A stretch of 57,126 nucleotides of DNA from Candidatus Thorarchaeota archaeon (GTDB taxonomy: Archaea > Asgardarchaeota > Thorarchaeia > Thorarchaeales > Thorarchaeaceae), in assembly GCA_046758445.1 (NCBI GenBank), contig JBHIAE010000018.1:1-57126 (forward strand), given 5' to 3'. The notes under the pieces are model-generated. The model was not told the origin of the DNA. It ran no database searches and saw nothing but the letters and a program-made list of their open reading frames with translations. This document shows positions 1 through 57,126 of the stretch, piece by piece. Both the position numbers and the translations under genes were made by a program. Within the stretch, counting starts at the first letter, position 1, and the number at the start of each line of letters is the position of its first letter.

Positions 1-127
1 CCCACCCCTCCCACTCTTTCTGTCCGAGTGTTACATCAGTTTTGCAACAGAGCCGATTGAAACGGAAGGAATAAAAGGAATATAGAATGCCACACACGCA
101 CTTCCGGATACATGGAGGTTCATACAA

Positions 128-1231
128 ATGAAAACCATGAAGCTGCCTGCAGCTCTCATAATTCTGGGGTTGCTATGGATTTTTGCAGTAGCAAATGTTA
201 ACGTGGTTGCTCAGGACAATTCGCTAAGTGCAATTACGACATCAGCCACCATAACTCTGGATGGTGAAGACTCTGAAGCCGCGTGGGGTGATGCTGATTC
301 ACTATCCTTGTTAGATGTTGAAGGTAGCGGAATTGACGTTACTCTCAAGGCGCTTCATGATGATAACTACCTGTATATGTATGCGACATGGACCGACTCC
401 ACCGAATCCAATACAAGACACGGGTGGTCATATGATGGTGTAAATTGGACAAACATCGGCGGTAACGAGGACCGAATGAACTTTGCGTGGAGTATCGGTG
501 GAGCTGAGATTGCTTGCGGCCACGATCCAGCAGGTGATGACACTACTGTGTTGTTCGACGTGTGGCACTGGAAGGCATCACGGACTGGTCCAGCAGGCTG
601 GGCGGACGACAAGTACTGGGATGGCACCGGGCGCCACGCGGACACTAAGACAGCAGGTGGCTATTTTGATAACTCCGTCGTTGCACAGGAAGGAGGGAAT
701 GGCACGGCCATTACTACAGCACTCGGCAACAGTTCCGACGTAACAGCGTTCAGCAATGAGGATAGACCTTTCTGGGACGCCAACGGTGATCCGATCTCAT
801 GGAGTGGTGGTGTCAATTCGACACCTCTGACAGATTTCATCCCTGGCTACAAGACAGTATTGCCCGCAGGCAGTCGTGGAGATGTTCACACAGGGTCCAG
901 ACATGATGGTTCGGCATGGCATGTTGAGTACAGGCGTGTTTTGGCCACCGGCAACGATGATGACATCGACTTTGCAGTTGAGTCCACCTATACATTCTAT
1001 CTATCGCTCCATGACAACGCAGGTGGCATGGATCACTTCAGATATGGGGGGTTCACTCCCACAGCAATTCAGCTTTCTATTGTTGCTGGGACTACAACTG
1101 CAACACCGCCTCCCACCACAACGCCCCCACCCCCCTCAATCTTTGATAACACCTTTGTCCTGATTGGGATCATTCTGGCTATCCTTGGTATAGCAATAGG
1201 ATTTGCTAGGACTCTGAATAGAAGCTCGTGA
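128..1231 (+). CDS. Secreted, C-terminally anchored DOMON/ethylbenzene-dehydrogenase-gamma-like heme-binding protein
   Basis: N-terminal signal peptide; motifs ITLDG...W, YLYMYATWTD, EDR...W, DVWHWKASRT, WHVEYRRVL typical of this family; Pro/Thr linker and C-terminal TM helix; GGAGG RBS upstream. Confidence 0.7.
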   Translation: MKTMKLPAALIILGLLWIFAVANVNVVAQDNSLSAITTSATITLDGEDSEAAWGDADSLSLLDVEGSGIDVTLKALHDDNYLYMYATWTDSTESNTRHGWSYDGVNWTNIGGNEDRMNFAWSIGGAEIACGHDPAGDDTTVLFDVWHWKASRTGPAGWADDKYWDGTGRHADTKTAGGYFDNSVVAQEGGNGTAITTALGNSSDVTAFSNEDRPFWDANGDPISWSGGVNSTPLTDFIPGYKTVLPAGSRGDVHTGSRHDGSAWHVEYRRVLATGNDDDIDFAVESTYTFYLSLHDNAGGMDHFRYGGFTPTAIQLSIVAGTTTATPPPTTTPPPPSIFDNTFVLIGIILAILGIAIGFARTLNRSS

Positions 1232-1689
1232 AGTGAGAGTCTGTCAATACTCAACGGAACTATGAATCGTTTGCTAAGCAGAGGCCATTCGCCTAAAGTG
1301 GGATTTGAATCCTTAGCTTCCGGTTCTTCCGGAGTCACTACGTATCATAAAAGCAAGATTGAACATAGGTGTTGATATAACAAGCCATCCTGTGCATTCA
1401 GACACCTGGAAGCTTCAGGAGGAGTTCAATTGAGATAATAGCTGCTTCTCTGACAAAAAGCTTTTTGACTACCACCATAGCTATGACATCTAGTCAAGTC
1501 ATTAGTGATAATCTAGTTTCTATCGAGTCAATTCACCGGGGATGTTCTGGTAGCCTACTTTCTCCTTCTTAGTTTCACGAATTGAAACACCCTAGTCACC
1601 TTTGGAGAAGAATAACTCACACCCAAAGCGTAGGAGAGCTTTTTTTTGGCTAATCGAATTTATGCTGTTCGAATTCCATCATATGTCTT

Positions 1690-2904
1690 TCACAGATCCA
1701 TCAATTCAATGAACAAATCCTCAATGTTGGCGATTTTGATGTCTGCGCCTCGCTTTCTTATCGCATCTGCGAAGTTGAGTTTACAGAAGACACATGCTGA
1801 AACAATCGTTGTTGCCCCTGTACTTATCGCATCTTCCAATCTTCGTTCTGCCACATTCAAGGCGCTATCTCCAAAGCCGGCCTTGAAACCACCTCCAGCT
1901 CCGCAGCATTTTGAATCATGGCCGTGACGATTCATCTCAACTAGCTCTAGCTCTGGGATGCTCCTCAGTATCTCACGAGGCGCTTCGAAGACTCCTACAT
2001 GTCGGCCCAGATGACAGGGATCGTGATATGTCACTTTCTCTGGATAGCCTTTCTTCCAATTAAGCTCGCCCTCCTTTAGCTTCATTGAGAGAAATTGCAC
2101 TAAGTGAAGAGTATCGGTAGGGAGGATTCCCTCCATCTTCCGGTAGTACACGGACCAGTCCAGAGTGACGGTCCTATAGCAGCCAGCACATGAGAAGATC
2201 AGATTCTCAATCCCTCTCCCTTCAATTGCCTCAATATTGTGACGGATTATTTCTGCCACATCGAGAGTTCCGATACGTTTTTTCTTGCTAGAGTCAGACG
2301 TTTCATAAACTGGCTTCTTGACTTGGCCCGTTCGAATTAAGGGGCTGCAGCAACAGAATTCTTCGGGACCAAGTATCTGCGGTTCTATGTCGAAATAGTT
2401 GAGCATTCGAACAGTGGCGTTGGCTATCTCTGGACGTCTGTAAGATGCGGTGCAACCTACAAAGTAACCCCATTTGGAGTCGTCCGATGTTTTTGCTCCT
2501 GGCTCAACCCAGCTTCCCCGCTCCTGAGGATCTTCACCAAAGACATTGTGTTTTGCGAAGACTTGGTCACCCATTACCTCAACTCTTCCCCACGGTCCTT
2601 TCTTGATATCGACAAGTCGTTTCCGAACGCTTTCAATTATCTCAACGTAAGGAACGTTAACAGGACATCTTTCCACACATTGTTCGCATGTCGTACAAGC
2701 ATACATTGATCTGACAAAGTCCTCATCTATGGGGAGATTCTTCTCGGAATAAGATCGAAGGAGTCTGAGTCTTCCACCAGCAAACATTGCTTCAGTCTCG
2801 AACTCCTCGTAGCTAGTACATGTCCATCTGCACGTTGCACAGTTACTGCAATGAACAACTAGGTCAGGATCAATTTTGATTTTGGACCCAAGGAGAGGAG
2901 CCAT
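1690..2904 (-). CDS. HdrD/GlpC/GlcF-type Fe-S protein (2x[4Fe-4S] plus two CCG domains)
   Basis: CSNCATCRWTC and CTTCEQCVERCP ferredoxin motifs; FVGC, FCCC, CAGC, YHDPCHLGR, CCGAGGG, ACVFC. Confidence 0.9.
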   Translation of the reverse strand: MAPLLGSKIKIDPDLVVHCSNCATCRWTCTSYEEFETEAMFAGGRLRLLRSYSEKNLPIDEDFVRSMYACTTCEQCVERCPVNVPYVEIIESVRKRLVDIKKGPWGRVEVMGDQVFAKHNVFGEDPQERGSWVEPGAKTSDDSKWGYFVGCTASYRRPEIANATVRMLNYFDIEPQILGPEEFCCCSPLIRTGQVKKPVYETSDSSKKKRIGTLDVAEIIRHNIEAIEGRGIENLIFSCAGCYRTVTLDWSVYYRKMEGILPTDTLHLVQFLSMKLKEGELNWKKGYPEKVTYHDPCHLGRHVGVFEAPREILRSIPELELVEMNRHGHDSKCCGAGGGFKAGFGDSALNVAERRLEDAISTGATTIVSACVFCKLNFADAIRKRGADIKIANIEDLFIELMDL

Positions 2905-4395
2905 CTACAGAATCCCTCCTTGGCCTGACACAGGCACATCGCATAACGTTTCTCTACCCCTCAACTTGATCTGAAGCCTTCTGAATAGTCCATTCATATT
3001 AAACATGAGATTCATGCGGGTGTATGAGATATTAGTGTGAGTGAGCTTATCTGGATTCATAATTCCGTTAGGATCCCACTTTTGGCGCAACTCAATAAAT
3101 CGATGATAATGTTCAGGTTGGTATCGTTTCAGGTAAATCGAGTTTTGCAGCCCGTAGGTGTACAGCTCTGCGCCTTCTTGATATGCAGTCTTGACTAAGT
3201 GATGGAGCATTGTTTTCCCTGCCATGAAATGCATCCAATGGCGATGGTCCGAAGGAGCGAAAACACACATCCGCGTCATGTTCCTGTTTCCATATACTAA
3301 ATAGAAGCAGGAGCAGATGCTGTAGTTCTCTGCAATCTTGTTCATTTTCCTAACTACTGGTCCAATCCTTGTGAGTGGGATCCAAAAGTTCTGCATTGAC
3401 AAGGTCGGCACCTCGAGCTTAAGCTTCATTTCTACTTTGAACCGTTCTTCCCAACCTTTCTCGTAATATGCTGGTCCAAGATCTTGGCCACCAGCCTCCT
3501 CCAAGATTTGTCTGCCTGTGTCCAGCGCTTCCTTCAAAACCGTCACACTGCCATCATAGACCGCTAATACAAATACCGACCCTCTCGAATGCGGTGGTAG
3601 TCCTCCCTGAATCCTCCATTCATACTCGAGGTCGGTCATCCGTAGATAGACAGGCTTGTTTCGTGCCTTGCTCAGCTTGTCCACAGCACGTATTGCCGCG
3701 TCCAGATCATAGAATGCGTACATGAAGCCACCCACCGTTTCTGGAAGGGAACGAACTCTCATTTTGATTTGAGTGATAATGCCAGTTATTCCTGCAGTAC
3801 CCTCGAATTCCTCTATGTCCTCACCATCAATCGTTTCAATCCTGCCATCTGGCCGCACTACTTCAGCTTCGAGGATATTCTCAGAAAAAGAACCATATTT
3901 CGGAGTACCGATTCCCGACTTTCCTCCAGTTCCCAACCACCCTGCAATTGTGGACGCGACTGCACTTTGAGGTGCCACGCGTAACGCAAGGCCATGTTTA
4001 CTGAGCTCAAGGTCAACCACTTCGAATACAGCTCCTGCCTGCACTCGTACCCACTCCTGCTCACTGTTGATTTCGAGAATCTTATTCATTCGTTTGGTAT
4101 CGACTACCAATCCTCCTCGTGTTGGACTTGCTGAACCATAATAGCACGTTCCTCCGCCCCTTGCGACGACCGGAATCTGATGTGCTGAGGCGTATTCTAG
4201 GAGTGACGAAACATCCTCAGCTTGAATTGGCCAGGCCACATAGTCAGCAAGCCATTTTTTCTTCCATCGGTAGTGATAGTAGGGTGTTCCCGTAGTGTCA
4301 CCACTAGCAGATAGACGCTCTGCTAGGCTCGAGCTGATCCAGGGAAGCTCGTCCAATTTGCGGATATCAAATGCCTCAACTTGAACCTCGTTCAT
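2905..4395 (-). CDS. FAD-binding oxidoreductase, GlcD/D-lactate dehydrogenase fold (HYRWK subtype)
   Basis: PVVARGGGT, P.S...STIAGW, G..GIIT motifs; C-terminal WDPNGIMNPDK. Confidence 0.85.
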   Translation of the reverse strand: MNEVQVEAFDIRKLDELPWISSSLAERLSASGDTTGTPYYHYRWKKKWLADYVAWPIQAEDVSSLLEYASAHQIPVVARGGGTCYYGSASPTRGGLVVDTKRMNKILEINSEQEWVRVQAGAVFEVVDLELSKHGLALRVAPQSAVASTIAGWLGTGGKSGIGTPKYGSFSENILEAEVVRPDGRIETIDGEDIEEFEGTAGITGIITQIKMRVRSLPETVGGFMYAFYDLDAAIRAVDKLSKARNKPVYLRMTDLEYEWRIQGGLPPHSRGSVFVLAVYDGSVTVLKEALDTGRQILEEAGGQDLGPAYYEKGWEERFKVEMKLKLEVPTLSMQNFWIPLTRIGPVVRKMNKIAENYSICSCFYLVYGNRNMTRMCVFAPSDHRHWMHFMAGKTMLHHLVKTAYQEGAELYTYGLQNSIYLKRYQPEHYHRFIELRQKWDPNGIMNPDKLTHTNISYTRMNLMFNMNGLFRRLQIKLRGRETLCDVPVSGQGGIL

Positions 4396-4407
4396 TTCTT
4401 GCTACCT

Positions 4408-4815
4408 CTACATTAGGAATTGAACATACCCCATCACGAATGCCATTGTCCAGCAGACAAGTGCCACAAGTCCGGGAATCTTGGTCCTGATTCCACTTAT
4501 TCCAGTCAAGAAAGCACCAATCCCAAACCCGTAACCGATTATTCCGAGTACTATGTGGATCATATGGAAGAGGTCAACCGGAGGAGCGGAAAGAACAGTG
4601 TTCGTCATAGGGATAATCACTACTATATTGATTGTCGTCAGCAACAAGGAAAGGCCAGCACACACACCGTGCGCGAAAGTGTATTTCTCCTTTGAAATGT
4701 AGTATAGTAGAGTCCCAATTCCGAGAAGAACTATTGCAGGGAGTCCGAGAATAATCGTCATATGCCAATTCATGCCGGCCTGCAATGGCACCAGCGATAT
4801 TTGTCTTTGGACCAT
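4408..4815 (-). CDS. Four-TM His-rich membrane protein, putative cytochrome b
   Basis: Start trimmed to ATG 4815 (MVQRQ). Four hydrophobic helices with WH, HG and HMIH histidines; aligns with the C-terminal domain of 21369..22607. Confidence 0.6.
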   Translation of the reverse strand: MVQRQISLVPLQAGMNWHMTIILGLPAIVLLGIGTLLYYISKEKYTFAHGVCAGLSLLLTTINIVVIIPMTNTVLSAPPVDLFHMIHIVLGIIGYGFGIGAFLTGISGIRTKIPGLVALVCWTMAFVMGYVQFLM

Positions 4816-4906
4816 TATCTTCGCCTTTTGTTTCTCTTGACTAGTCTTGTTCCGAGCACAAGATTGCCTAAGTTGAATTTGCCCGGCGTGCGTCCGGACA
4901 AATCGG

Positions 4907-5028
4907 TATATTAAACTGTTTCTAGCGGTGCATTTGTGCGAACGCGTTTTCCTCACATAGAATCGATCAAAGTTGAAACCGGAATGAGACTAGTCCTCTG
5001 TACTCAAAGAAGGACAACTTTTATTTAT
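4907..5028. promoter_or_regulatory. Divergent archaeal promoters (TATA-like boxes)
   Basis: TTTAATATA on the minus strand at ~4907-4915. TTTATTTA on the plus strand at ~5020-5027, ~25 nt before ATG 5053, consistent with a leaderless mRNA. Confidence 0.45.
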
Positions 5029-5052
5029 CGCATCTTTTCCTAAGCTTGTGCC

Positions 5053-6978
5053 ATGCAGAACGACAACCGGCGGCATTCCCCGGCTCAGAAGATTGGATTT
5101 TCCCTAGTTGTCTTTTCTTTCATTATTGTTGGAGTTCTCGCGCTGGCTCCGGCAGCTTTTGCCCAACCCCCGACCAATAGGGAGTTTGTAGTGGTCGCCA
5201 GACAGTATGCGTTTGAGCCGAATTTCATCCATGTCAACTTTGGCGATAATGTAACTATTCGGCTGAGGACTGCAGATGTGGCACATGGAATGTACATTGA
5301 TGGGTATGACATAAACATCAAGCTCTTTCCTGAAAGTCCTTCGGACGAAACTGTCGTCACTTTTGTCGCGAATAGGGCGGGAGTGTTCAGGTACAGGTGC
5401 TCGATTACTTGTGGGGGTTTTCATCCTTTCATGATGGGAAAGTTGATCGTTGAGCCTGGTTACGAGTTTCCCATCTCCATAGCACTAGCATGGGGATTGT
5501 CAATTGCCGCCATTGGACTCTATTGGATGAGTCGCTTTGACCCTCTAGAGGAACCAAAGCCATCCGAGAAGATCAACCTACTTAGCTTCAGATTGATTAA
5601 GAAGCTACTTAGGAGTCGAATCGTCCAGTTCACCATATTGTTGGCCACATTAGCTATCTTTGTCTGGGTAATAATGTCTGGCCTCGTTGGGACTCCTGTT
5701 GGAAATAGGAACTTCTCAGTAGTTATGGTATGGATCATATGGTGGGCGGCTTTGATGATATTCATGGTGCCCATTGGAGGCAGATTATGGTGCATGATTT
5801 GCCCACTGCCCGCATTGGGAGAGTGGTCCCAGCGAGGATCCCTTACCACAAAGAGCGAGAAGCCGCATGGCCTGATGAAGAGATGGCCAAAGAAACTGGA
5901 TAATATCTGGCTTCAGAATGCAGGTTTTCTCTGCCTTACAATATTCATTGGTGTGATGATTGTAAGTTCGCTAGCCACTGCTATATTGATGCTCTTGCTT
6001 ATCGTCCTCCCCTTAGGGCTCTCGTTTGTGTTCAAGGACCGAGTGTTCTGTCGCTACCTTTGCCCGGTATCAGGGTTCATTGGACTTTATGCCAATGCCG
6101 GCATGCTAGAGCTCAGAGTAGAAGACCGAACGGTCTGCAGAAAACATATAGAGAGTAAGGATTGTATCCAAGGCAATGAACATGGCTATGGGTGTCCATG
6201 GTTCGAGTTTCCCCAGAACCTTGATAGGAATGCCTACTGTGGACTTTGCCTTGAATGCATAAAGACATGTCCCAAAGACAACATCACCCTGAACTTCCGA
6301 CTTGGCGGAGAAGATCTGCAAATCGACCCTTGGGGTGGTCGTAGAAAGCGCAAGCTTGACGAAGCTTGGAAAGCCTTCATAATGCTCACGTTGTCATTCC
6401 TCTATGGGCTTGTATTCATGGGGCCATACGCCTTCCTCAAGGACATGGCACGGATGGCTTCTTTGAATCAGTGGTTATCTTTCATCGCCTTGGTGTGGAC
6501 TTTAGCGCTTATTCTCGTGCCGGGAACCTTTGTTGGGTTCGTTGCAATTGCCAAACGAGTGTCTGGAAACAAAGAAATCACGCTGAAGAAACTAGTCATC
6601 AATTTCTCGAATGCATTGGTTCCACTTGGGCTCCTAGCTTGGGTGGCATTTAGCGTCGCAATAGTGATGATTCAAGGATCTCTTCTTATCCCGGTAATAG
6701 CTGACCCCTTTGGGTGGGGCTGGGATATTTTCGCTTTGGTTGGCAACCCATTTGGGCTAGGAATTGATTATCCATGGCAACCCTACTTCACGACATTCAT
6801 TCCGTTCATCCAGATAGCCATCTTATTGGGCGGTCTGTATCTTGGAGTGAGAGCTGTTCACCAGATAGCATTGAGAGTGTTCGAGGACAGGACGCAGGCT
6901 GTCAAGGCGTCGATCCCTATCATCATATACATGACGCTATTCACAATGTTGCTACTGTGGCTTTGGGCAGGTGGGTGA
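5053..6978 (+). CDS. CuA-type cupredoxin domain fused to NosR/NapH/YccM-like polytopic membrane Fe-S domain
   Basis: DVAHG...CSITCGGFHPFM (H...CxxxCxxxHxxM CuA pattern); GRLWCMICP and FCRYLCP motifs; CGLCLECIKTCP ferredoxin motif; many TM helices. Confidence 0.8.
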   Translation: MQNDNRRHSPAQKIGFSLVVFSFIIVGVLALAPAAFAQPPTNREFVVVARQYAFEPNFIHVNFGDNVTIRLRTADVAHGMYIDGYDINIKLFPESPSDETVVTFVANRAGVFRYRCSITCGGFHPFMMGKLIVEPGYEFPISIALAWGLSIAAIGLYWMSRFDPLEEPKPSEKINLLSFRLIKKLLRSRIVQFTILLATLAIFVWVIMSGLVGTPVGNRNFSVVMVWIIWWAALMIFMVPIGGRLWCMICPLPALGEWSQRGSLTTKSEKPHGLMKRWPKKLDNIWLQNAGFLCLTIFIGVMIVSSLATAILMLLLIVLPLGLSFVFKDRVFCRYLCPVSGFIGLYANAGMLELRVEDRTVCRKHIESKDCIQGNEHGYGCPWFEFPQNLDRNAYCGLCLECIKTCPKDNITLNFRLGGEDLQIDPWGGRRKRKLDEAWKAFIMLTLSFLYGLVFMGPYAFLKDMARMASLNQWLSFIALVWTLALILVPGTFVGFVAIAKRVSGNKEITLKKLVINFSNALVPLGLLAWVAFSVAIVMIQGSLLIPVIADPFGWGWDIFALVGNPFGLGIDYPWQPYFTTFIPFIQIAILLGGLYLGVRAVHQIALRVFEDRTQAVKASIPIIIYMTLFTMLLLWLWAGG

Positions 6979-6983
6979 TCAAT

Positions 6984-7355
6984 ATGAAGAAATGTGAGCT
7001 ATTTGCGATTGTCTTAGTCTTCGGGGTCGTCATCATAATGCCCAATGGTATATTGTGGGTGGACCAGAATCTCTTCAAGACTCCAGACACGATCTTTGTA
7101 CACTTAAGACAGTACGAATTTGATCCTGCCACTATCGAAGTCAGCCTGGGTGATACCGTGGAGCTTCTTGTTACGAGTGATGATGTCGTGCATGGATTCT
7201 CGATCCCTGATTACGGAATAAATGAACTAATCTATCCAGGCCATCCGGTGTGGATTTCTTTCGTGGCAGACACAGCAGGTACGTTCGAAATGGCGTGTTC
7301 AATCTGGTGCGGCGTTGGACATTATGACATGACCGGCGAGCTTGTCGTCACATGA
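6984..7355 (+). CDS. Membrane-anchored CuA cupredoxin (cytochrome oxidase subunit II C-terminal-like domain)
   Basis: Start trimmed to ATG 6984 after a GGTGA RBS; N-terminal TM helix; DVVHG...CSIWCGVGHYDM. Confidence 0.8.
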   Translation: MKKCELFAIVLVFGVVIIMPNGILWVDQNLFKTPDTIFVHLRQYEFDPATIEVSLGDTVELLVTSDDVVHGFSIPDYGINELIYPGHPVWISFVADTAGTFEMACSIWCGVGHYDMTGELVVT

Positions 7356-7896
7356 GACTTCAGGTTAGTCGGCGGCCTATCAAAGAAAGAGCAATCAGAA
7401 CTCGGCCGCATTGATCTGAGAATCGATGAATTAGTGGCACATAATTGCCATTCCATATCCTAGCTCGGATCATATTCGACGATAAATGGTATTGTATCTG
7501 CTAGATTCGAGGATAATGACGGATTTGCACACTGTTGAACCATCAATGCTAAGGACTTCGCTCCGGTATACTCTGGCATAAACGCACGTAAGACTAGAGA
7601 TGCCGCTGCGGAAATTGTATGGAAACCAGCTGCAGTCGAATGGGCGACTCACAATAGGGTCTTCTTGAATACCAGCTAGATTTGGTCGGCATGGGCGGAC
7701 TGAGTGTAGTTTCAATGATAATCTTTGGTCATCTTCGAAAGATGCAGAGAATAGGCCCTTCTCTCTCACAATTTTCTTATATTATCCAATTATATAGACG
7801 AACAACAGAGTGAATCGACTACACCGGTAGGTTTTGACCGAGAGCCCTCTAGCAACTACTAGAGGCCGTTATGCCTATAGGACCAAGCATAGTGAC

Positions 7897-9630
7897 TCAG
7901 TGCCATATTCTTCTCCCTAACCTCAAAATGGGTCGACCGATAGTGAGCAAGAATGACACTGTAATGTTGTTCATAATCTCGACAATGAAGACTCCGGCTA
8001 CGAGTCCCATACTAAACACTGTGATTAGGCCCCAGATACTTCTCAGGTCAAGCCATGGTTCAATCCAGAGGAAGACAAAGAAATCAGGGAACCAGTCCAT
8101 AGCTAGCCAAACCACGAAGACAGCCATTACAGCTGCAATCAGTGACACAAGCAAACTAAGTCTGAAAGAAACTTTCAGGGGTCCAGTAAACACTTTGTGC
8201 GGGTTAGCGATGTTTTTCGGATCTGTATTCTTCTTCAATCCAGACATATGCCTATAGTCGTTGTTGCCGTAAAATGGTCTTGAATGAGACACATTCCACA
8301 TACCAATGGAATACGCGCTACCACCATGCTCGACTCCAATAGCAATAACATCGAGTGACCGGTACCATCCCATCAAGAATGAGATCCGTTTTCGTTCGTC
8401 ATCCAAGAACCATGTGAGAACTGCAACCTTCCCTTCATTGGTGACTGCTCCCTCTGTAGCAAATCTCTCCCTCTTGAAGTGGCGCTCTAGATGAGCAAGG
8501 AAATCCCCCAGATTATCGATAGGAACATAGACCTCGGAAGGTGCAAGACTTGGTCCAAGTCGCTTAATCCTCATTGGATAGAATCGCTCCTCCCAGGCAT
8601 GATCAGCTACCTCCTCGGACTCAACCTTGCCACTCCATCGTTCTACAACATGCGCCATTTTCCTTACTTCATCTTCTACCTCTGATTCTTCACCTTCGTA
8701 AGCAGCTAAAATGACCCATTCTCCAGTTGTTTCTGGTGCCCGCCCAAGTTCTTTGAGCATTCTGTGAGTTGTGTCGTTAGTAAAATGGAGATAGAAAGGT
8801 CTAGTCACATCAAGTATGTCTCGGAGGGCACCAGCCATTAGATCCCTACTGCGAAATGTTGCCACATAGGGATGTATACTCCTTAGTTCATTTAACTTCA
8901 GTACCACTTTTGTGATGATTCCAAGTGAGCCGTTGCTGTCCACGAACAGCCTTGTGAGATTCTGTTCCTCATGCGTATCTGGGGATTCGACTGAAAAGAA
9001 GTATGTTTCATCACTTGGATGATACTCGTACTTCTCAGGATCTCGAAACATTTCAAGTGAAACTTCGCTTGTTCTAATCGCAACACCATTGGGAAGGACA
9101 ACCTCCAAGTCCACAACAATATCTTTGATTCCGCCATACCTTGTACTGCCTATTCCAGTCCCACCGGCGGCAACCCATCCGCCAACTGTACTTGAAGGTG
9201 CACTTGAAGGATATGCAGGAACTGTCAGTCTTTCATCCTCAAGTATCTCTAGAAGGTTTCCCCATATTATACCAGCTCCCACCTCAACTGTCATTGCATC
9301 ACGGTCAATACGAAATACCTCATTCATCCGTGTCATCTCGACCACGACGCCGCTTCTGGTTGGCAAAACCCCACCATATCCGCTTGTGCCATGTCCCCTT
9401 GGGATCATAGGAATCTCGTACTCTACACAGTATTTGGTTAGGTTCGAAACTATCTCTGTGCTCGTAGGTTGAGCCACTGCGTCAGCCTTGGTCTCTAGTA
9501 GATCATTTACAATTCCGGGAAGTGTAGCTATGTCCGTGGAATATATCTCTGTCATGTAAGGTTCCGCGGAGAAGAAGTCCTCTCCTACAATATCCGCCAT
9601 TTCTCGTAGCCGGTTTTTGTGCAACGCCAT
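7897..9630 (-). CDS. FAD-binding oxidoreductase, GlcD fold, with C-terminal TM anchor
   Basis: PRGHGTSGYGG, YPSSAPSSTVGGWVAAGG, GSLGIITK, NPHKVF followed by hydrophobic helices. Likely start ATG 9630 (MALHK) after GGTGA; the ORF track uses GTG 9639. Confidence 0.85.
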   Translation of the reverse strand: MALHKNRLREMADIVGEDFFSAEPYMTEIYSTDIATLPGIVNDLLETKADAVAQPTSTEIVSNLTKYCVEYEIPMIPRGHGTSGYGGVLPTRSGVVVEMTRMNEVFRIDRDAMTVEVGAGIIWGNLLEILEDERLTVPAYPSSAPSSTVGGWVAAGGTGIGSTRYGGIKDIVVDLEVVLPNGVAIRTSEVSLEMFRDPEKYEYHPSDETYFFSVESPDTHEEQNLTRLFVDSNGSLGIITKVVLKLNELRSIHPYVATFRSRDLMAGALRDILDVTRPFYLHFTNDTTHRMLKELGRAPETTGEWVILAAYEGEESEVEDEVRKMAHVVERWSGKVESEEVADHAWEERFYPMRIKRLGPSLAPSEVYVPIDNLGDFLAHLERHFKRERFATEGAVTNEGKVAVLTWFLDDERKRISFLMGWYRSLDVIAIGVEHGGSAYSIGMWNVSHSRPFYGNNDYRHMSGLKKNTDPKNIANPHKVFTGPLKVSFRLSLLVSLIAAVMAVFVVWLAMDWFPDFFVFLWIEPWLDLRSIWGLITVFSMGLVAGVFIVEIMNNITVSFLLTIGRPILRLGRRIWH

Positions 9631-9639
9631 GTAAATCAC

Positions 9640-10815
9640 CTACAGATTCAAAGCTTCTATCACAATCTGTGAGAGGTCTTTGAATTGTATCTCTGATTTC
9701 TTTTCCTCAATGCCATCACTGAAGGACATCAAACATGATGGACACTCACTGGCAAGTATGTTGGCGCCAGTCTTCTCAGCCATCTCAATTCTTCTGACTG
9801 ATATCCGAACGGACGCGACAGGCTCAGTGCCCTTTAGTAGTCCACCTCCACCACAACACCGTGCTTTCGGACCAGTATGCTTCATCTCTACAAGCTCAAG
9901 CCTTGGAATGGACTGTAAGACCTGTCGAGCTGGTTCGTAGATTCCCTGATGCCGACCCAACTCGCATGGGTCATGCCACGTGACCTTCTGTTGATACGAT
10001 TTCTTGAATTCGATCTTATTCTGTTCTAGCATCCGCAGGACGAACTCAGAGAAGGTCAAGAACTCTAGGTCTCCGACATCTTTTCCGAGGAGTCTTGGAT
10101 ATTCTTCTGAAAACGCACGATGACAACCTGGACAGTTGAAGACAATAGTCTTTACTCCAAGTCGTCTGAACTGGTCCAGGTTATGCCCTGCTAGCCTCTT
10201 GCTCTTTTCAAAGCCTCCCACCACGAAATATGGATTTCCACAGCAGAATTCGTCTTCCCCAAGTATTGTGAAGTCTACGCCTGCTTTTTGGAACAGTTTT
10301 ACAGTGTTTTCTCCCAGGTGGGCCATTGTGCCCTTGAAAGAGATGTTGCATCCCGCAAAATAGCCAACCTCTGCCTCCTTTTGCATATGATCCTCAGCAA
10401 TGTCAGCAACCCCGTCAGTCCAGAGGATGCGGTCATACGGGTCCATTTCCATAATGTTCTGAGTCGATTGAAGCGAACTGTCTATATACTTCACAATCTC
10501 GGGCCACAAGTCCAATTGGCCTATCTCTTCTCTTGTCTTCTGCCAGAATCTTAACAAGGGTATGTTGGCCTGGCATATCTCTTGACAAGCTCCGCATAAC
10601 GAACACTTGAAAATACGATTGGCAAAATCCTTAGGAATCGTCTTGTTGTTCTTAATCAAAGTTCTAAGCTGAAAAAGCTTGCCCCTCGGAGATTGAGAGT
10701 CCCAAAGAGTATCGAGATAGGCAGGACAGACGAAGGTACAGAATCCACATCTAGCACATATTGTCGGTTCTACATCAAGTTCCTCAAGCCTAAGTCGCTC
10801 GAACGTTTTCGTCAT
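9640..10815 (-). CDS. HdrD/GlpC-type CCG Fe-S protein
   Basis: CARCGFCTFVCP, CSLCGACQEIC, FAGC, CCGNP, CPGC, HDPCELGR, CCGGGG, CPSC. Confidence 0.9.
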   Translation of the reverse strand: MTKTFERLRLEELDVEPTICARCGFCTFVCPAYLDTLWDSQSPRGKLFQLRTLIKNNKTIPKDFANRIFKCSLCGACQEICQANIPLLRFWQKTREEIGQLDLWPEIVKYIDSSLQSTQNIMEMDPYDRILWTDGVADIAEDHMQKEAEVGYFAGCNISFKGTMAHLGENTVKLFQKAGVDFTILGEDEFCCGNPYFVVGGFEKSKRLAGHNLDQFRRLGVKTIVFNCPGCHRAFSEEYPRLLGKDVGDLEFLTFSEFVLRMLEQNKIEFKKSYQQKVTWHDPCELGRHQGIYEPARQVLQSIPRLELVEMKHTGPKARCCGGGGLLKGTEPVASVRISVRRIEMAEKTGANILASECPSCLMSFSDGIEEKKSEIQFKDLSQIVIEALNL

Positions 10816-10830
10816 CGATTCCTCTCTCCT

Positions 10831-11343
10831 TTATGGCCATGGCATTATCAGCAAATCCAGCAAAGGCCTCAAAATTGACTCGCCGTGTACAACCATTTCG
10901 CCCATCCCTGCAATAATCAAGATTATGAATCCTCCAAAGACAGTCAGAATGCCGTATGACACGAAGCCGGATGTGAAGCTCCAAATCCTATCGCCAATAA
11001 TCCTCCTCGCCGCTATCAGGAAGATGTAGATCTCAATGGCAAGAGTGGACCAAGCTATGATGGCCCGATAATAGGCATCTGCTAGCAGAAATTCGATAGT
11101 CCAAGACATAAAGAGGAAGCCCCACAATAAACCAACTACTAGCGCCAATAACCCGCATATGTTACCCCAGAACACAAATACATCAAACTCGTGAAAGATT
11201 CTCCCACTGCGGGATCCCGGGGTCTTGATATTGTCCCTTAAGATGAACCGCATCAGTATGTTCGCAGCCGCAAAGATTGCGTTTACAAAGAAAATTCCCG
11301 TTGCAAAGTAGATGAGTAATTGATACAGTGGCATCGAAATCAC
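10831..11343 (-). CDS. Four-TM membrane protein of unknown function
   Basis: Four hydrophobic segments; co-oriented between the cytochrome c gene and the CCG gene; start may be ATG 11334 (MPLYQ). Confidence 0.7.
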   Translation of the reverse strand: MISMPLYQLLIYFATGIFFVNAIFAAANILMRFILRDNIKTPGSRSGRIFHEFDVFVFWGNICGLLALVVGLLWGFLFMSWTIEFLLADAYYRAIIAWSTLAIEIYIFLIAARRIIGDRIWSFTSGFVSYGILTVFGGFIILIIAGMGEMVVHGESILRPLLDLLIMPWP

Positions 11344-11934
11344 CTATCCTACTGTCGCTCTCCTCCAGATCCCGATTGACAGAACGATCAAGACAAGCGC
11401 CATACCTGAGAACATGATTAGCCAGGTCATGAACCACTTATCTATTTCTCCTTGTCCCGTTGGCGTTGTTGTAATCGTTGTGCCGGTGTTTTGGCTAGCA
11501 TTGATGGGAACATCAAGACTGACTGCCAGAGCGCCTGCAGCTGCTGACCAAACGCGGATTGTATAAGATCCCTCAGAAAGAGGTGTGATGGTTATTGATG
11601 CCTCGATCGCATCTACATTTGGGTCGAGGTCCCCACCTGAATTGTCCTCCACCAGCTGTGTCGAAAACGAGAACTGAGAGTTATTGGCCCAACCACTCTG
11701 GATGCTCAGAGCACCAGCACCTGGTGCATCGAAAAACAGAATGAAAGGCACACCCACGAAAGCTTGCACTGTCCCGGTGGCATTGGATGAAAGTTGAAGA
11801 GGACCAATACTGGTGTGGCAGTCACTGCACTCGGTTACTTGACCAGGAAAAGACAAGGCAAATGGTGCAGCGATGAATATGATAGAAATCAAGGCTAACG
11901 ATATGAGAAGTTGAGCTTTCTTGTTGAATGTCAT
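11344..11934 (-). CDS. Membrane-anchored monoheme c-type cytochrome with beta-sandwich domain
   Basis: Signal peptide, CSDCH just after the predicted cleavage site, beta-rich domain, Thr-rich linker, C-terminal TM helix with basic tail. Confidence 0.75.
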   Translation of the reverse strand: MTFNKKAQLLISLALISIIFIAAPFALSFPGQVTECSDCHTSIGPLQLSSNATGTVQAFVGVPFILFFDAPGAGALSIQSGWANNSQFSFSTQLVEDNSGGDLDPNVDAIEASITITPLSEGSYTIRVWSAAAGALAVSLDVPINASQNTGTTITTTPTGQGEIDKWFMTWLIMFSGMALVLIVLSIGIWRRATVG

Positions 11935-12189
11935 GGATATTCACTCTGCTTCTTGGACAAATATCCGGGGACTATTCCAACGTCTCCCTGAGATACACTA
12001 GGTTCAGAACCTGAATGACAGGTATTTTAGCATATCGGAAACACTAACTCACATCTTAGCATATCAGCATCCTGTTCATACTCTGATGTAAGAAATTCCA
12101 ATGCTATAGGGCGCAAAAGTGCATTTTCAGGGAATTGAGTTAATGGTGGCCGCGAGTTGGGTCTAGACATATCTCAGTGAAACTTGCAC

Positions 12190-13914
12190 TCATTTCCGCA
12201 AAAACTTGCTAAGCAATTTCAATAGAGGAATCCCAATGGTCAGTGCCCAATTCAGAGACAAAAGCTTGATGAACAGCAACCCGAAGACTCCTCCCAGGAG
12301 CGAAACAATCACAAACGTAGGGATGGGTATTAGCGGGAAAAGGTTCATTGACATCAGATCAATCGCCCACGTTAGCCCGAGTAAACTGGGTCCTAGTGTA
12401 GAAATCAAGAGGGCCGATATGAATCCAGCACCGAAACCGAATGCGAGCGACTGCCATGCTGCCTCAATGCGGCCACCGAACACCTTCATGGGGTTGAGTA
12501 AGTCCTTTGGGTCCACTCTTCTCTTGAAACGCTGCAAAACCTGAAAGCCTCTCTCGCCATAGAATTCCTTTGCCTGTCTTGTATTCCAAAGGGCGACGGC
12601 GTAAGTATGCCCCCCATATCTTCCTGCAAGTGAATTAATCTCGAACGACCGATACCATCCAACAGTAAAGGATAGCTTCTGTCGTTCATCATCAAGAATC
12701 CAGACAAGGCACGATGCCTCTCCTTTCGCTCCTAGAGTCCCCTCCACTGCGATTTCGGAACCTTTGAGTTTCTCTTCGATTTCTTCCAGCATTTGGGGCA
12801 ATTGGTCGATGGGAACAAGCACTTCAGCTGGAACAAGACTGGGTCCCTTCCTCTTGACCCGTAATGGAAAGAAGCGTTCAGACCAGTGAAATTCCGCCCT
12901 CTCCCCATCAAGAACCAATCCTCCAACATCTTTCGTGGTCTTTTCAATAGTGGTGTAGTCCTCGTCGTTCTCATAGACAGTACTAAGAAGCGCTCCGGAC
13001 AGGATAAACTTGCCATATTCGGAATCGAGATTAGCCAGGGAATCCAATTTCGCGGTATAGTTGTCGGCCATATACCTGATATGATACGGCCTCGTGTCAC
13101 TCATAATCCGTCTTGCTGCCTCTACAAGATCACTCATGGAATCAAATGAACAGACAAAGGGCCTCAACTGCAGTTTGGGTATCGTTCTGAGTGTTACCTT
13201 TGTAATCATGCCAATTGTGCCATACGTCGCCATCAGAACTTGCATAGAATCCAAGACTTCTTCCGCATCTTGATCACCTAACTGCTCAAGAAACCAGTTT
13301 GTACCACTGTTCGCTTCATCCTCAAATACATCCTTTTCGGTGTCAAGAACAAACCTTCCTATCCTGACAATCCTACCATTGGCGAGTACAGCCTCTAGAC
13401 CGAGTACCTGAGTGCGAATGTCACCGTATCGCGCTGAGCCTATTCCAATTCCACCACTCGCAACAAACCCCCCCACTGTAGCGGCGACGGCGCTGGAAGG
13501 ATATACGGGCAGCGTTGTGCCCATTCGTTCAAGAAACATTAGAAGGTCTCGCCACGTTATGCCACTTTCCACTGTCACAAATGATTCATACTCGTCGACC
13601 TTGATGATTCTGATCATTTGCGTCAAGCTGACACAAATGCCTCCTCTTGATGGAATTGCTCCACCCCAACCGGAAGTGCCGTGTCCTCTTGGGACCATGG
13701 GGATTTCATTCTCAAGCGCATATCTGACCAGTCTCTGTAATGACCAAACGCTTACGGGTTGAGCTACAACATCAAAGCGTTTTGAGATAATCTGGTCGAC
13801 CAGTCCAGGAAGGCTTGTCACATCTCTACAATACACGTCGCAAGTTTCTTCACTTATGGACACATTTTCTGCGCCAACGATATCTTCAATTTCCAGAATA
13901 TTCAGTTTTGTCAG
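12190..13914 (-). CDS. FAD-binding oxidoreductase, GlcD fold, with C-terminal TM anchor
   Basis: PRGHGTSGWGG, YPSS...TVGGFVASGG, NPMKVF plus TM helices. The frame stays open to a CTG at 13914 overlapping the upstream TGA, with GGAGG 9 nt before; the extension (EDIVGAENV) aligns with the paralogue N-terminus. Confidence 0.85.
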   Translation of the reverse strand: MTKLNILEIEDIVGAENVSISEETCDVYCRDVTSLPGLVDQIISKRFDVVAQPVSVWSLQRLVRYALENEIPMVPRGHGTSGWGGAIPSRGGICVSLTQMIRIIKVDEYESFVTVESGITWRDLLMFLERMGTTLPVYPSSAVAATVGGFVASGGIGIGSARYGDIRTQVLGLEAVLANGRIVRIGRFVLDTEKDVFEDEANSGTNWFLEQLGDQDAEEVLDSMQVLMATYGTIGMITKVTLRTIPKLQLRPFVCSFDSMSDLVEAARRIMSDTRPYHIRYMADNYTAKLDSLANLDSEYGKFILSGALLSTVYENDEDYTTIEKTTKDVGGLVLDGERAEFHWSERFFPLRVKRKGPSLVPAEVLVPIDQLPQMLEEIEEKLKGSEIAVEGTLGAKGEASCLVWILDDERQKLSFTVGWYRSFEINSLAGRYGGHTYAVALWNTRQAKEFYGERGFQVLQRFKRRVDPKDLLNPMKVFGGRIEAAWQSLAFGFGAGFISALLISTLGPSLLGLTWAIDLMSMNLFPLIPIPTFVIVSLLGGVFGLLFIKLLSLNWALTIGIPLLKLLSKFLRK

Positions 13915-15110
13915 GAGCTGGCGCCTCCAGAATCTTTGGGTTTTAAGGAATTGGCCACAAATTGAACAATGTCCACAATATCAATTCGATACCCCATTGT
14001 AGATGATGCAAGTGTGAACGCCATAAGGCAGCGGGGGCATTCCACTAGCAATTTGGTCGCCGGAGTTACTGAAACATCCCTTAGGCGCATTTCTGCAATC
14101 TTTGATGCCAGCCCTGGTTCAACTACATTGAGAAGGCCATGTGCACCACAGCATCTTGTTTCTTCACGAGTCGGCAACATCTCAATCTTATAGACTCCTG
14201 GTATCCGCGCGATGACATCGCGCGGCTCTTGAATTATGTTGAGCACTCTGGCTGAGATGCATGAATCATGATAGGTGACTGTAATCATTGGCTGTTCTTC
14301 GAACTCCAGTAGTTTCTCTTTGGTCAGCTGCTCGATGAGCTGGGTGGTAGTAAGAAGTTCAAATCTATTCGAGAATGCTTCGGTCAGTTTCTCAGGGAGT
14401 CTAGTTTTGAAAGAATTAATGCAGGACGGACAGCTAAACACAATCTTCTTGACTCCAAGCTCTTTCATACTGTCATACGTATTCTCTCCCAGAGAAGTCG
14501 CCCCATCAAGATCACCAGCCCATATGAGTGGCGCTCCGCAACATACCTCTTTGTCCCCAAGTACAGTGTAGTCAATTCCTGCATGATCCATAATCTTGAC
14601 TAACGAATGGGCGACATCGTGAAGTTGAGGTTTCAAGCTTACGTTACATCCTAAGAAATATGCAACCTCTGCTGGAATGTTTACACAGTTTTGGACATCT
14701 CCCTCCACACCCTCTAGCCAATTGAGCCTAAGTTCTGAGCCCATCGCAAAGATGTCACCGTGAGTCCTTACGGACTCACTGATGTATTCGGCTGGTGAAG
14801 GCTGGAAACCCCTTTGCAGAGACTCCGCCCGGGCCGCTTCCCAAAAGCGGCTGAGACCTATGCCAGTTGTGCATACGGAAGTACAGTGTTCACAAAGCGA
14901 GCAGAGGAACACTTTCCATGAGAAATTGTCGTTGAATTCAGCAGTGTTTTCCCCAATCGCACGAAGTATTCGAAGCTTGCCCCGCGGTCCATACGATTCC
15001 CATTTCATTTGGCGGTAGATAGGACAGACCAACGTACAGTTGCCGCAAGAAGCGCATACATACAGCTCATCCATATGCCCCTCTATTTCAAGAGCTGACA
15101 TCTTATCCAA
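13911..15110 (-). CDS. HdrD/GlpC-type CCG Fe-S protein
   Basis: CASCGNCTLVCP, CSLCEHCTSVC, FLGC, CCGAP, CPSC, YHDSC, CCGAHG, CPRC. Confidence 0.9.
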   Translation of the reverse strand: MDKMSALEIEGHMDELYVCASCGNCTLVCPIYRQMKWESYGPRGKLRILRAIGENTAEFNDNFSWKVFLCSLCEHCTSVCTTGIGLSRFWEAARAESLQRGFQPSPAEYISESVRTHGDIFAMGSELRLNWLEGVEGDVQNCVNIPAEVAYFLGCNVSLKPQLHDVAHSLVKIMDHAGIDYTVLGDKEVCCGAPLIWAGDLDGATSLGENTYDSMKELGVKKIVFSCPSCINSFKTRLPEKLTEAFSNRFELLTTTQLIEQLTKEKLLEFEEQPMITVTYHDSCISARVLNIIQEPRDVIARIPGVYKIEMLPTREETRCCGAHGLLNVVEPGLASKIAEMRLRDVSVTPATKLLVECPRCLMAFTLASSTMGYRIDIVDIVQFVANSLKPKDSGGASS

Positions 15111-15154
15111 TTCGAGCCCTCCAAGAATTACCCTCTAAAGTCCATTGAGAATGG

Positions 15155-16468
15155 CTACCTGAGGTCTTCAATCATTTCTTGAGCGCACGCAATCCCCGAT
15201 CTCGACGCTGCCTCCATTGATGCGGAGAACATTCCGCAGTTGGCAAAGGACCCAGCAACATAGAGGCCATCTATGCCTGTCCGATTTGTTTTGAACCGGT
15301 CGTGGAGGATACCAGGCGGTTGAGCAAGGATTGACCTCCAAATCTTCCAGCTTTTCTTCCAGGTAACTTTCTCCTTCAGTGTTGGCATAAGCTCATCAAT
15401 CTCATCTAGGACAACTTCGGCAGCCTCATCATTGGACATCTGCAGAAGTTCTTTGTCAATGCTAGTAGCAGTAAGTAGCGACTCGCCAATGGGGGCCAAG
15501 ACACCTGAAACCCTCTTGGCTTCCGCAGCGATGTTTACTTTCTTTCCAGGAATAAAAGCACCGACATTGAAGTCCAGAACACGTGATGACAAGCCGAAGT
15601 AGGTCACTGTCGAGGGGCGATAAGAAAACTTGGATACAGCTGAACTGAAATCCTTGGGCAGCTTACCTATGTCAATAAGACTAGGAAGCAAGTCTATTGG
15701 AGTAGAGACTACAACTGCATCAGCATCGACGTGATAATCTCTTCCTTCTTGTTCAAACTCAACTCCTCGAACTGCGCCGTCTTCAATGACAATCTGCTTT
15801 ACATTACAACCAACTCTTGGCTCAACACCGAAGTTTCGCGCCTGAAGCATAAGCGTATAGGGAATACTACCCAGTCCACCTCGTTCAGGATACATAGCCT
15901 TGAAACCACCTTCGTATGTCATCCTTTGCTGTTCAGCGTACAAATATTGTCCAGCTGAAACTTCATCAGGTGTCATGAATGTCGAAGAGCGAATAAGAGG
16001 GTCATAAAAATCCTTCAGGATGGTTTCAGGCAATTTGTCTTCTGCGTACTCACCGAAAGTCATCCTATCGAGTTCCATAAACTCTTCTGGCTTCCTTTTA
16101 ATATTCGATTGAAATGCCCGTACAACCCTTGCTCTATCGGCGACAGGTAGGAGTCCAAACTTTGCGAGATCAGTAGCAGATACCCCCATAAAATGCCGCT
16201 TCCCGTCCTTTAGCCAAACGGCACCCTCGCCGACGGTGGTCATCTTAACACCACTTCGCTCCAGAATCGGAATCAGCGATTTGTATCCACCAACCACGAA
16301 GTGGAGTCCCTGGTCAAAAACGTATCCAGATTCCGTGAACGACCTTGCCCTGCCGCCGACAGTGGCTTCTTTCTCAAGTATTGTGCACCGAGCCTTGAGC
16401 CCCTTGAGCTCTAATGAGCAGCTGAATCCAGCTATTCCAGCACCAACTATGACTACCCTCGTCCCCAT
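15155..16468 (-). CDS. FAD-dependent oxidoreductase, phytoene desaturase/amine oxidase/protoporphyrinogen oxidase superfamily
   Basis: Start trimmed to ATG 16468; VVIVGAGIAG, E...VGGRARS, FDQGLH, GLYVAG...SMEAA..SG. Confidence 0.8.
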   Translation of the reverse strand: MGTRVVIVGAGIAGFSCSLELKGLKARCTILEKEATVGGRARSFTESGYVFDQGLHFVVGGYKSLIPILERSGVKMTTVGEGAVWLKDGKRHFMGVSATDLAKFGLLPVADRARVVRAFQSNIKRKPEEFMELDRMTFGEYAEDKLPETILKDFYDPLIRSSTFMTPDEVSAGQYLYAEQQRMTYEGGFKAMYPERGGLGSIPYTLMLQARNFGVEPRVGCNVKQIVIEDGAVRGVEFEQEGRDYHVDADAVVVSTPIDLLPSLIDIGKLPKDFSSAVSKFSYRPSTVTYFGLSSRVLDFNVGAFIPGKKVNIAAEAKRVSGVLAPIGESLLTATSIDKELLQMSNDEAAEVVLDEIDELMPTLKEKVTWKKSWKIWRSILAQPPGILHDRFKTNRTGIDGLYVAGSFANCGMFSASMEAASRSGIACAQEMIEDLR

Positions 16469-16875
16469 CTGGCCTTTGTCTGTAGCCCGGCTCGCACTTT
16501 CGTTTCGCGTTTGCTCTTTCAAAGTACACACCCGATAGACTATTCGTCTTCATGTAGCGTCGAAGCTATCACAAGCTGAAATGCAAACTCGCCGGCTAAA
16601 AACCTTACCGTAAATGGACAATTATCTCCATCGGTTTCAGAAGTAGCTTCTCGGGGTAGACAAGAGTCATCTCATGGAGGATCATTGCCATCCACTGCAC
16701 TGAAACAGCCCTAAGATTTCCATCAGTTCTTCTTTCTTACGAAGATTCTTGGATTCTATCATTGCGTCCACCTCGATTTCCGCTACCTCAGAAACTTCTC
16801 TTGCTCCCAACAGACACCAGGGGCTCAGGGTTCCGAATAATCAGAAGGTTGCAACAGCGTGGCTCTCCCTCTGAA

Positions 16876-18414
16876 TCATTTGACCGAGATTCTGAGTCCC
16901 TCCATTGTGCGGGCCTGGCTTTGAATCCATCTGGACAGGAACGCGGCTAGACCTATGAGAAGCAGACCAACCATAGCCACATAGATAGGCGAGACAACCA
17001 AAGCTTGCAACAAGTAAGCAAGGCCGAGGATCAGCCCTGTCAGCAAATGGTTAGCAACGGTTGAGGCATACGCAGGGACAAGGTCAAAGGAGCTGTCGTG
17101 GACTTTTCGAGCATACCGAATGCCCAGGACGCTGAAAGGAAGAGTGGACAACGCAATCAATGTATACGAACTCATGATCCCAAGAGCAACAGCTATAATG
17201 ATTGAAATGGGCACAGTGGCCAATATGGCAATGTATCCCTTGACGGCCCGTCGACGCCCGAGTCGAACTACAAGTGTCCTTTTGCCCACTTCCCTATCAG
17301 CAGTGTAATCTGGAAACTCGTTGATGTAGAGAACTGCGGCAATGAGGAGAGCAACAGGAACTGATACGAAGAGCGGGTCCAATGCAAACGTTTGTGCCTG
17401 AACATAGAAAGCACCGAGAGTCAGCAACACTCCGAAATTGATACCAACAAACAACTCCCCGACTCCCCGGCTGGCAAGTCGGAAGGGAGGGGCTGTGTAG
17501 AAGAGGCCAGAGAATACACCGATGAGTCCGAGGACGAGAATAACAGAACCGCGAGTGAAAGCGAGATACAGACCGATAGCGCCCCCTATTCCGAAGAAAA
17601 CAAAGGACCCGACGAGCACTTCACGCGGGGAAAGCAGGCCGAGCTGGATCATCCTGCTACCACCACTAAAGGGTCGCACAAACTCAACGTTAACGTCATC
17701 AGTACCGCTCTGGTGGTCAAAATAGTCGTTAGACACATTCGCTCCAGCATGGATACAAACTCCACCAACAAGAGCGAGAAGGAAGAAGTCCCAATGGAAT
17801 ATGCCCGTGATTGCCCAGGCGACGACTGTCCCAAGTAGAATTGAAACAGCTGATGCCGTCAAGAATGAAGGACGAATCTCTGTTATCCAGCTGCGAAGCT
17901 TGCTGCTTCTTCCCTGTGTTGCAGTAGTGGGTTGGAGCGCCTGACCAATGGTTTCAGAACGGCGAACAACAGTAGGGGGCACTCCCTGCACGATTTCCTT
18001 GAAGATTCTGAAACGAATCTCGTGAGGAACTACCTTGATCAAATCCAGCTTCCCGACATCACCTGTTTCGACGAAGTAGCTAACAACCGGTGATTTCTTT
18101 GCCAGCTCGGCGAAAGCTCGTTTCCGCTCCGCTTCATCGCGTATGATAATCGCGACCCCGGCAATCTCGACTTCGCGCGCCTCATTGAGGTCCTGGGCCC
18201 TCTGATATACGAGTAAGGAAATCATCTTGTTGCGGGAGATCTGTAAGATCTTCGGGTCGCCTTTGATTGAGGCCAAATAGACATTCAGGTTCTCGTCGCT
18301 CCAGAAGTGCATCATCCGCGTTCGGATTCCTGACCTGTCGAGAGTGGAAACTGTCGTGCAATCTACCTCTTTTAGAACTTGAAGAATCTCTTTTTCATCA
18401 TGCACTACTGTCAT
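16876..18414 (-). CDS. menA: Split-barrel (PNPOx-like) domain fused to MenA/UbiA-family prenyltransferase
   Basis: C-terminal ~330 aa carry RP.FL.AS, NVSNDYFD..SGTD, YTAPP.RL..RG.GE and NEFPD..AD..VGKRTL.VRLG, typical of MenA. N-terminal ~150 aa resemble a pyridoxamine-5'-phosphate oxidase-like domain (K..QI..N..ISLL, EIAG.A). Confidence 0.75.
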   Translation of the reverse strand: MTVVHDEKEILQVLKEVDCTTVSTLDRSGIRTRMMHFWSDENLNVYLASIKGDPKILQISRNKMISLLVYQRAQDLNEAREVEIAGVAIIIRDEAERKRAFAELAKKSPVVSYFVETGDVGKLDLIKVVPHEIRFRIFKEIVQGVPPTVVRRSETIGQALQPTTATQGRSSKLRSWITEIRPSFLTASAVSILLGTVVAWAITGIFHWDFFLLALVGGVCIHAGANVSNDYFDHQSGTDDVNVEFVRPFSGGSRMIQLGLLSPREVLVGSFVFFGIGGAIGLYLAFTRGSVILVLGLIGVFSGLFYTAPPFRLASRGVGELFVGINFGVLLTLGAFYVQAQTFALDPLFVSVPVALLIAAVLYINEFPDYTADREVGKRTLVVRLGRRRAVKGYIAILATVPISIIIAVALGIMSSYTLIALSTLPFSVLGIRYARKVHDSSFDLVPAYASTVANHLLTGLILGLAYLLQALVVSPIYVAMVGLLLIGLAAFLSRWIQSQARTMEGLRISVK

Positions 18415-18608
18415 TCCCAGTCATCCGTTTGTTCCTCTGTGTACCGATTGGTCTTAAATAGCTCCCCTTACTTCTCCCCCCGCTTGGGAACCGTGGCCTC
18501 ATAGAATGGAACGCGAATTCAGAATCTGTGGTCGAACCCCGGATTATGCCTTTCCTAGTATCTCAGGGCATTCCTCTTGGGAAGGTCTCATCCACATGAC
18601 CCAGATTC

Positions 18609-18635
18609 AGGACAAGCAGAATGGACTCTTGTCCT
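18609..18635. terminator. Hairpin downstream of the CCG gene
   Basis: AGGACAAG / CTTGTCCT perfect 8-bp inverted repeat with 11-nt loop just after the minus-strand stop at 18651; no clear U-tract. Confidence 0.25.
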
Positions 18636-18650
18636 CTTCTTCGACACGTA

Positions 18651-19772
18651 CTATTCTTGTACTGAAAACATCGCAACGTCATCAATCAGATCATCCAGCT
18701 GGATGACCTCCAGGTCCGTTTCTCGCGCACAATAGCTCAGGTTCTTGTAGCATGAGATACATGTTGTTATGATACCTTCCACTTCGAGAGACTCAGCCTC
18801 AGCTACTCTCCTTCTCCCTACTGTTTCTGAGAGGTCCGGGTCTCTTACAGTGAGAAACCCTCCACAGCAATTTGAGTTTTCGCGATTAGCTGGCATTTCA
18901 ACCAACTCAAGTCCAGGGATGCTCCTGATGACCTCTCGCGGTGGCTCGTACATTCCGAGAGCACGCCCAAGATGACAACTGTCATGGAATGTATACCTGC
19001 CTGACTTCTCCTTGAATTGGAGTACGCCGGACTGGACCATATTTGCCAGTATCTCGACAGTGTGATGGACCGTTACGTCAAATCCGGGGATCAAGTGTGG
19101 ATAGTGCTCAATCAGAGTATCGTAACAGCCACCACATCCCGTAACAATATGTTTCACTCCGGCCTTCTTGAACAGCTCATAGTTCTTCCGTGCAATCAGT
19201 TCAAACCCCTTGTCATCACCGGCCCAATAGTTGAAGAGACCGCAGCAAAGTTCGCTGGGTACGTAGCCAGCCTCAATCTTGAGTTTCTGTAGCAACTCTA
19301 TGACTATCTCAGACAGGTCCGGAAACCAGTACGAACCCATGCATCCTGAGAACACTGCAATCTTGGACTCTGGTGGGAGGTGCAGGTCTTCGGCCCAATA
19401 TGTTCTCTCATCAGCATCATACCCAAGTAAGGGAGTCCCCTCCTTGGAAATCCAAGCCAAGACCTTTGTCAGGTTCTCTGACAACCCTCCACCAGTCTGC
19501 AGGAGTTCAGCCTTAGCGTCATGCCAAATCGCCGTGACCGGAACTCCAGCTGGGCATATCGCCTCACATCTCCGGCAATCGGCGCAGTAGAGCCTAGTCA
19601 AGAGCTCTTGGGGTGGGTTCCTCATCTTCTCTGCATAGACTCTCAGAGCCCTCAGTTTCCCGCCCGGACTGTCCAACTCGGAGCCAAGCTCTATGTACAT
19701 TGGACAAGTATCCCGGCAGTAGTTGCAGGATCCACAGTGGCGCATGATCTTGCTTTCAATATCGACTCTCAC
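18651..19772 (-). CDS. HdrD/GlpC-type CCG Fe-S protein
   Basis: CGSCNYCRDTCP, CADCRRCEAICP, CCG, CGGC, FHDSCHLGR, CCGG, CISC. Start trimmed to GTG 19772 after AAGGGAG. Confidence 0.88.
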   Translation of the reverse strand: MRVDIESKIMRHCGSCNYCRDTCPMYIELGSELDSPGGKLRALRVYAEKMRNPPQELLTRLYCADCRRCEAICPAGVPVTAIWHDAKAELLQTGGGLSENLTKVLAWISKEGTPLLGYDADERTYWAEDLHLPPESKIAVFSGCMGSYWFPDLSEIVIELLQKLKIEAGYVPSELCCGLFNYWAGDDKGFELIARKNYELFKKAGVKHIVTGCGGCYDTLIEHYPHLIPGFDVTVHHTVEILANMVQSGVLQFKEKSGRYTFHDSCHLGRALGMYEPPREVIRSIPGLELVEMPANRENSNCCGGFLTVRDPDLSETVGRRRVAEAESLEVEGIITTCISCYKNLSYCARETDLEVIQLDDLIDDVAMFSVQE

Positions 19773-19900
19773 AGTTTCACAACTCCCTTGCAGGTTATCT
19801 TGTTCAATCGATGGACTGTCCAACTTGACAATGGGTTCATTCTTCGAAGGAAACGAAACCCCACAAAAGCCTTTGCAGTCGAATCTGTAGTCATCTTCAT
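19769..19900 (-). CDS. Putative 43-aa small protein, translationally coupled at both ends
   Basis: ATGA overlap with the upstream stop and GTGA overlap with the downstream start; MKMTTDSTAKAFVGFRFLRRMNPLSSWTVHRLNKITCKGVVKL. Confidence 0.4.
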   Translation of the reverse strand: MKMTTDSTAKAFVGFRFLRRMNPLSSWTVHRLNKITCKGVVKL

Positions 19901-21369
19901 TCTTCACTCCTATCTCCCACATACCTCGACAGTCGGCGAATCGCCGCTGCCATCACGAACAGTAGGTTCATTCTAGCATATGATGTTATACAACTCGTTA
20001 CTCGGTCGGGATTCATGATGTTTTCCGGATCCCACTTGCTTTTTGCATCCTGCAACTGAAGCTGCCTTTCGGGGTATGCTCGTTTCATGTAGATGGAGTT
20101 CTGGAGCCCGATCGCGTAAGGACCTCCGCCTAGCGTAATCGACTTCTTCACCATCTTGTGAAGAATGCCTTTGCTAGCAATGAACTTGAGGTACTTGTCC
20201 GGATCCAACATGGCCATCAGCTCAATCCTCATCCAACCCGGAGTGCCGAGCATGCCGAACCATATCGCAGGCACCTTGTGCGATTTCTTGAAGGACTCGT
20301 ACTGTTTGAGAAGGTCGTAGACCTTGTCTACTTCTCCCCAGAGCTCCTGAAACATGAGGGTTTCGCAATGTTCCTTGGGATTGAACTCGCAGTCATAGCG
20401 GAGAGTCCACTCATGAGCAGCATACACGACGCCAAGGTCGGCGCCCCCGTTGTCAGCAATCACTCTCTTGAGCCCGTCGACCGGCACCAATTGAGAGTCG
20501 TGCACATACACGACAGTGAGGACAAACTTCCCCTTCTCCAGAGGATTACTGTAGCTCTGAAAGTCCTTGTCCGCAATCTTGAGGTAGACAGGTTTCTGAT
20601 CAAGCGCTGCAACGTGCCGCATCGCGTTGCAAAGATGCTCCAAGCGATCGAAGCTATAACTGAACGGGATGTAATCGTGGGGCTTCTTGTAGATTTTCAT
20701 TTTGACCTCAGAAATGACTCCGAGAATACCGTAGGATGCGACGAAAAGACCAACCTCGTTTCCATTGACCTTTGTCACTTCGCCATCAGCCTTCACGACT
20801 GTCAGTTCGGGCACGTTCTCGTAGAGGGTTCCATAGTGCGGAGTACCGATGCCGGCCCCTCCTCCACAGCCTATCCATCCGCCTATGACTGCTGACTTGG
20901 CACTCGATGGATAGATGCCTATCGTGAGTCGTTCCTTGCCGAGCTCTTTGTCCAGTCTATCGATTGGCACCCCTGGCTCAGTCCGAACGTACATATCTTG
21001 AGTGTTGACCTCTAGGATTTTGTCCATCCGCTTCAGGTCCAAAGATATACCACCTCTTGAAGGGCTTGAGGAACCCAAGCAACTGGAGGCGCCGCCTCTG
21101 GGTATCACTGGTATGTTTCGACTCGCTGCAATCTTAACCACTCCTTGGATTTCTTCTGTGGTCTTGACCCTCACGACATAGTCGACTAGATACTTGTGCT
21201 TCCATCGATAGTGGAAATGCGGCAACGCTGCAGGGTCTCCACTATACACTATTCTCTCAAGTTCCATGTCCGAAACACGTTCGGGCCCGACAACTTCTGC
21301 AAGCTCGCGCATGATGGGATCTTCATAAACTGGTGTTTCTACTTCCGTCTTCTCTTCAGTCACGAGCAT
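19897..21369 (-). CDS. FAD-binding oxidoreductase, GlcD fold (HYRWK subtype)
   Basis: Start trimmed to ATG 21369 (TGATG overlap). PVIPRGG, YPSSAKSAVIGGW, GILGVI, WDPENIMNPDR; close paralogue of 2905..4395. Confidence 0.85.
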   Translation of the reverse strand: MLVTEEKTEVETPVYEDPIMRELAEVVGPERVSDMELERIVYSGDPAALPHFHYRWKHKYLVDYVVRVKTTEEIQGVVKIAASRNIPVIPRGGASSCLGSSSPSRGGISLDLKRMDKILEVNTQDMYVRTEPGVPIDRLDKELGKERLTIGIYPSSAKSAVIGGWIGCGGGAGIGTPHYGTLYENVPELTVVKADGEVTKVNGNEVGLFVASYGILGVISEVKMKIYKKPHDYIPFSYSFDRLEHLCNAMRHVAALDQKPVYLKIADKDFQSYSNPLEKGKFVLTVVYVHDSQLVPVDGLKRVIADNGGADLGVVYAAHEWTLRYDCEFNPKEHCETLMFQELWGEVDKVYDLLKQYESFKKSHKVPAIWFGMLGTPGWMRIELMAMLDPDKYLKFIASKGILHKMVKKSITLGGGPYAIGLQNSIYMKRAYPERQLQLQDAKSKWDPENIMNPDRVTSCITSYARMNLLFVMAAAIRRLSRYVGDRSEE

Positions 21370-22607
21370 CACATCCCAAATCCAACAACGTTCAGATACA
21401 TTCCGGTGAACCCAAGGACTGTCCAGATAATCACAGCTGGCAGCCCAAGATTGCATGTCTTCCACCCAGCAAGGTGTGTGATGAACGCCAAGGTGCCGAG
21501 GATCATGCTGATGATTCCGAGCCAGATGTGCCATGAGTGTATGAAGGTCCCAATGCGCAGCAAGTCAAATTGAATCAGATAGACCGGGTCGAGAGCAGTC
21601 CAAGCACTGGGACTTGCGGTGACTAGTGCAATCACATTGATTGATGTCAGGATGTACGCAAGGCTGAGCATGATTCCGTGGACCCTTGTGAACTTCTCCT
21701 CGTCATAGTATTCCAGTGCTGTGCCCAAGTACGCGAGAACGAGCGCTGGCGCTCCTAGATACCATCCGAAGTGCCACTGAGGAGGAGGTGGAGGTGGGCG
21801 TTTTGGGAAGTCTCCAACCCTATAAGCTAGAACTCCAGCAACGCTCCAGATGCCATCCACATCCAGAGCTACAATCCGATAAGTGACATAAGTGTCGTCA
21901 GGCTGGGCAGGAATTGTACCTTGATAGAGTTGACCCACAAGAGTCATGGTGACATTATTCCAGGTCGAATTGTCTGTGCTGTATTGAAGGGTGACTTCTG
22001 TGATTGCAACCCTTGAAGTGACATTCGCCGTGACAATGACACTCTCTTCTTCCGTAGGAATGCCTGGAGTTCCATTTACATCCGTTATTGATGGTCCAGG
22101 TCCCACCTGAATCACATTCACTGTTATCGAGGTATTCGTGCCGATATTTCCACCCGCCCCGACGGCGTAAAGTTTCAAGGTGTATGTACCGGCTATGACC
22201 GGCGCAACAATGCTGTAGTCAACTTCAATCTGAAGAGGGTCTGTATCCAGATCTGCACTATCACCATCGCGCACGAAGCCGCTCGCATCGAGCCCCACAT
22301 AGGTGAAATCATTGTTGTCTGACACCTGGGTCGGGAACTTCACAACCAGAGTCGAGGGACCTCCTGTAGCGTCCACCTGCACATTCAGTGGAAACGTTGC
22401 GCCGGGTTCCGTGTCTATGGTGGTTACTGTATTGATCACTATCGTACTTGGATTACCATGACAAGGAGTGCAGTCAGTCTGAAGAGCGGAGTCTCCAACA
22501 ACAAACTGAGAAGCTGTAATAATAAAGAGGGCGCCACAAACAACGACAAAGATTCCTATTCGAACTCTAGCTCTCAACGCTTTCACCCTAAGAAGTACTC
22601 TAGGCAT
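21369..22607 (-). CDS. Monoheme c (CTPCH) beta-sandwich + Ig-like domain fused to a 4-TM cytochrome-b-like domain
   Basis: Signal peptide, CTPCH, two beta-rich domains, poly-Pro linker, four TM helices with WH, HG and HSWH. Start ATG 22607 or TTG 22577. Confidence 0.7.
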   Translation of the reverse strand: MPRVLLRVKALRARVRIGIFVVVCGALFIITASQFVVGDSALQTDCTPCHGNPSTIVINTVTTIDTEPGATFPLNVQVDATGGPSTLVVKFPTQVSDNNDFTYVGLDASGFVRDGDSADLDTDPLQIEVDYSIVAPVIAGTYTLKLYAVGAGGNIGTNTSITVNVIQVGPGPSITDVNGTPGIPTEEESVIVTANVTSRVAITEVTLQYSTDNSTWNNVTMTLVGQLYQGTIPAQPDDTYVTYRIVALDVDGIWSVAGVLAYRVGDFPKRPPPPPPQWHFGWYLGAPALVLAYLGTALEYYDEEKFTRVHGIMLSLAYILTSINVIALVTASPSAWTALDPVYLIQFDLLRIGTFIHSWHIWLGIISMILGTLAFITHLAGWKTCNLGLPAVIIWTVLGFTGMYLNVVGFGM

Positions 22608-22796
22608 GCCTCCAAACAGCAAGAGCTGAGCGCAACTGTCCGCCTTTAAAGTCTTACCAGCGCAGCCGACAATATCGGCATCTGTGACCTCTCTAGTTTC
22701 AAGAAGGTGCTTCAAATCACGGAATTGTTCCGTTCAGAAACCACTCAGAACTCTTTTGATTTCAAGGGATGCAATGATTCCCGAGTGTCAGGCTCT

Positions 22797-23282
22797 TCAG
22801 AACTCGGGGTTCTCCCATCTAAAGAACTGAGTTCCCCGCCAGTATGAGATTACGCGAGGTGTGACTCTAATCGCTATTCTGTTTCCCAGCGGGTAGCCAG
22901 CCCCAAGGAAACTGATGTATTTCTCGAGATAGTCGAGAGTGATCATCTCATCCAGTAGTTCCATCTCGACCATCATTGCTCTGCCCTGTATCATCACTCC
23001 TCGATTGTCCCCGGGCGAGATTGCATTCCTCTCGTCTACAGTCACGCATACCTTCGTGTTCTTTCTGATGTTCGAGATCTTGTGGCTGCCTTTTGTCGTA
23101 ATCATGTAGATTGACTTTGATTCATCGTGCCACAGGTAGAACATTGCGGTCAAGTGAGGGCTACATCCCGATTCGGACGTTCCGAGGTATGAGAAGAAAC
23201 ATGACTTCAGGATTCTCAGCGCCTCTTCCGGAATCTCTTTTGTCTTGCTGACATGTGCCTTGTGTATATTCGCGAGAAACAT
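22797..23282 (-). CDS. Pyridoxamine 5'-phosphate oxidase-like (split-barrel) protein
   Basis: PHLTAMFY, S.KISNIRKN.KVCVTVD, RGVMIQGRA, IRVTP...SYW. Confidence 0.8.
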   Translation of the reverse strand: MFLANIHKAHVSKTKEIPEEALRILKSCFFSYLGTSESGCSPHLTAMFYLWHDESKSIYMITTKGSHKISNIRKNTKVCVTVDERNAISPGDNRGVMIQGRAMMVEMELLDEMITLDYLEKYISFLGAGYPLGNRIAIRVTPRVISYWRGTQFFRWENPEF

Positions 23283-23285
23283 CCT

Positions 23286-24548
23286 TCACACTCTCAGGAC
23301 TTGTGGTTTTGCCTCTCTCCAGTATGTGATTCTCTCCGGCTCAACCCTGACCATAACGCGTGAAACGAAAGGCTTGTTCTGCCAGGCCAGTGGCAGATCA
23401 CTCACTTGAGTGTCGTAGTACTTCATATAACGCGGGAACTTTCTGGCAAAGAGAGATCTGACCCTCAGCATCCAGAGACCATATAGGTATAGCTTCAGCA
23501 GACCCATAGGACTAATCTCGCCAAGGATTATTGCGTTGCCTCTTAACATCACTGCGCGGTTGTTCATTCTATTCTCCCTGTCTCTCATATCAACCAGAAC
23601 TGCTATCTTTGGATTGCTCTGGATCTTTCGATATTTGGCTGATGCAAGTGATATTCCAAAGTAGAGATACTTTCCATCATAGACGAAGATCACGGGTGTC
23701 ACGTGTGACTGTTCTTTCTCGCACAAAGCGACATATGCGAACCTCTCACGGTAGAGGATACTCTCCACATCGGGAGGGAACCAGGGAACCGTTTCCATGG
23801 CCATCAAGCTGATTGCTGAGAGGACAAGTACCGCACCAAGAAAAGCTCCAAGTCCATAGAGCAGAATTGGAGTAATGCTGACCAACGGAAACAGCAAGAC
23901 CGCTGACGCGGCCCAATAGAGGTTTACTGAGTCGAGGGATTTCAGCGTCCGGACTTCAGAGTATGCAGTGTACTCAAGACCTCTTCTCCTTCTGGCAGCA
24001 CGACTCAATTCAATAGACCGCTTGGCTGCAAAGAATGTCGTGACAAGAGAGAGTCCAATTCGATAGCAGACATCCCAAGCCAGAACTGCCAGAAGGATCG
24101 TCAGTAGAGGATTTCCAAACCCGTCACCGAGCAATGGCTCGAGGATGCCAGCGTTCAACATTAGATAGCCAGAAACCCCAGAGAAGCATACAATTCCTGC
24201 AGCAAGCTCATACTTGCGGTCTAATAGTAGCCGTTTCTTGTATGCCCGCAGAACCTGCTGTTCCTGCTCATTCGTGGGGTTTCTTAGTCGCCTCAGCCAA
24301 GGAATCACGTAGAGGCACCCTGCTGACCACACCACTGTGTAAAGAATTGCCAGCGTGCCGTAGACAGCTGACTCAGTCGGCATCTCGAAGTAGAGGAATG
24401 CAGCTATGCCAACCGCTTCAACGAGTAGCAGCTGTGCCACAACGTCAAAGATGGGCGGGAACCATCGGAAGGGAGGGACCTTCTCCAGAATCTCCTCATA
24501 TATCCATTTTCGGCTACTGTAGCGTCTTGCGTCATTCGTTGTTGGCAC
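23286..24548 (-). CDS. Polytopic membrane domain fused to a PNPOx-like split-barrel domain
   Basis: About six TM helices, then SHVTPVIFVYD...SAKYRKIQSNPKIAVLVD...RAVMLRGNA...VRVEP.RI.YW. Confidence 0.75.
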   Translation of the reverse strand: MPTTNDARRYSSRKWIYEEILEKVPPFRWFPPIFDVVAQLLLVEAVGIAAFLYFEMPTESAVYGTLAILYTVVWSAGCLYVIPWLRRLRNPTNEQEQQVLRAYKKRLLLDRKYELAAGIVCFSGVSGYLMLNAGILEPLLGDGFGNPLLTILLAVLAWDVCYRIGLSLVTTFFAAKRSIELSRAARRRRGLEYTAYSEVRTLKSLDSVNLYWAASAVLLFPLVSITPILLYGLGAFLGAVLVLSAISLMAMETVPWFPPDVESILYRERFAYVALCEKEQSHVTPVIFVYDGKYLYFGISLASAKYRKIQSNPKIAVLVDMRDRENRMNNRAVMLRGNAIILGEISPMGLLKLYLYGLWMLRVRSLFARKFPRYMKYYDTQVSDLPLAWQNKPFVSRVMVRVEPERITYWREAKPQVLRV

Positions 24549-24654
24549 TTGAAGACGGGAGTCATTCCATCTTATTTGCGTATCGAAACCTACAATGCAG
24601 TGTAGCTTTGAGTCCGTATCTTATCCAGAATCCGAAAGGTTCTGAAATGTGATA

Positions 24655-25878
24655 TTACCCGTAGATCTCATCCAAGCCGTCCCATGTGTAGCCAAGCGCC
24701 TCAGCTACTAGTACTGCGAGGTCCTTCACGACCTTGCTTGAGCCTGCTTGAGGGAGCTGGTCTCTCATGAAGTCAACGCAGGACGGGCATGCTGTTGCAA
24801 CGAGGTGCGCGTTTGTCTGCTCGATATCCTGTACCTTGAGCTCGTTTATCTGCATGGCAAAGTGGGAGTCGACTGGACGCAATACTCCTCCGGAACCACA
24901 GCAGAACGAGTTGTTCCTGTTGTGGGGTAGTTCCTCAAACTCAATGCCTGGCAGACTCTCGAGCACCTTCCTTGGCTGCTCGTAGAAGCCTGCATTTCGG
25001 CCAGCATCACAGCCATCATGAAATGTCACCGGCGTATCAATGGACTTTGTGAACTCCAGTCTACCTTCATCAATCAGCTCTTCAAAGAACTCTGGACCAT
25101 AGAGAATCTCGAATGGTGGGTCGATCTCAAGAAACTCGTGGTACTCATGGGCCCACATTTTGTAACAACCGGGACAGTTGGTGACTACTCTCTCAACACC
25201 AAGCTCTTCGTATTTCTCGATGTTGTGTTCAGCGAATTGGCGAGCTGTAGAGAAGTCGCCAGTCATGATCATGGGTGCTCCACAACACCATTCATCCTCT
25301 CCTAAGAGGGTGTAAGACTCGCCGGCCTTATCCATGATTAGAGTCGTTGCAATGGTTGCCTGGATCGAAGATCCTCTAAACGAGGATGTACACCCAACGA
25401 AGAAGGCAGTCTTTGCTTTCTGCCCCATCGTGTCAAGGAGTGCGTCCTCATCGGGGTGCCAGTAGGACCAACCTTCAATTCTGTCCATCTGAGATTGGCC
25501 GAGAATATTGAAGCTCTTGAGCAGAGTGTCCTTGGCCATTTGAAGCGGCTCTGGCCACAATCCTCGCTTCAAGAAGTCTGCTCGTAGAAGCTGGTAGACT
25601 TTCACAAATGGAATGTCAACTTGGCATATCTCTTCGCAACCACCACACAGAGTGCAACCAAAGACCGCGTTTCTCAGTCCTTCGAGTCCTTCACTGGCCT
25701 TAAGCCGGCCTTGCATCAAGGTCCGGGCTATCACCATTTTGCCCTTTCCTGAATAGCTGTCCCTGCGTTTCACCTTGTAGGTCGGACACGCACCATTCCC
25801 TACTTGACAGAAGCTACATTGGGCGCAAGTATAGGGCATTTCTTGTAGTCCATGCATCTCGAGACTCTCGAATCTCAT
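24655..25878 (-). CDS. HdrD/GlpC-type CCG Fe-S protein (no adjacent FAD partner)
   Basis: CAQCSFC......CP, CTLCGGCEEIC, FVGC, CCGAP, CPGC, FHDGC, CCGSGG, ACPSC. Start trimmed to ATG 25878. Confidence 0.9.
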   Translation of the reverse strand: MRFESLEMHGLQEMPYTCAQCSFCQVGNGACPTYKVKRRDSYSGKGKMVIARTLMQGRLKASEGLEGLRNAVFGCTLCGGCEEICQVDIPFVKVYQLLRADFLKRGLWPEPLQMAKDTLLKSFNILGQSQMDRIEGWSYWHPDEDALLDTMGQKAKTAFFVGCTSSFRGSSIQATIATTLIMDKAGESYTLLGEDEWCCGAPMIMTGDFSTARQFAEHNIEKYEELGVERVVTNCPGCYKMWAHEYHEFLEIDPPFEILYGPEFFEELIDEGRLEFTKSIDTPVTFHDGCDAGRNAGFYEQPRKVLESLPGIEFEELPHNRNNSFCCGSGGVLRPVDSHFAMQINELKVQDIEQTNAHLVATACPSCVDFMRDQLPQAGSSKVVKDLAVLVAEALGYTWDGLDEIYG

Positions 25879-26001
25879 GCTATCTTGCCTCAGAGGTGGT
25901 TCCAACGAGCGAGCTTGTCCGATGCAAACAAGCACTAATACTTTTGCTCTTGTCCGTTATTTCGAAGCAGTTGTCCGTCCGGCTGACTGATGCTATCACA
26001 C

Positions 26002-28314
26002 TCATTCTTCTCTTCGTCTGATTGCTTCAAACACCACGACGATTACGATCACAGACCCTGTCCAGGACAGAGCAATCGTCAGAATGGAACTCACGACGTA
26101 GTCGGGACCCGTGATTGGTCCTGGAGTCGTTGTGCCGGTTGTGGTAGTCGTCGTCGTGGTCGTAGTACTCGTTGTGGTTGTGGTGCCAGTTGTTGAAGCT
26201 GAAACAATCACATCAACTTGGTCAGATGCGCTGTTGCTTCCCACGTCAGTGACAAGTAAAGTGTAATTGTGCGTTCCTAGAGAGAGTCCATCTACATTTA
26301 GTGTGATGGTTTCCGATGTGTCATTCCAAGATCCTGATGCGATGACTTGAGCGTCGATGAAGACAACGTAGGAAGAAGGATGCAAGTCCGAAGGATTCCA
26401 AGTGATTGAGTTGCCCGTTTGCCCCTCGTTATACGAAACATCGAGAGGACTGTCCAAAACTGAAGGTGTTCCGTCGACCACTGTGACAAACACAGTGTCA
26501 CTGACTGAATTGGATCCCACATCATAGACGATCGATGTAAAGTTGTAGATGCCTAGGATCAGTCCATCCAATGAAACTGAGATTGTTTCTAGACTCGAGT
26601 TCCACGCGCCCGAACGAACGGGCGAACCATCCCTATAGATGATGTAGCTACTTGGATTGAGATCAGAAGGGTTCCAGCTGATTGTGCTCGAGGTTGTGCC
26701 CTCATCGAGAACGACATCAGTAGGACTGTCAATCGTAGGCGCCGTACCATCGTAGACATCCACCCAAACGGTGTCGACAGCGGTATTGGATCCAACGTCG
26801 GCAACCTCGATGGTGTAGTTGTAGGAGCCAAGTCCAAGGCCATCAACAGAAATCGATATGGTTTCGGAAGTGTCATTCCAGAGTCCGCTCTTTACAGGTG
26901 TGCCATCTCTGTAGATGACATAGCTTGATGGATGTGCATCTGCAGGGTCCCACGTAATTGAGTATCCAGTGTTTCCTTCTGCATAGGTAACGTTGGACGG
27001 GCTGTCAACTGTTGGCGGCGTGGCATCGTATAAAATCACCAAGACCATATCGCTCGCAGAGTTGCCGCCCACGTCCGCAACCTCGACTGTGAAGTTGTAT
27101 GTGCCGACTGACAGACCGTCGACTGAAACTGTGATGGTTTCTGAGCTGGAGTTCCATGCTCCTGACTTGTAAGGTGATTCCTCCATGTATACGACATAGC
27201 TGGAAGGATGGAGGTCGGAGGGGTTCCATGAGATACTGTTTCCAGTCTGTCCTTCGTTGTACTCAACATCTGCGGGACTATCAACAGTCGGTGCCGTGCC
27301 ATCAGACACTGTGACCCAGACCGTATCAGTAGCAGTGTTTGAGCCAACATCTGTGACCAGGATTGTGTAGTTGTATGTGCCCAGGGAAAGACCATCTACA
27401 GTCACTGAGATGGTTTCCAATGTATCGTTCCAGGTTCCAGATTTGATTGGGGTGCCATCTCTGTAGAGAACATAGCTCGAAGGGTGTAGATCTGTGGGGT
27501 CCCACACAATCGAGTTTCCAGTAGTCCCCTCACTATATGGAACGTCACTAGGGCTGTCAAGTACAGGTGCAGTACCATCGTAGACGCTAACATCAACCTC
27601 GTCGGTAGCGCTATTGCTCGCATCATCCCAGACAATGAGAGTCAGGTTATGGAAACCAAGCGTGAGTGTGCCAAGCGTCACCGAGATTGGTGAACCATCC
27701 CAAGTACCGCTCTGCCAAGACACCCCATTGTCGAATACCTCGTAGCTGTTGGGATTTGCATCGGCAGGATTCCATGTCACACTGGCAGTAGCGTTCTCTT
27801 CTGAAATGGTCTGGTCTAGGGGGCTATCTATCGTGGGGGGAGTTGTGTCGGATGATGTTACGGATACTGATATGTCCAAGGCCTTGGACAGATCTCCCTT
27901 CCCAGCAGTATAGATACGAATTGTCCACGATCCCACGGATTGCGGCGTGAATGAGAGTGAAGCCCTCACTTCATCTGTCGTCGGGTTTAGGTCCGAGCCG
28001 CTACCATCCATTACCTCTGTTGGAGTGAATGAGAACTGATTGTTGTCAGCCCAACCTGCTTGAACGCTGATAGCAACCTTGTTGTCACCCCGAGAATAGC
28101 CTGTCGAATCAACAATAAGCGTAAACGGTTTCCCCGTGACTGCGTTTACCGTACCTGTAGCATTGGAAGTGAGTATGAGGACGTTTGTGGTAGTGTGACA
28201 GATTCCACACTCTGAGGTTTCGCCTGAGTGCGCCAGTGCCAGGCTTGCTCCGGCAAATAGAACCACACAGACGATCAGGGAGAGTGCTATACCGTGTTTC
28301 TGTGTCGACCTCAC
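26002..28314 (-). CDS. Cell-surface monoheme c-type cytochrome with six tandem Ig-like repeats and C-terminal TM anchor
   Basis: Signal peptide, CGICH, beta domain homologous to 11344..11934, six ~90-92-aa repeats, poly-Thr linker, TM helix plus RRR. Confidence 0.8.
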   Translation of the reverse strand: MRSTQKHGIALSLIVCVVLFAGASLALAHSGETSECGICHTTTNVLILTSNATGTVNAVTGKPFTLIVDSTGYSRGDNKVAISVQAGWADNNQFSFTPTEVMDGSGSDLNPTTDEVRASLSFTPQSVGSWTIRIYTAGKGDLSKALDISVSVTSSDTTPPTIDSPLDQTISEENATASVTWNPADANPNSYEVFDNGVSWQSGTWDGSPISVTLGTLTLGFHNLTLIVWDDASNSATDEVDVSVYDGTAPVLDSPSDVPYSEGTTGNSIVWDPTDLHPSSYVLYRDGTPIKSGTWNDTLETISVTVDGLSLGTYNYTILVTDVGSNTATDTVWVTVSDGTAPTVDSPADVEYNEGQTGNSISWNPSDLHPSSYVVYMEESPYKSGAWNSSSETITVSVDGLSVGTYNFTVEVADVGGNSASDMVLVILYDATPPTVDSPSNVTYAEGNTGYSITWDPADAHPSSYVIYRDGTPVKSGLWNDTSETISISVDGLGLGSYNYTIEVADVGSNTAVDTVWVDVYDGTAPTIDSPTDVVLDEGTTSSTISWNPSDLNPSSYIIYRDGSPVRSGAWNSSLETISVSLDGLILGIYNFTSIVYDVGSNSVSDTVFVTVVDGTPSVLDSPLDVSYNEGQTGNSITWNPSDLHPSSYVVFIDAQVIASGSWNDTSETITLNVDGLSLGTHNYTLLVTDVGSNSASDQVDVIVSASTTGTTTTTSTTTTTTTTTTGTTTPGPITGPDYVVSSILTIALSWTGSVIVIVVVFEAIRRREE
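26200..27849 (-). repeat. Six intragenic tandem repeats of ~270-276 nt (Ig-like domains)
   Basis: Consensus D.T.P..DSP.DV.Y.EG.TG.SI.W.P.D.HPSSY..Y.DG....SG.WN...ETI...VDGL..G.YN.T..V.DVGSN...D.V.V occurs six times. Confidence 0.9.
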
Positions 28315-28570
28315 GAGTCATCATCCCTTGAACTTGTAAGACTGACCAGGTGACGCATCCAAAGATGCGGCATGTTGCTTCTGGTCACGAGATGGGCCCG
28401 AAAACTTTCAACTATCAAATGCTCTGATTCTGTGTTTCATCTGGCCAACATTGGGAGCCGGAGCCGAAGCTGGCATCTCTGCTGTTTCAGACTGCTCGTT
28501 AGGTTTTTATGGCGCCCGCGTCCGACCCTGACTCGAAACCCGTCCCGTTCTCTTACTTGGTGAGAGTCAA

Positions 28571-30511
28571 ATGACCTTGAAACAGAAGCTTGTTGAACAA
28601 CTCAAAGAGGTCTTCGAGGACCGAGTCGTCACTGAGAAGCATGAGCTTGTTATACATGCTATGGATGTGGGCTCTCTCCCGAAGCAGGTCGGGTGGCTGA
28701 TGAATCCAAACCCTGATGCTATGGTGCAGCCACTGAAACCTGAGGAGGTGAGATTCCTCTACGAGTTTGCAAACAAGCACAAGATCCCATTGGTTCCAAG
28801 AGGCGCAGGTACTTCTGGATATGGGGGCGCCATTCCCCGCAAGGGGGGAATTGTAGTTGACATGCGCGGCATGGACCAGATCATCGACATCGATGAGGAT
28901 AACTTTACCGTCACTGTTGAGCCGGGCCTCTCATGGGCGAACCTGCAGTTTGAACTCAACCGCAAGAACCTCGACCTTCGGTGCTATCCGTCGTCTGGTC
29001 TCTCAGCCACGATAGGTGGATGGGTTGCGCAAGGAGGCGACGGGATTGGCTCTCTCAAGTATGGCACCATTAACGAGAATGTTGTAGAGTTCGAGGTCGT
29101 GTTGCCCACAGGGAAGATCGTCAAGAGCAAGGACACCGATTTGTTCTGCGACACCGAGGGCATCCTTGGAATCATCACGAAAGTCAAGTTGAAGATAAAG
29201 CCACTCACGCCAATCAAGGTGATAGTTTCAAGCTTCGCTGAAAACTATCAGATGGTGCATGCAATCGAGAAGATCATTGAGGACGGTCCCTTGCCATTCA
29301 CTGTCAAGTTCGAGGAGTCGAAATACACGGACCTGAAGAAGCAGATATGGGAGAGCGAAGAGAAGTTCCCATTCCCGGTTCACCATGGCACAATCATGGT
29401 GGCATATGATGGGCCCGAGGAGGAGGCCGAGGAGGGCTTCAGGGTAGTAGAAGAAGCCACCGAGATGTACAGGGGCACTGTTTATGACGAGCACGTAGCC
29501 GAGCACGAATGGCACGACAGATACTACCCGATGAGGATAAAGAAGGCTGGCCCTACTCTTGTGGTTGGCCAAGCTTTTGCCCCGTTGGAGAATCTCGCTG
29601 CCATGCTAGATGACTGGCAGTTCGAGCAAGCCTCCGCGCGTGCAGGACTAGATGGCTATGTGAACTCGAAGAACGCGATCACTTGTATGGCCTATTTCCT
29701 CGAGGATGAGCGACGACGCTTCTTCATGCTCTCCTGGTCTCAGAGCTTTGTAGTCTTCAAGATTGCACAGCGGCATGGAGGTCATGCTCACTCGACTGGA
29801 ATCTGGTTTGCCAATCAAGCCACCCAGTACTTTGGCAAGGAACGGCTTTCGCGTATTCGTGGTGCGAAGCTTAAGTTTGACCCCAAAGAGATTTCCAATC
29901 CTGGAAAGGTCTTTGCCTACTGGCTGCCGTTGATACTAAGATTTGCAAAGTACTTCTTGTGGATATTCTACGACTTGTTCAGAAATGGCCTCGGTCGAAT
30001 CGCACCCATTCTCTTGAAGTGGCTGCAGAACTTGCCGCCGCTGAAGTGGATGCTTCGTTGGGGCAGGGCACATAGCCCTTGGCCAGTGCAGTATGGTCTA
30101 GGATGCTGTATGGTAGACGGTGCAGCAGGAATCGCATCTAGATGGGACTTCGAGAGATTCGGGATGCTACCGTTGTTCGGTCCAAGGCAGTGTGATGTTC
30201 TTTGGATTTCCGGGTCACTCACAAAAAAGATGGCACCTCGATTGCGCAGGGTCTATGAGATGATGCCCGATCCAAAGTTTGTCATAGCCTTTGGACAGTG
30301 CGCTGCATCTGGCGGACTGTTTTGGGACGGCTACTCATTGCAGGTCCCACCCGAAACTGTCGTGCCTGTAGATGTCTATCTGCCCGGTTGTCCACCCAAG
30401 CCTTCGGACTTCGTTCGCGCACACATAATCCTGCAAAACAAGATCAGAGCCGGCACCACTCATTGGCAGATGAAATATGAGAACCAGGATGCCATGGGGA
30501 TGATACAGTGA
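28571..30511 (+). CDS. nuoB: Fusion of GlcD-fold FAD oxidoreductase (N-terminal ~450 aa) and complex I NuoB subunit (C-terminal)
   Basis: PRGAGTSGYGG, YPSS...TIGGWVAQGG and NPGKVF, then an amphipathic linker and GLGCC..., RWDFERFG, PRQCDVL..SG..T.KMAPRLRRVYE.MPDPKFVIA.G.CA.SGG, PVDVYLPGCPP, all in one open frame. Confidence 0.9.
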   Translation: MTLKQKLVEQLKEVFEDRVVTEKHELVIHAMDVGSLPKQVGWLMNPNPDAMVQPLKPEEVRFLYEFANKHKIPLVPRGAGTSGYGGAIPRKGGIVVDMRGMDQIIDIDEDNFTVTVEPGLSWANLQFELNRKNLDLRCYPSSGLSATIGGWVAQGGDGIGSLKYGTINENVVEFEVVLPTGKIVKSKDTDLFCDTEGILGIITKVKLKIKPLTPIKVIVSSFAENYQMVHAIEKIIEDGPLPFTVKFEESKYTDLKKQIWESEEKFPFPVHHGTIMVAYDGPEEEAEEGFRVVEEATEMYRGTVYDEHVAEHEWHDRYYPMRIKKAGPTLVVGQAFAPLENLAAMLDDWQFEQASARAGLDGYVNSKNAITCMAYFLEDERRRFFMLSWSQSFVVFKIAQRHGGHAHSTGIWFANQATQYFGKERLSRIRGAKLKFDPKEISNPGKVFAYWLPLILRFAKYFLWIFYDLFRNGLGRIAPILLKWLQNLPPLKWMLRWGRAHSPWPVQYGLGCCMVDGAAGIASRWDFERFGMLPLFGPRQCDVLWISGSLTKKMAPRLRRVYEMMPDPKFVIAFGQCAASGGLFWDGYSLQVPPETVVPVDVYLPGCPPKPSDFVRAHIILQNKIRAGTTHWQMKYENQDAMGMIQ

Positions 30512-31059
30512 AACTGAGAGAAGACAGCACTTCGTATTGTCTGATGTGGTTCGGTGTGTTGATGCTAAGCGCTTATGCGTTCAGTCTGTTTCTCCAGACA
30601 CAGGCACAACCCTTGATGGCAGTCCATCTGTTGCCTTTGGTGGGTGGGCCACTCATCCTTGTCTTCTTTCTAGTGGGGTACTTCAGACCAGCCAGAGGTC
30701 GAATAAAGGTGAACATGCTGGCCATGTCTATTGTCGTGGGAGTGCTCTACACAATCTATGTTACAATACTCCTGAGTGACCTTGGAGGTGACCTCTATCT
30801 AGCCTCTTGGGGCATGGGAGGAGCCATTCTTGTTGCAGGAGGGATTTCAATTGTGCCTCCATACGAAGAGAGTGTGACGCCAGGCATTATGGACCTCAGC
30901 GCACTACATTATGGTCCTGAGCCTGAACCAGAGGCTGAGCCTGAACCCGAAGCCGAACCAGAAACGGGAAAAGAACCTAGCGTAACTCCCGACTCTACTG
31001 AGTCACCTGAACCGGCACCTGACTCCAAGGAAGAAACTCCGACTGGTGAGGGAGAATAG
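30508..31059 (+). CDS. Four-TM membrane protein with Pro/Glu-rich tail
   Basis: GTGA overlap with the nuoB-fusion stop; four TM helices; PEPEPEAEPEPEAEPE tail; paralogous to 31191..31553. Confidence 0.75.
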   Translation: MKLREDSTSYCLMWFGVLMLSAYAFSLFLQTQAQPLMAVHLLPLVGGPLILVFFLVGYFRPARGRIKVNMLAMSIVVGVLYTIYVTILLSDLGGDLYLASWGMGGAILVAGGISIVPPYEESVTPGIMDLSALHYGPEPEPEAEPEPEAEPETGKEPSVTPDSTESPEPAPDSKEETPTGEGE

Positions 31060-31190
31060 GTCAATCTCAGCGTCTATGGTTGCAAACTCTTGTCTTCTTG
31101 TACATACCTGCAGGTGATACAAAATGGGATAGGTCAGCATGAACGCCTATCCGTCATTCCCAGAAGAACGGAGGAGAGCCGCCACGGCTC

Positions 31191-31553
31191 TCACTCGCGA
31201 AGCCAGCTAAAAGCGGCATAAGCAAGAAGGAGTCCGAAGGCCAACCATGCGAATAGAAGAATTCCAGCCAGGTCGGTGTACTGGGTTATATCCAAGTATC
31301 CATGCACGCCGGCAAAGATTCCCGATAGCATTGTGAGACCAATCCGTCCGCTGCGCGTGTTCGCATAGGCGATACCTAGGGTCGATACCACCAAGAGCAC
31401 ACCGCTCATGAAGATGACGTACTGGTACGACGGATCTATCGGGGCCACCGTTAAAATGATCCAGAGGTATGAACCGATAAGAGTCATCCCAATCAGTAGT
31501 GCCAGGTAATAGAAGAACGTACCCTCTTCCTTGTAACTCAATTGAATCACCAA
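31191..31553 (-). CDS. Four-TM membrane protein
   Basis: Four hydrophobic helices; shares GRI..(N/T)ML and DL.G.L...W motifs with 30508..31059; possible start TTG 31544. Confidence 0.75.
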   Translation of the reverse strand: MVIQLSYKEEGTFFYYLALLIGMTLIGSYLWIILTVAPIDPSYQYVIFMSGVLLVVSTLGIAYANTRSGRIGLTMLSGIFAGVHGYLDITQYTDLAGILLFAWLAFGLLLAYAAFSWLRE

Positions 31554-31893
31554 AATCGTGTGGCTTTACTGAGTTCCCCGTGACATAGGTGGTCTATTTA
31601 ACTGCTTTGAGCAAGTTGGGGCGAAGCCTTTTTATCATGCTAGTTTGTACGCCGGCTTCACGGTCCAGGGTAGTCCTGACACGCTCAAATGGCCTTTCTG
31701 CGCATGCTGGACTACGAATTGGAAAATGATGTGCACATCCATTGGACCTGAAGATGTTGCCTGGGTGAGGCTGGAGCTAGACAGCTATGTACGGACTATC
31801 CCAAGAGAATCAGTATCACCATGTTTCGCCTTGCCATGGCAGCATTAGGTTGATTCTTCGTTTCGATTCCCAACCTATGGAGGGTCTTGAAGA

Positions 31894-32340
31894 TTGAGGC
31901 TTTTCATCGATTTCATCCCCGTGATAGTATGGGCTTTGCTTGCAATAGTCCTAGTAGTCGTGATGCTTCTTGCCTCATGGGTACTGCGTCCACATATCCT
32001 ACAGAACTCTGAGAAGACGTCGACGTATGAATGCGGTGAAGAGCCAATTGGCCCAGCAAGGATGACATTTCCATATAGCTATATTATCTACACCATTCTA
32101 TTCCTAGTCGTTGATGTTATGGGTGCGTTCCTTTGGCTACTGTCAGCATCCCCACTCAGGCTTGATCCCATAGTTGCTTGGCAGACGTTCATTTTCGTTG
32201 TTCTGATTATGGGGGGAATCGGCTTTGCGGTGAGGTTCATCCCGCAGACGTCACTTGACGGAAGAGAAATGGTGACTGCGTATCGCGCGGCCAAGGCCAG
32301 AGCCCTGGCCAAATCAGACAAGTCAGGGAGGACTCACTAG
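31894..32340 (+). CDS. nuoA: Complex I-like subunit A
   Basis: K.STYECGEEP, three TM helices, FLVVDV; TTG start after GGAGG. Confidence 0.9.
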   Translation: MRLFIDFIPVIVWALLAIVLVVVMLLASWVLRPHILQNSEKTSTYECGEEPIGPARMTFPYSYIIYTILFLVVDVMGAFLWLLSASPLRLDPIVAWQTFIFVVLIMGGIGFAVRFIPQTSLDGREMVTAYRAAKARALAKSDKSGRTH

Positions 32341-32990
32341 TGCAAGGCTTCGAGGCATTGTTTGAGCAAGTGGAGTTCTTGCTGATTGCAGGAGTTGTCA
32401 TTGTACTGGCTTATCTCGCCTTGGAGCACCGAGAGATAGTCTATGCCGCCTTCTTCTTTGGAATCATGGCGTCATTTGTTGCTGGATTCTTCCTGCTTCT
32501 AGAGGCACCTTTCATTGCTGGGATGCAGATCGCTGTATATACAGGTGGTATCAGTGCTCTCATTATCTTCGCGGTTCTCCTTTTGCCCAGGGCACAGGAC
32601 GCAACGTTGGAGGCTTTTGCATCACCACGGGCGAAGAGAATGGGCCTCATCCTGTCAGCCACCATAGCCTTCCTCTCAGCCCTTCTAGCCCTAATCTTCC
32701 CATGGAGTGAGTCTTTTCCTGTATCTCGTGTAACGGAATCGCAAGACCTAGGTCTCTTGGCGGATTGGCTCTGGGGCGAGCACGGAATCTATGTTCAGAT
32801 GATTGCGCTGATCATCATCACGGCTCTAGTGGGGGCGATTGCACTGATGAAGATGGACAAGGCCGAGCTCATTGGTGACATCGTTGGTGAGTTTGGTGTG
32901 GAAGCCATGCCAAGTCCGGGTGAACCAACCGATGAGCAAGAAGAGCCAGAGGAACCTGTGTCTGCCAGCGAGGAGGTGGACGACGAATGA
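32340..32990 (+). CDS. nuoJ: Complex I-like subunit J
   Basis: L.APFIA.MQI.VYTGGI..LI.FAV.L motif; five TM helices. Confidence 0.88.
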   Translation: MQGFEALFEQVEFLLIAGVVIVLAYLALEHREIVYAAFFFGIMASFVAGFFLLLEAPFIAGMQIAVYTGGISALIIFAVLLLPRAQDATLEAFASPRAKRMGLILSATIAFLSALLALIFPWSESFPVSRVTESQDLGLLADWLWGEHGIYVQMIALIIITALVGAIALMKMDKAELIGDIVGEFGVEAMPSPGEPTDEQEEPEEPVSASEEVDDE

Positions 32991-33307
32991 TCCCACTCTC
33001 CTGGTATCTTGCAGTAGGTTTCATCCTAATTGGACTAGGTGCCTACGGAATGATGGTCAAGAGGAACCTCATCAGGATTCTCATCGGAGCAGAGATCATG
33101 GCTAACGGAGTCATGATTGCCCTGGTTGCACTAGGTCTCTATGGCCCTGTATTTGCACTAACTGGACAGGGCTTGGTCATTCTCGTGATATCAGTTGCAG
33201 CCGCACACACTGCATTGGCTATGGTCTTGATGCTTGTTTACAACAGACGTTACGGCACTGTCGATTTCGGAACGCCAATCTCGCAGGAGGAGAAGATCAA
33301 TGTCTAG
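32987..33307 (+). CDS. nuoK: Complex I-like subunit K
   Basis: G..G...KRNLI..LI..EIM.NG, GQ......VAAA; three TM helices. Confidence 0.9.
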   Translation: MIPLSWYLAVGFILIGLGAYGMMVKRNLIRILIGAEIMANGVMIALVALGLYGPVFALTGQGLVILVISVAAAHTALAMVLMLVYNRRYGTVDFGTPISQEEKINV

Positions 33308-33827
33308 AGAAAGACCGGTTTCAGGCTCCTCCGTTGGTAGGCAGTTAGTAAACAAGATACCCGGCGTCGAATGCGAGGTCAAGGATGGCAATGTTGTGGA
33401 ATGCGTTGTCCCAGCGGACAAGATACGTGACGTTGTTTCCCTTATTGACGAGTCAGTTCCGCTTGTCTTTCCCGAATCCGTATTTGGCGTAGACCTCACT
33501 GAAGACAAGTATGAGGTCATCTACATATTCTGGGACAGAACCACTAGTACTCTGTACCAGCTTCGTGTTCCATTGGAGGGTCCGAATCCAGCTGTGGACA
33601 GTGTCTGTGACATATTCCCTGGTCTCGAGTGGTACGAGAGAGAAACCTGGGAGATGTTTGGTATAGGCTTCAGTAATCATCCTGATCTTAGGCTCCTATT
33701 ACTCCCTGATGAGCTGGAGGGAAAGTATCCACTTCGCAAGAGCTTCGAAACCGACAGATCTCGACTCAGTGAAACTGGAATCGCACCACCGCGACCACGG
33801 TCAAAGACTGGAGGCGAATCTCAATGA
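33300..33827 (+). CDS. nuoC: Complex I-like subunit C
   Basis: DSV..IFPG.EWYERETWEMFGI.F..HPDLR.LLLP......PLRK; start ATG 33300. Confidence 0.9.
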   Translation: MSRERPVSGSSVGRQLVNKIPGVECEVKDGNVVECVVPADKIRDVVSLIDESVPLVFPESVFGVDLTEDKYEVIYIFWDRTTSTLYQLRVPLEGPNPAVDSVCDIFPGLEWYERETWEMFGIGFSNHPDLRLLLLPDELEGKYPLRKSFETDRSRLSETGIAPPRPRSKTGGESQ

Positions 33828-34960
33828 CGCCTGACATCCTCGATGAAATCACTGAGATCTGGTTTGGACCTCAGCACGTGTCAGCCCATGGATGGGCTGC
33901 AAAGCTCACTCTCGTTGGCGACTATGTGGTCGAATGTGATCCAAATGCGGGGTACTTTCATAGGTCTGCAGAAAAGTGTCTTGAGTTCCGTAACTTCCGG
34001 CAAGGGGCAATGATTATGGAGCGACTGTGCTTGCTGGAAGCGTTTCTCGCAGAGTATCCCTACATTGCCGCTGTTGAGAAGATTGCGGACGTTGAGGTGC
34101 CAGAGAGAGCTAAGGTCATGCGAACCATAATGATGGAGGCTAGTAGAATCCATTCACTCCAGTTCTGGTGGGGTCAGTTCTCTGCCGAGCTCGGGCTGTT
34201 TGCTATGCTCCTGTGGCCATGGGTTGACCGTGAATTCTTCCTAGACACCTTTGAAGAGCTTTCGGGCTCCAGACATGCAGTATCCTACAGCACACCTGGC
34301 GGAGTCAAGTACGACTTCAACGAGAAAGTGCTGACCAAGCTTGATATTGCCCTTGCGCGATTCGAGGAACGAATGCCCAAGATGCGCGATATGTTGATGG
34401 GTAGCCCGGCATTTCGAGTACGTACAGAAGGAATTGGACAGTTCACGCTGAAGCAGGGCCTCAAGATGGGTCTTAGTGGTCCCCCTATCAAAGCATGCGG
34501 ATACCCGATGGACCTGCGGAAAGATTCCCCGGACTCTAACTTGGCCTACAACCTGGCTGACTGGGAGGTTCCGACAGTTGAGAGTTCTGAGCACCCTGGA
34601 GAAAGTGACGCGTACGACAGAATGGTGCAGAGATTCAAAGAAATGGAAACATCCGTCGAGATAATTCGACAGCTACTGCCACAAGTTCCAGATGGCCCAT
34701 TTGTCGATCCAAAAGCGCGTGCCAAGACCAACAGACTCCCGGAGGGAGAGGCATACGGACGTGTGGAGGGTACTAGGGGAATCTCAACAGTATGGCTGAA
34801 GACGACCGAGAAGGCGCAGACTCCCTATAGAGCCAAGATACGCGGACCGTGCTTCAACTCCTACTATTCACTCAAACATCTTGTTCCGAGTTCGAAGTTC
34901 GCCGACTTCATTGCGATATTTGGGTCACTCGACCCGTACCCAGGATGGTGGGATCGATGA
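33824..34960 (+). CDS. nuoD: Complex I-like subunit D (NiFe ligands mostly absent)
   Basis: GPQH...HG, GYFHRSAEK, VPERA..MRT...E..RI.S, PGGV..D, EG.RG, PYR.KIR.P, GSLD......DR. Confidence 0.88.
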   Translation: MTPDILDEITEIWFGPQHVSAHGWAAKLTLVGDYVVECDPNAGYFHRSAEKCLEFRNFRQGAMIMERLCLLEAFLAEYPYIAAVEKIADVEVPERAKVMRTIMMEASRIHSLQFWWGQFSAELGLFAMLLWPWVDREFFLDTFEELSGSRHAVSYSTPGGVKYDFNEKVLTKLDIALARFEERMPKMRDMLMGSPAFRVRTEGIGQFTLKQGLKMGLSGPPIKACGYPMDLRKDSPDSNLAYNLADWEVPTVESSEHPGESDAYDRMVQRFKEMETSVEIIRQLLPQVPDGPFVDPKARAKTNRLPEGEAYGRVEGTRGISTVWLKTTEKAQTPYRAKIRGPCFNSYYSLKHLVPSSKFADFIAIFGSLDPYPGWWDR

Positions 34961-36108
34961 CGGGAGGTGTATTGTTGCAGGTAGACTTTTTTGCGTGGCT
35001 TCAGGGACTGCCAAGCTGGATTTACGGCATCATCCAGTGGCTCTTCTACCTGGTCACCAACATCTTCTACTGGGTATGGGGAGTGTTCACATGGGTATGG
35101 GCAGCCATATTCGACCCGGCCAACTTCTTCTTCCTCATCAGGGCTATTCTTTTCCCTGGTCTTGTCTTCATTGTCTTGACCCTAATCTATACGGTCTGGT
35201 GGACTCGAAAGCTCTGGGGTCGTATCCAGGACAGAAGAGGTCCGTTCCATGTAGGTAAGTACGGAGGCCTACAGCTATTCGCTGACGCCATCAAGTTAGT
35301 GGCCAAGGAAACCATTATCCCAGACAATGCGAAGCGATGGATGTACAGGCTCTTGCCTTCACTACTGCTTGTCATCGTGTTGCTTCCATTTGCCTTCATC
35401 CCTTGGGACCCAATTTGGTACATTGCCGACCTGTCAGTGAGTCTTGTGCTCATCTTCGCATTCTTGACCGCAGTACCCGTAATCGCGCTACTATCTGGAT
35501 GGATCAGCGGATCCAAGTACACACTGATAGGAGGATTCCGAGCAGCCAGCAATCAGTTTGCATGTGAGATTCCGCTCATCATTTCAACTATTGGACCAGC
35601 ATTGTTGGCCGGATCGTTAAGTGTGATGGGGATCGTGCAGGCCCAAGCAAATGTATGGTACATCCTCTTGCTCCCAATCAATGTGGCAACGTTCCTAGTG
35701 GCTTCAATAGCATCGGTGGGAACCTTCCCCTTTGACGCTCCAGTGGCGGACTCGGAGATTATCTTCGGGTGGAGAACCGAATTCTCCGGAATCTACTTCA
35801 CTATGACGTACTTCGCAGAGTTCGCTGAGCAGATGCTGTATTCTGCTCTCATCGTAACATTCTTTCTAGGCGGGTTCCAAGGACCTGACTTCTTGCCAGG
35901 CAGTGTCATCTTCATCATCAAGTTTCTGATAGTGTTCTTCTTCTTCGTAGTTGTGACCTCGTCTTTCCATCGGTTGAGGATGGACCAGATCGTACGTTAT
36001 TGCTGGAAGTACTTGTTGCCGCTATCAATGCTTAATGTTGTACTAGTCTTGCTGGCCATCGCTCACTTCCCATGGCTAGCTGCGCTGCTTGCACTCGGAG
36101 GTGGCTAG
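34957..36108 (+). CDS. nuoH: Complex I-like subunit H
   Basis: RK..GRIQDRRGP, G.LQ.FADA.KL..KE, SKY.LIGGFR, PFD.P.ADSE...G..TEFSG, R.RMDQ....CWK.L.P; start ATG 34957 or a nearby TTG. Confidence 0.9.
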   Translation: MTGGVLLQVDFFAWLQGLPSWIYGIIQWLFYLVTNIFYWVWGVFTWVWAAIFDPANFFFLIRAILFPGLVFIVLTLIYTVWWTRKLWGRIQDRRGPFHVGKYGGLQLFADAIKLVAKETIIPDNAKRWMYRLLPSLLLVIVLLPFAFIPWDPIWYIADLSVSLVLIFAFLTAVPVIALLSGWISGSKYTLIGGFRAASNQFACEIPLIISTIGPALLAGSLSVMGIVQAQANVWYILLLPINVATFLVASIASVGTFPFDAPVADSEIIFGWRTEFSGIYFTMTYFAEFAEQMLYSALIVTFFLGGFQGPDFLPGSVIFIIKFLIVFFFFVVVTSSFHRLRMDQIVRYCWKYLLPLSMLNVVLVLLAIAHFPWLAALLALGGG

Positions 36109-36112
36109 AGAA

Positions 36113-36544
36113 ATGGGAATTCTCAGAAACTTAGGCGACATGTTCCAAATCCTGAGGCACGTCTTCCGTCAGGTCTTCACTAGGCCCTTCACGTACTTCT
36201 ACCCGTTCGAGGACCGTGAGTACCCGGAAACGACCAGGGGCAGACACATACACATTCGCAAGAACTGTACAGCGTGCTCACAATGCGTAAGAGCATGTCC
36301 TGTAGTGGCGATCAGAATTGACAAGGAGGACAAGATGTACGAGAAGGATGCAGCGCTGTACTTTGATTACACTCGATGCATCTTTTGTGGCTTATGTGTC
36401 CAATCATGCAGGTTTGACGCACTGTTCCACACAGCGGTGGTTGATATCAGTGAGGGCGAGAGGGAGGACCTACTGTACGGTCCGGATAAGATAGAAACCC
36501 TCGACAGGGACCCACTGAAGTGGCGTGGGAGGGAGTTCAGGTAA
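36113..36544 (+). CDS. nuoI: Complex I-like subunit I (2x[4Fe-4S])
   Basis: T..YP.E.......RG, CTACSQCVRACP, RCIFCGLCVQSC; start ATG 36113. Confidence 0.9.
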   Translation: MGILRNLGDMFQILRHVFRQVFTRPFTYFYPFEDREYPETTRGRHIHIRKNCTACSQCVRACPVVAIRIDKEDKMYEKDAALYFDYTRCIFCGLCVQSCRFDALFHTAVVDISEGEREDLLYGPDKIETLDRDPLKWRGREFR

Positions 36545-38058
36545 TGCAGGCAATCGAGTTCCCATTCATGGCCATATCACTGGCCGTCCTTTTTCTTGGA
36601 GGGCTGTTGATCTACCTGTTTCGCGGAAGATTAGTGGAATCGTCAGGAAGGGTTGCCGTAGGCATCTCATTCGCGTCGCTTGTCCTGATGATTCCACCGT
36701 TCTATCGCGTACTTGTGGAACCGATTGGTGCTGTATTCGAGGGTGCCACGTGGTCGGAAGTGCTGGGAGAGTTCGGACTCTACATGGATGGAATAGCTTT
36801 CCCAATCACTTTCGCCGTCGTTGTACTAGGTTTCCTCTCAGTCGTTTACGCTGTGGGTTACACTGAGCACTCGGAGAACAAGCCGACGTTCTTTGCAAAC
36901 ACGCTGTTCTTCATAATGGGTATGCAATGGGTAACTCTCGCCACGAATCTACTCGAGTTCTTCATTGCATGGGAATTGATGCTGGTTCCGTCATACTTCT
37001 TAATTCTCTTCTGGGGTCTTCCTGAAACGAAAAAGAGGACCGCCATGAAGTTCTGGTTGTACACACAGTCAGGGGCCGTGTGCATCCTCATCGGATTTGG
37101 ACTGCTGTACTTCTTCACTGGCTCTTTTGAGCTCTACACAATCATCTCGTTACTGCCCGCATTCATTAGCCAACTAGATATGCTGAAACTGATCTTCATT
37201 CTGCTGGCCGCGGGATTCCTAGTCAAGATGGCCGTCTTCCCAATTCACTGGTGGCTTCCTCCTGTCCACGCTGAGGCACCAACACCAATCTCAGTGCTGC
37301 TATCTGGAGCTATGATTGAGACCGGCGCTTACGCTCTGGTCCGGTTCGGAATCGTCACCCTGGGCCCTGCAGCTTTGAACTTGTCATTCTTCGTTGGTCT
37401 TCTCGGTGTCATTACCATGTTCTATGGTGGACTAATGGCGCTTGTTCAGAAGGACATCAAGAGACTCCTTGCTTATTCAAGTGTGAGCCAGATGGGCTAC
37501 GTACTCTTTGCATTAGGAATGATAACCTCTTACGGAGTTGCAGGTGGACTGTTCCATCTCATCAATCACGCATTCTCAAAGGGCCTCTTGTTCATGACGG
37601 CAGGAGCTGTGATCCATCAGACTCATCTCCGCGATGTTGACCTCATGGGAGGTCTCTCGAACAAGATGCCCATAACCGCCTTTGCTGCCGCGATAGGCGC
37701 AATGAGCATAGCGGCAAGTCCACCGCTGTCGGGCTTCGCAAGTGAGTGGATGATGTTCCTTGGAGGATTTGATGCGGTGTTCCTTGGAACTCCTGGAATG
37801 CGACCCGAGTTCCTTATCCTCTCAATCCTCGCTGTGTCCTCTTCAATTGTAAGCGCGGGATACATGCTTCGCTATATCTGGAAGGTCTTCCTTGGGCCTC
37901 ATCCGGACGCGCTTGAAGAAGTGAAGGAGAGCTCCCGATGGATGACTGTCCCAATGATCATTCTCGGGGTTCTGATTGTGCTCTTCGGAATACTCCCAGG
38001 ACTGGCACTTGATGTGATCATACCTGGTGTACAAGGAATTCCATCGATTATCCCATGA
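36544..38058 (+). CDS. nuoM: Antiporter-like subunit, additional NuoM/MrpD-like copy
   Basis: FFIAWELM..P.YF, A.KF.LYT, VK...P.H.WLP..H.EAP, Q.DIKRLLAYSSVSQMG, NHAFSKG, GF.SE; start ATG 36544. Confidence 0.8.
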   Translation: MQAIEFPFMAISLAVLFLGGLLIYLFRGRLVESSGRVAVGISFASLVLMIPPFYRVLVEPIGAVFEGATWSEVLGEFGLYMDGIAFPITFAVVVLGFLSVVYAVGYTEHSENKPTFFANTLFFIMGMQWVTLATNLLEFFIAWELMLVPSYFLILFWGLPETKKRTAMKFWLYTQSGAVCILIGFGLLYFFTGSFELYTIISLLPAFISQLDMLKLIFILLAAGFLVKMAVFPIHWWLPPVHAEAPTPISVLLSGAMIETGAYALVRFGIVTLGPAALNLSFFVGLLGVITMFYGGLMALVQKDIKRLLAYSSVSQMGYVLFALGMITSYGVAGGLFHLINHAFSKGLLFMTAGAVIHQTHLRDVDLMGGLSNKMPITAFAAAIGAMSIAASPPLSGFASEWMMFLGGFDAVFLGTPGMRPEFLILSILAVSSSIVSAGYMLRYIWKVFLGPHPDALEEVKESSRWMTVPMIILGVLIVLFGILPGLALDVIIPGVQGIPSIIP

Positions 38059-38068
38059 GGTGAATTAG

Positions 38069-40318
38069 ATGCTGCTTGGACTACCATATTGGCTTATCCT
38101 CGTAATTCCACTCGGCGGTTCACTGCTCGTTCCATTAGCTGGGCGCTTCAGCGAGAGGATGAGAGATTGGACTCCTGCAATCCTCATGGGCATAACTATG
38201 GTTCTGAGCTGGTCTCTTCTTCTGGAGATTGGGAATCCAGAAACCCAGACGAGCTGGACTTGGATCGCAGTACTTGGACTCAACTTTGAGATCCTTCTTG
38301 ACCCGTTGTCAGTCGTTATGGCCGTCCTCGCGAGTACACTGTGTTTCCTCATCTATGTGTACAGTACTGAGTACATGGCTCACGAGGGTGACCGTGACAG
38401 GTTTTTCTTCCTGATGTTAGCGTTCGGGGGCGGAATGCTCACACTTGTTCTCAGCAACAACCTGCTCATTGCGTTCATCGGTTGGGAGATAATGGGCTTC
38501 TGCTCCTACGGGCTCATCGGCTTTTGGAGCGATAGGAGGAACCCGATGGAGGTTGAGCTTGACCCGATTGTTTACAAGAACCCCCTTCTTCAGTTCGAAA
38601 CTGAGGGCCAGTACAACACTCATTGCGGGACCAAGGCCTTCGTTGTGACAAGAATCGGTGATGCATTCATGCTCGGGGGCATTCTAATTCTCTTTGTCTT
38701 CACTGGCACGTTCTCTTTCACAGAGATGGCCACCAATGCACAGGGATGGTGGCAGGTCATGGCCAGCATCGGATTGCTGGTGCCGACTTTCTTGCTGATT
38801 TTTCTCGGTGCAATTGGGAAGTCGGGTCAGGCACCACTGCAGGTTTGGCTCCCTGAAGCAATGGCTGGTCCTACGTCGGTTTCAGCGCTTATTCATGCAG
38901 CAACAATGGTGAAGGCCGGCGTTTACATTACTGCAAGGTTTCTTGTCACTATGGTTGAAGCCGCAGGAAGCAATGGCAATAGTGGAGGTCATGTCTATTC
39001 TACACTCCAAGCGGTCGGCTTTGAGGCTGCCCTTTCGTTCTTCATAGTGGTAGCAGTCATCGGAGGTATCACGGCCCTTATGACAGCAACGATGGGAATG
39101 GTTTCGAACGAGCTTAAGCAGATTCTCGCATTCTCGACTCTGTCCCAGCTTGGCTACATGATGCTGGCATTGGGCACTGGTGGGATTCTTGAGGCCAATA
39201 ATCTTCACTTCGATTATGCTTACCTGAGCAGCATACTTCATGTGGTTTCACACGGCGCATTCAAGGCACTCCTGTTCTTGGCGTCAGGTGGTGTGATACA
39301 TGCTTTACACACGAAGTATATCTCCAAAATGGGAGGACTTCGAAAACACATGCGAAAGACGTTCACAATCATGTGGATAGGCATTCTAGCTCTAGCCGGG
39401 ATTCCGCCGTTTTCAGGATTCTGGTCCAAGGATTCCATCATCGAATACACCTACGAGCTGGCCGTTCATTGGACCAATCCACTCGGATGGATTCTGTTCG
39501 TGTTTGCTGTTCTGGCCGCAGCATGCACCATCTTCTACAGCCTTCGATTGATGGGTATCACCTTCTATGGACCACCGAAGGAAACGCACGATTCCCACGA
39601 TAGTCAAGAATCACATGAAGAAGAGTCTGAAGAGCATGTGGAATCAGAGGAGGAGCATCATGACGATCACCATTCTGACCCCCACGACCCGGGTCCAGCT
39701 ATGATGGTTCCTCTCTACCTCTTGGCCGCATTCACAATCATAGCATTCGTGGTGTTTCCGTTCATCCAGAACATCGTGCTAGAATCCAGTCAAAGCTGGG
39801 CTGAGATCATGAATGAGATGATCATGGTCAAGCTAACTATGCCTGGAGTAGTACCATTCGCCATCACTCTGTTTGCCCTCGCAATTGGAGGTATCCCAGG
39901 CTACATAATCTACATCAGGAACGCAGACCGGAAGAACACAATCATCCCTGAGACTGGCTTCAGACGTCGAATCCACAACTTCCTCAAGCACCGGTGGTAC
40001 ATCAACGAGTTCTACTACTGGGTCCTGAACAAGTTCCTCAATGCCGCTGAGTGGTACAGAGTCAGGGTTGACAACAACATCATAGATGGAATCGACTTCA
40101 AGTCTGCAGATTCGGCGAAAGCCATATCTGGGAGGGCTCGTTGGTTTGACGACAACGTGGTAGACGGGTTTGCGGAAGGTATCTCCACACAGAGTGTCGC
40201 AGGATCTGAGAGAGGTCAGCGCGCTCAGACTGGAGTGGTGAATGACTACGTTGGAGTCATAATGTTCGGAATTGGGCTGCTGGTGATTATTGCCCTAATC
40301 ACAATGGGGGTGATATAG
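38069..40318 (+). CDS. nuoL: Complex I-like subunit L
   Basis: GWEIMGFCSYGLIGFW, KAF..TRIGD, GKSGQ.PL..WLP.AM.GPT.VSALIHAATMV, LAFSTLSQLGYM, HGAFKALLFL, GFWSKD, QTG.V..Y. Confidence 0.92.
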   Translation: MLLGLPYWLILVIPLGGSLLVPLAGRFSERMRDWTPAILMGITMVLSWSLLLEIGNPETQTSWTWIAVLGLNFEILLDPLSVVMAVLASTLCFLIYVYSTEYMAHEGDRDRFFFLMLAFGGGMLTLVLSNNLLIAFIGWEIMGFCSYGLIGFWSDRRNPMEVELDPIVYKNPLLQFETEGQYNTHCGTKAFVVTRIGDAFMLGGILILFVFTGTFSFTEMATNAQGWWQVMASIGLLVPTFLLIFLGAIGKSGQAPLQVWLPEAMAGPTSVSALIHAATMVKAGVYITARFLVTMVEAAGSNGNSGGHVYSTLQAVGFEAALSFFIVVAVIGGITALMTATMGMVSNELKQILAFSTLSQLGYMMLALGTGGILEANNLHFDYAYLSSILHVVSHGAFKALLFLASGGVIHALHTKYISKMGGLRKHMRKTFTIMWIGILALAGIPPFSGFWSKDSIIEYTYELAVHWTNPLGWILFVFAVLAAACTIFYSLRLMGITFYGPPKETHDSHDSQESHEEESEEHVESEEEHHDDHHSDPHDPGPAMMVPLYLLAAFTIIAFVVFPFIQNIVLESSQSWAEIMNEMIMVKLTMPGVVPFAITLFALAIGGIPGYIIYIRNADRKNTIIPETGFRRRIHNFLKHRWYINEFYYWVLNKFLNAAEWYRVRVDNNIIDGIDFKSADSAKAISGRARWFDDNVVDGFAEGISTQSVAGSERGQRAQTGVVNDYVGVIMFGIGLLVIIALITMGVI

Positions 40319-40319
40319 A

Positions 40320-41864
40320 ATGCAGTTCAATTTTATCGATAACTTGATCGCAATGCTGCCAATGGAATACATACTGCCCGTTATGCTGTTTCTACCAGTA
40401 TTGGGAGCATTCATCGCCTACCCCTTAGGCAAGAGGGGTGCGCGAGCACTCACTCTGTTGATCACGGCATTCGAGCTAGTTCTTGCGATTCTCTTGGCTT
40501 TTGCAATCGACACTTCGACCGATGCAATGTCATACTCTTGGAGATTTGTGATGGGCACAATCCCCTTTGGAGGTGCATCGGCGAACCTGCAGATACTCCT
40601 CGGAGTCGATGGGATATCCGTGGCCATGATATTCCTATCGAACTTGGTTGTCTTTGTAGCCGCTCTTAACTCGAACCACATCCACAAGTCTGAAGGGCTC
40701 TACTATGCCTTCTTCCTTCTCCAGGCAACAGGTCTGCTGGGGGTCTTTATGTCACTAGACTTGATCAGCTTCTTCATTTTCTGGGAGCTTGTCCTGATTC
40801 CCTTGTTCTTCATAATAGGTCGCTGGGGCGAGGAAGGCTGCGAACACGCGGCTGTGAAGTTCTTCATCTATACTCACCTAGGCTCTGCAGTGATGCTTGT
40901 AAGCTTCATGGCACTCTACTTCCTTGGACCTGGTACGTTTGAGATGGTTGCCCTTCGCGAAGTTGGACTCCCTGTGGATGTTCAGATAGGATTTGCTTTG
41001 GCTGTCTTCATGGGAGCAGGAGTTAAGCTGCCAGTCTTCCCGCTTCACAACTGGCTACCTTGGGCTCACGTGAAAGCACCAACGCCTGGCTCGGTCATTC
41101 TTGCGGGAATCCTGTTGAAGATGGGCGGGTACGGGTTCATCAGGCTAGGCCTATGGATGGTGCCTGAGGGCTTCATGCATCTCAGTATCCCACTTGCAGT
41201 GCTGGCTGTCTTTACTTGTATCTACGCAGCGTTTGTTGCACTCGCACAAACGGACCTCAAGAGCATGGTGGCTTATACTTCGATCAACCACATGGCATGG
41301 GTACTGCTGGGAGTTGCTATCGGCGCGTTTGCTTTCCAGGCCGGCGTCACCCCTGACATCAGAGCGGCCGCAAGTCTTGCAGTTCAGGGAGCTGTCTTCA
41401 TGATGGTGTCACATGGGGTGATAATATCAGTGATGTTCATCATGGCCGGTCAGCTTACCTACGCGGCTGGTTCAAGGGAGATTCCTGAAGTCCAGGGTCT
41501 CATGGCAAAGGCCCCAAGATTGTCAGCGGTCCTCATTTTGGCATCCTTTGCAGCCTTCGGCCTTCCCGGTTTCAGCGGTTTCATTGCAGAAGCTTTGGTC
41601 CTCTTTGGGTCTGTCAGTATCTACATCTGGTCAGGATTGATAGCGTTCGGGATCTTTGTCACGGTCGGTTATCTTCTATGGACACTAAACCGAATCGTAT
41701 TCAGTGACCCGGACCCTGAGAAAGAGGTTGTAGATGCTCCTTGGAGTGACCTCATCGCGCCCATACTGATGATGGTCCCTGTGCTTGTGCTTGGATTCTG
41801 GCCTGACCTGATCCTCAATATGGTGACTCCGGTGGTCAACTTCATGCTTGGAGGTGTCCCATAG
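40320..41864 (+). CDS. nuoM: Complex I-like subunit M
   Basis: GVDGIS, FFIFWEL.LIP.F, A.KFFIYT, VKLP.FPLH.WLP.AH..AP..GS.ILAG.LLKMG.YG, D.K..VAY.S..HM, MVSHG, GLPG.SGF.AE. Confidence 0.92.
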   Translation: MQFNFIDNLIAMLPMEYILPVMLFLPVLGAFIAYPLGKRGARALTLLITAFELVLAILLAFAIDTSTDAMSYSWRFVMGTIPFGGASANLQILLGVDGISVAMIFLSNLVVFVAALNSNHIHKSEGLYYAFFLLQATGLLGVFMSLDLISFFIFWELVLIPLFFIIGRWGEEGCEHAAVKFFIYTHLGSAVMLVSFMALYFLGPGTFEMVALREVGLPVDVQIGFALAVFMGAGVKLPVFPLHNWLPWAHVKAPTPGSVILAGILLKMGGYGFIRLGLWMVPEGFMHLSIPLAVLAVFTCIYAAFVALAQTDLKSMVAYTSINHMAWVLLGVAIGAFAFQAGVTPDIRAAASLAVQGAVFMMVSHGVIISVMFIMAGQLTYAAGSREIPEVQGLMAKAPRLSAVLILASFAAFGLPGFSGFIAEALVLFGSVSIYIWSGLIAFGIFVTVGYLLWTLNRIVFSDPDPEKEVVDAPWSDLIAPILMMVPVLVLGFWPDLILNMVTPVVNFMLGGVP

Positions 41865-43372
41865 TGATGCAGTTCGAAGTATTCACAGACTTCCTTAGGT
41901 CGCTCTTTGCTCCGTTTGTTGACCTAGTTGTCACCTACATACCTTCAGAGTGGATGGCCTCACTTCCCGCCTTGACTCTGATTGCATTTGCATTCTTAGC
42001 TCTCATCGTCGGTCTGCGCCGAAGTCCTCTGGTGTTGAGTTTCATTGGAGTGTTCCTAGCAGGTGTGGAGATGGTACTTCTCGAGTCCTCAACCTATGGG
42101 TCCTCTTTTGGAGGACTGTTCGTACGGGACGCATTTGGTGACTTCTTCATCTGGATTATTCTCATCGTAGCTGTGTTTGTCCTGCTCTCATCTACAACAT
42201 TCGGCGGCAACAGGGGAACATACAACTTCCTACTACTGATATCATTTGCAGGCGCAATCTGGGTCGTCATGGCTACTGACCTTGTTGCGCTCTTTGTCGC
42301 CTGGGAGTTGATGAGCACACCGACATACGTACTCGCGGCTCTCGGACCACATAGAGGAGCGATTGATGGTGCCACCAAGTACTTTGTAATGGGGCTTGTG
42401 TCGACGACGCTGATGGTCTTCGGCATAGCCATTGTCTATGGTGCCACGGGAGTGACCAACATGGCACTTGTCGCTGATGCCATAAGCGCAGTCTGGACCA
42501 CTGTGCCAACCATTGCCGCTGAGGCTTATGCAATCCTTCTTGCGATGGTGCTGTTTCTCATTTCTTTTGGGTTTAAAGCGGCCACATTTCCAGGATGGAT
42601 GTGGGTACCCGACACATACTCCACAGCCGATGGTAGTGTGACCGGGTACTTGGCCGGCGCGACGAAGAAGACTGCTGTGAGTGCTCTCTTGCGGATACTG
42701 GTTGTGGCATTCGTAGTTGCTCGCCTAGAGTGGATGCCGCTCATTGTAGCTGTGGCGATTCTGACGATGATCATCGGAAACACGATGGCACTGGCCCAAC
42801 GGAACATAATGCGCATGTTCGCATATTCGTCAATCATGGTCATGGGAATACTCTTCGTAGGGATGTCAGTGGGAACGCAGTATGGAATCGCGGCAGCCAT
42901 GTTCACAGCATTTGCACATGCACTGATCAAGACAGGGGCCTTCATCCTGACTTGGGCAATGGCTGTTCGCTTGGGTAAGGAGATAACCTATGACGACTTG
43001 GCGGGTCTCAGCAGACGCTCTCCGGGCGCAGCTGCGCTACTTGCCATCTTGGTGTTCGCGCTAGCAGGTGCACCATTCACAGCAGGTTTCTGGTTCAAGT
43101 GGCTGCTGATTCCTGCCAGTGCAGTTGAGATTGGACTCTGGTGGTTGGCACTGATAGCGGTCTTGAACTCTGTGTTCGCTCTGGGTTACTATCTCAGAGT
43201 CCTCAGGTATTGCTACTTCATGGAACCCAATGATGATACTACGTTTCGACTTGCTCGAGCACCGATGCTTGCTGTCGCACTAGCTGTGATTGGCACGATA
43301 GCACTGGGAATCATGCCAAGTCTTGTGCTAGACTATGCTTTCGATGCTGCTGCCTTGTTCGCGGTGCCGTAG
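41864..43372 (+). CDS. nuoN: Complex I-like subunit N
   Basis: FVAWELMS.P.Y.L, A.KYF..G, GFK....P...WVPD.Y, GN..AL.Q.N..R..AYSSI, LAG.P..AGF..K, YYLR. Confidence 0.9.
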   Translation: MMQFEVFTDFLRSLFAPFVDLVVTYIPSEWMASLPALTLIAFAFLALIVGLRRSPLVLSFIGVFLAGVEMVLLESSTYGSSFGGLFVRDAFGDFFIWIILIVAVFVLLSSTTFGGNRGTYNFLLLISFAGAIWVVMATDLVALFVAWELMSTPTYVLAALGPHRGAIDGATKYFVMGLVSTTLMVFGIAIVYGATGVTNMALVADAISAVWTTVPTIAAEAYAILLAMVLFLISFGFKAATFPGWMWVPDTYSTADGSVTGYLAGATKKTAVSALLRILVVAFVVARLEWMPLIVAVAILTMIIGNTMALAQRNIMRMFAYSSIMVMGILFVGMSVGTQYGIAAAMFTAFAHALIKTGAFILTWAMAVRLGKEITYDDLAGLSRRSPGAAALLAILVFALAGAPFTAGFWFKWLLIPASAVEIGLWWLALIAVLNSVFALGYYLRVLRYCYFMEPNDDTTFRLARAPMLAVALAVIGTIALGIMPSLVLDYAFDAAALFAVP

Positions 43373-43562
43373 CATCATAAGGACCCGCTGCCGATCCATG
43401 GGCAGAATGAAGAAGAGATGGGAATATTCGACCCACCAACGTCCTAGGTTACCAAACGGAAAGTGACTATGCAAACGGAAACTCGACCGATTATATACAA
43501 GTATAACAATAGTTTACTTGCCTGAATCATAGTGAGCAGACATTTCCTACTACACCAAGTCC

Positions 43563-43737
43563 CTGTCGGTGCTGTTGCCGGATCCCGGTGCTCATTGTGA
43601 TTTGTCAGGCACCTCTATGGGTGTACTTCGGTGACCCATCTCCCGTCACCGATAGCGCAACGAACGAACGCGCGAAATCGCAGGTCCTATCCGACCTCAT
43701 CTCGTGAGGAAGTGGGCGCCACCACCTACTTCCTCAC
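43563..43737 (+). ncRNA. Candidate structured non-coding RNA (unassigned)
   Basis: Nested stems CTGTCGGTG/CACCGATAG, GGTGC/GCACC and ATGGGT/ACCCAT capped by C(TTCG)G, plus a 13-bp hairpin at 43704-43737. Mismatches are G-U only on the plus strand; TTATATA at 43491. Confidence 0.4.
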
Positions 43738-43768
43738 ATCCAAATCGCTTGTGTGCTAGAATACCACA

Positions 43769-44302
43769 TCATTCGACTTGGGCAGTGCTATGTTTCTTCA
43801 CACCTTGTTCTATGAGCTCTGTGAAAAGCTCTTCAACATTCTCTCCTGTCTTAGCGGAGGTTTCCACGTAGTTGACATTCAACCACTTGGCAAGCATCTC
43901 TCCGGCCTCTGGTGGAACTCGTCTGTCAATCAAGTCTATCTTGTTTGCCACAAATGCTACGACCGCGTTCGGGTTCACAGAAATGAAGTTACGATACCAT
44001 TCATACACACCCATGAATGACGCTGGCGACGTTACATCATAAACAATGAATGCAATGCTTGCTCCAGCCATATATCGAAGTCTAAGCTCCTTAAATGATG
44101 GCTGTCCTCCTAGGTCCCACGTGATCAATTGGACGGGGACCTTCTTCCCTCTCGGTGTTTCAACTTCAAGGTTCTTCAACAGAATATTGGTCCCCAGAGT
44201 CGCCTGGTAGGAGGCTGCAAATGTTCCCTCCATATACCTGATCAAGCAGCTTGTCTTCCCTGTGGTCGCATCCCCCAGAGAAACCATTTTGAACATATAC
44301 AT
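43769..44302 (-). CDS. Rab/Ras-like small GTPase
   Basis: G1 GDATTGKT, G2 YQATLG, G3 WDLGGQ, G4 NKID, G5 ETSAK; FKELR..YM, YDVT. Start ATG 44302 or TTG 44320. Confidence 0.9.
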   Translation of the reverse strand: MYMFKMVSLGDATTGKTSCLIRYMEGTFAASYQATLGTNILLKNLEVETPRGKKVPVQLITWDLGGQPSFKELRLRYMAGASIAFIVYDVTSPASFMGVYEWYRNFISVNPNAVVAFVANKIDLIDRRVPPEAGEMLAKWLNVNYVETSAKTGENVEELFTELIEQGVKKHSTAQVE

Positions 44303-44416
44303 TGGCCTGCCTGATCCCAATTCCGATACTTCCAGATTCCTTACGGCTACTGACGGGCATTTGGAATATAACAATCCATTCTGTCTGTAATCCGTTGGAC
44401 TGTTTGACAATTGGGC

Positions 44417-45826
44417 TTAGGAGCCTTTTGAAGAACCAGGGCTTGTTCTCTGAAGGACATTTGCCAGAGCAGATGCGGCGCGTTCTGGGTTCGAGAACAC
44501 AGCAATACTGTTCGCCTCAAGCATTTCTCTCCCTCCGGGGGGCCGGCATTCAGGTGCGTTTAGCACACCCACAACGCATTTCCCGGAATATGATACCGTT
44601 TCGATGATTGTTTCGATTGGCATCCCTTCTCCAATCTCTTTCTGATAGTTCGGAGAAAAGACAATCATAACTGCGTCAAAATGCGGCTCCTTCATAATGA
44701 GTTGGAATGCGCCTCCGAAGATTTCGGGCATTGCCCACCCCTGAGCCAATAGGTCAACAGGGTTCGTGATTGGTATGTCTACCTGCATTGCAAGCATGTC
44801 TTGGATGGCTGATGCGGTTTCTCTGCTTGGCGGAGGGAGTTGAATGCCGCGGGTTTCAAGGATCTGTGCTGCTATCAGGGCAGGGCCCAGAGTATGAGTC
44901 ACGATGGCAACACGTCTACCTTTTGGTCTTTCCTTTGACAACGTGAGGATCTTGGCGGTATCAATCATCTCGGTGATCGTGTTGACTCCAATGCCTCCAG
45001 CCTGACGAACAGCTGCGGTGTAGAGTTCATGACGTCCGGCGAAACTACCAGTGTGACTCTGTGCAGCGGCCTGTGCGGCAGGCGTAGTTCCCACCTTGTA
45101 GACTATCACATCTTTATCAAGAGTTGATTTGCCTATTTCCTCATACATCTGTCTGGCTTTCTCCGTTCCTTCGACGAACAGGCACATAACGTCCGTTTCA
45201 TCATCCTGAGAAAGGAATTGGACCATGTCGTCGAAGTCAATGTTGACACGGTTTCCAATGGATGCAAACTTCGCCACGCCGACACCTGCATCGAATGCTG
45301 AGTAGATCATTATCCCGGCTACTCCTCCGCTCTGACTCACGAATGAAACGCTTCCCTTCTTGAGGGGTACAGGATGGGGAAAGAATGTGGCATTGAGATA
45401 TTTGTTGACGTTTCCTGCTCCCAGACAGTTTGGACCGATGACCGCAATACGAGCTTCGTCCGCGATATCTTTCACGGCTTGTTGATGCTTTTCACCCAGG
45501 GGCCCAAGCTCCTTGAAGCCAGCAGAGAAGATTATTGCTCCTCTAACACCCGCACTTGCACAGTCGGTGAGAGCAGGGAGCACTTGTTGTGGCCCCAATG
45601 CTATGATGGCAAGGTCGATCTGGTCATCTATGTCCGAAACACTCGGGAAGCACTTCACACCTCCTATCTCCGAGTGTTTTGGATTCACTGGGTACTTCCT
45701 GGCATCATAATCATGAAGCGCAAGAAGAGTCTGAGCGCCCAGCTTCTCCGACCTCTCCGAAGCTCCTATTACTGCAATGCAATCTGGGTTGAAAAGCCTG
45801 TCAAGTGATTCAATCTTCCAGTCCAA
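44417..45826 (-). CDS. ADP-forming acyl-CoA synthetase alpha subunit (CoA-binding, AcdA-like)
   Basis: IAVIGAS, YPVNP, SAGFKE, IGPNCLG, SQSGG, S.GN..., SHTGS phospho-His motif, NPVDL. Confidence 0.85.
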   Translation of the reverse strand: MDWKIESLDRLFNPDCIAVIGASERSEKLGAQTLLALHDYDARKYPVNPKHSEIGGVKCFPSVSDIDDQIDLAIIALGPQQVLPALTDCASAGVRGAIIFSAGFKELGPLGEKHQQAVKDIADEARIAVIGPNCLGAGNVNKYLNATFFPHPVPLKKGSVSFVSQSGGVAGIMIYSAFDAGVGVAKFASIGNRVNIDFDDMVQFLSQDDETDVMCLFVEGTEKARQMYEEIGKSTLDKDVIVYKVGTTPAAQAAAQSHTGSFAGRHELYTAAVRQAGGIGVNTITEMIDTAKILTLSKERPKGRRVAIVTHTLGPALIAAQILETRGIQLPPPSRETASAIQDMLAMQVDIPITNPVDLLAQGWAMPEIFGGAFQLIMKEPHFDAVMIVFSPNYQKEIGEGMPIETIIETVSYSGKCVVGVLNAPECRPPGGREMLEANSIAVFSNPERAASALANVLQRTSPGSSKGS

Positions 45827-45892
45827 CAGCCGGGTTCCTCCTTCGGCCCGTGTGATGGTGTGTGTATGAATAGTTCCTCGGTAATTGGGCCC

Positions 45893-46837
45893 TCACTTAT
45901 TCTCTGCGGTCGCAATGAGTTGCCGGATTGTCCTCATGACGATTCGATTGAGCTCTGCTATTGCGCCTTCATAGTCAACCAGAGTCACTATCTCTACCGA
46001 CTCTTTGGCGGCACACTTCAACATATAGTCCTGAATAAGCCGTGTTCCTTCGAACTCGTTGTGTCTGACCTGGATGTCATCTGAGACAGTCTTCAATCCA
46101 GATGTGCTGCATTTGGCCAGAAACATTATCCTGTGCACTTCCGCTGGCGGATTGATTAGGACCTCTACTACTCCGGCGCCAAGGCCCTGAAGGCTACCTG
46201 GAGTTATATGCACACCTTCCACAATTGCCTCCGCCCCTTCATTGAGCACTCTCTCCACCGCTTGATTGACTGCGGGCATTATGTGCTCGCATTGAGCTAT
46301 GTAACCCCGGACAACTGGATGAAGATCTTCAGGTCCTGTTTGTTTGTGGATGTGGGCTTGGTACGTATGGGTGTAGAGTTCTGGATACTCGTCAGGAGAA
46401 TGCCCCGTTCGTATGACCTGCCTGATTGTGTCAGTACTGATTATGCGAGTGACTGCGAGATTGACTATCAAGTCCAGTGCCAACATGGACTTCCCCGTGG
46501 CAGACGCACCTTCTAGTACAAGGACCAGGGGCTGAGTATCCGTTCCTTTCCTCCTCAAGCTATTGAAGCGTTCCAGCAGGTCAAAGTCATCTAGCAGAGC
46601 TGCATTCATTGAACGAACTGATTTTCTACATGCTGATATGAGATCATCATATGCAGGAATCTCGTCATTGTCTGAGAACCGTTTTTGCAGCTCCGCAATC
46701 GCGCTCTCCGCATCGAGACGTGATAGACCGCTCAGACGTAGTCTGCCCTTCAGAGCTGTAAGTGGATATGGTATCGTTTTTCCTCTGTATTTCATTCTCA
46801 TGGGAACAACTCTGATTCTTGGCTGTGTCCTGAGCAT
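45893..46837 (-). CDS. 2-phosphoglycerate kinase-like P-loop protein
   Basis: PLV.VLEGASATGKS, ISTDTIR.V.R, P.L..., IVEGVH..P. Confidence 0.75.
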   Translation of the reverse strand: MLRTQPRIRVVPMRMKYRGKTIPYPLTALKGRLRLSGLSRLDAESAIAELQKRFSDNDEIPAYDDLISACRKSVRSMNAALLDDFDLLERFNSLRRKGTDTQPLVLVLEGASATGKSMLALDLIVNLAVTRIISTDTIRQVIRTGHSPDEYPELYTHTYQAHIHKQTGPEDLHPVVRGYIAQCEHIMPAVNQAVERVLNEGAEAIVEGVHITPGSLQGLGAGVVEVLINPPAEVHRIMFLAKCSTSGLKTVSDDIQVRHNEFEGTRLIQDYMLKCAAKESVEIVTLVDYEGAIAELNRIVMRTIRQLIATAENK

Positions 46838-46852
46838 AACATGTGAACTGGC

Positions 46853-47365
46853 TCAAAAGGACTTCCATGTGCAGTATCCCTTGCCTTCTCGTCCTGGGTC
46901 TCCACGAAAGGATCTCCCGGTCTTCGACCTTGGTCTTTTGCGGCGCGGTGACTGCCCCATGAAAGGTTTGCTCATATCAACTGAATCATCGATATTGTCA
47001 ATCGATTCGTCCAACTCAACAATCTCACCTTGTCGACCGACAGTCAACTGCATGCATTCATCGTAGACTATCACTCTACCCTTGCGAAGCAGGTACGTCT
47101 TACCAACTTGGACTGCTTCTACATCGTGATTCCAGAGTATGAGTGTGATCTTGCCACTCGGGTCACCTATGACCGCCTCAGCAACAAGATGATTGGTTCT
47201 CCATTTACGTGACACGACTCTCCTTGGCTCCTCCACCGATAGAACCATGAACTTGACAGTCACTTCTCCGCGATGTGGAGTAATCTCTGAGATGTCAGTC
47301 CCTGCTGGCGAAATCGCTTCTTGTTTTCTTCCAATATCGGGCTGATTCAATCTTCTCATCCACAC
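46853..47365 (-). CDS. OB-fold single-stranded nucleic-acid-binding protein (SSB/RPA-like) with basic tail
   Basis: V.EA.IGD.SG.I.L.LW, G.TY....G......QL.VG..G.I.E; start uncertain. Confidence 0.75.
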   Translation of the reverse strand: MWMRRLNQPDIGRKQEAISPAGTDISEITPHRGEVTVKFMVLSVEEPRRVVSRKWRTNHLVAEAVIGDPSGKITLILWNHDVEAVQVGKTYLLRKGRVIVYDECMQLTVGRQGEIVELDESIDNIDDSVDMSKPFMGQSPRRKRPRSKTGRSFRGDPGREGKGYCTWKSF

Positions 47366-47521
47366 TAATGTAGCTCAGAGATACTAAAGAAGACCTACAA
47401 AGAACAACGGATTGCAACGCCATTACAGCTATTCATAAGTCGGTTCCACACTATAGTTTAGCAAAGCAGTCTTGACTCAAATGATCAATACAACAACTAC
47501 ATTCCTTTAGAGGATGAATCT

Positions 47522-47917
47522 ATGACAACCAGGATCTTCATCGTCGATGATGAGCCGGATATCATCAACATTCTGTCCCAGTTTCTCGAGAGATACATCG
47601 ACAATCTTGAGGTCATCTCAGCCTTGAACGGTGAGGAAGCCGTTGAGAGAATCACTCAGCTGGCCAAAGAGGATAGTCTCCCGCATGTCACCCTTATGGA
47701 CCTCAAGATGCCGGTCATGGACGGCATTGAATGTACTAAGAAGCTAACGGAATTGGGAGTGGAGAATGTCCAGATACTCACCGCCTATGTCGACCGGGAC
47801 CTGATTGGCCGTGCTGTTTCTGTGGGGGCGAAAGGACTTCTCATGAAGAGTGAAGGGCTGAATACTGTCGCCGCGAAAGTTGCCGAGATGGTTCGGGGAG
47901 TTCGACCTCCGACCTAG
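47522..47917 (+). CDS. Stand-alone response regulator receiver (CheY-like)
   Basis: IFIVDDE, A.NGEEA, LMDLKMPVMDG, LTA, GA...L.K. Confidence 0.9.
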   Translation: MTTRIFIVDDEPDIINILSQFLERYIDNLEVISALNGEEAVERITQLAKEDSLPHVTLMDLKMPVMDGIECTKKLTELGVENVQILTAYVDRDLIGRAVSVGAKGLLMKSEGLNTVAAKVAEMVRGVRPPT

Positions 47918-48011
47918 GCACAACAAATGAATGCTGAAATCTACCTCCGCAATGCTTTTCTGTCCTAGACTGTTTAGTCTGCTTCATAATACCGAGAGTG
48001 AGGAATGAACG

Positions 48012-49541
48012 ATGCTCCGCTTCCGCCGCAAACCGATTCTGTTTGGTGTGGCCGTCTTCGGTGCACTGTTGCTCCTTTCCAGTGCATCTCTGACTGTATC
48101 GCAACCTCCGGGCTGGTTTGGTGACGATCATGTACACGCATACATCGCCATCAACGGCGTCAGCATCACCGCTACCAGTCAGACTGCACCAATTGAGATT
48201 GACCTTGACACGCCAACCTCTATTCACATTGAAGTCGATGTAGTAGGATCCACCGCTGTATTCAGCCTAAATGGCACAATAAGCTTCTTCTACCAGAGCA
48301 TCAAGATATTCGAGCTCTTTCTAACTCAAGATGAAACAGTGTCCTCCTTGGCACCTGCTGATCCCATATTGCCCGTCGACGCACTCATAGACTTTGGGTC
48401 TATCCTCAGGACCACTCTTGGAGGTTATGAGGTTGATCTGATTACTGGCCAATTTGAAGCGTCAGTCAGTCTCCTATACCATCTGGATGGAGAAACAGCA
48501 GGCGTGGATGCACCTCATCGTATCGAGCAGATGTTCTTCTTGGTGATCCCTCCGGGTGATGCACTCGGCGCCATAACCTCTGTTGCAGGCATTGCAACCG
48601 TGGTCGCAACCGGCGCGGCAGTAGTAGGAGTGGGAACGAACATCAAGAGCGTGTTTGATGGTTTCAGCACGGCACACAAGCTCAGGTCAATTCAGAAGAA
48701 GGCTTCTGAGATTCGATCTCTTCCAGACCTAACTGTTCTGGGAGCGCTTCCTGCGTTATTCTCAATCGTCGCTGGAATGGTGAAAGTGAAGAAGAAGAAG
48801 GAAGAAGACATAGAGAGGGAGGCTGCCGAAGGGAAGGAAGGTGTAAGCGAGTACATCGTTCGTCAACGTGTACGTGAGATTGCCCCCGAAGCATGGCGGC
48901 GGCAAAGGTGTCCCAACTGCAGGACCAAGTGGCGAGAGGGCGCAAAGACCTGCAAGAAGTGTCACATAGATATCGATGGTGCTGAGGATAAGTATGCAGA
49001 CCTCTTGGCTTCAAGGGTGGACAAAGCGCTGAGAGTCATGGGTAAAAAGAAGTCACTCTCGATTCGGAAGCTGGCGAAGAGAACCAAGTCCAGTGAATAC
49101 AATGCTGGAGTGATTGGGGCAGCAATGGTCGACACCGAGGTGACTGAGATTCAGAAGATCGAAACGCCGACCCGGAGCTTCATAATGAACATTGGAGGTC
49201 TGGCATTTCTGATCCTCACATGGCAGCAGCTCCTTGGTGGAGCAGCTAGTCAATTCCAGACGACTCTCACTGTGGTGGGAGGTACTCTCTCACTAGGAGT
49301 GATAGTGGCCCTCTACTTCTCGCGCAGGACTCAGATTCAAAAGCTGAAAGAAGAGCTCGATGAGAAAGGAATTGGGGTCACCGATGACATCAGCGACGTG
49401 CCTGAACAAGAAGCTCCACCATTCGAAGTGGAAGATGTGACCGAGCCAGACACCGATGAGGAGGCGGATGAGCCCCCGGCAGAAGACGAGTCAAAAGAGT
49501 TACTTGAGGAGGAATCAGACGAAGGCCTTCCTGAAGACTAG
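48012..49541 (+). CDS. Membrane protein with extracellular domain, cytoplasmic Zn ribbon and acidic tail
   Basis: Signal/TM N-terminus, beta-rich domain, TM helices, CPNC...CKKC, basic helical segment, two TM helices, Asp/Glu-rich C-terminus. Confidence 0.7.
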   Translation: MLRFRRKPILFGVAVFGALLLLSSASLTVSQPPGWFGDDHVHAYIAINGVSITATSQTAPIEIDLDTPTSIHIEVDVVGSTAVFSLNGTISFFYQSIKIFELFLTQDETVSSLAPADPILPVDALIDFGSILRTTLGGYEVDLITGQFEASVSLLYHLDGETAGVDAPHRIEQMFFLVIPPGDALGAITSVAGIATVVATGAAVVGVGTNIKSVFDGFSTAHKLRSIQKKASEIRSLPDLTVLGALPALFSIVAGMVKVKKKKEEDIEREAAEGKEGVSEYIVRQRVREIAPEAWRRQRCPNCRTKWREGAKTCKKCHIDIDGAEDKYADLLASRVDKALRVMGKKKSLSIRKLAKRTKSSEYNAGVIGAAMVDTEVTEIQKIETPTRSFIMNIGGLAFLILTWQQLLGGAASQFQTTLTVVGGTLSLGVIVALYFSRRTQIQKLKEELDEKGIGVTDDISDVPEQEAPPFEVEDVTEPDTDEEADEPPAEDESKELLEEESDEGLPED

Positions 49542-49697
49542 ACTTTAGAACTGGAGTGGTCTCTCCACGTGGGGTCTTCATTCCAGTGTCTTCCACCTCC
49601 GGCAATTGCTACCACGCAGCACCGATAGCCTAAAGACGACAGGCCGCTCTCCGCCTCTCAGAAGTCTAGTCAGACTTGAGAGTAGGAGACTCAAAAC

Positions 49698-51068
49698 ATG
49701 ACCGAGAGAATCGCAGTGATAGGATGTGGTGCTGCAGGAGCCACAGCCGCACTGCAGGCCCGCAAGTACAGCAGAGATGTTTCAATCACTGTCTTCAACA
49801 CGGAGGTCTATTCGCAGTACTCTCGTTGCGGACTGCCCTACACGATATCGGGCAAGGTAAGAGCATACGAAGATCTTGTGCTAATGCCACCGAACAACTG
49901 GAACCCCTTGAAGATTGATGCGAAATTGGGAACGAAAGTGAACCGCATTGACCATTCGGCACGCGTACTCAGTTATGACGGAGAGTCAGGGGACAAGACG
50001 CTTGAGTATGATGCACTGGTCTTTGCAACCGGAGCAGAGAACAAGGACCCCCCCATCAAGGGTCTGGACAAGGACCGTGTTTACGGGTTGAGGACCATTG
50101 ATGACGCCAAGGCTCTTTCTGTCGAGGTAGAGAATGCCAAGCAAGCGGTTGTGATCGGAGGCGGACTCGTAGGGATGGAAACGGCCGAGGCATTCCACGA
50201 ACGCGGGCTAGACGTAACGGTCGTGGAGTTCCTTCCTCGTATCATGCTAGCGATGGTTGACCCGGATTTGGCCGAGATAGTGGAAGACCATTGCAGGGAG
50301 CAAGGCATCAGGATATTGACGAATACAGCAGCCCAGGAGATTATCGGGGAGAATAGTCCATACAGCATTGTTGTGAAGGATAGAGCCACTGAAGAAGAGC
50401 AGAACATTGATGCTGACTTCGTAGTTGTCGCAACCGGGATTCGACCCGTGACAGGCCTTGCAGAGGAAATAGGCGTCAAGATCGGGCCCACGGGGGGCAT
50501 TGTTACTGATGAGAGAATGATGACCAATCTTGAGGATGTGTATGCATGCGGTGACTGTGCGGAGCACAAAGACTTTGTCACAAGGACTCCCTCACCAGGA
50601 GGTCTCGGGACCATTGCTGTCAGGCAGGGTAGAGTCGCTGGAATCAATGCTGCCGGGGGTGACGAGAGATTCGTAGGTATCGTAGGCGCCAAGGTCACGA
50701 AGCTATTCGGTCTCGAAATTGCCAGCACTGGACTTACTACAGAAGTGGCGGCACGCCTTAATGTTCCCGTTGTGAAGGGTTCGATGAAGGGTAGCACAAA
50801 GCCTCCCTACTATATTGGAGGGAAGGACCTGAAGGTCAAGACCTTCTTCAACAAGGAAACCGGCAAGCTCGTGGGTGGTCAGCTCGTCGGGCTAGAGGAT
50901 GCGGCCATGAGACTCAATGTCTTGACGATTGGAATTCAGAATGATGTTGATGCATCCGAGCTGTTTGACTTCGAGAACTGCTATGCGCCAGCAATATGTG
51001 ACACTTGGGATCCTCTAGTCGAAGCTGCTTCGGCAGCCAAGCGTAGACTCAAGAAGAAATCACGGTGA
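49698..51068 (+). CDS. NADH oxidase/CoA-disulfide reductase family flavoprotein
   Basis: IGCGAAG, YSRCGLPY redox Cys, ATG, IGGGLVGME.AE, VYACGDC, CYAP. Confidence 0.88.
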   Translation: MTERIAVIGCGAAGATAALQARKYSRDVSITVFNTEVYSQYSRCGLPYTISGKVRAYEDLVLMPPNNWNPLKIDAKLGTKVNRIDHSARVLSYDGESGDKTLEYDALVFATGAENKDPPIKGLDKDRVYGLRTIDDAKALSVEVENAKQAVVIGGGLVGMETAEAFHERGLDVTVVEFLPRIMLAMVDPDLAEIVEDHCREQGIRILTNTAAQEIIGENSPYSIVVKDRATEEEQNIDADFVVVATGIRPVTGLAEEIGVKIGPTGGIVTDERMMTNLEDVYACGDCAEHKDFVTRTPSPGGLGTIAVRQGRVAGINAAGGDERFVGIVGAKVTKLFGLEIASTGLTTEVAARLNVPVVKGSMKGSTKPPYYIGGKDLKVKTFFNKETGKLVGGQLVGLEDAAMRLNVLTIGIQNDVDASELFDFENCYAPAICDTWDPLVEAASAAKRRLKKKSR

Positions 51069-51522
51069 CATTTTCGAGAGCGTACTGGAATGAACTCATC
51101 TGCGTTGGTGAGCTTGTCACCACCACAATCTCTAATTCAGAGGTAGTAGATTTGGAGTAGTCGTAGACGGCCTTGGATACTTCCTCCGCCACTTCCCAGC
51201 TAGGTATCCGTGCCACCTCGAGACCCAGAGTGTAGATTCCGATGCGTTTGGCTTCCACACGGTCAGCGGCTCTCAATGCGTTCTTCACTGTGTCGTGAAT
51301 CGCTGATCTCCTGTCAGGAGTTTCCATGGTGAGCGGGGGCCAGAACTCAGCGTTCTCAGCAGTGGAGTGCTCTTGAATGGAGATACCAAGACCACCTGGA
51401 ATACTGCCCGCATCTATGCGCGCCAGGACGTTCTTGGATTTGACTACAAGATCGAGTTTGGAATCTGTATAGGGTCCGAGACGGACCATTACCTTGACCG
51501 AGTCGAAGTAGCAGTCAGTCAT
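51049..51522 (-). CDS. Degenerate macrodomain-like protein
   Basis: C-terminal half (TVKNALRAAD...RIGIYTLG....P..EVAE....AV.DY) aligns with the neighbouring macrodomain, but the GGG and G.G loops are missing. Confidence 0.55.
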   Translation of the reverse strand: MTDCYFDSVKVMVRLGPYTDSKLDLVVKSKNVLARIDAGSIPGGLGISIQEHSTAENAEFWPPLTMETPDRRSAIHDTVKNALRAADRVEAKRIGIYTLGLEVARIPSWEVAEEVSKAVYDYSKSTTSELEIVVVTSSPTQMSSFQYALENVTVISS

Positions 51523-52082
51523 TATTCGTCCCTCAAGGCACTTTCCATGACTTGATCAATCAGCGCGTCCTCAACTGCCTTCTCAAAGAGGTCACACATG
51601 TCCTGGGTAAATCCGACTAGCATCACCTTCTTGACCGATCTCGCAGCTCTAGTATACTCAGTGACTGCCTCGGCGATTGCCTTTGCTGACTCCTCTTTCT
51701 TGAGACCTCCGATTCCTGAGCCAATGGCCGGGAAGGCGACTGCCTCAAGGCTGTTCTCACATGCGATGTCAAGTGCAGTGTTGACTGAAGACCTCACATT
51801 CCAGTAGGTCGCACTTCCCCCTGGAGGCATACCGGCACAATGGATTACGTGTTTAGCCCGAAGCTTTCCTGCAGTCGTGATCACCGCTTCGCCCGGTCTA
51901 ATTGGCCCCCTGCTTAAAGCCTCCTTCTCAATCACTGCCCCGCCTTTTTCCTTGATTGCTTCAGCCACACCTCCGCCCATCCACAAATCTGAATTGGCAG
52001 CGTTGACAATGGCGTCAACATCCAACTCAGTTATGTCCCCGAGGTGGGTCTCAATCAGGACACCACCAACTCTCCTTTCCAT
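51522..52082 (-). CDS. Macrodomain (ADP-ribose-binding) protein
   Basis: GDIT..VDAIVNAAN..L.MGGGVA.AI, T.AG.L..KHVIH, AFPAIGSGIGG. Confidence 0.92.
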   Translation of the reverse strand: MERRVGGVLIETHLGDITELDVDAIVNAANSDLWMGGGVAEAIKEKGGAVIEKEALSRGPIRPGEAVITTAGKLRAKHVIHCAGMPPGGSATYWNVRSSVNTALDIACENSLEAVAFPAIGSGIGGLKKEESAKAIAEAVTEYTRAARSVKKVMLVGFTQDMCDLFEKAVEDALIDQVMESALRDE

Positions 52083-52168
52083 TGAGCGTGTCTCCTGTTC
52101 TCTCAGACCTTAGTTGTATGACAAAAGGGCGTAAAAGTGCTTCGTGCCAACGGAACCTTTTTTTCTGC

Positions 52169-52774
52169 ATGAGTCTGTGTTGCTCCCAGGCGAGAACTCT
52201 GGACGACATTGAACCGCAAGAACTTGTCACAATCATCTCGAAGTACGGGATGCCAAAGAAGATCCACTTCGCCACGGACTTTCTTGAGTTCGAATGCAAC
52301 CTCGTGAAGGAGAGTACGACGAAGGGGCGATACCACGACATAACTTGCTTCATTCAAAGTGGTAGTGAATACGTTGTCATCCAGAAGCACGCGTACGCGA
52401 ACACTGGTATCTACAGAGCGCCATCGGGTGGGGCGAACTCATGGGAGCCCCTGGAAGACGCCGCGAAGAGAGAGATGTATGAAGAGACCGGACTTGAGAT
52501 TGAGCTTCTGAACTTTGTACTCGACTCGAGGCTAGACGTTGTCTGCGAGGATGGAACCATTCCTTGGCGGTCTCTTGTCTTTCTTTCACGGGCAATCGGC
52601 GGTGAGATGGGTGCCGTTGATACCCGTGAGATATACGAAGTCAGGACAATGTCCCGTGAGGAAATGCTCGGCGAGCCACTTCGTTTGATGGAGGAATCAG
52701 GATGGGGCGGCTTTAGGTATAGAGCCTTCTTGACGAGGTCCTTCTTTGAGCAGCTTGACTCACTCGGGCTTTGA
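52169..52774 (+). CDS. NUDIX hydrolase
   Basis: Nudix box GGANSWEPLEDAAKREMYEETGL; start uncertain (ATG 52169 or later). Confidence 0.8.
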   Translation: MSLCCSQARTLDDIEPQELVTIISKYGMPKKIHFATDFLEFECNLVKESTTKGRYHDITCFIQSGSEYVVIQKHAYANTGIYRAPSGGANSWEPLEDAAKREMYEETGLEIELLNFVLDSRLDVVCEDGTIPWRSLVFLSRAIGGEMGAVDTREIYEVRTMSREEMLGEPLRLMEESGWGGFRYRAFLTRSFFEQLDSLGL

Positions 52775-52895
52775 GCGTCCAATGTACCGAGAAACAGCCT
52801 TGTACACAAGACTTGGGCAAGTATGATTGGCCAAGCATTCTTCTGAAGGATGCGACAATGGATTATGGATGCATGAAACGATACGGGGCAGTGAC

Positions 52896-53705
52896 ATGGA
52901 GAGCAGGGAGCCTACAATCAGGAATTTGACACTTGATGATTGGGAGACTTATGAGGAATTCCGTGAAGGTCTTGAAACAGACTTTCAGCTTGATGAGGAG
53001 AGTTTCAAGAAGCTTGTAGATGGCGATGGATGTTTTGGCCTGTTCTTGGATGCGAAGCAAGTTGGCTATCTCAATCTCTACAGAATTGACGAAGATGAAG
53101 GCAATCTCCAGGGTATTGTCGTGAGAAATGAGTATCATGGAAAGGGATATGGAAGTATGCTAGTAAAGCATGCTCTCGATTGGTTCACAGAGCGAGACTT
53201 GAGGCGGGTCCACCTTTACACACAGGTAGACAACAAGATTGCTCGAGGTCTCTACACAAGGTTTGGCTTCGAGTTAGAAGCAAGGGCATGGCATTACATC
53301 GTTCCCTTGAATACATTGAAACCGCTCGGCAAGTACAGCTGTCAAGAGATACTTGAAGAAGAGATTGATTCTGTCGGAAACAAGTACCCTAGTCATCTGT
53401 CGGCTGGCCGGATCCGGCGTTCTCTTGAAAGTGATAGTCAGCACGTGCTTACGCTTAAGGACAGCGAGGACGAGATTGTGGGAGTCTGTCGCTTCACTCC
53501 AGGCTTTCCTGGTTGCATGCCTTTCGTGCTCGATGACGTTGAGTGTCTTGATGATTTTCTGGTTGGACTCGAGCCCTACAGGCTTCCGGAGTTTGACCAT
53601 GTCCGAATTACGTTTTCTCATGACCACAAGTTGGCTGAGCTCTGTAGAGACCGTGGATACGAGCTGTATCATGATTTGGTCAAGATGTCACGAGATTTGA
53701 GCTAG
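52896..53705 (+). CDS. GNAT-family acetyltransferase
   Basis: V..EYHGKGYGS.L, N..A..LY.RFGF; start trimmed to ATG 52896. Confidence 0.85.
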   Translation: MESREPTIRNLTLDDWETYEEFREGLETDFQLDEESFKKLVDGDGCFGLFLDAKQVGYLNLYRIDEDEGNLQGIVVRNEYHGKGYGSMLVKHALDWFTERDLRRVHLYTQVDNKIARGLYTRFGFELEARAWHYIVPLNTLKPLGKYSCQEILEEEIDSVGNKYPSHLSAGRIRRSLESDSQHVLTLKDSEDEIVGVCRFTPGFPGCMPFVLDDVECLDDFLVGLEPYRLPEFDHVRITFSHDHKLAELCRDRGYELYHDLVKMSRDLS

Positions 53706-53813
53706 GACGGAAACTCTGCTAATCTGCTGAGGCTGCTGTGCCGATACTCTGCTTAGACTACGCGTGTTCTTGCTGAGAGGCGGTTTGAACATGCCTCATC
53801 CAAGTTCACCAAG

Positions 53814-53984
53814 ATGACACTAAAAGAGCTCCTTGACGAGAGTCTTGTCAAATCTAGATTCGCTGAGCTTAAGAGCGCAAGTGCGCAACTAGAGAGTGTC
53901 AAGAGATACGCCAGAGCGGCTGGGATCGCGCTCTTGGCCATGAAGACCTTCACGTGGATGTTTGGAGCGGCTGGTGTACTATGA
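53814..53984 (+). CDS. Possible 56-aa small protein with hydrophobic C-terminus
   Basis: MTLKELLDESLVKSRFAELKSASAQLESVKRYARAAGIALLAMKTFTWMFGAAGVL; fills the gap and is co-oriented with its neighbours; below the ORF-track cutoff. Confidence 0.35.
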   Translation: MTLKELLDESLVKSRFAELKSASAQLESVKRYARAAGIALLAMKTFTWMFGAAGVL

Positions 53985-54009
53985 GGTGGAATGACTGAGG
54001 AGTAACAGG

Positions 54010-54855
54010 TTGGCACGACTACTCAATAGGTATGAGGGATACTGGGAGGCGGATGAGGAGTACCTCCTCAAGACCGGAGAGAACTTCACTCTGACTGAGA
54101 GTGGACTTGAACAACTGTCACAAGTTCAGAAAGCAGCGATGGCTATCTCACAGCTGACGGAGTCTGAGTGTCAAGAACTTCTCGAGCTTGGAAGGTCATA
54201 CCTTGAGGATGGTCAGATCGAAAGAGTCGGTGACCTAGCCTTCATCTATTCAGTAGCTGATGGTTTCCCACCCCCTGGAATGACCTTCGATACTGGGTAC
54301 GTGGGCGTCCCTGGCTCTCTCCTTCAGTCATACTTCATCGCCTATTGTCTTAGTCCATTGTTCGGACACGATGAAACAATAGTCTATCATGATAGGGTCA
54401 GACTTCAGTTGCACAAGCCACCGAACGGCAGGGTCGGTGACCTGTTCCTCACGAACAAGCGAATCTTCGTCCTTGGAAGAAGGAACCTTTACGACTCAAA
54501 AGGACCGGACATATATCAGATCATATACCCTGACCTGAACGAGAAGAAGCACTTCATAGGCTTAGACTACATTGACCTTGAGAGCATAAAGAGGTTCGTC
54601 ACCAAGAAGGACCGCATTGACATCACAGCCCACCTCACATACGGGAGGGCAAAGTCGACAACTATCCATGGACCACTCTGGGTGAAGTTGGAGTTCCCAA
54701 AGAAGATAACTATGACCACAGGAGATTTCCATCTAAGAATCGAACCAGGCGTCATTCTCAAGAAGTACGCCCGTGAAGGGTGGGACGAGAAGAAGCGAAT
54801 CGCCAGGCTATCCCAAGCTATTGAGAAGGCTAAGCAACCCTTGGAAAGCCAGTAA
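54010..54855 (+). CDS. Hypothetical protein with possible PH/GRAM-like domain
   Basis: 281-aa ORF, TTG start after GAGGAG; GDLFLTNKRIFV resembles the G.L.LT..R..F strand pattern of PH/GRAM folds. Confidence 0.55.
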   Translation: MARLLNRYEGYWEADEEYLLKTGENFTLTESGLEQLSQVQKAAMAISQLTESECQELLELGRSYLEDGQIERVGDLAFIYSVADGFPPPGMTFDTGYVGVPGSLLQSYFIAYCLSPLFGHDETIVYHDRVRLQLHKPPNGRVGDLFLTNKRIFVLGRRNLYDSKGPDIYQIIYPDLNEKKHFIGLDYIDLESIKRFVTKKDRIDITAHLTYGRAKSTTIHGPLWVKLEFPKKITMTTGDFHLRIEPGVILKKYAREGWDEKKRIARLSQAIEKAKQPLESQ

Positions 54856-54949
54856 AGCCAGTGGTTCAGTACATCAGTCAATGCCATTATGTTCGGTTCA
54901 AGTCCGAATGTGAGTCGACATCGAGAATTCTCAACGCATATCGGTGTGG

Positions 54950-54990
54950 CACAAAACAAAAGAGAAGGCTGCAGAAACTGCCTGCAGCCT
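54950..54990 (-). terminator. Hairpin plus U-rich tract terminator after tfb
   Basis: AGGCTGCAG/CTGCAGCCT 9-bp inverted repeat at the stop codon, followed on the minus strand by TCTCTTTTGTTTTG. Confidence 0.55.
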
Positions 54991-55948
54991 AGGGCATCAT
55001 CGTGATCTCCAGTTTCGACACGAGCTCCTTGTAGCGGTTACGAATCGTCACTTCTGTGACTCCCGCCGCCACAGCAATCTGGCGCTGTGTCACTCGGTTG
55101 TCTGTCAAGATTGACGCAATGTAGACCGCGGCTGACGCCAGACCTCGGGGGTCTCTTCCGGTGATCAGTCCTCGAGTAGCCCCCGCTTTCTTGAGAATCT
55201 CTAGGGCTACCTTCTGGACCTCGCCTGGTAGGCCCAAGTCAGCAACGAGTCTTGGAACATAGTTGCCTGGCTTCATTATTGGCATCCTTATTCCGAGCTT
55301 CGTCACCAAGAGCCTGTATGAAGCGCCCAACTTCTTCTTGGTCACTCTGCTGTGCTGCGCAATCTCTTCAAGAGACCGTGGTGATTCCATCAACCTACAA
55401 GCGGCATAGACTGCCGCTCCAACCATGGCATCGATGGAACGACTTCTCACGTAGCGGCCCAGGATGAGTTTCCTGTACAGACTAGCCGCACTCTCCTTGA
55501 GGGTCTTTGTCAGTCCCATCTGAGAGGCAAGTCTGTCCAGTTCTGTCATTGCCTGAGCAAGATTCCGCTCGAGCGAGCTGTGGACTCTTGTCCTTCTCTG
55601 CCACTTCCTGAGTCGATAGATCTGGGCGCGCTGTGAGGCTGTGAACCGAGTCCCAGTTGCGTCCCGATCACGCCAATCGATCATAGTTGAGAGACCCTTG
55701 TCATGAATTGCAAGGCTAGAAGGCGCACCGGTTCTCGCTCTAGCGTCTCGCTCTTCTGACGTGAATGCTCTCCACTCAGGACCTGTATCAATGCGATGAT
55801 CGGTCAGTACTAGTCCACACTGAGTACAGACCAACTCGCCGTTCTCATAGACCGACTCTGTGCTCCCACAGTCGGGACACGTGTGGTCCGCTATTGTTTC
55901 ACTTTCTACTTTGTTCAGATTCTTCTTCTGATATGTTCTGGATGCTAT
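54989..55948 (-). CDS. tfb: Transcription initiation factor IIB (TFB), paralogue 2
   Basis: Zn ribbon CPDC...CTQCG (first half upstream of the ORF-track start), GPEWRAF, HDKGLST, RLRKWQ.R, cyclin repeats, GVTEVTIRNRYKEL. Start apparently ATA 55948 after AGGAGG. Confidence 0.88.
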   Translation of the reverse strand: MASRTYQKKNLNKVESETIADHTCPDCGSTESVYENGELVCTQCGLVLTDHRIDTGPEWRAFTSEERDARARTGAPSSLAIHDKGLSTMIDWRDRDATGTRFTASQRAQIYRLRKWQRRTRVHSSLERNLAQAMTELDRLASQMGLTKTLKESAASLYRKLILGRYVRSRSIDAMVGAAVYAACRLMESPRSLEEIAQHSRVTKKKLGASYRLLVTKLGIRMPIMKPGNYVPRLVADLGLPGEVQKVALEILKKAGATRGLITGRDPRGLASAAVYIASILTDNRVTQRQIAVAAGVTEVTIRNRYKELVSKLEITMMP

Positions 55949-56016
55949 CCTACTCTCCCTCCTTAGGGGAATGGGTGGTGTGGTGTCTCCACCCGAATCG
56001 CGTGCTTTCCCTGTGC

Positions 56017-56967
56017 TTATGGCGCCATTGTGATGTTAAGCTTGTTCACCAATTCCTTGTAGCGATTTCTGACTGTGACCTCTGTGACCCCCGCAGCCAT
56101 TGCGATGTCTCGCTGAGTCACCCTGTGGTCCGTCAGAATCGACGCGATGTATATTGCTGCCGCGGCAAGCCCTCTCGGGTCGCGGCCAGTTACGAGACTT
56201 CTCCTTTCCTTTGCCATGTCAAGTATCTCAAGCACCTTCTGCTGAACCTTGCCCGGGAGATTCAGTTGTGTCATGAGACGCGGCACGTAGTTCGCTGGGT
56301 CAGAGATTGGCATCTTCAACCTCAGCTTCTCGACGAGCAATCGATAGTGCTGACCAATCTTCTTCTTTGTGACCCTACTGTGTCTGGAGATCTCCTCAAG
56401 GGACCTAGGGGCTTCCCTCAACCTGCAGGCTGCGTAGATCGACGCACCCACCATTGCATCGATAGACCTGCTGCGTGCTAGTCTCTTTACGATGAGTTTC
56501 CGGTAGAGTAGAGCCGCTAGCTCCTTAATGCTCTTTGTGAGTCCCAGCTGTGATGCGAGTCTGTCGAGCTCAGACATTGCCTGAGCGAGGTTCCTGTCAA
56601 CTGAGCTGTGGACTCTGGTTCTAATCTGCCACTTGCGAAGTCGATAGAACTTCGAGCGTTGAGCGGCCGTAAAACGCTTCCCTGATTGGTCATGATCGCG
56701 CCAGTCAAGCATCGTAGACAGCCCTTTGTCATGGATGGCGTACGAGCTTGGAGCCCCTGCCCGGGAGCGTGCGTCCTTCTCGTCGGCCGTGAAGGCTCTC
56801 CATTCTGGACCCGTGTCAATGCGATGGTCACTCACCACCAACCCACAGGTGGCGCAGATCCTCTCGCCTTTCTCGAGATCCTGGACTACCTCATGTCCAC
56901 CACAGTCTGGACATGTGAAGCCAGTCTTTGGCCTCTCAGACCTCTTCCTTCCGGTTCCGGATGCCAT
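56017..56967 (-). CDS. tfb: Transcription initiation factor IIB (TFB), paralogue 1
   Basis: CPDCGG...C..CG, GPEWRAF, HDKGLST, GVTEVTVRNRYKEL; start ATG 56967 after GAGGAGAGG. Confidence 0.92.
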   Translation of the reverse strand: MASGTGRKRSERPKTGFTCPDCGGHEVVQDLEKGERICATCGLVVSDHRIDTGPEWRAFTADEKDARSRAGAPSSYAIHDKGLSTMLDWRDHDQSGKRFTAAQRSKFYRLRKWQIRTRVHSSVDRNLAQAMSELDRLASQLGLTKSIKELAALLYRKLIVKRLARSRSIDAMVGASIYAACRLREAPRSLEEISRHSRVTKKKIGQHYRLLVEKLRLKMPISDPANYVPRLMTQLNLPGKVQQKVLEILDMAKERRSLVTGRDPRGLAAAAIYIASILTDHRVTQRDIAMAAGVTEVTVRNRYKELVNKLNITMAP

Positions 56968-57099
56968 TTTCTTTCGACCTCTCCTCAGCCCTTGAGTATG
57001 ATCAAAGCAAGTTCCTCGACTCACCTTGTTTTAGTGTGTCGAAGATATCTTGGCGGCGCAGTCTACGATCAAGAAGTTCATCAGACCCTCGGGCAGACC

Positions 57100-57118
57100 C
57101 TTAAGTTTATATATAAGA
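57100..57118 (-). promoter_or_regulatory. TATA box upstream of tfb
   Basis: TTATATATAAA on the minus strand ~140 nt upstream of the tfb start; near-symmetric, so it could also serve a plus-strand gene outside the window. Confidence 0.4.
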
Positions 57119-57126
57119 ACACATTC

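Follow-up and report, generated by a model that had tools for sequence, protein, structure and literature searches.

A conserved Thorarchaeial gene cluster that probably encodes a two-layer membrane electron-transport system with putative transmembrane conduits

A 43-kb gene cluster (positions 128 to 43,372 of the 57,126-nt stretch analysed here, hereafter the window) of a Thorarchaeota genome probably encodes a conserved two-layer membrane electron-transport system of Thorarchaeia, with putative transmembrane conduits. The core layer, present in most of the family, would be a headless, complex I-like ion pump with a VAO/GlcD-fold flavoprotein fused to its NuoB; its neighbours are the gene for an HdrD-like CCG protein and those that would make the tail of a prenylated lipid carrier (polyprenyl synthase, geranylgeranyl reductase family [GGR] and MenA-like). 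The add-on layer, found in genera g1, g5, g7 and g23, comprises cytochrome c maturation (Ccm), a surface multihaem cytochrome, a family of Ig-fold CxxCH proteins, a four-helix membrane domain with four histidines (4-His domain) and four further flavoprotein/CCG pairs, to which this genome adds CuA cupredoxins with a SCO1/SenC-family gene and a DOMON protein. Gene content, motifs, conserved order and co-occurrence with Ccm were observed directly, and the gene anatomy fits the chain of cytoplasmic flavoenzymes, ion pump and outward haem and copper carriers that the original prediction had proposed.

Organization and conservation of the cluster

Gene content was called with Pfam and NCBIfam profile scans, and the features of the cluster are as follows.

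128-1231 (+): EB_dh/DOMON-type protein, exported and C-terminally anchored (Pfam; N- and C-terminal hydrophobic segments)
1690-4818 (-): type A unit 1, with CCG1 (1690-2904), GlcD1 (2905-4395) and a 4-His four-helix membrane protein (4408-4818; domain 4408-4791)
5053-6978 (+): CuA cupredoxin in fusion with a polytopic, NapH/NosR-like [4Fe-4S] membrane protein
6984-7355 (+): second CuA cupredoxin, membrane-anchored
7897-11934 (-): type B unit 1, with GlcD2 (7897-9639, carrying a C-terminal TM hairpin), CCG2 (9640-10815), a 4-TM protein (10831-11343) and cytC1, a signal peptide plus CxxCH protein, putatively a monohaem Ig-fold cytochrome (11344-11934)
12190-16531 (-): type B unit 2, with GlcD3 (12190-13863, with C-terminal TMs) and CCG3 (13911-15110), preceded by an amine-oxidase-type flavoprotein gene of the CrtI/HpnE family (15155-16531; Pfam/NCBIfam)
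16876-18414 (-): MenA-like UbiA prenyltransferase (UbiA, 118.6 bits) with a PNPOx-like N-terminal domain (PNPOx_N)
18651-22607 (-): type A unit 2, with CCG4 (18651-19922), GlcD4 (19897-21534) and cytC2, a signal peptide plus CxxCH protein (21369-22607; 4-His domain 21369-21794)
22797-23282 (-): PNPOx-like protein
23286-24548 (-): DUF7530 5-TM plus PNPOx-like protein
24655-25935 (-): CCG5, in the same block (22797-28314) as cytC3
26002-28314 (-): cytC3, a 770-aa surface protein with signal peptide and CxxCH, a putative N-terminal c-haem Ig domain, PKD-like repeats and a TM anchor
28571-30511 (+): GlcD-fold flavoprotein fused to NuoB, 646 aa, NuoB being the C-terminal domain
30508-31059 (+) and 31191-31553 (-): two small conserved membrane proteins
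31894-43372 (+): complex I-like operon nuoA, J, K, C, D, H, I, M, L, M, N

The suspected Asgard host is borne out by the relatives that carry the same flavoprotein-NuoB fusion, which are named as Thorarchaeota MAGs. The 43 kb makes up 1.3% of the genome (92.7% complete), and it holds both 4-His domains, both CuA domains, the sole NuoB, NuoD and MenA-like genes, three of the four CxxCH-family genes, 5 of ~11 GlcD-like genes and 5 of ~13 CCG genes. Gene linkage in relatives, a check that had been proposed, was found, with the order conserved across four genera. G015 and G011, which belong to the same genus, kept the full gene order, as did G020 and G022, which belong to other genera. In G019 and G024 the retained set was limited to nuo, the fusion gene, CCG5 and UbiA, followed in G019 by the polyprenyl synthase and GGR genes. 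Since the genome's redox genes are concentrated here and the gene order recurs in relatives, the clustering is not due to chance. The "island" of the original prediction thus stands as a conserved chromosomal cluster, but not as foreign DNA, which we rejected on GC content (49.3%, compared to 49.5% genome-wide). The cluster runs on past the left end of the window.

Complex I-like enzyme and flavoprotein-NuoB fusion

All eleven core subunits of the predicted complex I-like set scored over the Pfam/NCBIfam cut-offs. The operon encodes an 11(+1)-subunit enzyme with four antiporter-like subunits and no nuoEFG; neighbouring genes overlap or directly adjoin at their starts and stops, and the operon was kept in all six relatives examined. 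NuoEFG were absent from both the window and the syntenic loci of the six relatives. The fusion protein matched FAD_binding_4 (132 bits) and Oxidored_q6 (83 bits) of Pfam in a single frame, and its NuoB part, the only NuoB of the genome by tblastn, exceeded the cut-offs of the NCBIfam NuoB models with the N2 cysteines present. Full-length fusions were found in genera g1, g4, g7, g8 and g9, and CCG5 adjoined the fusion gene in every relative examined. Alignment of NuoD to the 49-kDa subunits of complex I showed that the histidine of the beta1-beta2 loop is kept (GPQHVSAHG) and that the quinone-site tyrosine of RxDY is replaced by leucine (ERLCLLE). Among solved structures, the closest relative of NuoD was by a narrow margin MbsL, from the sulfane reductase of P. 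furiosus (6u8y).

A headless 11-subunit complex I-like enzyme has been reported from Desulfitobacterium (PMC11238625). This enzyme, cyanobacterial NDH-1 and the Fpo or Fpo-like enzymes of methanogens share with the window the NuoA-D and H-N set without NuoEFG, with ferredoxin as a likely donor. The window differs in having a NuoB fused to a flavoprotein, four antiporter-like subunits, two extra small conserved membrane proteins and a NuoD that lacks the quinone tyrosine and is as close to MbsL as to complex I. HdrD/GlcD pairs and Fpo-like plus HdrD systems have been proposed for Methanomethylicia, Bathyarchaeia and Methanomassiliicoccales (PMC6421429), and these also set a GlcD-fold flavoprotein beside an HdrD-like CCG protein and tie it to a complex I-like enzyme. 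In the window, by contrast, the link is covalent through the NuoB fusion, the pairs are five-fold, four of them are tied to putative c-type cytochromes, and there is no methanogenesis context. The complex I-like enzyme may pass electrons from ferredoxin or the fused flavin module to a lipid carrier, coupled to ion translocation.

The chain had been called quinone-linked, which held in part. The genome contains a polyprenyl synthase, a GGR gene, a UbiE/MenG-family methyltransferase and the MenA-like gene, but no Mqn/Men head-group pathway was found, and the NuoD substitution points the same way: MqnA/D and MqnC were not found in a genome search, and the MenB and MenD models retrieved only paralogues below cut-off. 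The MenA assignment itself needs a qualifier, as MenA models were the best matches of the UbiA protein but only TIGR00751 was over its cut-off (104.1 versus 102.15 bits), the remaining MenA equivalog models being well under theirs (e.g., 171.9 versus 264). The PNPOx-UbiA fusion was seen in this genome only; in the same-genus relatives, UbiA stands alone and shares 52-58% identity.

Flavoproteins and CCG proteins

FAD_binding_4/FAD-oxidase_C domains (Pfam) were present in all five of the predicted FAD oxidoreductases, and the amine-oxidase-type protein is an extra flavoprotein with 71-77% identity in four relatives. The five resemble GlcDEF glycolate oxidase and Dld-II/LctD-type enzymes in these domains and in their GlcF-like CCG partners. 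However, their GlcD-model scores (132-147 bits) were far under the cut-off of 567.9, and a motif search found HxGDGNxH, the metal-site motif, in none of them. When GlcD1 was aligned to LctD (7qh2_C), the metal-site His, His and Glu (HxGDGNxH ... EHG) were all replaced. Lacking this metal site of D-2-hydroxyacid dehydrogenases, the flavoproteins are not canonical GlcD or D-lactate dehydrogenases.

Each of the five predicted CCG Fe-S proteins indeed combines CCG with two [4Fe-4S] sites, with two CCG stretches and Fer4_8/17 matches per protein (Pfam). Both CX31-39CCX35-36CXXC motifs were found in CCG2 to CCG5, and one strict match was found in CCG1. The top NCBIfam models were TfrB, GlpC, TmcB, HmcF and DsrK, the best being the thiol:fumarate reductase subunit TfrB; the TmcB, HmcF, DsrK and HdrB/C models matched below their cut-offs. 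Flavoproteins and CCG proteins pair by subfamily: a type A flavoprotein goes with a type A CCG protein, a type B with a type B, and the NuoB fusion has CCG5 as its partner.

Ig-fold CxxCH proteins and cytochrome c maturation

The three surface CxxCH proteins carry a signal peptide followed by CxxCH, as predicted: an N-terminal hydrophobic segment leads to an AxA site, and the CxxCH follows 6-10 residues on. They appear to form a new family of exported proteins that share an Ig fold and a single putative haem site, C-x(2-6)-CH. In 16 of 16 sequences, the CH was invariant and at a fixed distance past the AxA site, and the first Cys was nearly invariant. Among the matches listed, 88 of 149 distant relatives, a few of which are partial-length or repeat-only matches, had Cx2-6CH in the first 90 residues, and some others carried one-Cys or CxCH forms. 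The domain folds as an Ig/S-layer-like sandwich of generic type, its best matches include no known cytochrome, and the alignment showed no invariant distal Met or His. We infer haem binding by these proteins.

The genome does carry the cytochrome c maturation genes that the original prediction had suggested looking for (ccmC, E, F, F, B, A, i.e., CcmA, B, C, E and F with a second F). The contig that carries them (C25) joins C104 via a 55-bp overlap, and a SCO1/SenC-family gene adjoins ccmF2. In G011 and G015, the homologous ccm block abuts UbiA and CCG1 and lies inside the cluster. Across 151 Asgard genomes, the CxxCH family was found in 14 and Ccm in 25, including all 14 with the CxxCH family. 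The two sets were identical in the family of this genome (10 genomes including this one, versus 0 of 17) and in the distant family f9 (4 genomes versus 0 of 21), and CxxCH-family genes are often adjacent to ccmF. The genome encodes one anchored 7-9-haem cytochrome; apart from it, no substrates other than the CxxCH family are visible for this Ccm system and its two CcmF.

Four-part units and the 4-His membrane domain

A four-part unit recurs in the cluster: a putative c-haem domain of Ig fold is combined with a 4-His membrane domain, a flavoprotein and a CCG protein. The intergenic gaps are 12 and 0 nt in type A unit 1 and 0, 15 and 0 nt in type B unit 1, and the order of both was kept in G015, G011, G020 and G022. 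In type A unit 2, cytC2 is a fusion of the Ig-fold c-haem domain to the 4-His domain. The same fusion recurs in family f9 in the order ccm, fusion gene, GlcD-A and CCG-A, and this proximity to ccm in another, distant family of Asgard archaea points to a Tmc/Hmc-like transmembrane conduit. Family f9 has the cytochrome-flavoenzyme unit but no MenA-like gene, so a quinone would not be obligatory for the unit. A literature search found no paper describing either the four-part unit or the flavoprotein-NuoB fusion.

The two membrane domains had been called cytochrome-b-like. They are indeed paralogous four-helix domains with four invariant histidines, of which three are predicted to lie on the outer side of the membrane and the fourth on the inner side, but Pfam, Foldseek and VIA revealed no relation to a known cytochrome b. 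One of nine members matched Cytochrom_B561 (Pfam) weakly (E of 0.14), the best Foldseek match was COX3, also weak (E of 0.25), and VIA gave Z of <=12, the range of generic helical bundles. We infer a cofactor in this domain.

The units would follow the logic of Tmc, Hmc and DsrMKJOP in sulfate reducers and of HdrDE in Methanosarcina, with a c-type cytochrome facing outward, a small membrane subunit of haem type and, on the cytoplasmic side, a CCG/[4Fe-4S] protein. The putative cytochrome of the window, however, is a one-haem Ig-fold protein rather than a c3-type multihaem protein; the 4-His domain is unrelated to NarI/HdrE-type cytochrome b by sequence or fold search; and a VAO-fold flavoprotein is added as a constant partner. 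Multihaem-cytochrome extracellular electron transfer is known from Methanoperedens/ANME and Methanosarcina acetivorans (PMC10542353; bioRxiv 10.1101/590380), where archaeal Ccm and surface-anchored c-type cytochromes are backed by a lipid carrier and by a pump of complex I-like or Rnf type. These elements would have counterparts in this genome, its 7-9-haem cytochrome among them. The window differs from these systems in its Asgard lineage, its mostly monohaem Ig-fold putative cytochromes and its cytoplasmic flavoprotein/CCG partners.

Each four-part unit may function as a Tmc/Hmc/HdrDE-like transmembrane complex that moves electrons between a cytoplasmic flavin/Fe-S reaction and an outward-facing haem. 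Two features count against this reading: single haems would be short wires for long-range transfer, and the 4-His domain has a lone conserved histidine predicted on the cytoplasmic side. A further, tentative proposal is that at least two distant Asgard families possess a quinone-free, self-contained conduit of c-haem Ig domain, 4-His bundle, VAO flavoenzyme and CCG protein, which would discharge or take up electrons at the surface and which in Thorarchaeia would be stacked on a flavoprotein-fused pump with its own lipid carrier.

Direction of electron flow and alternative explanations

A net flow outward to an extracellular acceptor or a partner cell is somewhat favoured over inward flow. The same apparatus might run inward, although we consider this unlikely: surface haem or copper would take electrons from a mineral, shuttle or partner cell, the flavoprotein/CCG units would reduce a cytoplasmic disulfide or 2-oxoacid-type substrate, and the reversed complex I-like enzyme would supply reduced ferredoxin to the Wood-Ljungdahl pathway. 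The anatomy has no built-in direction, HdrB/HdrD-type enzymes catalyse disulfide reduction at their CCG domains (TfrB being the best match here), and no terminal reductase was found in the genome, nor was a terminal acceptor enzyme identified, two molybdopterin enzymes encoded elsewhere being left out. However, nothing singles out a reductive substrate, and Thorarchaeia are usually portrayed as organoheterotrophs with surplus reductant (for descriptions of Asgard archaea, see PMC9723677).

It is improbable that the cluster serves cytoplasm-facing energy conservation only, as a ferredoxin:disulfide-type oxidoreductase in the Fpo-like/HdrD(/GlcD) style with the CxxCH, CuA and DOMON proteins as neighbours of separate role. 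Heterodisulfide reductases of HdrD/GlcD type have been proposed in other archaea (PMC6421429), and the nuo/fusion/CCG5/UbiA core occurs without any cytochromes in G019 and G024 of the relatives examined and in 17 of 27 family genomes. Nevertheless, the four extra flavoprotein/CCG pairs are restricted to genomes with Ccm and the cytochrome family, and a c-haem domain is covalently joined to the membrane domain heading a flavoprotein/CCG operon, in the distant family as well.

Slightly less probable still is that the CxxCH proteins are Ig-fold surface or adhesion proteins in which Cys-Cys-His forms a metal site or disulfide, so that no haem wire would reach the surface. The generic sandwich fold, the missing invariant distal ligand and the variable Cys spacing, down to one Cys in some relatives, would agree with this. 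However, haem c is known from other organisms at CX3-5CH and one-Cys sites, the CH does not vary and keeps its fixed distance, every sampled genome with the family also has Ccm, with the genes often beside ccmF, and Ccm with two CcmF would otherwise be left with one multihaem protein as its sole visible substrate. A lipid or cofactor biosynthetic cluster with alkyl-DHAP-synthase-like flavoproteins is very improbable: the FAD domains match alkyl-DHAP synthase (AGPS) about as well as lactate dehydrogenases, and genes for UbiA, GGR, polyprenyl synthase and CrtI/HpnE-like and PNPOx-like proteins are interspersed, but the AGPS similarity is confined to the FAD-binding half, and every flavoprotein is paired with a CCG electron-transfer protein and tied to membrane, NuoB or cytochrome.

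Implications for Asgard archaea

Thorarchaeia are portrayed as fermenters or acetogens. In the papers searched, respiratory chains of Asgard archaea are placed mainly in Heimdallarchaeia (bioRxiv 10.1101/2024.07.04.601786; PMC10307638), and other Asgard classes have been assigned a headless complex I with its acceptor unspecified (PMC9723677). If our main reading is true, abundant sediment archaea would gain a respiration-like or electron-exchange mode, and the cluster would offer candidates for the missing acceptor side. Syntrophy models of eukaryogenesis with electron flow between host and partner would become testable via defined genes, and, should the quinone-free conduit be true, archaeal relatives of the eukaryotic host could exchange electrons directly with minerals or partner cells. 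For biochemistry, the cluster provides three architectures not described before, in the Ig-fold family of putative monohaem proteins, in the 4-His membrane domain and in the fusion of a flavoprotein to NuoB.

Copper and DOMON proteins

Both predicted CuA domains are complete in the H...Cx3Cx3Hx2M motif, at residue 116 of 5053-6978 and residue 105 of 6984-7355, each with an upstream HG. Across 5053-7355, Pfam matched Fer4_5, Cupredoxin_1 and COX2, and NCBIfam assigned NapH/MauN and the NosZ C-terminal domain, the NosZ similarity being restricted to the CuA domain. No match to haem-copper oxidase subunit I (PF00115) and neither a haem-copper nor a bd oxidase were found in the genome (completeness given above). 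Among the relatives examined, the CuA genes were present only in G015. The DOMON heme protein was verified at the family level, with 72.1 bits for EB_dh compared to a cut-off of 33.3. It had no match in the relatives' clusters examined, and a paralogue with 56% identity is encoded on contig C35 of the same genome.

Gene content and host of the cluster

The cluster was mapped with Pfam and NCBIfam scans of all long frames and a motif and hydrophobicity pass.

Genes of the cluster, with coordinates and strand
128-1231, plus strand: EB_dh/DOMON-type exported protein (Pfam/NCBIfam and motif pass)
4818-1690, minus strand: 4-TM His-rich protein, VAO/GlcD-fold flavoprotein GlcD1, CCG iron-sulfur protein CCG1
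5053-7355, plus strand: CuA cupredoxin fused to a NapH/NosR-like polytopic [4Fe-4S] protein, then a second CuA cupredoxin
11934-7897, minus strand: CxxCH protein cytC1, 4-TM protein, CCG2, GlcD2 with a C-terminal TM hairpin
22607-12190, minus strand: cytC2 fused to a His-rich 4-TM domain, GlcD4, CCG4, PNPOx-UbiA, CrtI/HpnE-family flavoprotein, CCG3, GlcD3 with C-terminal TMs
28314-22797, minus strand: cytC3 (770 aa, PKD-like repeats, TM anchor), CCG5, DUF7530-PNPOx, PNPOx
28571-31059, plus strand: GlcD-fold flavoprotein fused to NuoB, and a small membrane protein (divergent from the cytC3 run)
31191-31553, minus strand: second small membrane protein
31894-43372, plus strand: nuoA, J, K, C, D, H, I, M, L, M, N

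Many adjacent genes abut or overlap. Motif searches found the full CuA ligand motif in both cupredoxins and showed that the N2 cysteines are retained in the NuoB domain of the fusion. The redox inventory of the original prediction was correct in its contents by these scans and the motif and hydrophobicity pass, although its "cytochrome-b-like" label was not demonstrated. The region 36520-43372 encodes four antiporter-like subunits (M, L, M, N), as opposed to the usual three in complex I, and these were kept in all six relatives examined. The small 4-TM protein at 30508-31059 is translationally coupled to the NuoB fusion gene, which it adjoins throughout the family, and its C-terminal tail is an acidic Pro/Glu-rich repeat.

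The source had been taken for a probable Asgard archaeon, which is right and can be narrowed to a Thorarchaeial one from the flanking genes (a Ras-family GTPase and two TFIIB paralogues), the genomes that bear the fusion, and the downstream synteny. In a scan of one genome per species, the flavoprotein-NuoB fusion occurred in 34 loci, nearly all of them in MAGs that carry the name Candidatus Thorarchaeota, SMTZ1-45, AB_25 and OWC2 among them. Relatives share the order of the housekeeping genes 3' of nuoN, which excludes a binning contaminant as the origin of the contig. A foreign island was considered and rejected; the GC content equals the genome mean overall, with the left third ~1.6 SD lower.

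The genes after nuoN (43769-47365) encode a Ras-family small GTPase and ADP-forming acetyl-CoA synthetase-type, AAA-like and SSB-like OB-fold proteins, in an order common to several relatives. Further downstream, genes for a macro-domain protein and a NUDIX protein are divergent neighbours (51522-52774), which suggests a pair for ADP-ribose handling. The minus strand carries the two TFIIB paralogues in head-to-tail arrangement (54989-57024); of the zinc ribbon, the first frame (54989-55834) shows the end alone.

Conserved core and add-on genes

Synteny was assessed by mapping every window protein onto 20-60 kb from six relatives. The genes of the proposed island were not scattered: the whole order was kept at 40-90% protein identity in two relatives of the same genus (G015 and G011) and in two from other genera (G020 and G022). 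Two relatives from two further genera (G019 and G024) retained nuo, the fusion gene, CCG5 and UbiA, and nothing more of the cluster. The cluster therefore consists of a core common to the family and an add-on package. Compared with the six relatives, the DOMON gene is found in this genome alone, and the CuA pair is shared with G015 alone.

Outward-facing haem carriers had been proposed, and a cytochrome c maturation system is indeed present in the genome (92.7% complete), with CcmA, CcmB, CcmC, CcmE and two CcmF. On contig C25, the ccm genes neighbour a polyprenyl synthase, a geranylgeranyl-reductase-family (GGR) gene and a membrane-anchored cytochrome in which seven CxxCH sites are joined by CMHCM and Cx5CH sites. 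C25 overlaps contig C104 by 55 bp, and C104 carries the second CcmF, SCO1/SenC and, where the contig breaks off, a DDE transposase. C104 has no such overlap with the window contig, C18. It was probably an IS copy that split the assembly between the ccm block and the window. In G011 and G015, the homologous ccm block continues straight into UbiA and CCG1, and in G020 and G022 ccm genes lie within or beside the cluster; the true cluster therefore exceeds the part of it that lies in the window by at least 13 kb. On this comparison of gene order, the ccm and tail-synthesis genes would be members of the cluster. The sole match in the genome to the AhbD model was a radical-SAM/SPASM protein, at 238 bits versus a cut-off of 500.

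The transposase gene occupies C104:2683-3597 (locus L067), at one end of this short contig, on which ccmF2 and SCO1/SenC also lie. C25:32440-34659 (L066:8441-10660) encodes a 739-aa exported protein with many N-glycosylation sequons and no Pfam family, and three relatives keep it in this position, between ccmF and the gene for the multihaem cytochrome.

The exported CxxCH family

The proteins cytC1, cytC2 and cytC3 have an N-terminal domain in common. In an alignment with relatives, the CH of the CxxCH site was invariant and the first Cys nearly so, 6-10 residues past the AxA signal site. An Ig-like sandwich was modelled C-terminal to the site (AlphaFold pLDDT 82). The search for a known cytochrome fold gave only generic Ig, S-layer and macroglobulin structures as best matches, and no cytochrome. 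An exhaustive HMMER search retrieved only 284 cluster representatives in 1.84 billion proteins. Among the matches listed, 88 of 149 had Cx2-6CH within the first 90 residues, with the spacings CX2 (61), CX4 (22), CX5 (3) and CX3 (2), and several more distant listed members had one-Cys or CxCH forms. A fourth Ig-fold CxxCH member with PKD-like repeats is cut by the contig end at C66:1-967 (locus L068).

The family occurred in 14 and Ccm in 25 of the 151 sampled Asgard genomes, and all 14 family carriers had Ccm. The two genome sets were identical in the window's own family, f1 (10 genomes including this one, versus 0 of 17), and again in a distant Asgard family, f9 (4 versus 0 of 21). The relatives are not independent, so this co-occurrence is a pattern rather than a statistic, one that repeats in two separate families. 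CxxCH-family genes also frequently adjoin ccmF. The phyletic co-occurrence with Ccm is the strongest argument that the family would carry haem.

A four-helix membrane domain and a four-part unit

The free protein at 4408-4818 is homologous to the C-terminus of cytC2, and four histidines are invariant (4-His domain). From the topology imposed by the cytC2 fusion, three of them are predicted at the outer face and one at the inner face. The domain was modelled as a four-helix bundle (pLDDT 84). It had no specific relative in the PDB by fold searches or in Pfam; the structural matches were generic helical bundles, the best being cytochrome oxidase subunit III (E 0.25, Z 12). The Atlas leads Reeler, b561 and DUF420 were unsupported by Pfam scans of all alignment members.

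The 4-His domain was present in 17 of the 151 genomes, and in f1 it was confined to cytochrome- and Ccm-positive genomes. In four f9 genomes, ccmABC(E)F is followed by a fusion of a one-Cys HxxCH Ig domain with the bundle, a GlcD1-like flavoprotein and a CCG1-like protein, an order that matches the window's. A MenA-like gene was found in 0 of 25 f9 genomes at E 1e-30. The c-haem domain, bundle, flavoprotein and CCG protein may thus form one machine that needs no quinone, for which their independent recurrence in f9 is the best evidence. One f9 fusion, at L086:11419-12285 in G088, has a one-cysteine HEDCH site and adjoins a divergent ccmF.

Flavoproteins and their CCG partners

The five flavoproteins form two subfamilies, as do, in parallel, the CCG proteins: subfamily A comprises GlcD1 and GlcD4 with CCG1 and CCG4, and subfamily B comprises GlcD2, GlcD3 and the NuoB fusion with CCG2, CCG3 and CCG5. 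The placement of CCG5 in subfamily B with the NuoB fusion fits CCG5 as the partner of the fusion, whose gene it adjoins in all relatives examined. All five flavoproteins scored far below the NCBIfam GlcD cut-offs. GlcD1 lacked the His/His/Glu metal site in an alignment to LctD, and the HxGDGNxH motif was found in none of the five. The CCG proteins matched the TfrB, GlpC, TmcB, HmcF and DsrK models, all below cut-off.

A proposed lipid carrier and possible acceptors

The original prediction of a quinone-linked chain held in part. The genome has a MenA-like UbiA (scarcely above one MenA cut-off), a polyprenyl synthase and a GGR-family gene that adjoin UbiA in relatives, and, elsewhere, a UbiE/MenG-family methyltransferase; in the core-only G019, the polyprenyl synthase and GGR genes directly follow the core. 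The head-group genes did not appear above cut-off in the genome, neither MqnA/D and MqnC of the futalosine route (PF02621, TIGR03699) nor menB and menD of the classical one. NuoD keeps the loop His and has Leu in place of the complex I quinone Tyr; among solved structures, its best relative is, narrowly, MbsL of the Pyrococcus sulfane reductase. MenA-like genes occurred in 78 of the 151 Asgard genomes and in 23 of 26 family members, cytochrome-free ones included. On our reading, a prenylated carrier, which may or may not be menaquinone, would serve the core.

The UbiA of this genome (16876-18414) is fused to PNPOx and shares 52-58% identity with the unfused copies in its genus, as opposed to 60-97% for the cluster remainder. 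It is also placed differently from the relatives' gene. The PNPOx N-domain was not found on UbiA elsewhere in the genus, nor in the other Asgard lineages whose UbiA frames are long. The PNPOx-UbiA gene appears to be a replacement.

Searches of the 92.7% complete genome gave neither a haem-copper oxidase nor a cytochrome bd. Two large molybdopterin enzymes are encoded elsewhere in it.

Comparison with known systems

The papers searched treat respiratory chains in Heimdallarchaeia, a headless complex I in the remaining classes of Asgard archaea, and hypotheses on HdrD/GlcD in other archaea. In this literature, whose scope excluded the 2016 and 2018 Thorarchaeota genome papers, neither a cytochrome cluster in Thorarchaeia nor the NuoB fusion is described. 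The cluster resembles the Tmc, Hmc, DsrMKJOP and HdrDE transmembrane complexes in its logic, which is here combined with a headless complex I-like pump, but its parts differ from theirs.

Follow-up and report, generated by a model that had tools for sequence, protein, structure and literature searches.

The window analysed here is a 57,126-nucleotide stretch of DNA from a Candidatus Thorarchaeota archaeon (GCA_046758445.1, JBHIAE010000018.1). A gene on its plus strand (28571–30511) encodes, in one unbroken frame established from the ORF and its translation, a protein of 646 residues composed of four parts: an FAD_binding_4 domain (28712–29125; residues 48–185, Pfam E = 1.5e-38), an FAD-oxidase_C cap/substrate domain (29216–29911; residues 216–447, Pfam E = 2.3e-13), a 47-residue amphipathic tail (29912–30052; residues 448–494) and a complete NuoB (30053–30511; residues 495–646). 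Membership in the NuoB family was judged with the Pfam model Oxidored_q6, which matches residues 526–617 (E = 1.8e-23), and with the NCBIfam models NF005012 and TIGR01957, which pass their cut-offs over residues 493–630 (168.1 bits against 116, and 160.8 against 142.7); the same part of the protein matches NdhK and Nqo6 at E values of about 1e-41. The N2 ligands C512, C513, C577 and C607, found within the motifs GCC, GQC and GCPP, are invariant (31/31 fused homologues). ORF, Pfam and NCBIfam evidence thus agree with the first-pass annotation of this DNA, which had described a single 646-residue frame joining an FAD flavoprotein to a complete NuoB with the tandem-cysteine N2 motif. In common with NuoB/Nqo6/NdhK/PSST, the protein has the family score, the four N2 cysteines with their tandem pair, and nuo genes nearby. 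However, known NuoB proteins are either free-standing, with 150–260 residues, or fused to NuoC/D, whereas here a flavoprotein and its tail, 494 residues in all, lie N-terminal to NuoB, and the gene lies outside the nuo operon, with an opposite-strand gene in between. In a single-chain AF2 model built from a 47-row alignment (pTM 0.70), the FAD domain folds well and the NuoB part poorly (pLDDT 30–60).

The start of the next gene (30508–31059, plus strand) overlaps the stop codon of the fusion gene; it codes for a 183-residue membrane protein with an acidic tail that belongs to no Pfam family, has a 37% identical orthologue at the same position in a closed Thor genome, and is a candidate extra subunit. 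A conserved 120-residue membrane protein is encoded on the minus strand (31191–31553), between the fusion gene and nuoA, and its orthologue at the same place in the closed Thor genome is 67% identical. The nuo genes themselves (31894–43372, plus strand) form an A-J-K-C-D-H-I-M-L-M-N set 1.4 kb downstream of the fusion gene, an arrangement shared with the closed Thor genome: nuoA (31894–32340; Oxidored_q4), nuoJ and nuoK (32340–33307; Oxidored_q3 and Oxidored_q2), nuoC and nuoD (33234–34960; Complex1_30kDa and Complex1_49kDa), nuoH and nuoI (34849–36544; NADHdh and a Fer4 dicluster domain), and nuoM, nuoL, nuoM and nuoN (36520–43372; Proton_antipo_M in all four, with Proton_antipo_N in the second). 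As in the '2M' complex I homologues, two nuoM-like genes flank nuoL. On the other side of the fusion gene, and on the minus strand, lies a gene for an HdrD-like Fe-S/CCG protein with Pfam Fer4_8 and two CCG domains (24655–25935; with the likely start at 25878, 407 residues). Between the two, also on the minus strand, is a gene for a 770-residue surface protein with CxxCH and Ig/PKD-like repeats (26002–28314), which is a lineage-specific insertion that probably does not belong to the module.

Continuity and spread of the fusion

In dozens of species genomes assembled independently of one another, including a closed one, NuoB is held in the same continuous frame of about 646–720 residues, and high-identity NuoB in frames of this size occurs in 12 of the 17 Thorarchaeia genera sampled. 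About 47 clusters named Thorarchaeota, 72–89% identical, have the fusion architecture, and an exhaustive HMMER scan of 1.84 billion representatives returned one full-length 50%-identity cluster with it. The search for FAD_binding_4 combined with Oxidored_q6 therefore leads to one clade, the Thorarchaeia, and in these frames no stop or frameshift separates the domains. Of the five genera without the fusion, four were sampled with five genomes in all, and these hold only NuoD-like genes (about 31% identity); among the genomes sampled, the fusion strictly co-occurs with this type of nuo. In the genome under study (3.25 Mb, 92.7% complete) the fusion gives the only Oxidored_q6 match, so that what had been put forward as the sole nuoB near nuoAJKCDHIMLMN is the sole NuoB homologue even genome-wide. 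The closest free NuoB proteins (63–65% identity) come from short metagenome contigs, where they are encoded as nuoA–nuoB or alone, and the nearest named one, 48% identical, is from Methanomethylicota.

Met494 sits precisely at the junction in this genome, and it could be argued that there is no functional fusion, either because the frame is an assembly or frameshift artefact or because free NuoB is made from an internal start at this residue. We consider this extremely improbable. Position 494 is Met in 6 of the 31 homologues and Val, Leu or Ile in the remainder, and since Met is not conserved there an internal start was rejected; an assembly artefact is excluded by the recurrence of the same continuous frame in dozens of independent assemblies, a closed chromosome included. 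Moreover, the 92.7%-complete genome yielded no further NuoB. In the majority of Thor-type Asgard archaea, a single polypeptide combines the sole NuoB of the head-less pump with a flavin enzyme. In line with the initial remark that no NuoB fusion to this flavoprotein family was known, we found no published description of an FAD–NuoB fusion in the literature on Thorarchaeota and Asgard complex I and flavoproteins; the passages retrieved from Asgard papers on complex I or on Thorarchaeia do not refer to it either.

The flavin domain, its tail and its Fe-S partner

Residues 448–494 are rich in Leu, Trp, Arg and Phe and have the highest helical hydrophobic moment of the whole protein, with a hydrophobicity that is not of transmembrane grade. 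An unfused Thor relative of 498 residues aligns without gaps over residues 1–494 of the fusion protein, and all unfused members of the subfamily, the distant ones too, end in hydrophobic tails. The tail is also better conserved (mean pairwise identity 80%) than the catalytic domains (73–74%). Eighteen residues separate the junction from the tandem N2 cysteines; the junction falls where the N-terminal helix of NuoB begins, a helix that aligns with free NuoB and with Nqo6. The first-pass annotation had recognised a Trp/Leu/Arg-rich amphipathic linker; its composition and amphipathicity stand, but its status as a linker does not, because on the evidence of the gapless alignment the segment is the flavoprotein's own, ancestral C-terminal membrane tail, joined directly to the NuoB N-terminal helix. 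From known complex I structures, we take this helix to lie on the membrane/quinone side of the peripheral arm. The proposal that the flavoprotein is an input module docking near NuoI, in the sense of NuoEFG or FpoF, is accordingly not supported, as attachment is through the tail to the NuoB N-terminus, which would lie on the membrane/quinone side.

The flavin domain has the GlcD/LDHD (VAO/PCMH) fold, with a Foldseek TM score of 0.85 normalised to mLDHD, and by column counts the residues of the FAD loops (R77, G83–G86, S142, G149–W151 and G155–G156) are conserved. With the VAO/PCMH D-lactate dehydrogenases (mouse LDHD, 8jdb–8jdy; LctD, 7qh2_C) and with GlcD it shares the two-domain fold, the Pfam domains and a W-x-x-R motif, W314-x-x-R317, which is invariant in the fusions, position 317 being Arg or Lys in other members of the subfamily; in the alignment with mouse LDHD and LctD, the motif matches the carboxylate-binding R347 of LDHD. 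It differs from them in the added C-terminal amphipathic tail, in having HxHSTGIW in place of GEHGIG, and in the replacement of the metal site. The His-His-Glu triad (H398, H405 and E442 of mouse LDHD) gives way to Tyr, Val/Ile and Pro/Ala and corresponds to Y363, I370 and A406 in the present protein, the mapping being somewhat uncertain owing to a weak alignment in this region; across the subfamily these positions are occupied by Tyr/Phe/Trp, Val/Ala and Pro/Val/Ala, respectively, and the motif GHxGDGNxH is absent from every relative checked. Judged from these alignments, the metal site is absent across the whole subfamily and would not have been lost upon fusion. Because the triad is missing, an assignment of lactate or glycolate as the substrate was rejected. 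The glcD equivalog TIGR00387 scores 147 bits, below its cut-off of 568, and neither the CCG protein nor the FAD domain and its relatives matched an NCBIfam equivalog. The substrate of the flavin module is probably a carboxylate.

On account of the missing metal site, one could also suppose that the flavoprotein part has given up electron transfer in the chain and now serves NuoB as an appendage with a structural, assembly or regulatory role. A comparable case is plant L-galactono-1,4-lactone dehydrogenase, a VAO-fold flavoprotein attached to a complex I assembly intermediate (7a24 chain z) whose Fe-S chain it would not feed; it matches the present flavoprotein only distantly in sequence. We take that enzyme to be bound non-covalently, on the membrane arm of the intermediate, and its electrons not to enter complex I. 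An appendage of this kind seems most unlikely here, however, given that fused and unfused members alike show little or no variation in the FAD loops and the W-x-x-R motif, that the metal site is absent subfamily-wide, and that an Fe-S partner gene stands beside the fusion in every genome compared.

That partner is the HdrD-like CCG protein, in which the Cys motifs are invariant and two [4Fe-4S] clusters and two CCG domains are predicted. Its gene is divergent to the fusion gene in 45 of 45 genomes, with a spacing of 166–362 bp in 33 of them, and its product is 64% identical to the CCG protein encoded just upstream of the unfused FAD orthologue (whose neighbourhood was taken from P0052, sister of P0051). 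A Thermoproteota relative of the FAD domain is likewise followed by a CCG gene. In complex models, the FAD part (residues 1–500) and the CCG protein score 0.86, against 0.01 for the best control. Among solved complexes 58 of 80 reach this mark, among mismatched pairs 2 of 110, counts that apply only roughly here because the present models were built on alignments of our own. At least 95% of contacts are common to the runs and the partner has a pLDDT of at least 90; the modelled interface places the flavin loops (residues 79–81 and 142–145) against the first Fe-S motif of the CCG protein, which is thus the predicted partner of the FAD domain. Close paralogues can pass such complex models too, and three more FAD/CCG pairs are encoded in the window.

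Next in closeness to the FAD domain (33–40% identity) come single-chain FAD + Fer4 + CCG oxidoreductases of 900–1030 residues from Firmicutes, Chloroflexi and others, and one NrfD–FAD fusion, all of which likewise lack the LDHD-type His motif. These architectures show a subfamily that, by its domain combinations, would work with an HdrD-like module or with a quinone-interacting membrane subunit. In the Thorarchaeia, by contrast with the single-chain FAD–CCG proteins, the CCG part is encoded separately, and it is NuoB to which the flavoprotein is fused. The FAD part was first regarded as a full oxidoreductase in its own right, a view that does not survive, since its subfamily works with an HdrD-like Fe-S/CCG protein, here encoded divergently.

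The neighbourhoods of the relatives raise another possibility, namely that the flavin/CCG module serves to synthesise, modify or repair a membrane isoprenoid, for example the lipophilic carrier, rather than to supply the chain from a catabolic substrate, and that the fusion puts this chemistry at the pump. Ahead of the unfused CCG–FAD pair lie genes for UbiA, a polyprenyl synthase and a geranylgeranyl reductase; the closest non-Thor relative has UbiD, a 4HBT thioesterase and a CDP-alcohol transferase on its flanks; and a PNPOx–UbiA fusion and two more PNPOx proteins are encoded among the FAD/CCG pairs of the window, two of them syntenic in the closed genome. Moreover, the VAO fold includes the lipid-acting AGPS, a strong structural match to the FAD domain, and DprE1, a weak sequence-family match. 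Apart from the fold, though, what speaks for such a role is gene neighbourhood, which varies between loci; the W-x-x-R motif matches the carboxylate-binding Arg of LDHD; and an island with four paralogous FAD/CCG pairs more readily suggests dehydrogenases with different substrates. We therefore consider a role in isoprenoid metabolism very unlikely.

The head-less pump and its putative carrier site

As the first-pass annotation had stated, neither nuoEFG nor fpoF is present in the window. The wider check that it had called for, of the genome for another nuoB or for nuoEFG/fpoF, gave a mixed result: no other NuoB and no FrhB/FpoF-type domain were found in the 92.7%-complete genome, but a nuoE/nuoF/nuoG-like cluster lies on another contig (C33), directly followed by nfnA/nfnB-like genes. 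The C33 NuoF carries extra ferredoxin and thioredoxin-like parts and, because of these and of the adjoining NfnAB-like genes, we judged it unlikely that this cluster supplies the missing head. From its gene content, it looks like a soluble enzyme of the bifurcating type; Appler et al. likewise report Asgard NuoEFG homologues modelled as separate bifurcating-type complexes. The fusion resembles NuoEFG and FpoF in that a flavoprotein is associated with a complex I homologue, but it has another fold, FAD in place of FMN, and is attached at the NuoB N-terminus and not at the top of the peripheral arm.

The product of nuoD, the sole Complex1_49kDa gene in the 92.7%-complete genome, has ERLCLLE in place of the RLDY of complex I, so that the quinone-ligating Tyr is missing, and keeps the His of its GPQH...HG loop; among solved structures it best matches MbsL of the sulfane reductase MBS (6u8y_L). 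With the Tyr motif missing and MbsL as the closest solved structure, it is doubtful that the quinone site is of the canonical kind. Searches of the genome (92.7% complete) for the two known menaquinone routes gave no MqnA/D domain and no MenB above the cut-off, and NrfD was not found in it either. What was found is limited to UbiA-family prenyltransferases and one UbiD, and it is one of these UbiA proteins that is fused to a PNPOx-like domain in the window.

Proposed electron exchange between module and pump

The fusion is confirmed as an observation, and its earlier interpretation is partly supported. In the reading that we favour, and to which we give a probability of about one half, the locus encodes a redox enzyme of two components at the membrane surface that is permanently attached to a pump without a head and with four antiporter-like subunits, and exchanges electrons with this pump at the carrier site. 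The enzyme would consist of the GlcD/LDHD-fold flavoprotein and the HdrD-like 2×[4Fe-4S]/2×CCG protein, and the tether would have arisen by fusion of the flavoprotein's C-terminal amphipathic tail onto the NuoB N-terminal helix. The flavin/CCG module would then sit on the membrane surface by the NuoB/NuoH/NuoA interface, at the opening of the carrier cavity, where it may oxidise (or reduce) its substrate, probably a carboxylate, by way of FAD, the two [4Fe-4S] clusters and the CCG clusters. A lipophilic carrier working at the carrier site or close to it, and not NuoI, would pass electrons between module and pump. For its part, the pump would most likely receive electrons at NuoI from ferredoxin and, if run backwards by the ion gradient, hand them back to ferredoxin. 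The tether would in this case couple a mid-potential dehydrogenase at short range to an ion pump linked to ferredoxin. The first-pass annotation had proposed either a substrate-specific ion-pumping oxidoreductase or a reverse-electron-transfer machine with the dehydrogenase tethered beside the Q site; the second option comes near to the tethered enzyme proposed here, but an input of the NuoEFG/FpoF type by NuoI does not. A tether working at the level of the carrier needs a lipophilic carrier, and the failure to find a known menaquinone route in the genome counts against it.

That same absence of a canonical quinone pathway, and a NuoD without the quinone-site Tyr, would suit a different arrangement, in which electrons pass directly between N2 (or the NuoI clusters) and the CCG/[4Fe-4S]/FAD chain with no free carrier. 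We regard this as possible, though less likely. In that case the complex could be an ion-pumping oxidoreductase of the ferredoxin:X kind, X standing for a disulfide or for the flavin substrate, or, in the opposite direction, a reverse-electron-transfer machine (X:ferredoxin). The head-less Fpo-like complex of Methanomassiliicoccales is assumed to contact HdrD directly (PMC7374477), and a unit of HdrD and GlcD associated with Fpo has been proposed elsewhere in archaea, in Bathyarchaeia, Methanomethylicia and Korarchaeia (PMC10667645, PMC6783470). These hypothesised systems have in common with the present locus a head-less 11-subunit homologue, an HdrD-like CCG protein and an adjoining GlcD-like gene. 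Their associations were inferred from gene content alone, whereas here the GlcD-like protein is joined covalently to the FpoB/NuoB homologue, with the HdrD-like partner conserved alongside; they also differ from the present system in that no MCR is found here and that the pump has four antiporter-like subunits. The junction lies just 18 residues from the N2 ligands and, as noted above, the nearest named free NuoB is from Methanomethylicota, both of which are in keeping with direct transfer.

On the other hand, in solved complex I the N2 cluster is buried at the NuoB/NuoD interface and is fed solely from NuoI, and our models show no second route to it. The FAD/CCG subfamily is widespread without a Nuo/Fpo partner, and the one NrfD fusion fits a chemistry at the level of the carrier. 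Moreover, the tail resembles a membrane-surface anchor and not a docking domain. Finally, no MCR alpha domain was found in the 92.7%-complete genome, and CoM-S-S-CoB is therefore not expected as a substrate. A new class of energy-converting enzyme, in which a flavin/HdrD-type module is wired to N2 through the NuoB N-terminus and which would work without free quinone as an ion-translocating ferredoxin:(disulfide or organic acid) oxidoreductase or its reverse, is a less probable outcome than a module tethered at the carrier site.

Complex I homologues are thought to diversify by exchanging what sits on top of the peripheral arm, for instance NuoEFG, FpoF or ferredoxin-binding sites. In the Thorarchaeia, a redox enzyme of another kind is attached at the opposite end of the arm, by N2 and the carrier cavity, and is kept across the class (12 of 17 sampled genera). 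To our knowledge, the combination of an Fpo-like complex with HdrD and GlcD has been proposed for several archaeal groups since 2015 without physical evidence; the fusion of a GlcD-like gene to that of FpoB/NuoB is Rosetta-stone evidence that such modules sit on the pump and, if the module is indeed directly wired, it would be the first physical evidence for the long-hypothesised archaeal Fpo–HdrD/GlcD complexes. With three genes and one operon, the system is a defined target for structure and biochemistry. It bears on energy conservation in the Thorarchaeia, so far inferred from genomes alone, and on the range of chemistry that the complex I scaffold couples to ion pumping.

The fused gene and its distribution

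A single unbroken open frame of 646 codons (28571–30511, + strand) encodes both an FAD oxidoreductase and NuoB. Pfam places FAD_binding_4 at residues 48–185, FAD-oxidase_C at 216–447 and Oxidored_q6 at 526–617, residues 493–630 score above the curated cut-offs of the NCBIfam NuoB models, and among solved structures the C-terminal part matches NdhK and Thermus Nqo6 with an E of about 1e-41. The cluster N2 cysteines (C512, C513, C577 and C607) are invariant in all 31 fused homologues. Thus, the one-frame architecture noticed in the first-pass annotation is borne out, as is the view that the fusion is the only nuoB beside the genes found 3' of it (nuoA, J, K, C, D, H, I, M, L, M and N): it holds the sole Oxidored_q6 match in the 3.25-Mb, 92.7%-complete genome, in which nuoD is the sole Complex1_49kDa gene, and no other nuoB was found there. 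Two short genes between the fusion gene and nuoA encode conserved membrane proteins that belong to no known family. The start of one (30508–31059, +) overlaps the stop codon of the fusion, and its product carries a long, acidic tail rich in Pro and Glu; the other (31191–31553, −) shares 67% identity with the corresponding protein of a closed genome.

A word-indexed search returned about 47 clusters (90% identity) with the same three-domain architecture of roughly 646 residues, 72–89% identical and almost all labeled Thorarchaeota; one such homologue is encoded on a closed 3.16-Mb chromosome. An Asgard-typical small Ras/Rab-like GTPase gene in the window (43769–44410, −) is consistent with these labels. 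In an exhaustive HMMER search of 1.84 billion cluster representatives, exactly one 50%-identity cluster covered both halves, the remaining matches being flavoprotein alone or NuoB alone. We also surveyed 81 species-level Thorarchaeia genomes from 17 genera. High-identity NuoB (82–100%) is found within frames of about 646–720 residues in 12 genera, and the other five have only short NuoB-like matches (about 40% identity in four, 46% in the fifth). Since the NuoD-like genes of five genomes checked, from four of these five genera, are also only about 31% identical, these genomes carry a different, Mbh/Ech-like complex; among the genomes sampled, NuoB is fused in every copy of the present nuo type. 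The fusion is real rather than artefactual and is restricted to one clade. A free NuoB arising from an internal start at Met494 is unlikely, because 25 of the 31 homologues have Val, Leu or Ile at this position.

The junction and the flavoprotein module

The segment joining the two halves (residues 448–494) had been described as an amphipathic linker. It is amphipathic, with a helical hydrophobic moment (0.62–0.67) unsurpassed elsewhere in the fusion and a hydrophobicity below trans-membrane level throughout; it is not, however, a mere linker but the flavoprotein's own ancestral C-terminal tail, because an unfused Thorarchaeota relative of 498 residues aligns without gaps to residues 1–494 (55% identity), ending four residues past the motif PPLKW, distant unfused relatives (34–42% identity) have a hydrophobic or amphipathic C-terminal tail past a conserved NPGK motif, and the nearest free NuoB proteins (60–65% identity) begin to align at the helix LxxxxxWGRxxSPWP. 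Mean pairwise identity is 80% in the tail, against 73–74% in the two catalytic domains. Judged from these alignments, the tail runs into the first helix of NuoB, and the join falls 18 residues ahead of the tandem N2 cysteines. In published complex I structures, this helix of Nqo6/PSST borders NuoH and NuoA at the membrane surface, on the side of the peripheral arm where the carrier cavity is and far from the site on NuoI at which NuoEFG, FpoF or ferredoxin hand electrons to complex I homologues. The first-pass label of an electron-input module, in the sense of one docked near NuoI like NuoEFG or FpoF, is therefore not upheld, the junction being at the opposite end of the arm.

Divergent to the fusion gene, 24655–25935 (−) encodes an HdrD, TfrB or GlpC-like protein that combines a 2x[4Fe-4S] ferredoxin part with two CCG domains and in which every cluster cysteine is invariant among nine relatives. 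Both genes are on one contig in 45 Thorarchaeia genomes, and in every one of these the CCG orthologue is again divergent to the fusion gene, at a distance of 166–362 bp in 33 and of 2.3–9.6 kb in 12. In the window, the gene for a 770-residue surface protein (26002–28314, −; N-terminal CxxCH, six Ig/PKD-like repeats, Thr-rich stalk, C-terminal anchor) sits between them, an insertion in this lineage only. In a genus with the unfused flavoprotein, a CCG gene with 64% identity immediately precedes the FAD gene in the same orientation. This genus is without a complex I-type operon; a NiFe hydrogenase cluster of the soluble type (genes for an Fe-S protein, an FAD/NAD-binding protein and the small and large subunits; 15923–19906 of locus L007, from a relative with the unfused gene) lies 4 kb from the CCG-FAD pair. 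The next-closest relatives of the FAD part include many single-chain FAD + Fer4 + CCG proteins and one fusion to NrfD, and a Thermoproteota relative has a CCG gene next downstream.

Modeling supports binding of the CCG protein by the FAD part. A complex of fusion residues 1–500 with the CCG protein scored 0.86 (best control, 0.01). Of 80 solved complexes, 58 attain this mark, as do 2 of 110 mismatched pairs; both counts are only rough here, because custom alignments were used. Three runs shared at least 95% of contacts, with a partner pLDDT of at least 90, and the flavin loops (79–81 and 142–145) are predicted to face the first Fe-S motif of the CCG protein, as expected for an FAD to [4Fe-4S] to CCG chain. 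Close paralogues may pass this test too, and the window has three further such pairs. The four paralogous pairs of FAD_binding_4 flavoprotein and Fe-S/CCG protein (7897–9639 with 9640–10815, 12190–13863 with 13911–15110, 19897–21534 with 18651–19922, and the fusion with its partner) occupy 7897–21534 and 24655–30511, an island partly syntenic in a closed Thorarchaeota genome; an amine-oxidase-like flavoprotein is encoded at 15155–16531.

The FAD domain has the fold of mouse LDHD and LctD (Foldseek TM 0.85, normalized to target), and its FAD loops are conserved. It lacks, however, the His-His-Glu metal site by which D-lactate and D-2-hydroxyglutarate dehydrogenases are defined, with Tyr363, Ile/Val370 and Ala/Pro406 at the aligned positions, and has HxHSTGIW in place of the motif GEHGIG. 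GHxGDGNxH occurs in none of the relatives checked, and the fusion falls far under the cut-off of the NCBIfam glcD equivalog. W314-x-x-R317 is kept, in register with the Arg through which LDHD binds a carboxylate. A carboxylate substrate is plausible, though not demonstrably lactate or glycolate. A lipid- or carrier-directed function remains a minor alternative, since some relatives adjoin isoprenoid and prenyl-aromatic genes and the island itself encodes a PNPOx-like domain fused to a UbiA-family prenyltransferase (16876–18414, −).

The pump and its electron partners

No FrhB/FpoF-type domain was found in the 92.7%-complete genome, in agreement with the fpoF-less window. In contrast, NuoEFG-like genes are present, on another contig (C33, locus L005, 7780–14786), where nuoE-like, nuoF-like and nuoG/formate-dehydrogenase-like (molybdopterin domain) genes precede nfnA/nfnB-like genes; the NuoF-like protein has extra ferredoxin (two motifs) and thioredoxin-like parts. 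This cluster is probably a soluble bifurcating-type enzyme and not the pump head, and it matches the separate bifurcating-type complexes as which Asgard NuoEFG homologues were modeled by Appler et al.

The pump has four antiporter-like subunits in the order M-L-M-N (36520–43372, +), the '2M' type of complex I homologue. In NuoD (33824–34960, +), ERLCLLE takes the place of the RLDY of complex I and the RxCxxC of hydrogenases, and thereby shows the R-x-C-x-x-E pattern of MbsL; MbsL of the Pyrococcus sulfane reductase MBS is also its best full-length solved match (6u8y_L, E 1.5e-52), only marginally above complex I 49-kDa subunits. The His of the GPQH...HG loop is kept. MqnA/D, MenB above cut-off, NrfD and MCR were not found in the 92.7%-complete genome, which has four UbiA-family genes above cut-off and one UbiD. 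As no Mqn or Men pathway was found, the PNPOx/UbiA genes of the window might produce an unrecognized prenylated carrier; two of these, for a free PNPOx protein (22797–23282, −) and a DUF7530-PNPOx membrane protein (23286–24548, −), show synteny with the fusion gene in the closed genome.

The best-supported reading, to which we give a probability of about 0.5, is that the FAD/HdrD-like oxidoreductase would be held at the membrane surface, tethered to the carrier end of the pump. Electrons would pass between the two at the cavity mouth or by way of a lipophilic carrier, and the NuoI end would be served by ferredoxin. The main rival, possible but distinctly less probable, is direct wiring of N2 to the CCG/Fe-S chain. 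An Fpo-HdrD complex is assumed for Methanomassiliicoccales (PMC7374477) and an Fpo-associated HdrD/GlcD unit has been proposed in Bathyarchaeia, Methanomethylicia and Korarchaeia (PMC10667645, PMC6783470); the fusion would be a covalent form of such units. In favor of direct wiring are the lack of a quinone pathway and the change in NuoD; against it stand the burial of N2 in known complex I structures and the fact that the FAD/CCG subfamily is widespread without any Nuo partner.

Public-database entries for the fusion proteins are annotated simply as NuoB, and we found no description of an FAD-NuoB fusion in the literature searched on Thorarchaeota and Asgard complex I. We regard the system as a complex I homologue that carries a redox module by covalent attachment, in a form not described before.

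Follow-up and report, generated by a model that had tools for sequence, protein, structure and literature searches.

The closest described relatives of the locus reported here are the four-pump "2M" homologs of complex I, for which the assembly of all four antiporter-like subunits in a single arm and the translocation of a fifth ion are, to our knowledge, still hypothesis only. The 2M design, the helix insertion that goes with it and a "clade 2" were reportedly introduced by Chadwick, Hemp, Fischer and Orphan in 2018 (ISME J 12:2668). In bacterial 2M enzymes (Nitrospira and others; PMC9040806) the four subunits are encoded in the order L-M-M-N, and that paper treats a 26-aa insertion in NuoL as the hallmark of 2M enzymes. 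A Thaumarchaeal "clade 2" 2M complex I is known from heterotrophic marine Thaumarchaeota (PMC7300363). The same logic, with each extra pump accompanied by a 26-residue insertion, holds for the five-pump Complex_I_3 of the bacterial 'Ca. Manganitrophaceae', where two MrpD-like subunits replace NuoL for a total of five pumps (PMC9040806). A literature search for NuoM in Thorarchaeota returned no report, and one for Asgard NuoM returned nothing relevant; Asgard complex I is treated by Appler et al. (bioRxiv 2024.07.04.601786), with no mention of a fourth pump in Thorarchaeota.

The Thorarchaeota complex described below is a new member of this 2M design, in an archaeal M-L-M-N form common to other archaea. 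It is no new kind of system: the design has been known since 2018, and an archaeal clade of it is known too.

Four Antiporter Genes in the nuo Operon

Our window is the whole stretch of DNA that was analysed, a Thorarchaeota contig of 57,126 nucleotides (JBHIAE010000018.1). It contains four consecutive forward-strand genes that match PF00361 (Proton_antipo_M) in Pfam searches, downstream of the other genes of the same operon:

28571-30511, forward strand: FAD-linked oxidase fused to NuoB (PF01565, PF02913 and PF01058 in one 646-aa ORF)
31894-36544, forward strand: nuoA-J-K-C-D-H-I, the other core subunits encoded in this operon (Pfam matches)
36544-38058, forward strand: M1, first NuoM-like antiporter subunit (PF00361, E = 1.5e-71)
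38069-40318, forward strand: NuoL, distal antiporter subunit with lengthened lateral helix, 749 aa (PF00662 and PF00361)
40320-41864, forward strand: M2, second NuoM-like subunit, 514 aa (PF00361, E = 2.9e-59)
41864-43372, forward strand: NuoN-like subunit (PF00361, E = 1.1e-51)

The run is tightly packed, with junctions of -1, 10, 1 and -1 nt. M1, placed between nuoI and nuoL with no gene between it and nuoI, is translationally coupled: its ATG (36544; 504 aa counted from here, in an ORF opening at GTG 36520) overlaps the nuoI stop codon (TAATG). The NuoN-like subunit has 502 aa from GTG 41864, with an alternative start at ATG 41867, and NuoL carries a Proton_antipo_N domain (PF00662) besides PF00361. 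The preliminary description of this DNA had read the run as M-L-M-N, with two NuoM-like genes flanking nuoL, preceded by the order A-J-K-C-D-H-I and a fusion of an FAD-linked oxidase to NuoB; the four contiguous PF00361 genes and the other Pfam matches bear out each of these points. These four are the only PF00361 genes in the genome (92.7% complete), which has a single NuoL/MrpA-like gene, and a single-contig Thorarchaeota assembly likewise has only four.

The canonical three-pump enzymes of complex I, NDH-1 and Fpo (E. coli NuoLMN, T. thermophilus Nqo12-14, cyanobacterial NdhF/D/B) share with the Thorarchaeota complex the NuoL fold, the axis of TM5 Glu, TM7 Lys and TM12 Lys/Glu in all subunits, and orthologs of M2 and N in NuoM and NuoN; the Thorarchaeota complex differs from them in an additional M-type subunit, an additional helix module, and an M1 that lacks the TM8 Lys. 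The signature of M2 (E/K/K/E) is that of NuoM, and that of N is E/K/K/K, with a Lys in TM12. M1 has the TM5 Glu, the TM7 Lys and a TM12 Glu, with Glu at the TM8 site where the usual pumps have Lys (TACK M1 subunits have Gly there). Judging from these residues, pumping by M1, which lacks the central TM8 Lys, may differ from that of a canonical subunit.

The Lateral Helix of NuoL

NuoL was modeled with AF2 (pLDDT 87.6 and pTM 0.85), and the features of its C-terminal part are as follows:

39590-39670, forward strand: acidic, His-rich loop, about residues 508-534 (pLDDT below 50, predicted disordered)
39992-40216, forward strand: lateral helix HL, residues 642-716 (one continuous 75-residue helix predicted by DSSP on the AF2 model)
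40070-40147, forward strand: HL module 1, residues 668-693 (DNNIIDG...; motif and profile comparison)
40148-40225, forward strand: HL module 2, residues 694-719 (DDNVVDG...; motif and profile comparison), followed by QTG at residue 720
40241-40303, forward strand: TM16 anchor helix, residues 725-745 (AF2 DSSP)

The disordered loop is separate from the helix extension. Foldseek against the PDB recovers the general NuoL fold (E = 1e-24 to 1e-30), with NdhF and NuoL as the closest solved structures.

The lateral helix is one 26-residue module longer than that of a standard NuoL. When the C-terminus is compared with standard and 2M sequences, as the preliminary description had proposed, its conserved anchors lie 76 residues apart, where the NuoLs of E. 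coli and other three-pump enzymes have 48-52 (about 50); the predicted helix of 75 residues compares with 52 (residues 594-645) in a standard Thorarchaeota NuoL modeled as a control. The extension contains two motifs of the form D-x-x-hydrophobic-hydrophobic-D-G, VDNNIIDG beginning at residue 667 and FDDNVVDG at residue 693, whose Asp codons at 40070 and 40148 lie exactly 26 codons apart, as had been noticed. The similarity of the two copies at the DNA level, noticed at the same time, turned out to be weak: 35 of 78 nucleotides are identical overall and 17 of 24 in the motif, where the shared amino acids alone would lead one to expect as much, and it was discarded as evidence that the repeat is recent.

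Taken as a single sequence, NuoL has no significant self-similarity in this region, with 7 matches in 26 residues and a best score attained by 28 of 1000 shuffles. The evidence from comparing many sequences is strong: in a profile of 79 sequences compared to itself, an offset of 26 is the sole positive peak (16.0, vs. -21.7 ± 6.7 elsewhere). Across 26 NuoLs with a long helix, the consensus is FDxxxxDGxVNGxA...S.....FDxxVVDGxVN...S. The motif of cyanobacterial NdhF (VDYNVVDG) aligns with module 1 and that of mycobacterial NuoL with module 2; the single module of the three-pump relatives is similar to module 1 at its start and to module 2 at its end, as an internal tandem duplication predicts, and this comparison therefore favors neither order of M1 and M2 along the arm. 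E. coli D563 aligns with the first residue of the module, and the adjacent P564-N566 of E. coli NuoL contact NuoM (PMC3274701).

Among 149 NuoL representatives, the anchor distances fall into classes near 24, 50, 76, and 102 residues. In the archaeal loci (n = 26), two pump genes go with distances of 23-24, three with 49-52 and four with 75-78, and the helix class matches the pump-gene count in 25 of them; the sister pairs L058 vs. L059 and G061 vs. G013 differ in helix class and pump count together. The exception is one Asgard cluster (L047), which has three modules with four pump genes. Several bacterial loci (Ignavibacteria, Planctomycetota, Terriglobia, Udaeobacter, and Binatia) have a 76-class helix beside only L-M-N. 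Helix length thus tracks the pump genes but is no strict count of them, and the distance classes and the NuoL core tree show that helix modules were clearly gained and lost repeatedly.

Phylogeny and Origin of the Proposed Four-Pump Arm

Trees of the antiporter-like subunits place M1 and M2, both with a TM12 Glu, in the M-like half (support 100), as expected from their earlier reading as two M copies. The archaeal M subunits at the third position (M2) form one clade (SH-aLRT 95), sister to the bacterial and Fpo NuoM, and M2 is, on this placement, an ortholog of canonical NuoM; the N subunit falls inside the canonical NuoN clade (support 100). M1 lies outside the canonical NuoM clade, and its orthologs serve as the sole M subunit in the Thaumarchaeal M-L-N complex I. 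A long branch with 100% support divides M1 from M2, making them old, deep paralogs; a recent M1/M2 duplication is thereby ruled out.

The archaeal 2M loci of Bathyarchaeota (L057) and Nitrososphaerales (L058) resemble the Thorarchaeota locus in their K/I-M1-L-M2-N order, in an anchor distance of 76-77 residues (two modules), in the lack of NuoEFG, and in orthologous M2 and N subunits; the Thorarchaeota operon is set apart by its order A-J-K-C-D-H-I and by the fusion of NuoB to an FAD-linked oxidase. The K/I-M1-L-M2-N order with an anchor distance of 75-77 also occurs in two other Asgard families, and M1-L-M2-N is found in Asgard families f18, f5, and f12. The M2 clade, the placement of N and the gene order together point to an ancestry shared with the Thaumarchaeal and Bathyarchaeal form. 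The bacterial 2M enzymes likewise have four antiporter-like subunits, and their 26-residue insertion in the lateral helix is a second D..IDG-type module; since both of their M subunits fall within the bacterial NuoM radiation and their NuoL in the bacterial clade, the bacterial 2M form has an origin separate from the archaeal one.

The preliminary description had suggested a possibly independent origin, in which Asgard archaea or Thorarchaeota would have acquired the additional M and the doubled helix module within their own lineage, convergently with the published 2M clades. The NuoL core tree leaves some room for it, as Thorarchaeota and family f18 form a clade that does not come out as the sister group of the TACK 2M NuoLs, and the tree does not resolve the earliest archaeal branches; Thorarchaeota M1 groups weakly (84) with the M1 of family f5 rather than with TACK M1, and the repeated gain and loss of helix modules would fit as well. 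We nevertheless consider it very unlikely and found the suggestion unsupported, because the same gene order recurs in Bathyarchaeota, Nitrososphaerales and the three Asgard families, the archaeal M2 subunits form one clade and the N subunits fall in one canonical clade, the long branch between M1 and M2 speaks against recent duplication, and an AU test does not reject a single clade for all M1 subunits (p = 0.49, delta lnL 0.06).

A further, unlikely possibility is that the archaeal M1-L-M2-N arm is a mosaic or even ancestral architecture rather than a late addition. The lineages of M2 and N are sister to all bacterial and Fpo NuoM and NuoN, and M1 and L come from archaea-specific lineages common to Asgard K-L-M-N clusters. 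If so, the three-pump complexes of Thaumarchaeota (M1-L-N) and bacteria (L-M-N) would be alternative reductions of an ancestor with four pumps, each minus one M and one 26-residue module, and M1, which carries Glu or Gly in place of the TM8 Lys, would represent a pump module with a mechanism of its own.

Proposed Architecture

The genes very probably encode a head-less, complex I-like pump with four antiporter-like subunits and a matching two-module strap helix, and in this respect the early identification as a 2M-type homolog stands, on the strength of the four PF00361 genes and the one extra 26-residue module. The membrane arm would hold NuoL, M1, M2, and NuoN in a single assembly, with the amphipathic C-terminal helix of NuoL lying along it and TM16 anchoring the far end of the helix. 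The helix can be described as a 24-residue head followed by 26-residue modules, each opening with the D-G motif: one module in a three-pump enzyme, and two in the Thorarchaeota enzyme, whose additional ∼39 Å (26 × 1.5 Å) would span one more subunit. In E. coli, D563-P564-L565-N566 is the helix kink touching NuoM, and it matches the module motif; as the E. coli motif sits at the NuoM contact, the two motifs here probably mark two M-type contacts. The order along the arm is likely L-M1-M2-N, given that M2 and N are orthologous to the canonical NuoM-NuoN pair. With the E-channel added to four pump subunits, five ions would be translocated for every two electrons, which may mean that each electron pair from a low-potential donor drives more ions across, or that the enzyme gains leverage if it runs in reverse. 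The idea in the preliminary description that the complex is suited to reverse electron transport is speculative.

The helix extension might instead be unrelated to the fourth pump gene, as a surplus strap or one with another use, with M1 located elsewhere or alternating with M2 in a three-pump arm. The bacterial loci with a 76-class helix and only L-M-N fit this, as does the long helix with one nuoM in some Manganitrophaceae complexes (PMC9040806). We regard it as very unlikely, however, in view of the agreement between helix class and pump count in all but one of the archaeal loci, including the sister pairs that differ in both, the translational coupling of M1 between nuoI and nuoL, and the lack of any other complex in the genome to host M1. 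That M1 and NuoL are instead a remnant Mrp-type antiporter module beside a three-pump complex is extremely improbable: a weak, sub-threshold match of M1 to Proton_antipo_N, a domain typical of MrpA/NuoL (E = 0.0008), hints at it, but no MnhB or MnhG family gene (PF04039, PF03334) was found in the 92.7% complete genome, with control genomes positive, there is only one NuoL/MrpA-like gene, all PF00361 genes lie in the operon, the TM12 Glu of M1 is of NuoM type, and M1 orthologs act as the only M of a complex I in Thaumarchaeota. An Mrp (CPA3) antiporter as such, in which the small subunits MrpB/C/E/F/G accompany MrpA/MrpD, was rejected as well, since neither PF04039 nor PF03334 was found in the 92.7% complete genome and nothing lies between nuoI and M1.

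Four-Pump Loci in Thorarchaeota

Returning to the four-pump reading, most Thorarchaeota have, by gene content, a four-pump machine as their main complex I-like enzyme, which bears on the energy conserved or spent per electron pair in these Asgard archaea and hence on how the metabolism of the archaeal relatives of eukaryotes is modeled. For the rule of one 26-residue helix module per pump subunit, the loci also provide a clean set of archaeal data, and the states with 0, 1, 2, and 3 modules that occur in nature could inform structural studies of the docking of pump subunits to the strap helix. Among full-length Thorarchaeota NuoL homologs, the anchor distance is 76-77 in all 112, and 108 of the 112 have the two motifs 26 residues apart. 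The M1-L-M2 order is present in 28 of 29 Thorarchaeota loci, and about 53 of the 76 sampled genomes of the family carry the long-helix type of NuoL.

The four antiporter-like genes and their operon

A complex I-like operon lies on the + strand between 28.5 and 43.4 kb of the window. By Pfam it reads as an FAD-linked oxidase::NuoB fusion (the donor side of the complex), a 183-aa ORF, NuoA, J, K, C, D, H and I, and then four Proton_antipo_M proteins, which matches the order A-J-K-C-D-H-I-M-L-M-N of the preliminary description. The four pump genes are:

36520/36544-38058, + strand: M1, Proton_antipo_M; 512 aa from the GTG at 36520, or 504 aa from the likelier ATG at 36544
38069-40318, + strand: NuoL, 749 aa; the only one with an above-threshold Proton_antipo_N
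40320-41864, + strand: M2, Proton_antipo_M, 514 aa
41864-43372, + strand: N (NuoN-like), Proton_antipo_M, 502 aa

The start of M1 overlaps the nuoI stop (TAATG), gaps of 10 nt and 1 nt separate M1 from nuoL and nuoL from M2, and M2 and N overlap; M1 is a translationally coupled fourth pump gene in this operon. Across the entire assembly (92.7% complete), PF00361 occurs in these four consecutive genes only, and the single-contig Thorarchaeota assembly G236 has exactly four PF00361 genes, all inside the operon. Neither MnhB nor MnhG, two small-subunit families of Mrp, was found in the genome; control genomes were positive for them. The PF00361 count and the missing MnhB and MnhG rule out that M1 belongs to a separate Mrp-type complex, and the M-L-M-N set stands as first described. 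We assign the contig to a Thorarchaeota genome, since the best 120 NuoL homologues are all Thorarchaeota proteins (725-783 aa) and the operon is directly followed by a gene for a small GTPase of the Ras family (PF00071, E 1.6e-38; 43769-44410, - strand), a kind of protein typical of Asgard archaea.

The lateral helix of NuoL

As a measure of helix length we took the spacing between two conserved anchors, the W of RWYINEFY and, immediately ahead of TM16, the Q of QTG..Y, in a set of 149 NuoLs representative at 50% identity. The distances fall into classes near 24, 50, 76 and 102; the helix is built of a 24-residue head plus zero, one, two or three modules of 26 residues (representatives P0125-P0273; loci L037-L136). 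Zero-module NuoLs adjoin a single M/N-type gene, and three-module NuoLs (e.g. P0253, P0190) have three D..IDG motifs spaced 26 residues apart. The Thorarchaeota distance is 76, versus 48-52 in E. coli. AlphaFold2 predicted one continuous 75-residue helix (642-716) before TM16 (725-745) in the window's NuoL (79-sequence alignment; pLDDT 87.6, pTM 0.85), versus 52 helical residues (594-645) before TM16 in a control, the standard-type NuoL also carried by many other Thorarchaeota genomes. Thus, by both anchors and models, the helix is longer than standard, by ∼23-26 residues (∼35-39 Å of alpha-helix). The rest of the excess length lies in loops, including an acidic, His-rich, low-complexity loop at ∼508-534 (window 39590-39670) between TM14 and TM15, predicted to be disordered; this and other loop insertions probably explain why Thorarchaeota NuoL is much longer than that of E. 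coli.

The motifs VDNNIIDG (from residue 667) and FDDNVVDG (from residue 693) are exactly 26 codons apart, with Asp codons at 40070 and 40148, as first noted. The DNA-level similarity claimed for the two copies does not extend beyond the shared motif: they agree at 7/26 residues and 35/78 nt, and shuffles of the single sequence reached the best score in 28 of 1000 cases. This modest self-similarity marks the duplication as old. The repeat emerges from the family: a consensus drawn from 26 long-helix NuoLs reads as a tandem repeat in its own right, and in the 79-sequence profile an offset of 26 is the sole positive self-match (16.0, versus -21.7 ± 6.7 elsewhere), a peak that persists without the Thorarchaeota sequences. 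In phmmer alignments the one motif of cyanobacterial NdhF pairs with copy 1, and the one motif of mycobacterial NuoL with copy 2. All 112 full-length Thorarchaeota homologues have the long helix, 108 with two motifs exactly 26 apart.

Helix length and number of pump genes

To compare helix length with pump number, we sampled 301 Asgard genomes and examined 20 nuoL neighbourhoods and 80 named loci.

Anchor distance by number of pump genes in archaea
2 pump genes: loci L050 and L051; 23-24
3 pump genes: 13 Asgard K-L-M-N and 3 Thaumarchaeal K-M-L-N loci; 49-52
4 pump genes (M1-L-M2-N): window, Thorarchaeota G236, Asgard families f18 and f5, Bathyarchaeota L057, Nitrososphaerales L058; 75-77

In genome G061 (distance 78) the four pump genes are divided between two contigs. 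The sole archaeal exception is L047 (G011:C25, Asgard family f12; B-C-D-H-I-J-K-M1-L-M2-N), with three modules (104) and four clustered pump genes; its genome has a further lone 631-aa antiporter-like gene on another contig (G011:C2:124626-125576). In bacteria the rule is looser: loci of Ignavibacteria, Planctomycetota, Terriglobia, Udaeobacter and Binatia have the 76-class helix beside L-M-N only, and some Manganitrophaceae complexes show the same mismatch (PMC9040806), so helix length alone is no proof of a fourth pump. Bacterial loci L069, L074, L079, L081, L083-L085, L093 and L097 have the longer helix (+26; 76-77) with one nuoM and one nuoN within 10 kb.

Identity and origin of the subunits

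Trees of M/N-type subunits (97 sequences under LG+G4; 61 under a C20 mixture model) agree on the placement of M1, M2 and N. M2 and the position-3 M of every other archaeal M-L-M-N cluster form one clade (SH-aLRT 95), which is sister to bacterial/Fpo NuoM (joint support 100), and N falls within canonical NuoN (100). The proposed tree of both M copies thus places M2 firmly. M1 does not fall among canonical NuoM: it branches in a basal group of unresolved order, together with Thaumarchaeal and Bathyarchaeal M1 and with the M subunits encoded in Asgard K-L-M-N clusters. The two M subunits are hence deeply diverged paralogues rather than a duplicate pair. M2 has the NuoM signature (TM5 Glu, TM7 Lys, TM8 Lys, TM12 Glu) and N the NuoN signature (TM5 Glu, TM7 Lys, TM8 Lys, TM12 Lys); in M1 (TM5 Glu, TM7 Lys, TM8 Glu, TM12 Glu) the central TM8 Lys (E. 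coli NuoM K265) is replaced by the Glu of SGAMIETGAY. Asgard families f18 and f5 have this Glu in their M1 too, as do some Asgard K-L-M-N clusters in their M; TACK (Thaumarchaeal, Bathyarchaeal) M1 has Gly. In three-pump Thaumarchaeal complex I (M-L-N; L059, L060 and L130, of Nitrososphaerales, Nitrosopelagicus and Nitrosopumilaceae) the single M is of M1 rather than canonical NuoM type, and canonical-type M2 occurs only in its four-pump relatives.

The 2M design (an extra NuoM and a ∼26-residue longer helix) with its insertion was reportedly published in 2018. The M1-L-M2-N feature is real and well conserved, and belongs to the known archaeal 2M kind. An independent origin of the Thorarchaeota form, floated in the preliminary description, is not supported, since Bathyarchaeota, Nitrososphaerales and three other Asgard families share its gene order, orthologous M2 and N, and two-module helix (three modules in L047); constraining M1 to be monophyletic lowers the log-likelihood by 0.06 units (AU p 0.49). 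In a NuoL core tree without the helix, Thorarchaeota fall inside an archaeal clade (95) whose internal branching is unresolved; helix states are mixed within it, so modules were gained and lost together with M2. Bacterial 2M loci (Nitrospira, a Chloroflexi genome, Limisphaerales) differ, with L-M-M-N order and both M inside the bacterial NuoM radiation. They arose separately, which agrees with the convergence announced by the title of the 2018 paper. PMC7300363 cites a Thaumarchaeal "clade 2"; our literature search found no paper linking Thorarchaeota or Asgard archaea to the 2M design.

Proposed working

We infer assembly, subunit order, stoichiometry and direction of operation. E. coli D563 aligns to the first residue of the module, and PMC3274701 places the helix kink that touches NuoM at P564-N566 (structure 3RKO). 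With this motif at the NuoM contact, two modules would probably provide two M-type docking points 39 Å apart. Since M2 and N form a canonical M-N pair, the order along the arm is likely L-M1-M2-N. Three pumps and the E-channel move four ions per two electrons; by analogy, four pumps would move five. Reverse electron transport by the window's enzyme is possible but speculative.

Distribution in Thorarchaeota

Of 76 genomes sampled from the Thorarchaeota family, ∼53 carry the two-module NuoL type and 14 the standard second cluster only; the order M1-L-M2 is kept in 28 of 29 Thorarchaeota loci. The window's genome is without the standard J-K-L-M-N cluster, which in genera g4 and g5 is the only one; many Thorarchaeota genomes (L049, G128:C5; L055, G075:C1; and others) carry it as a second cluster, with a NuoL of ∼675 aa that is 43% identical and has one helix module.
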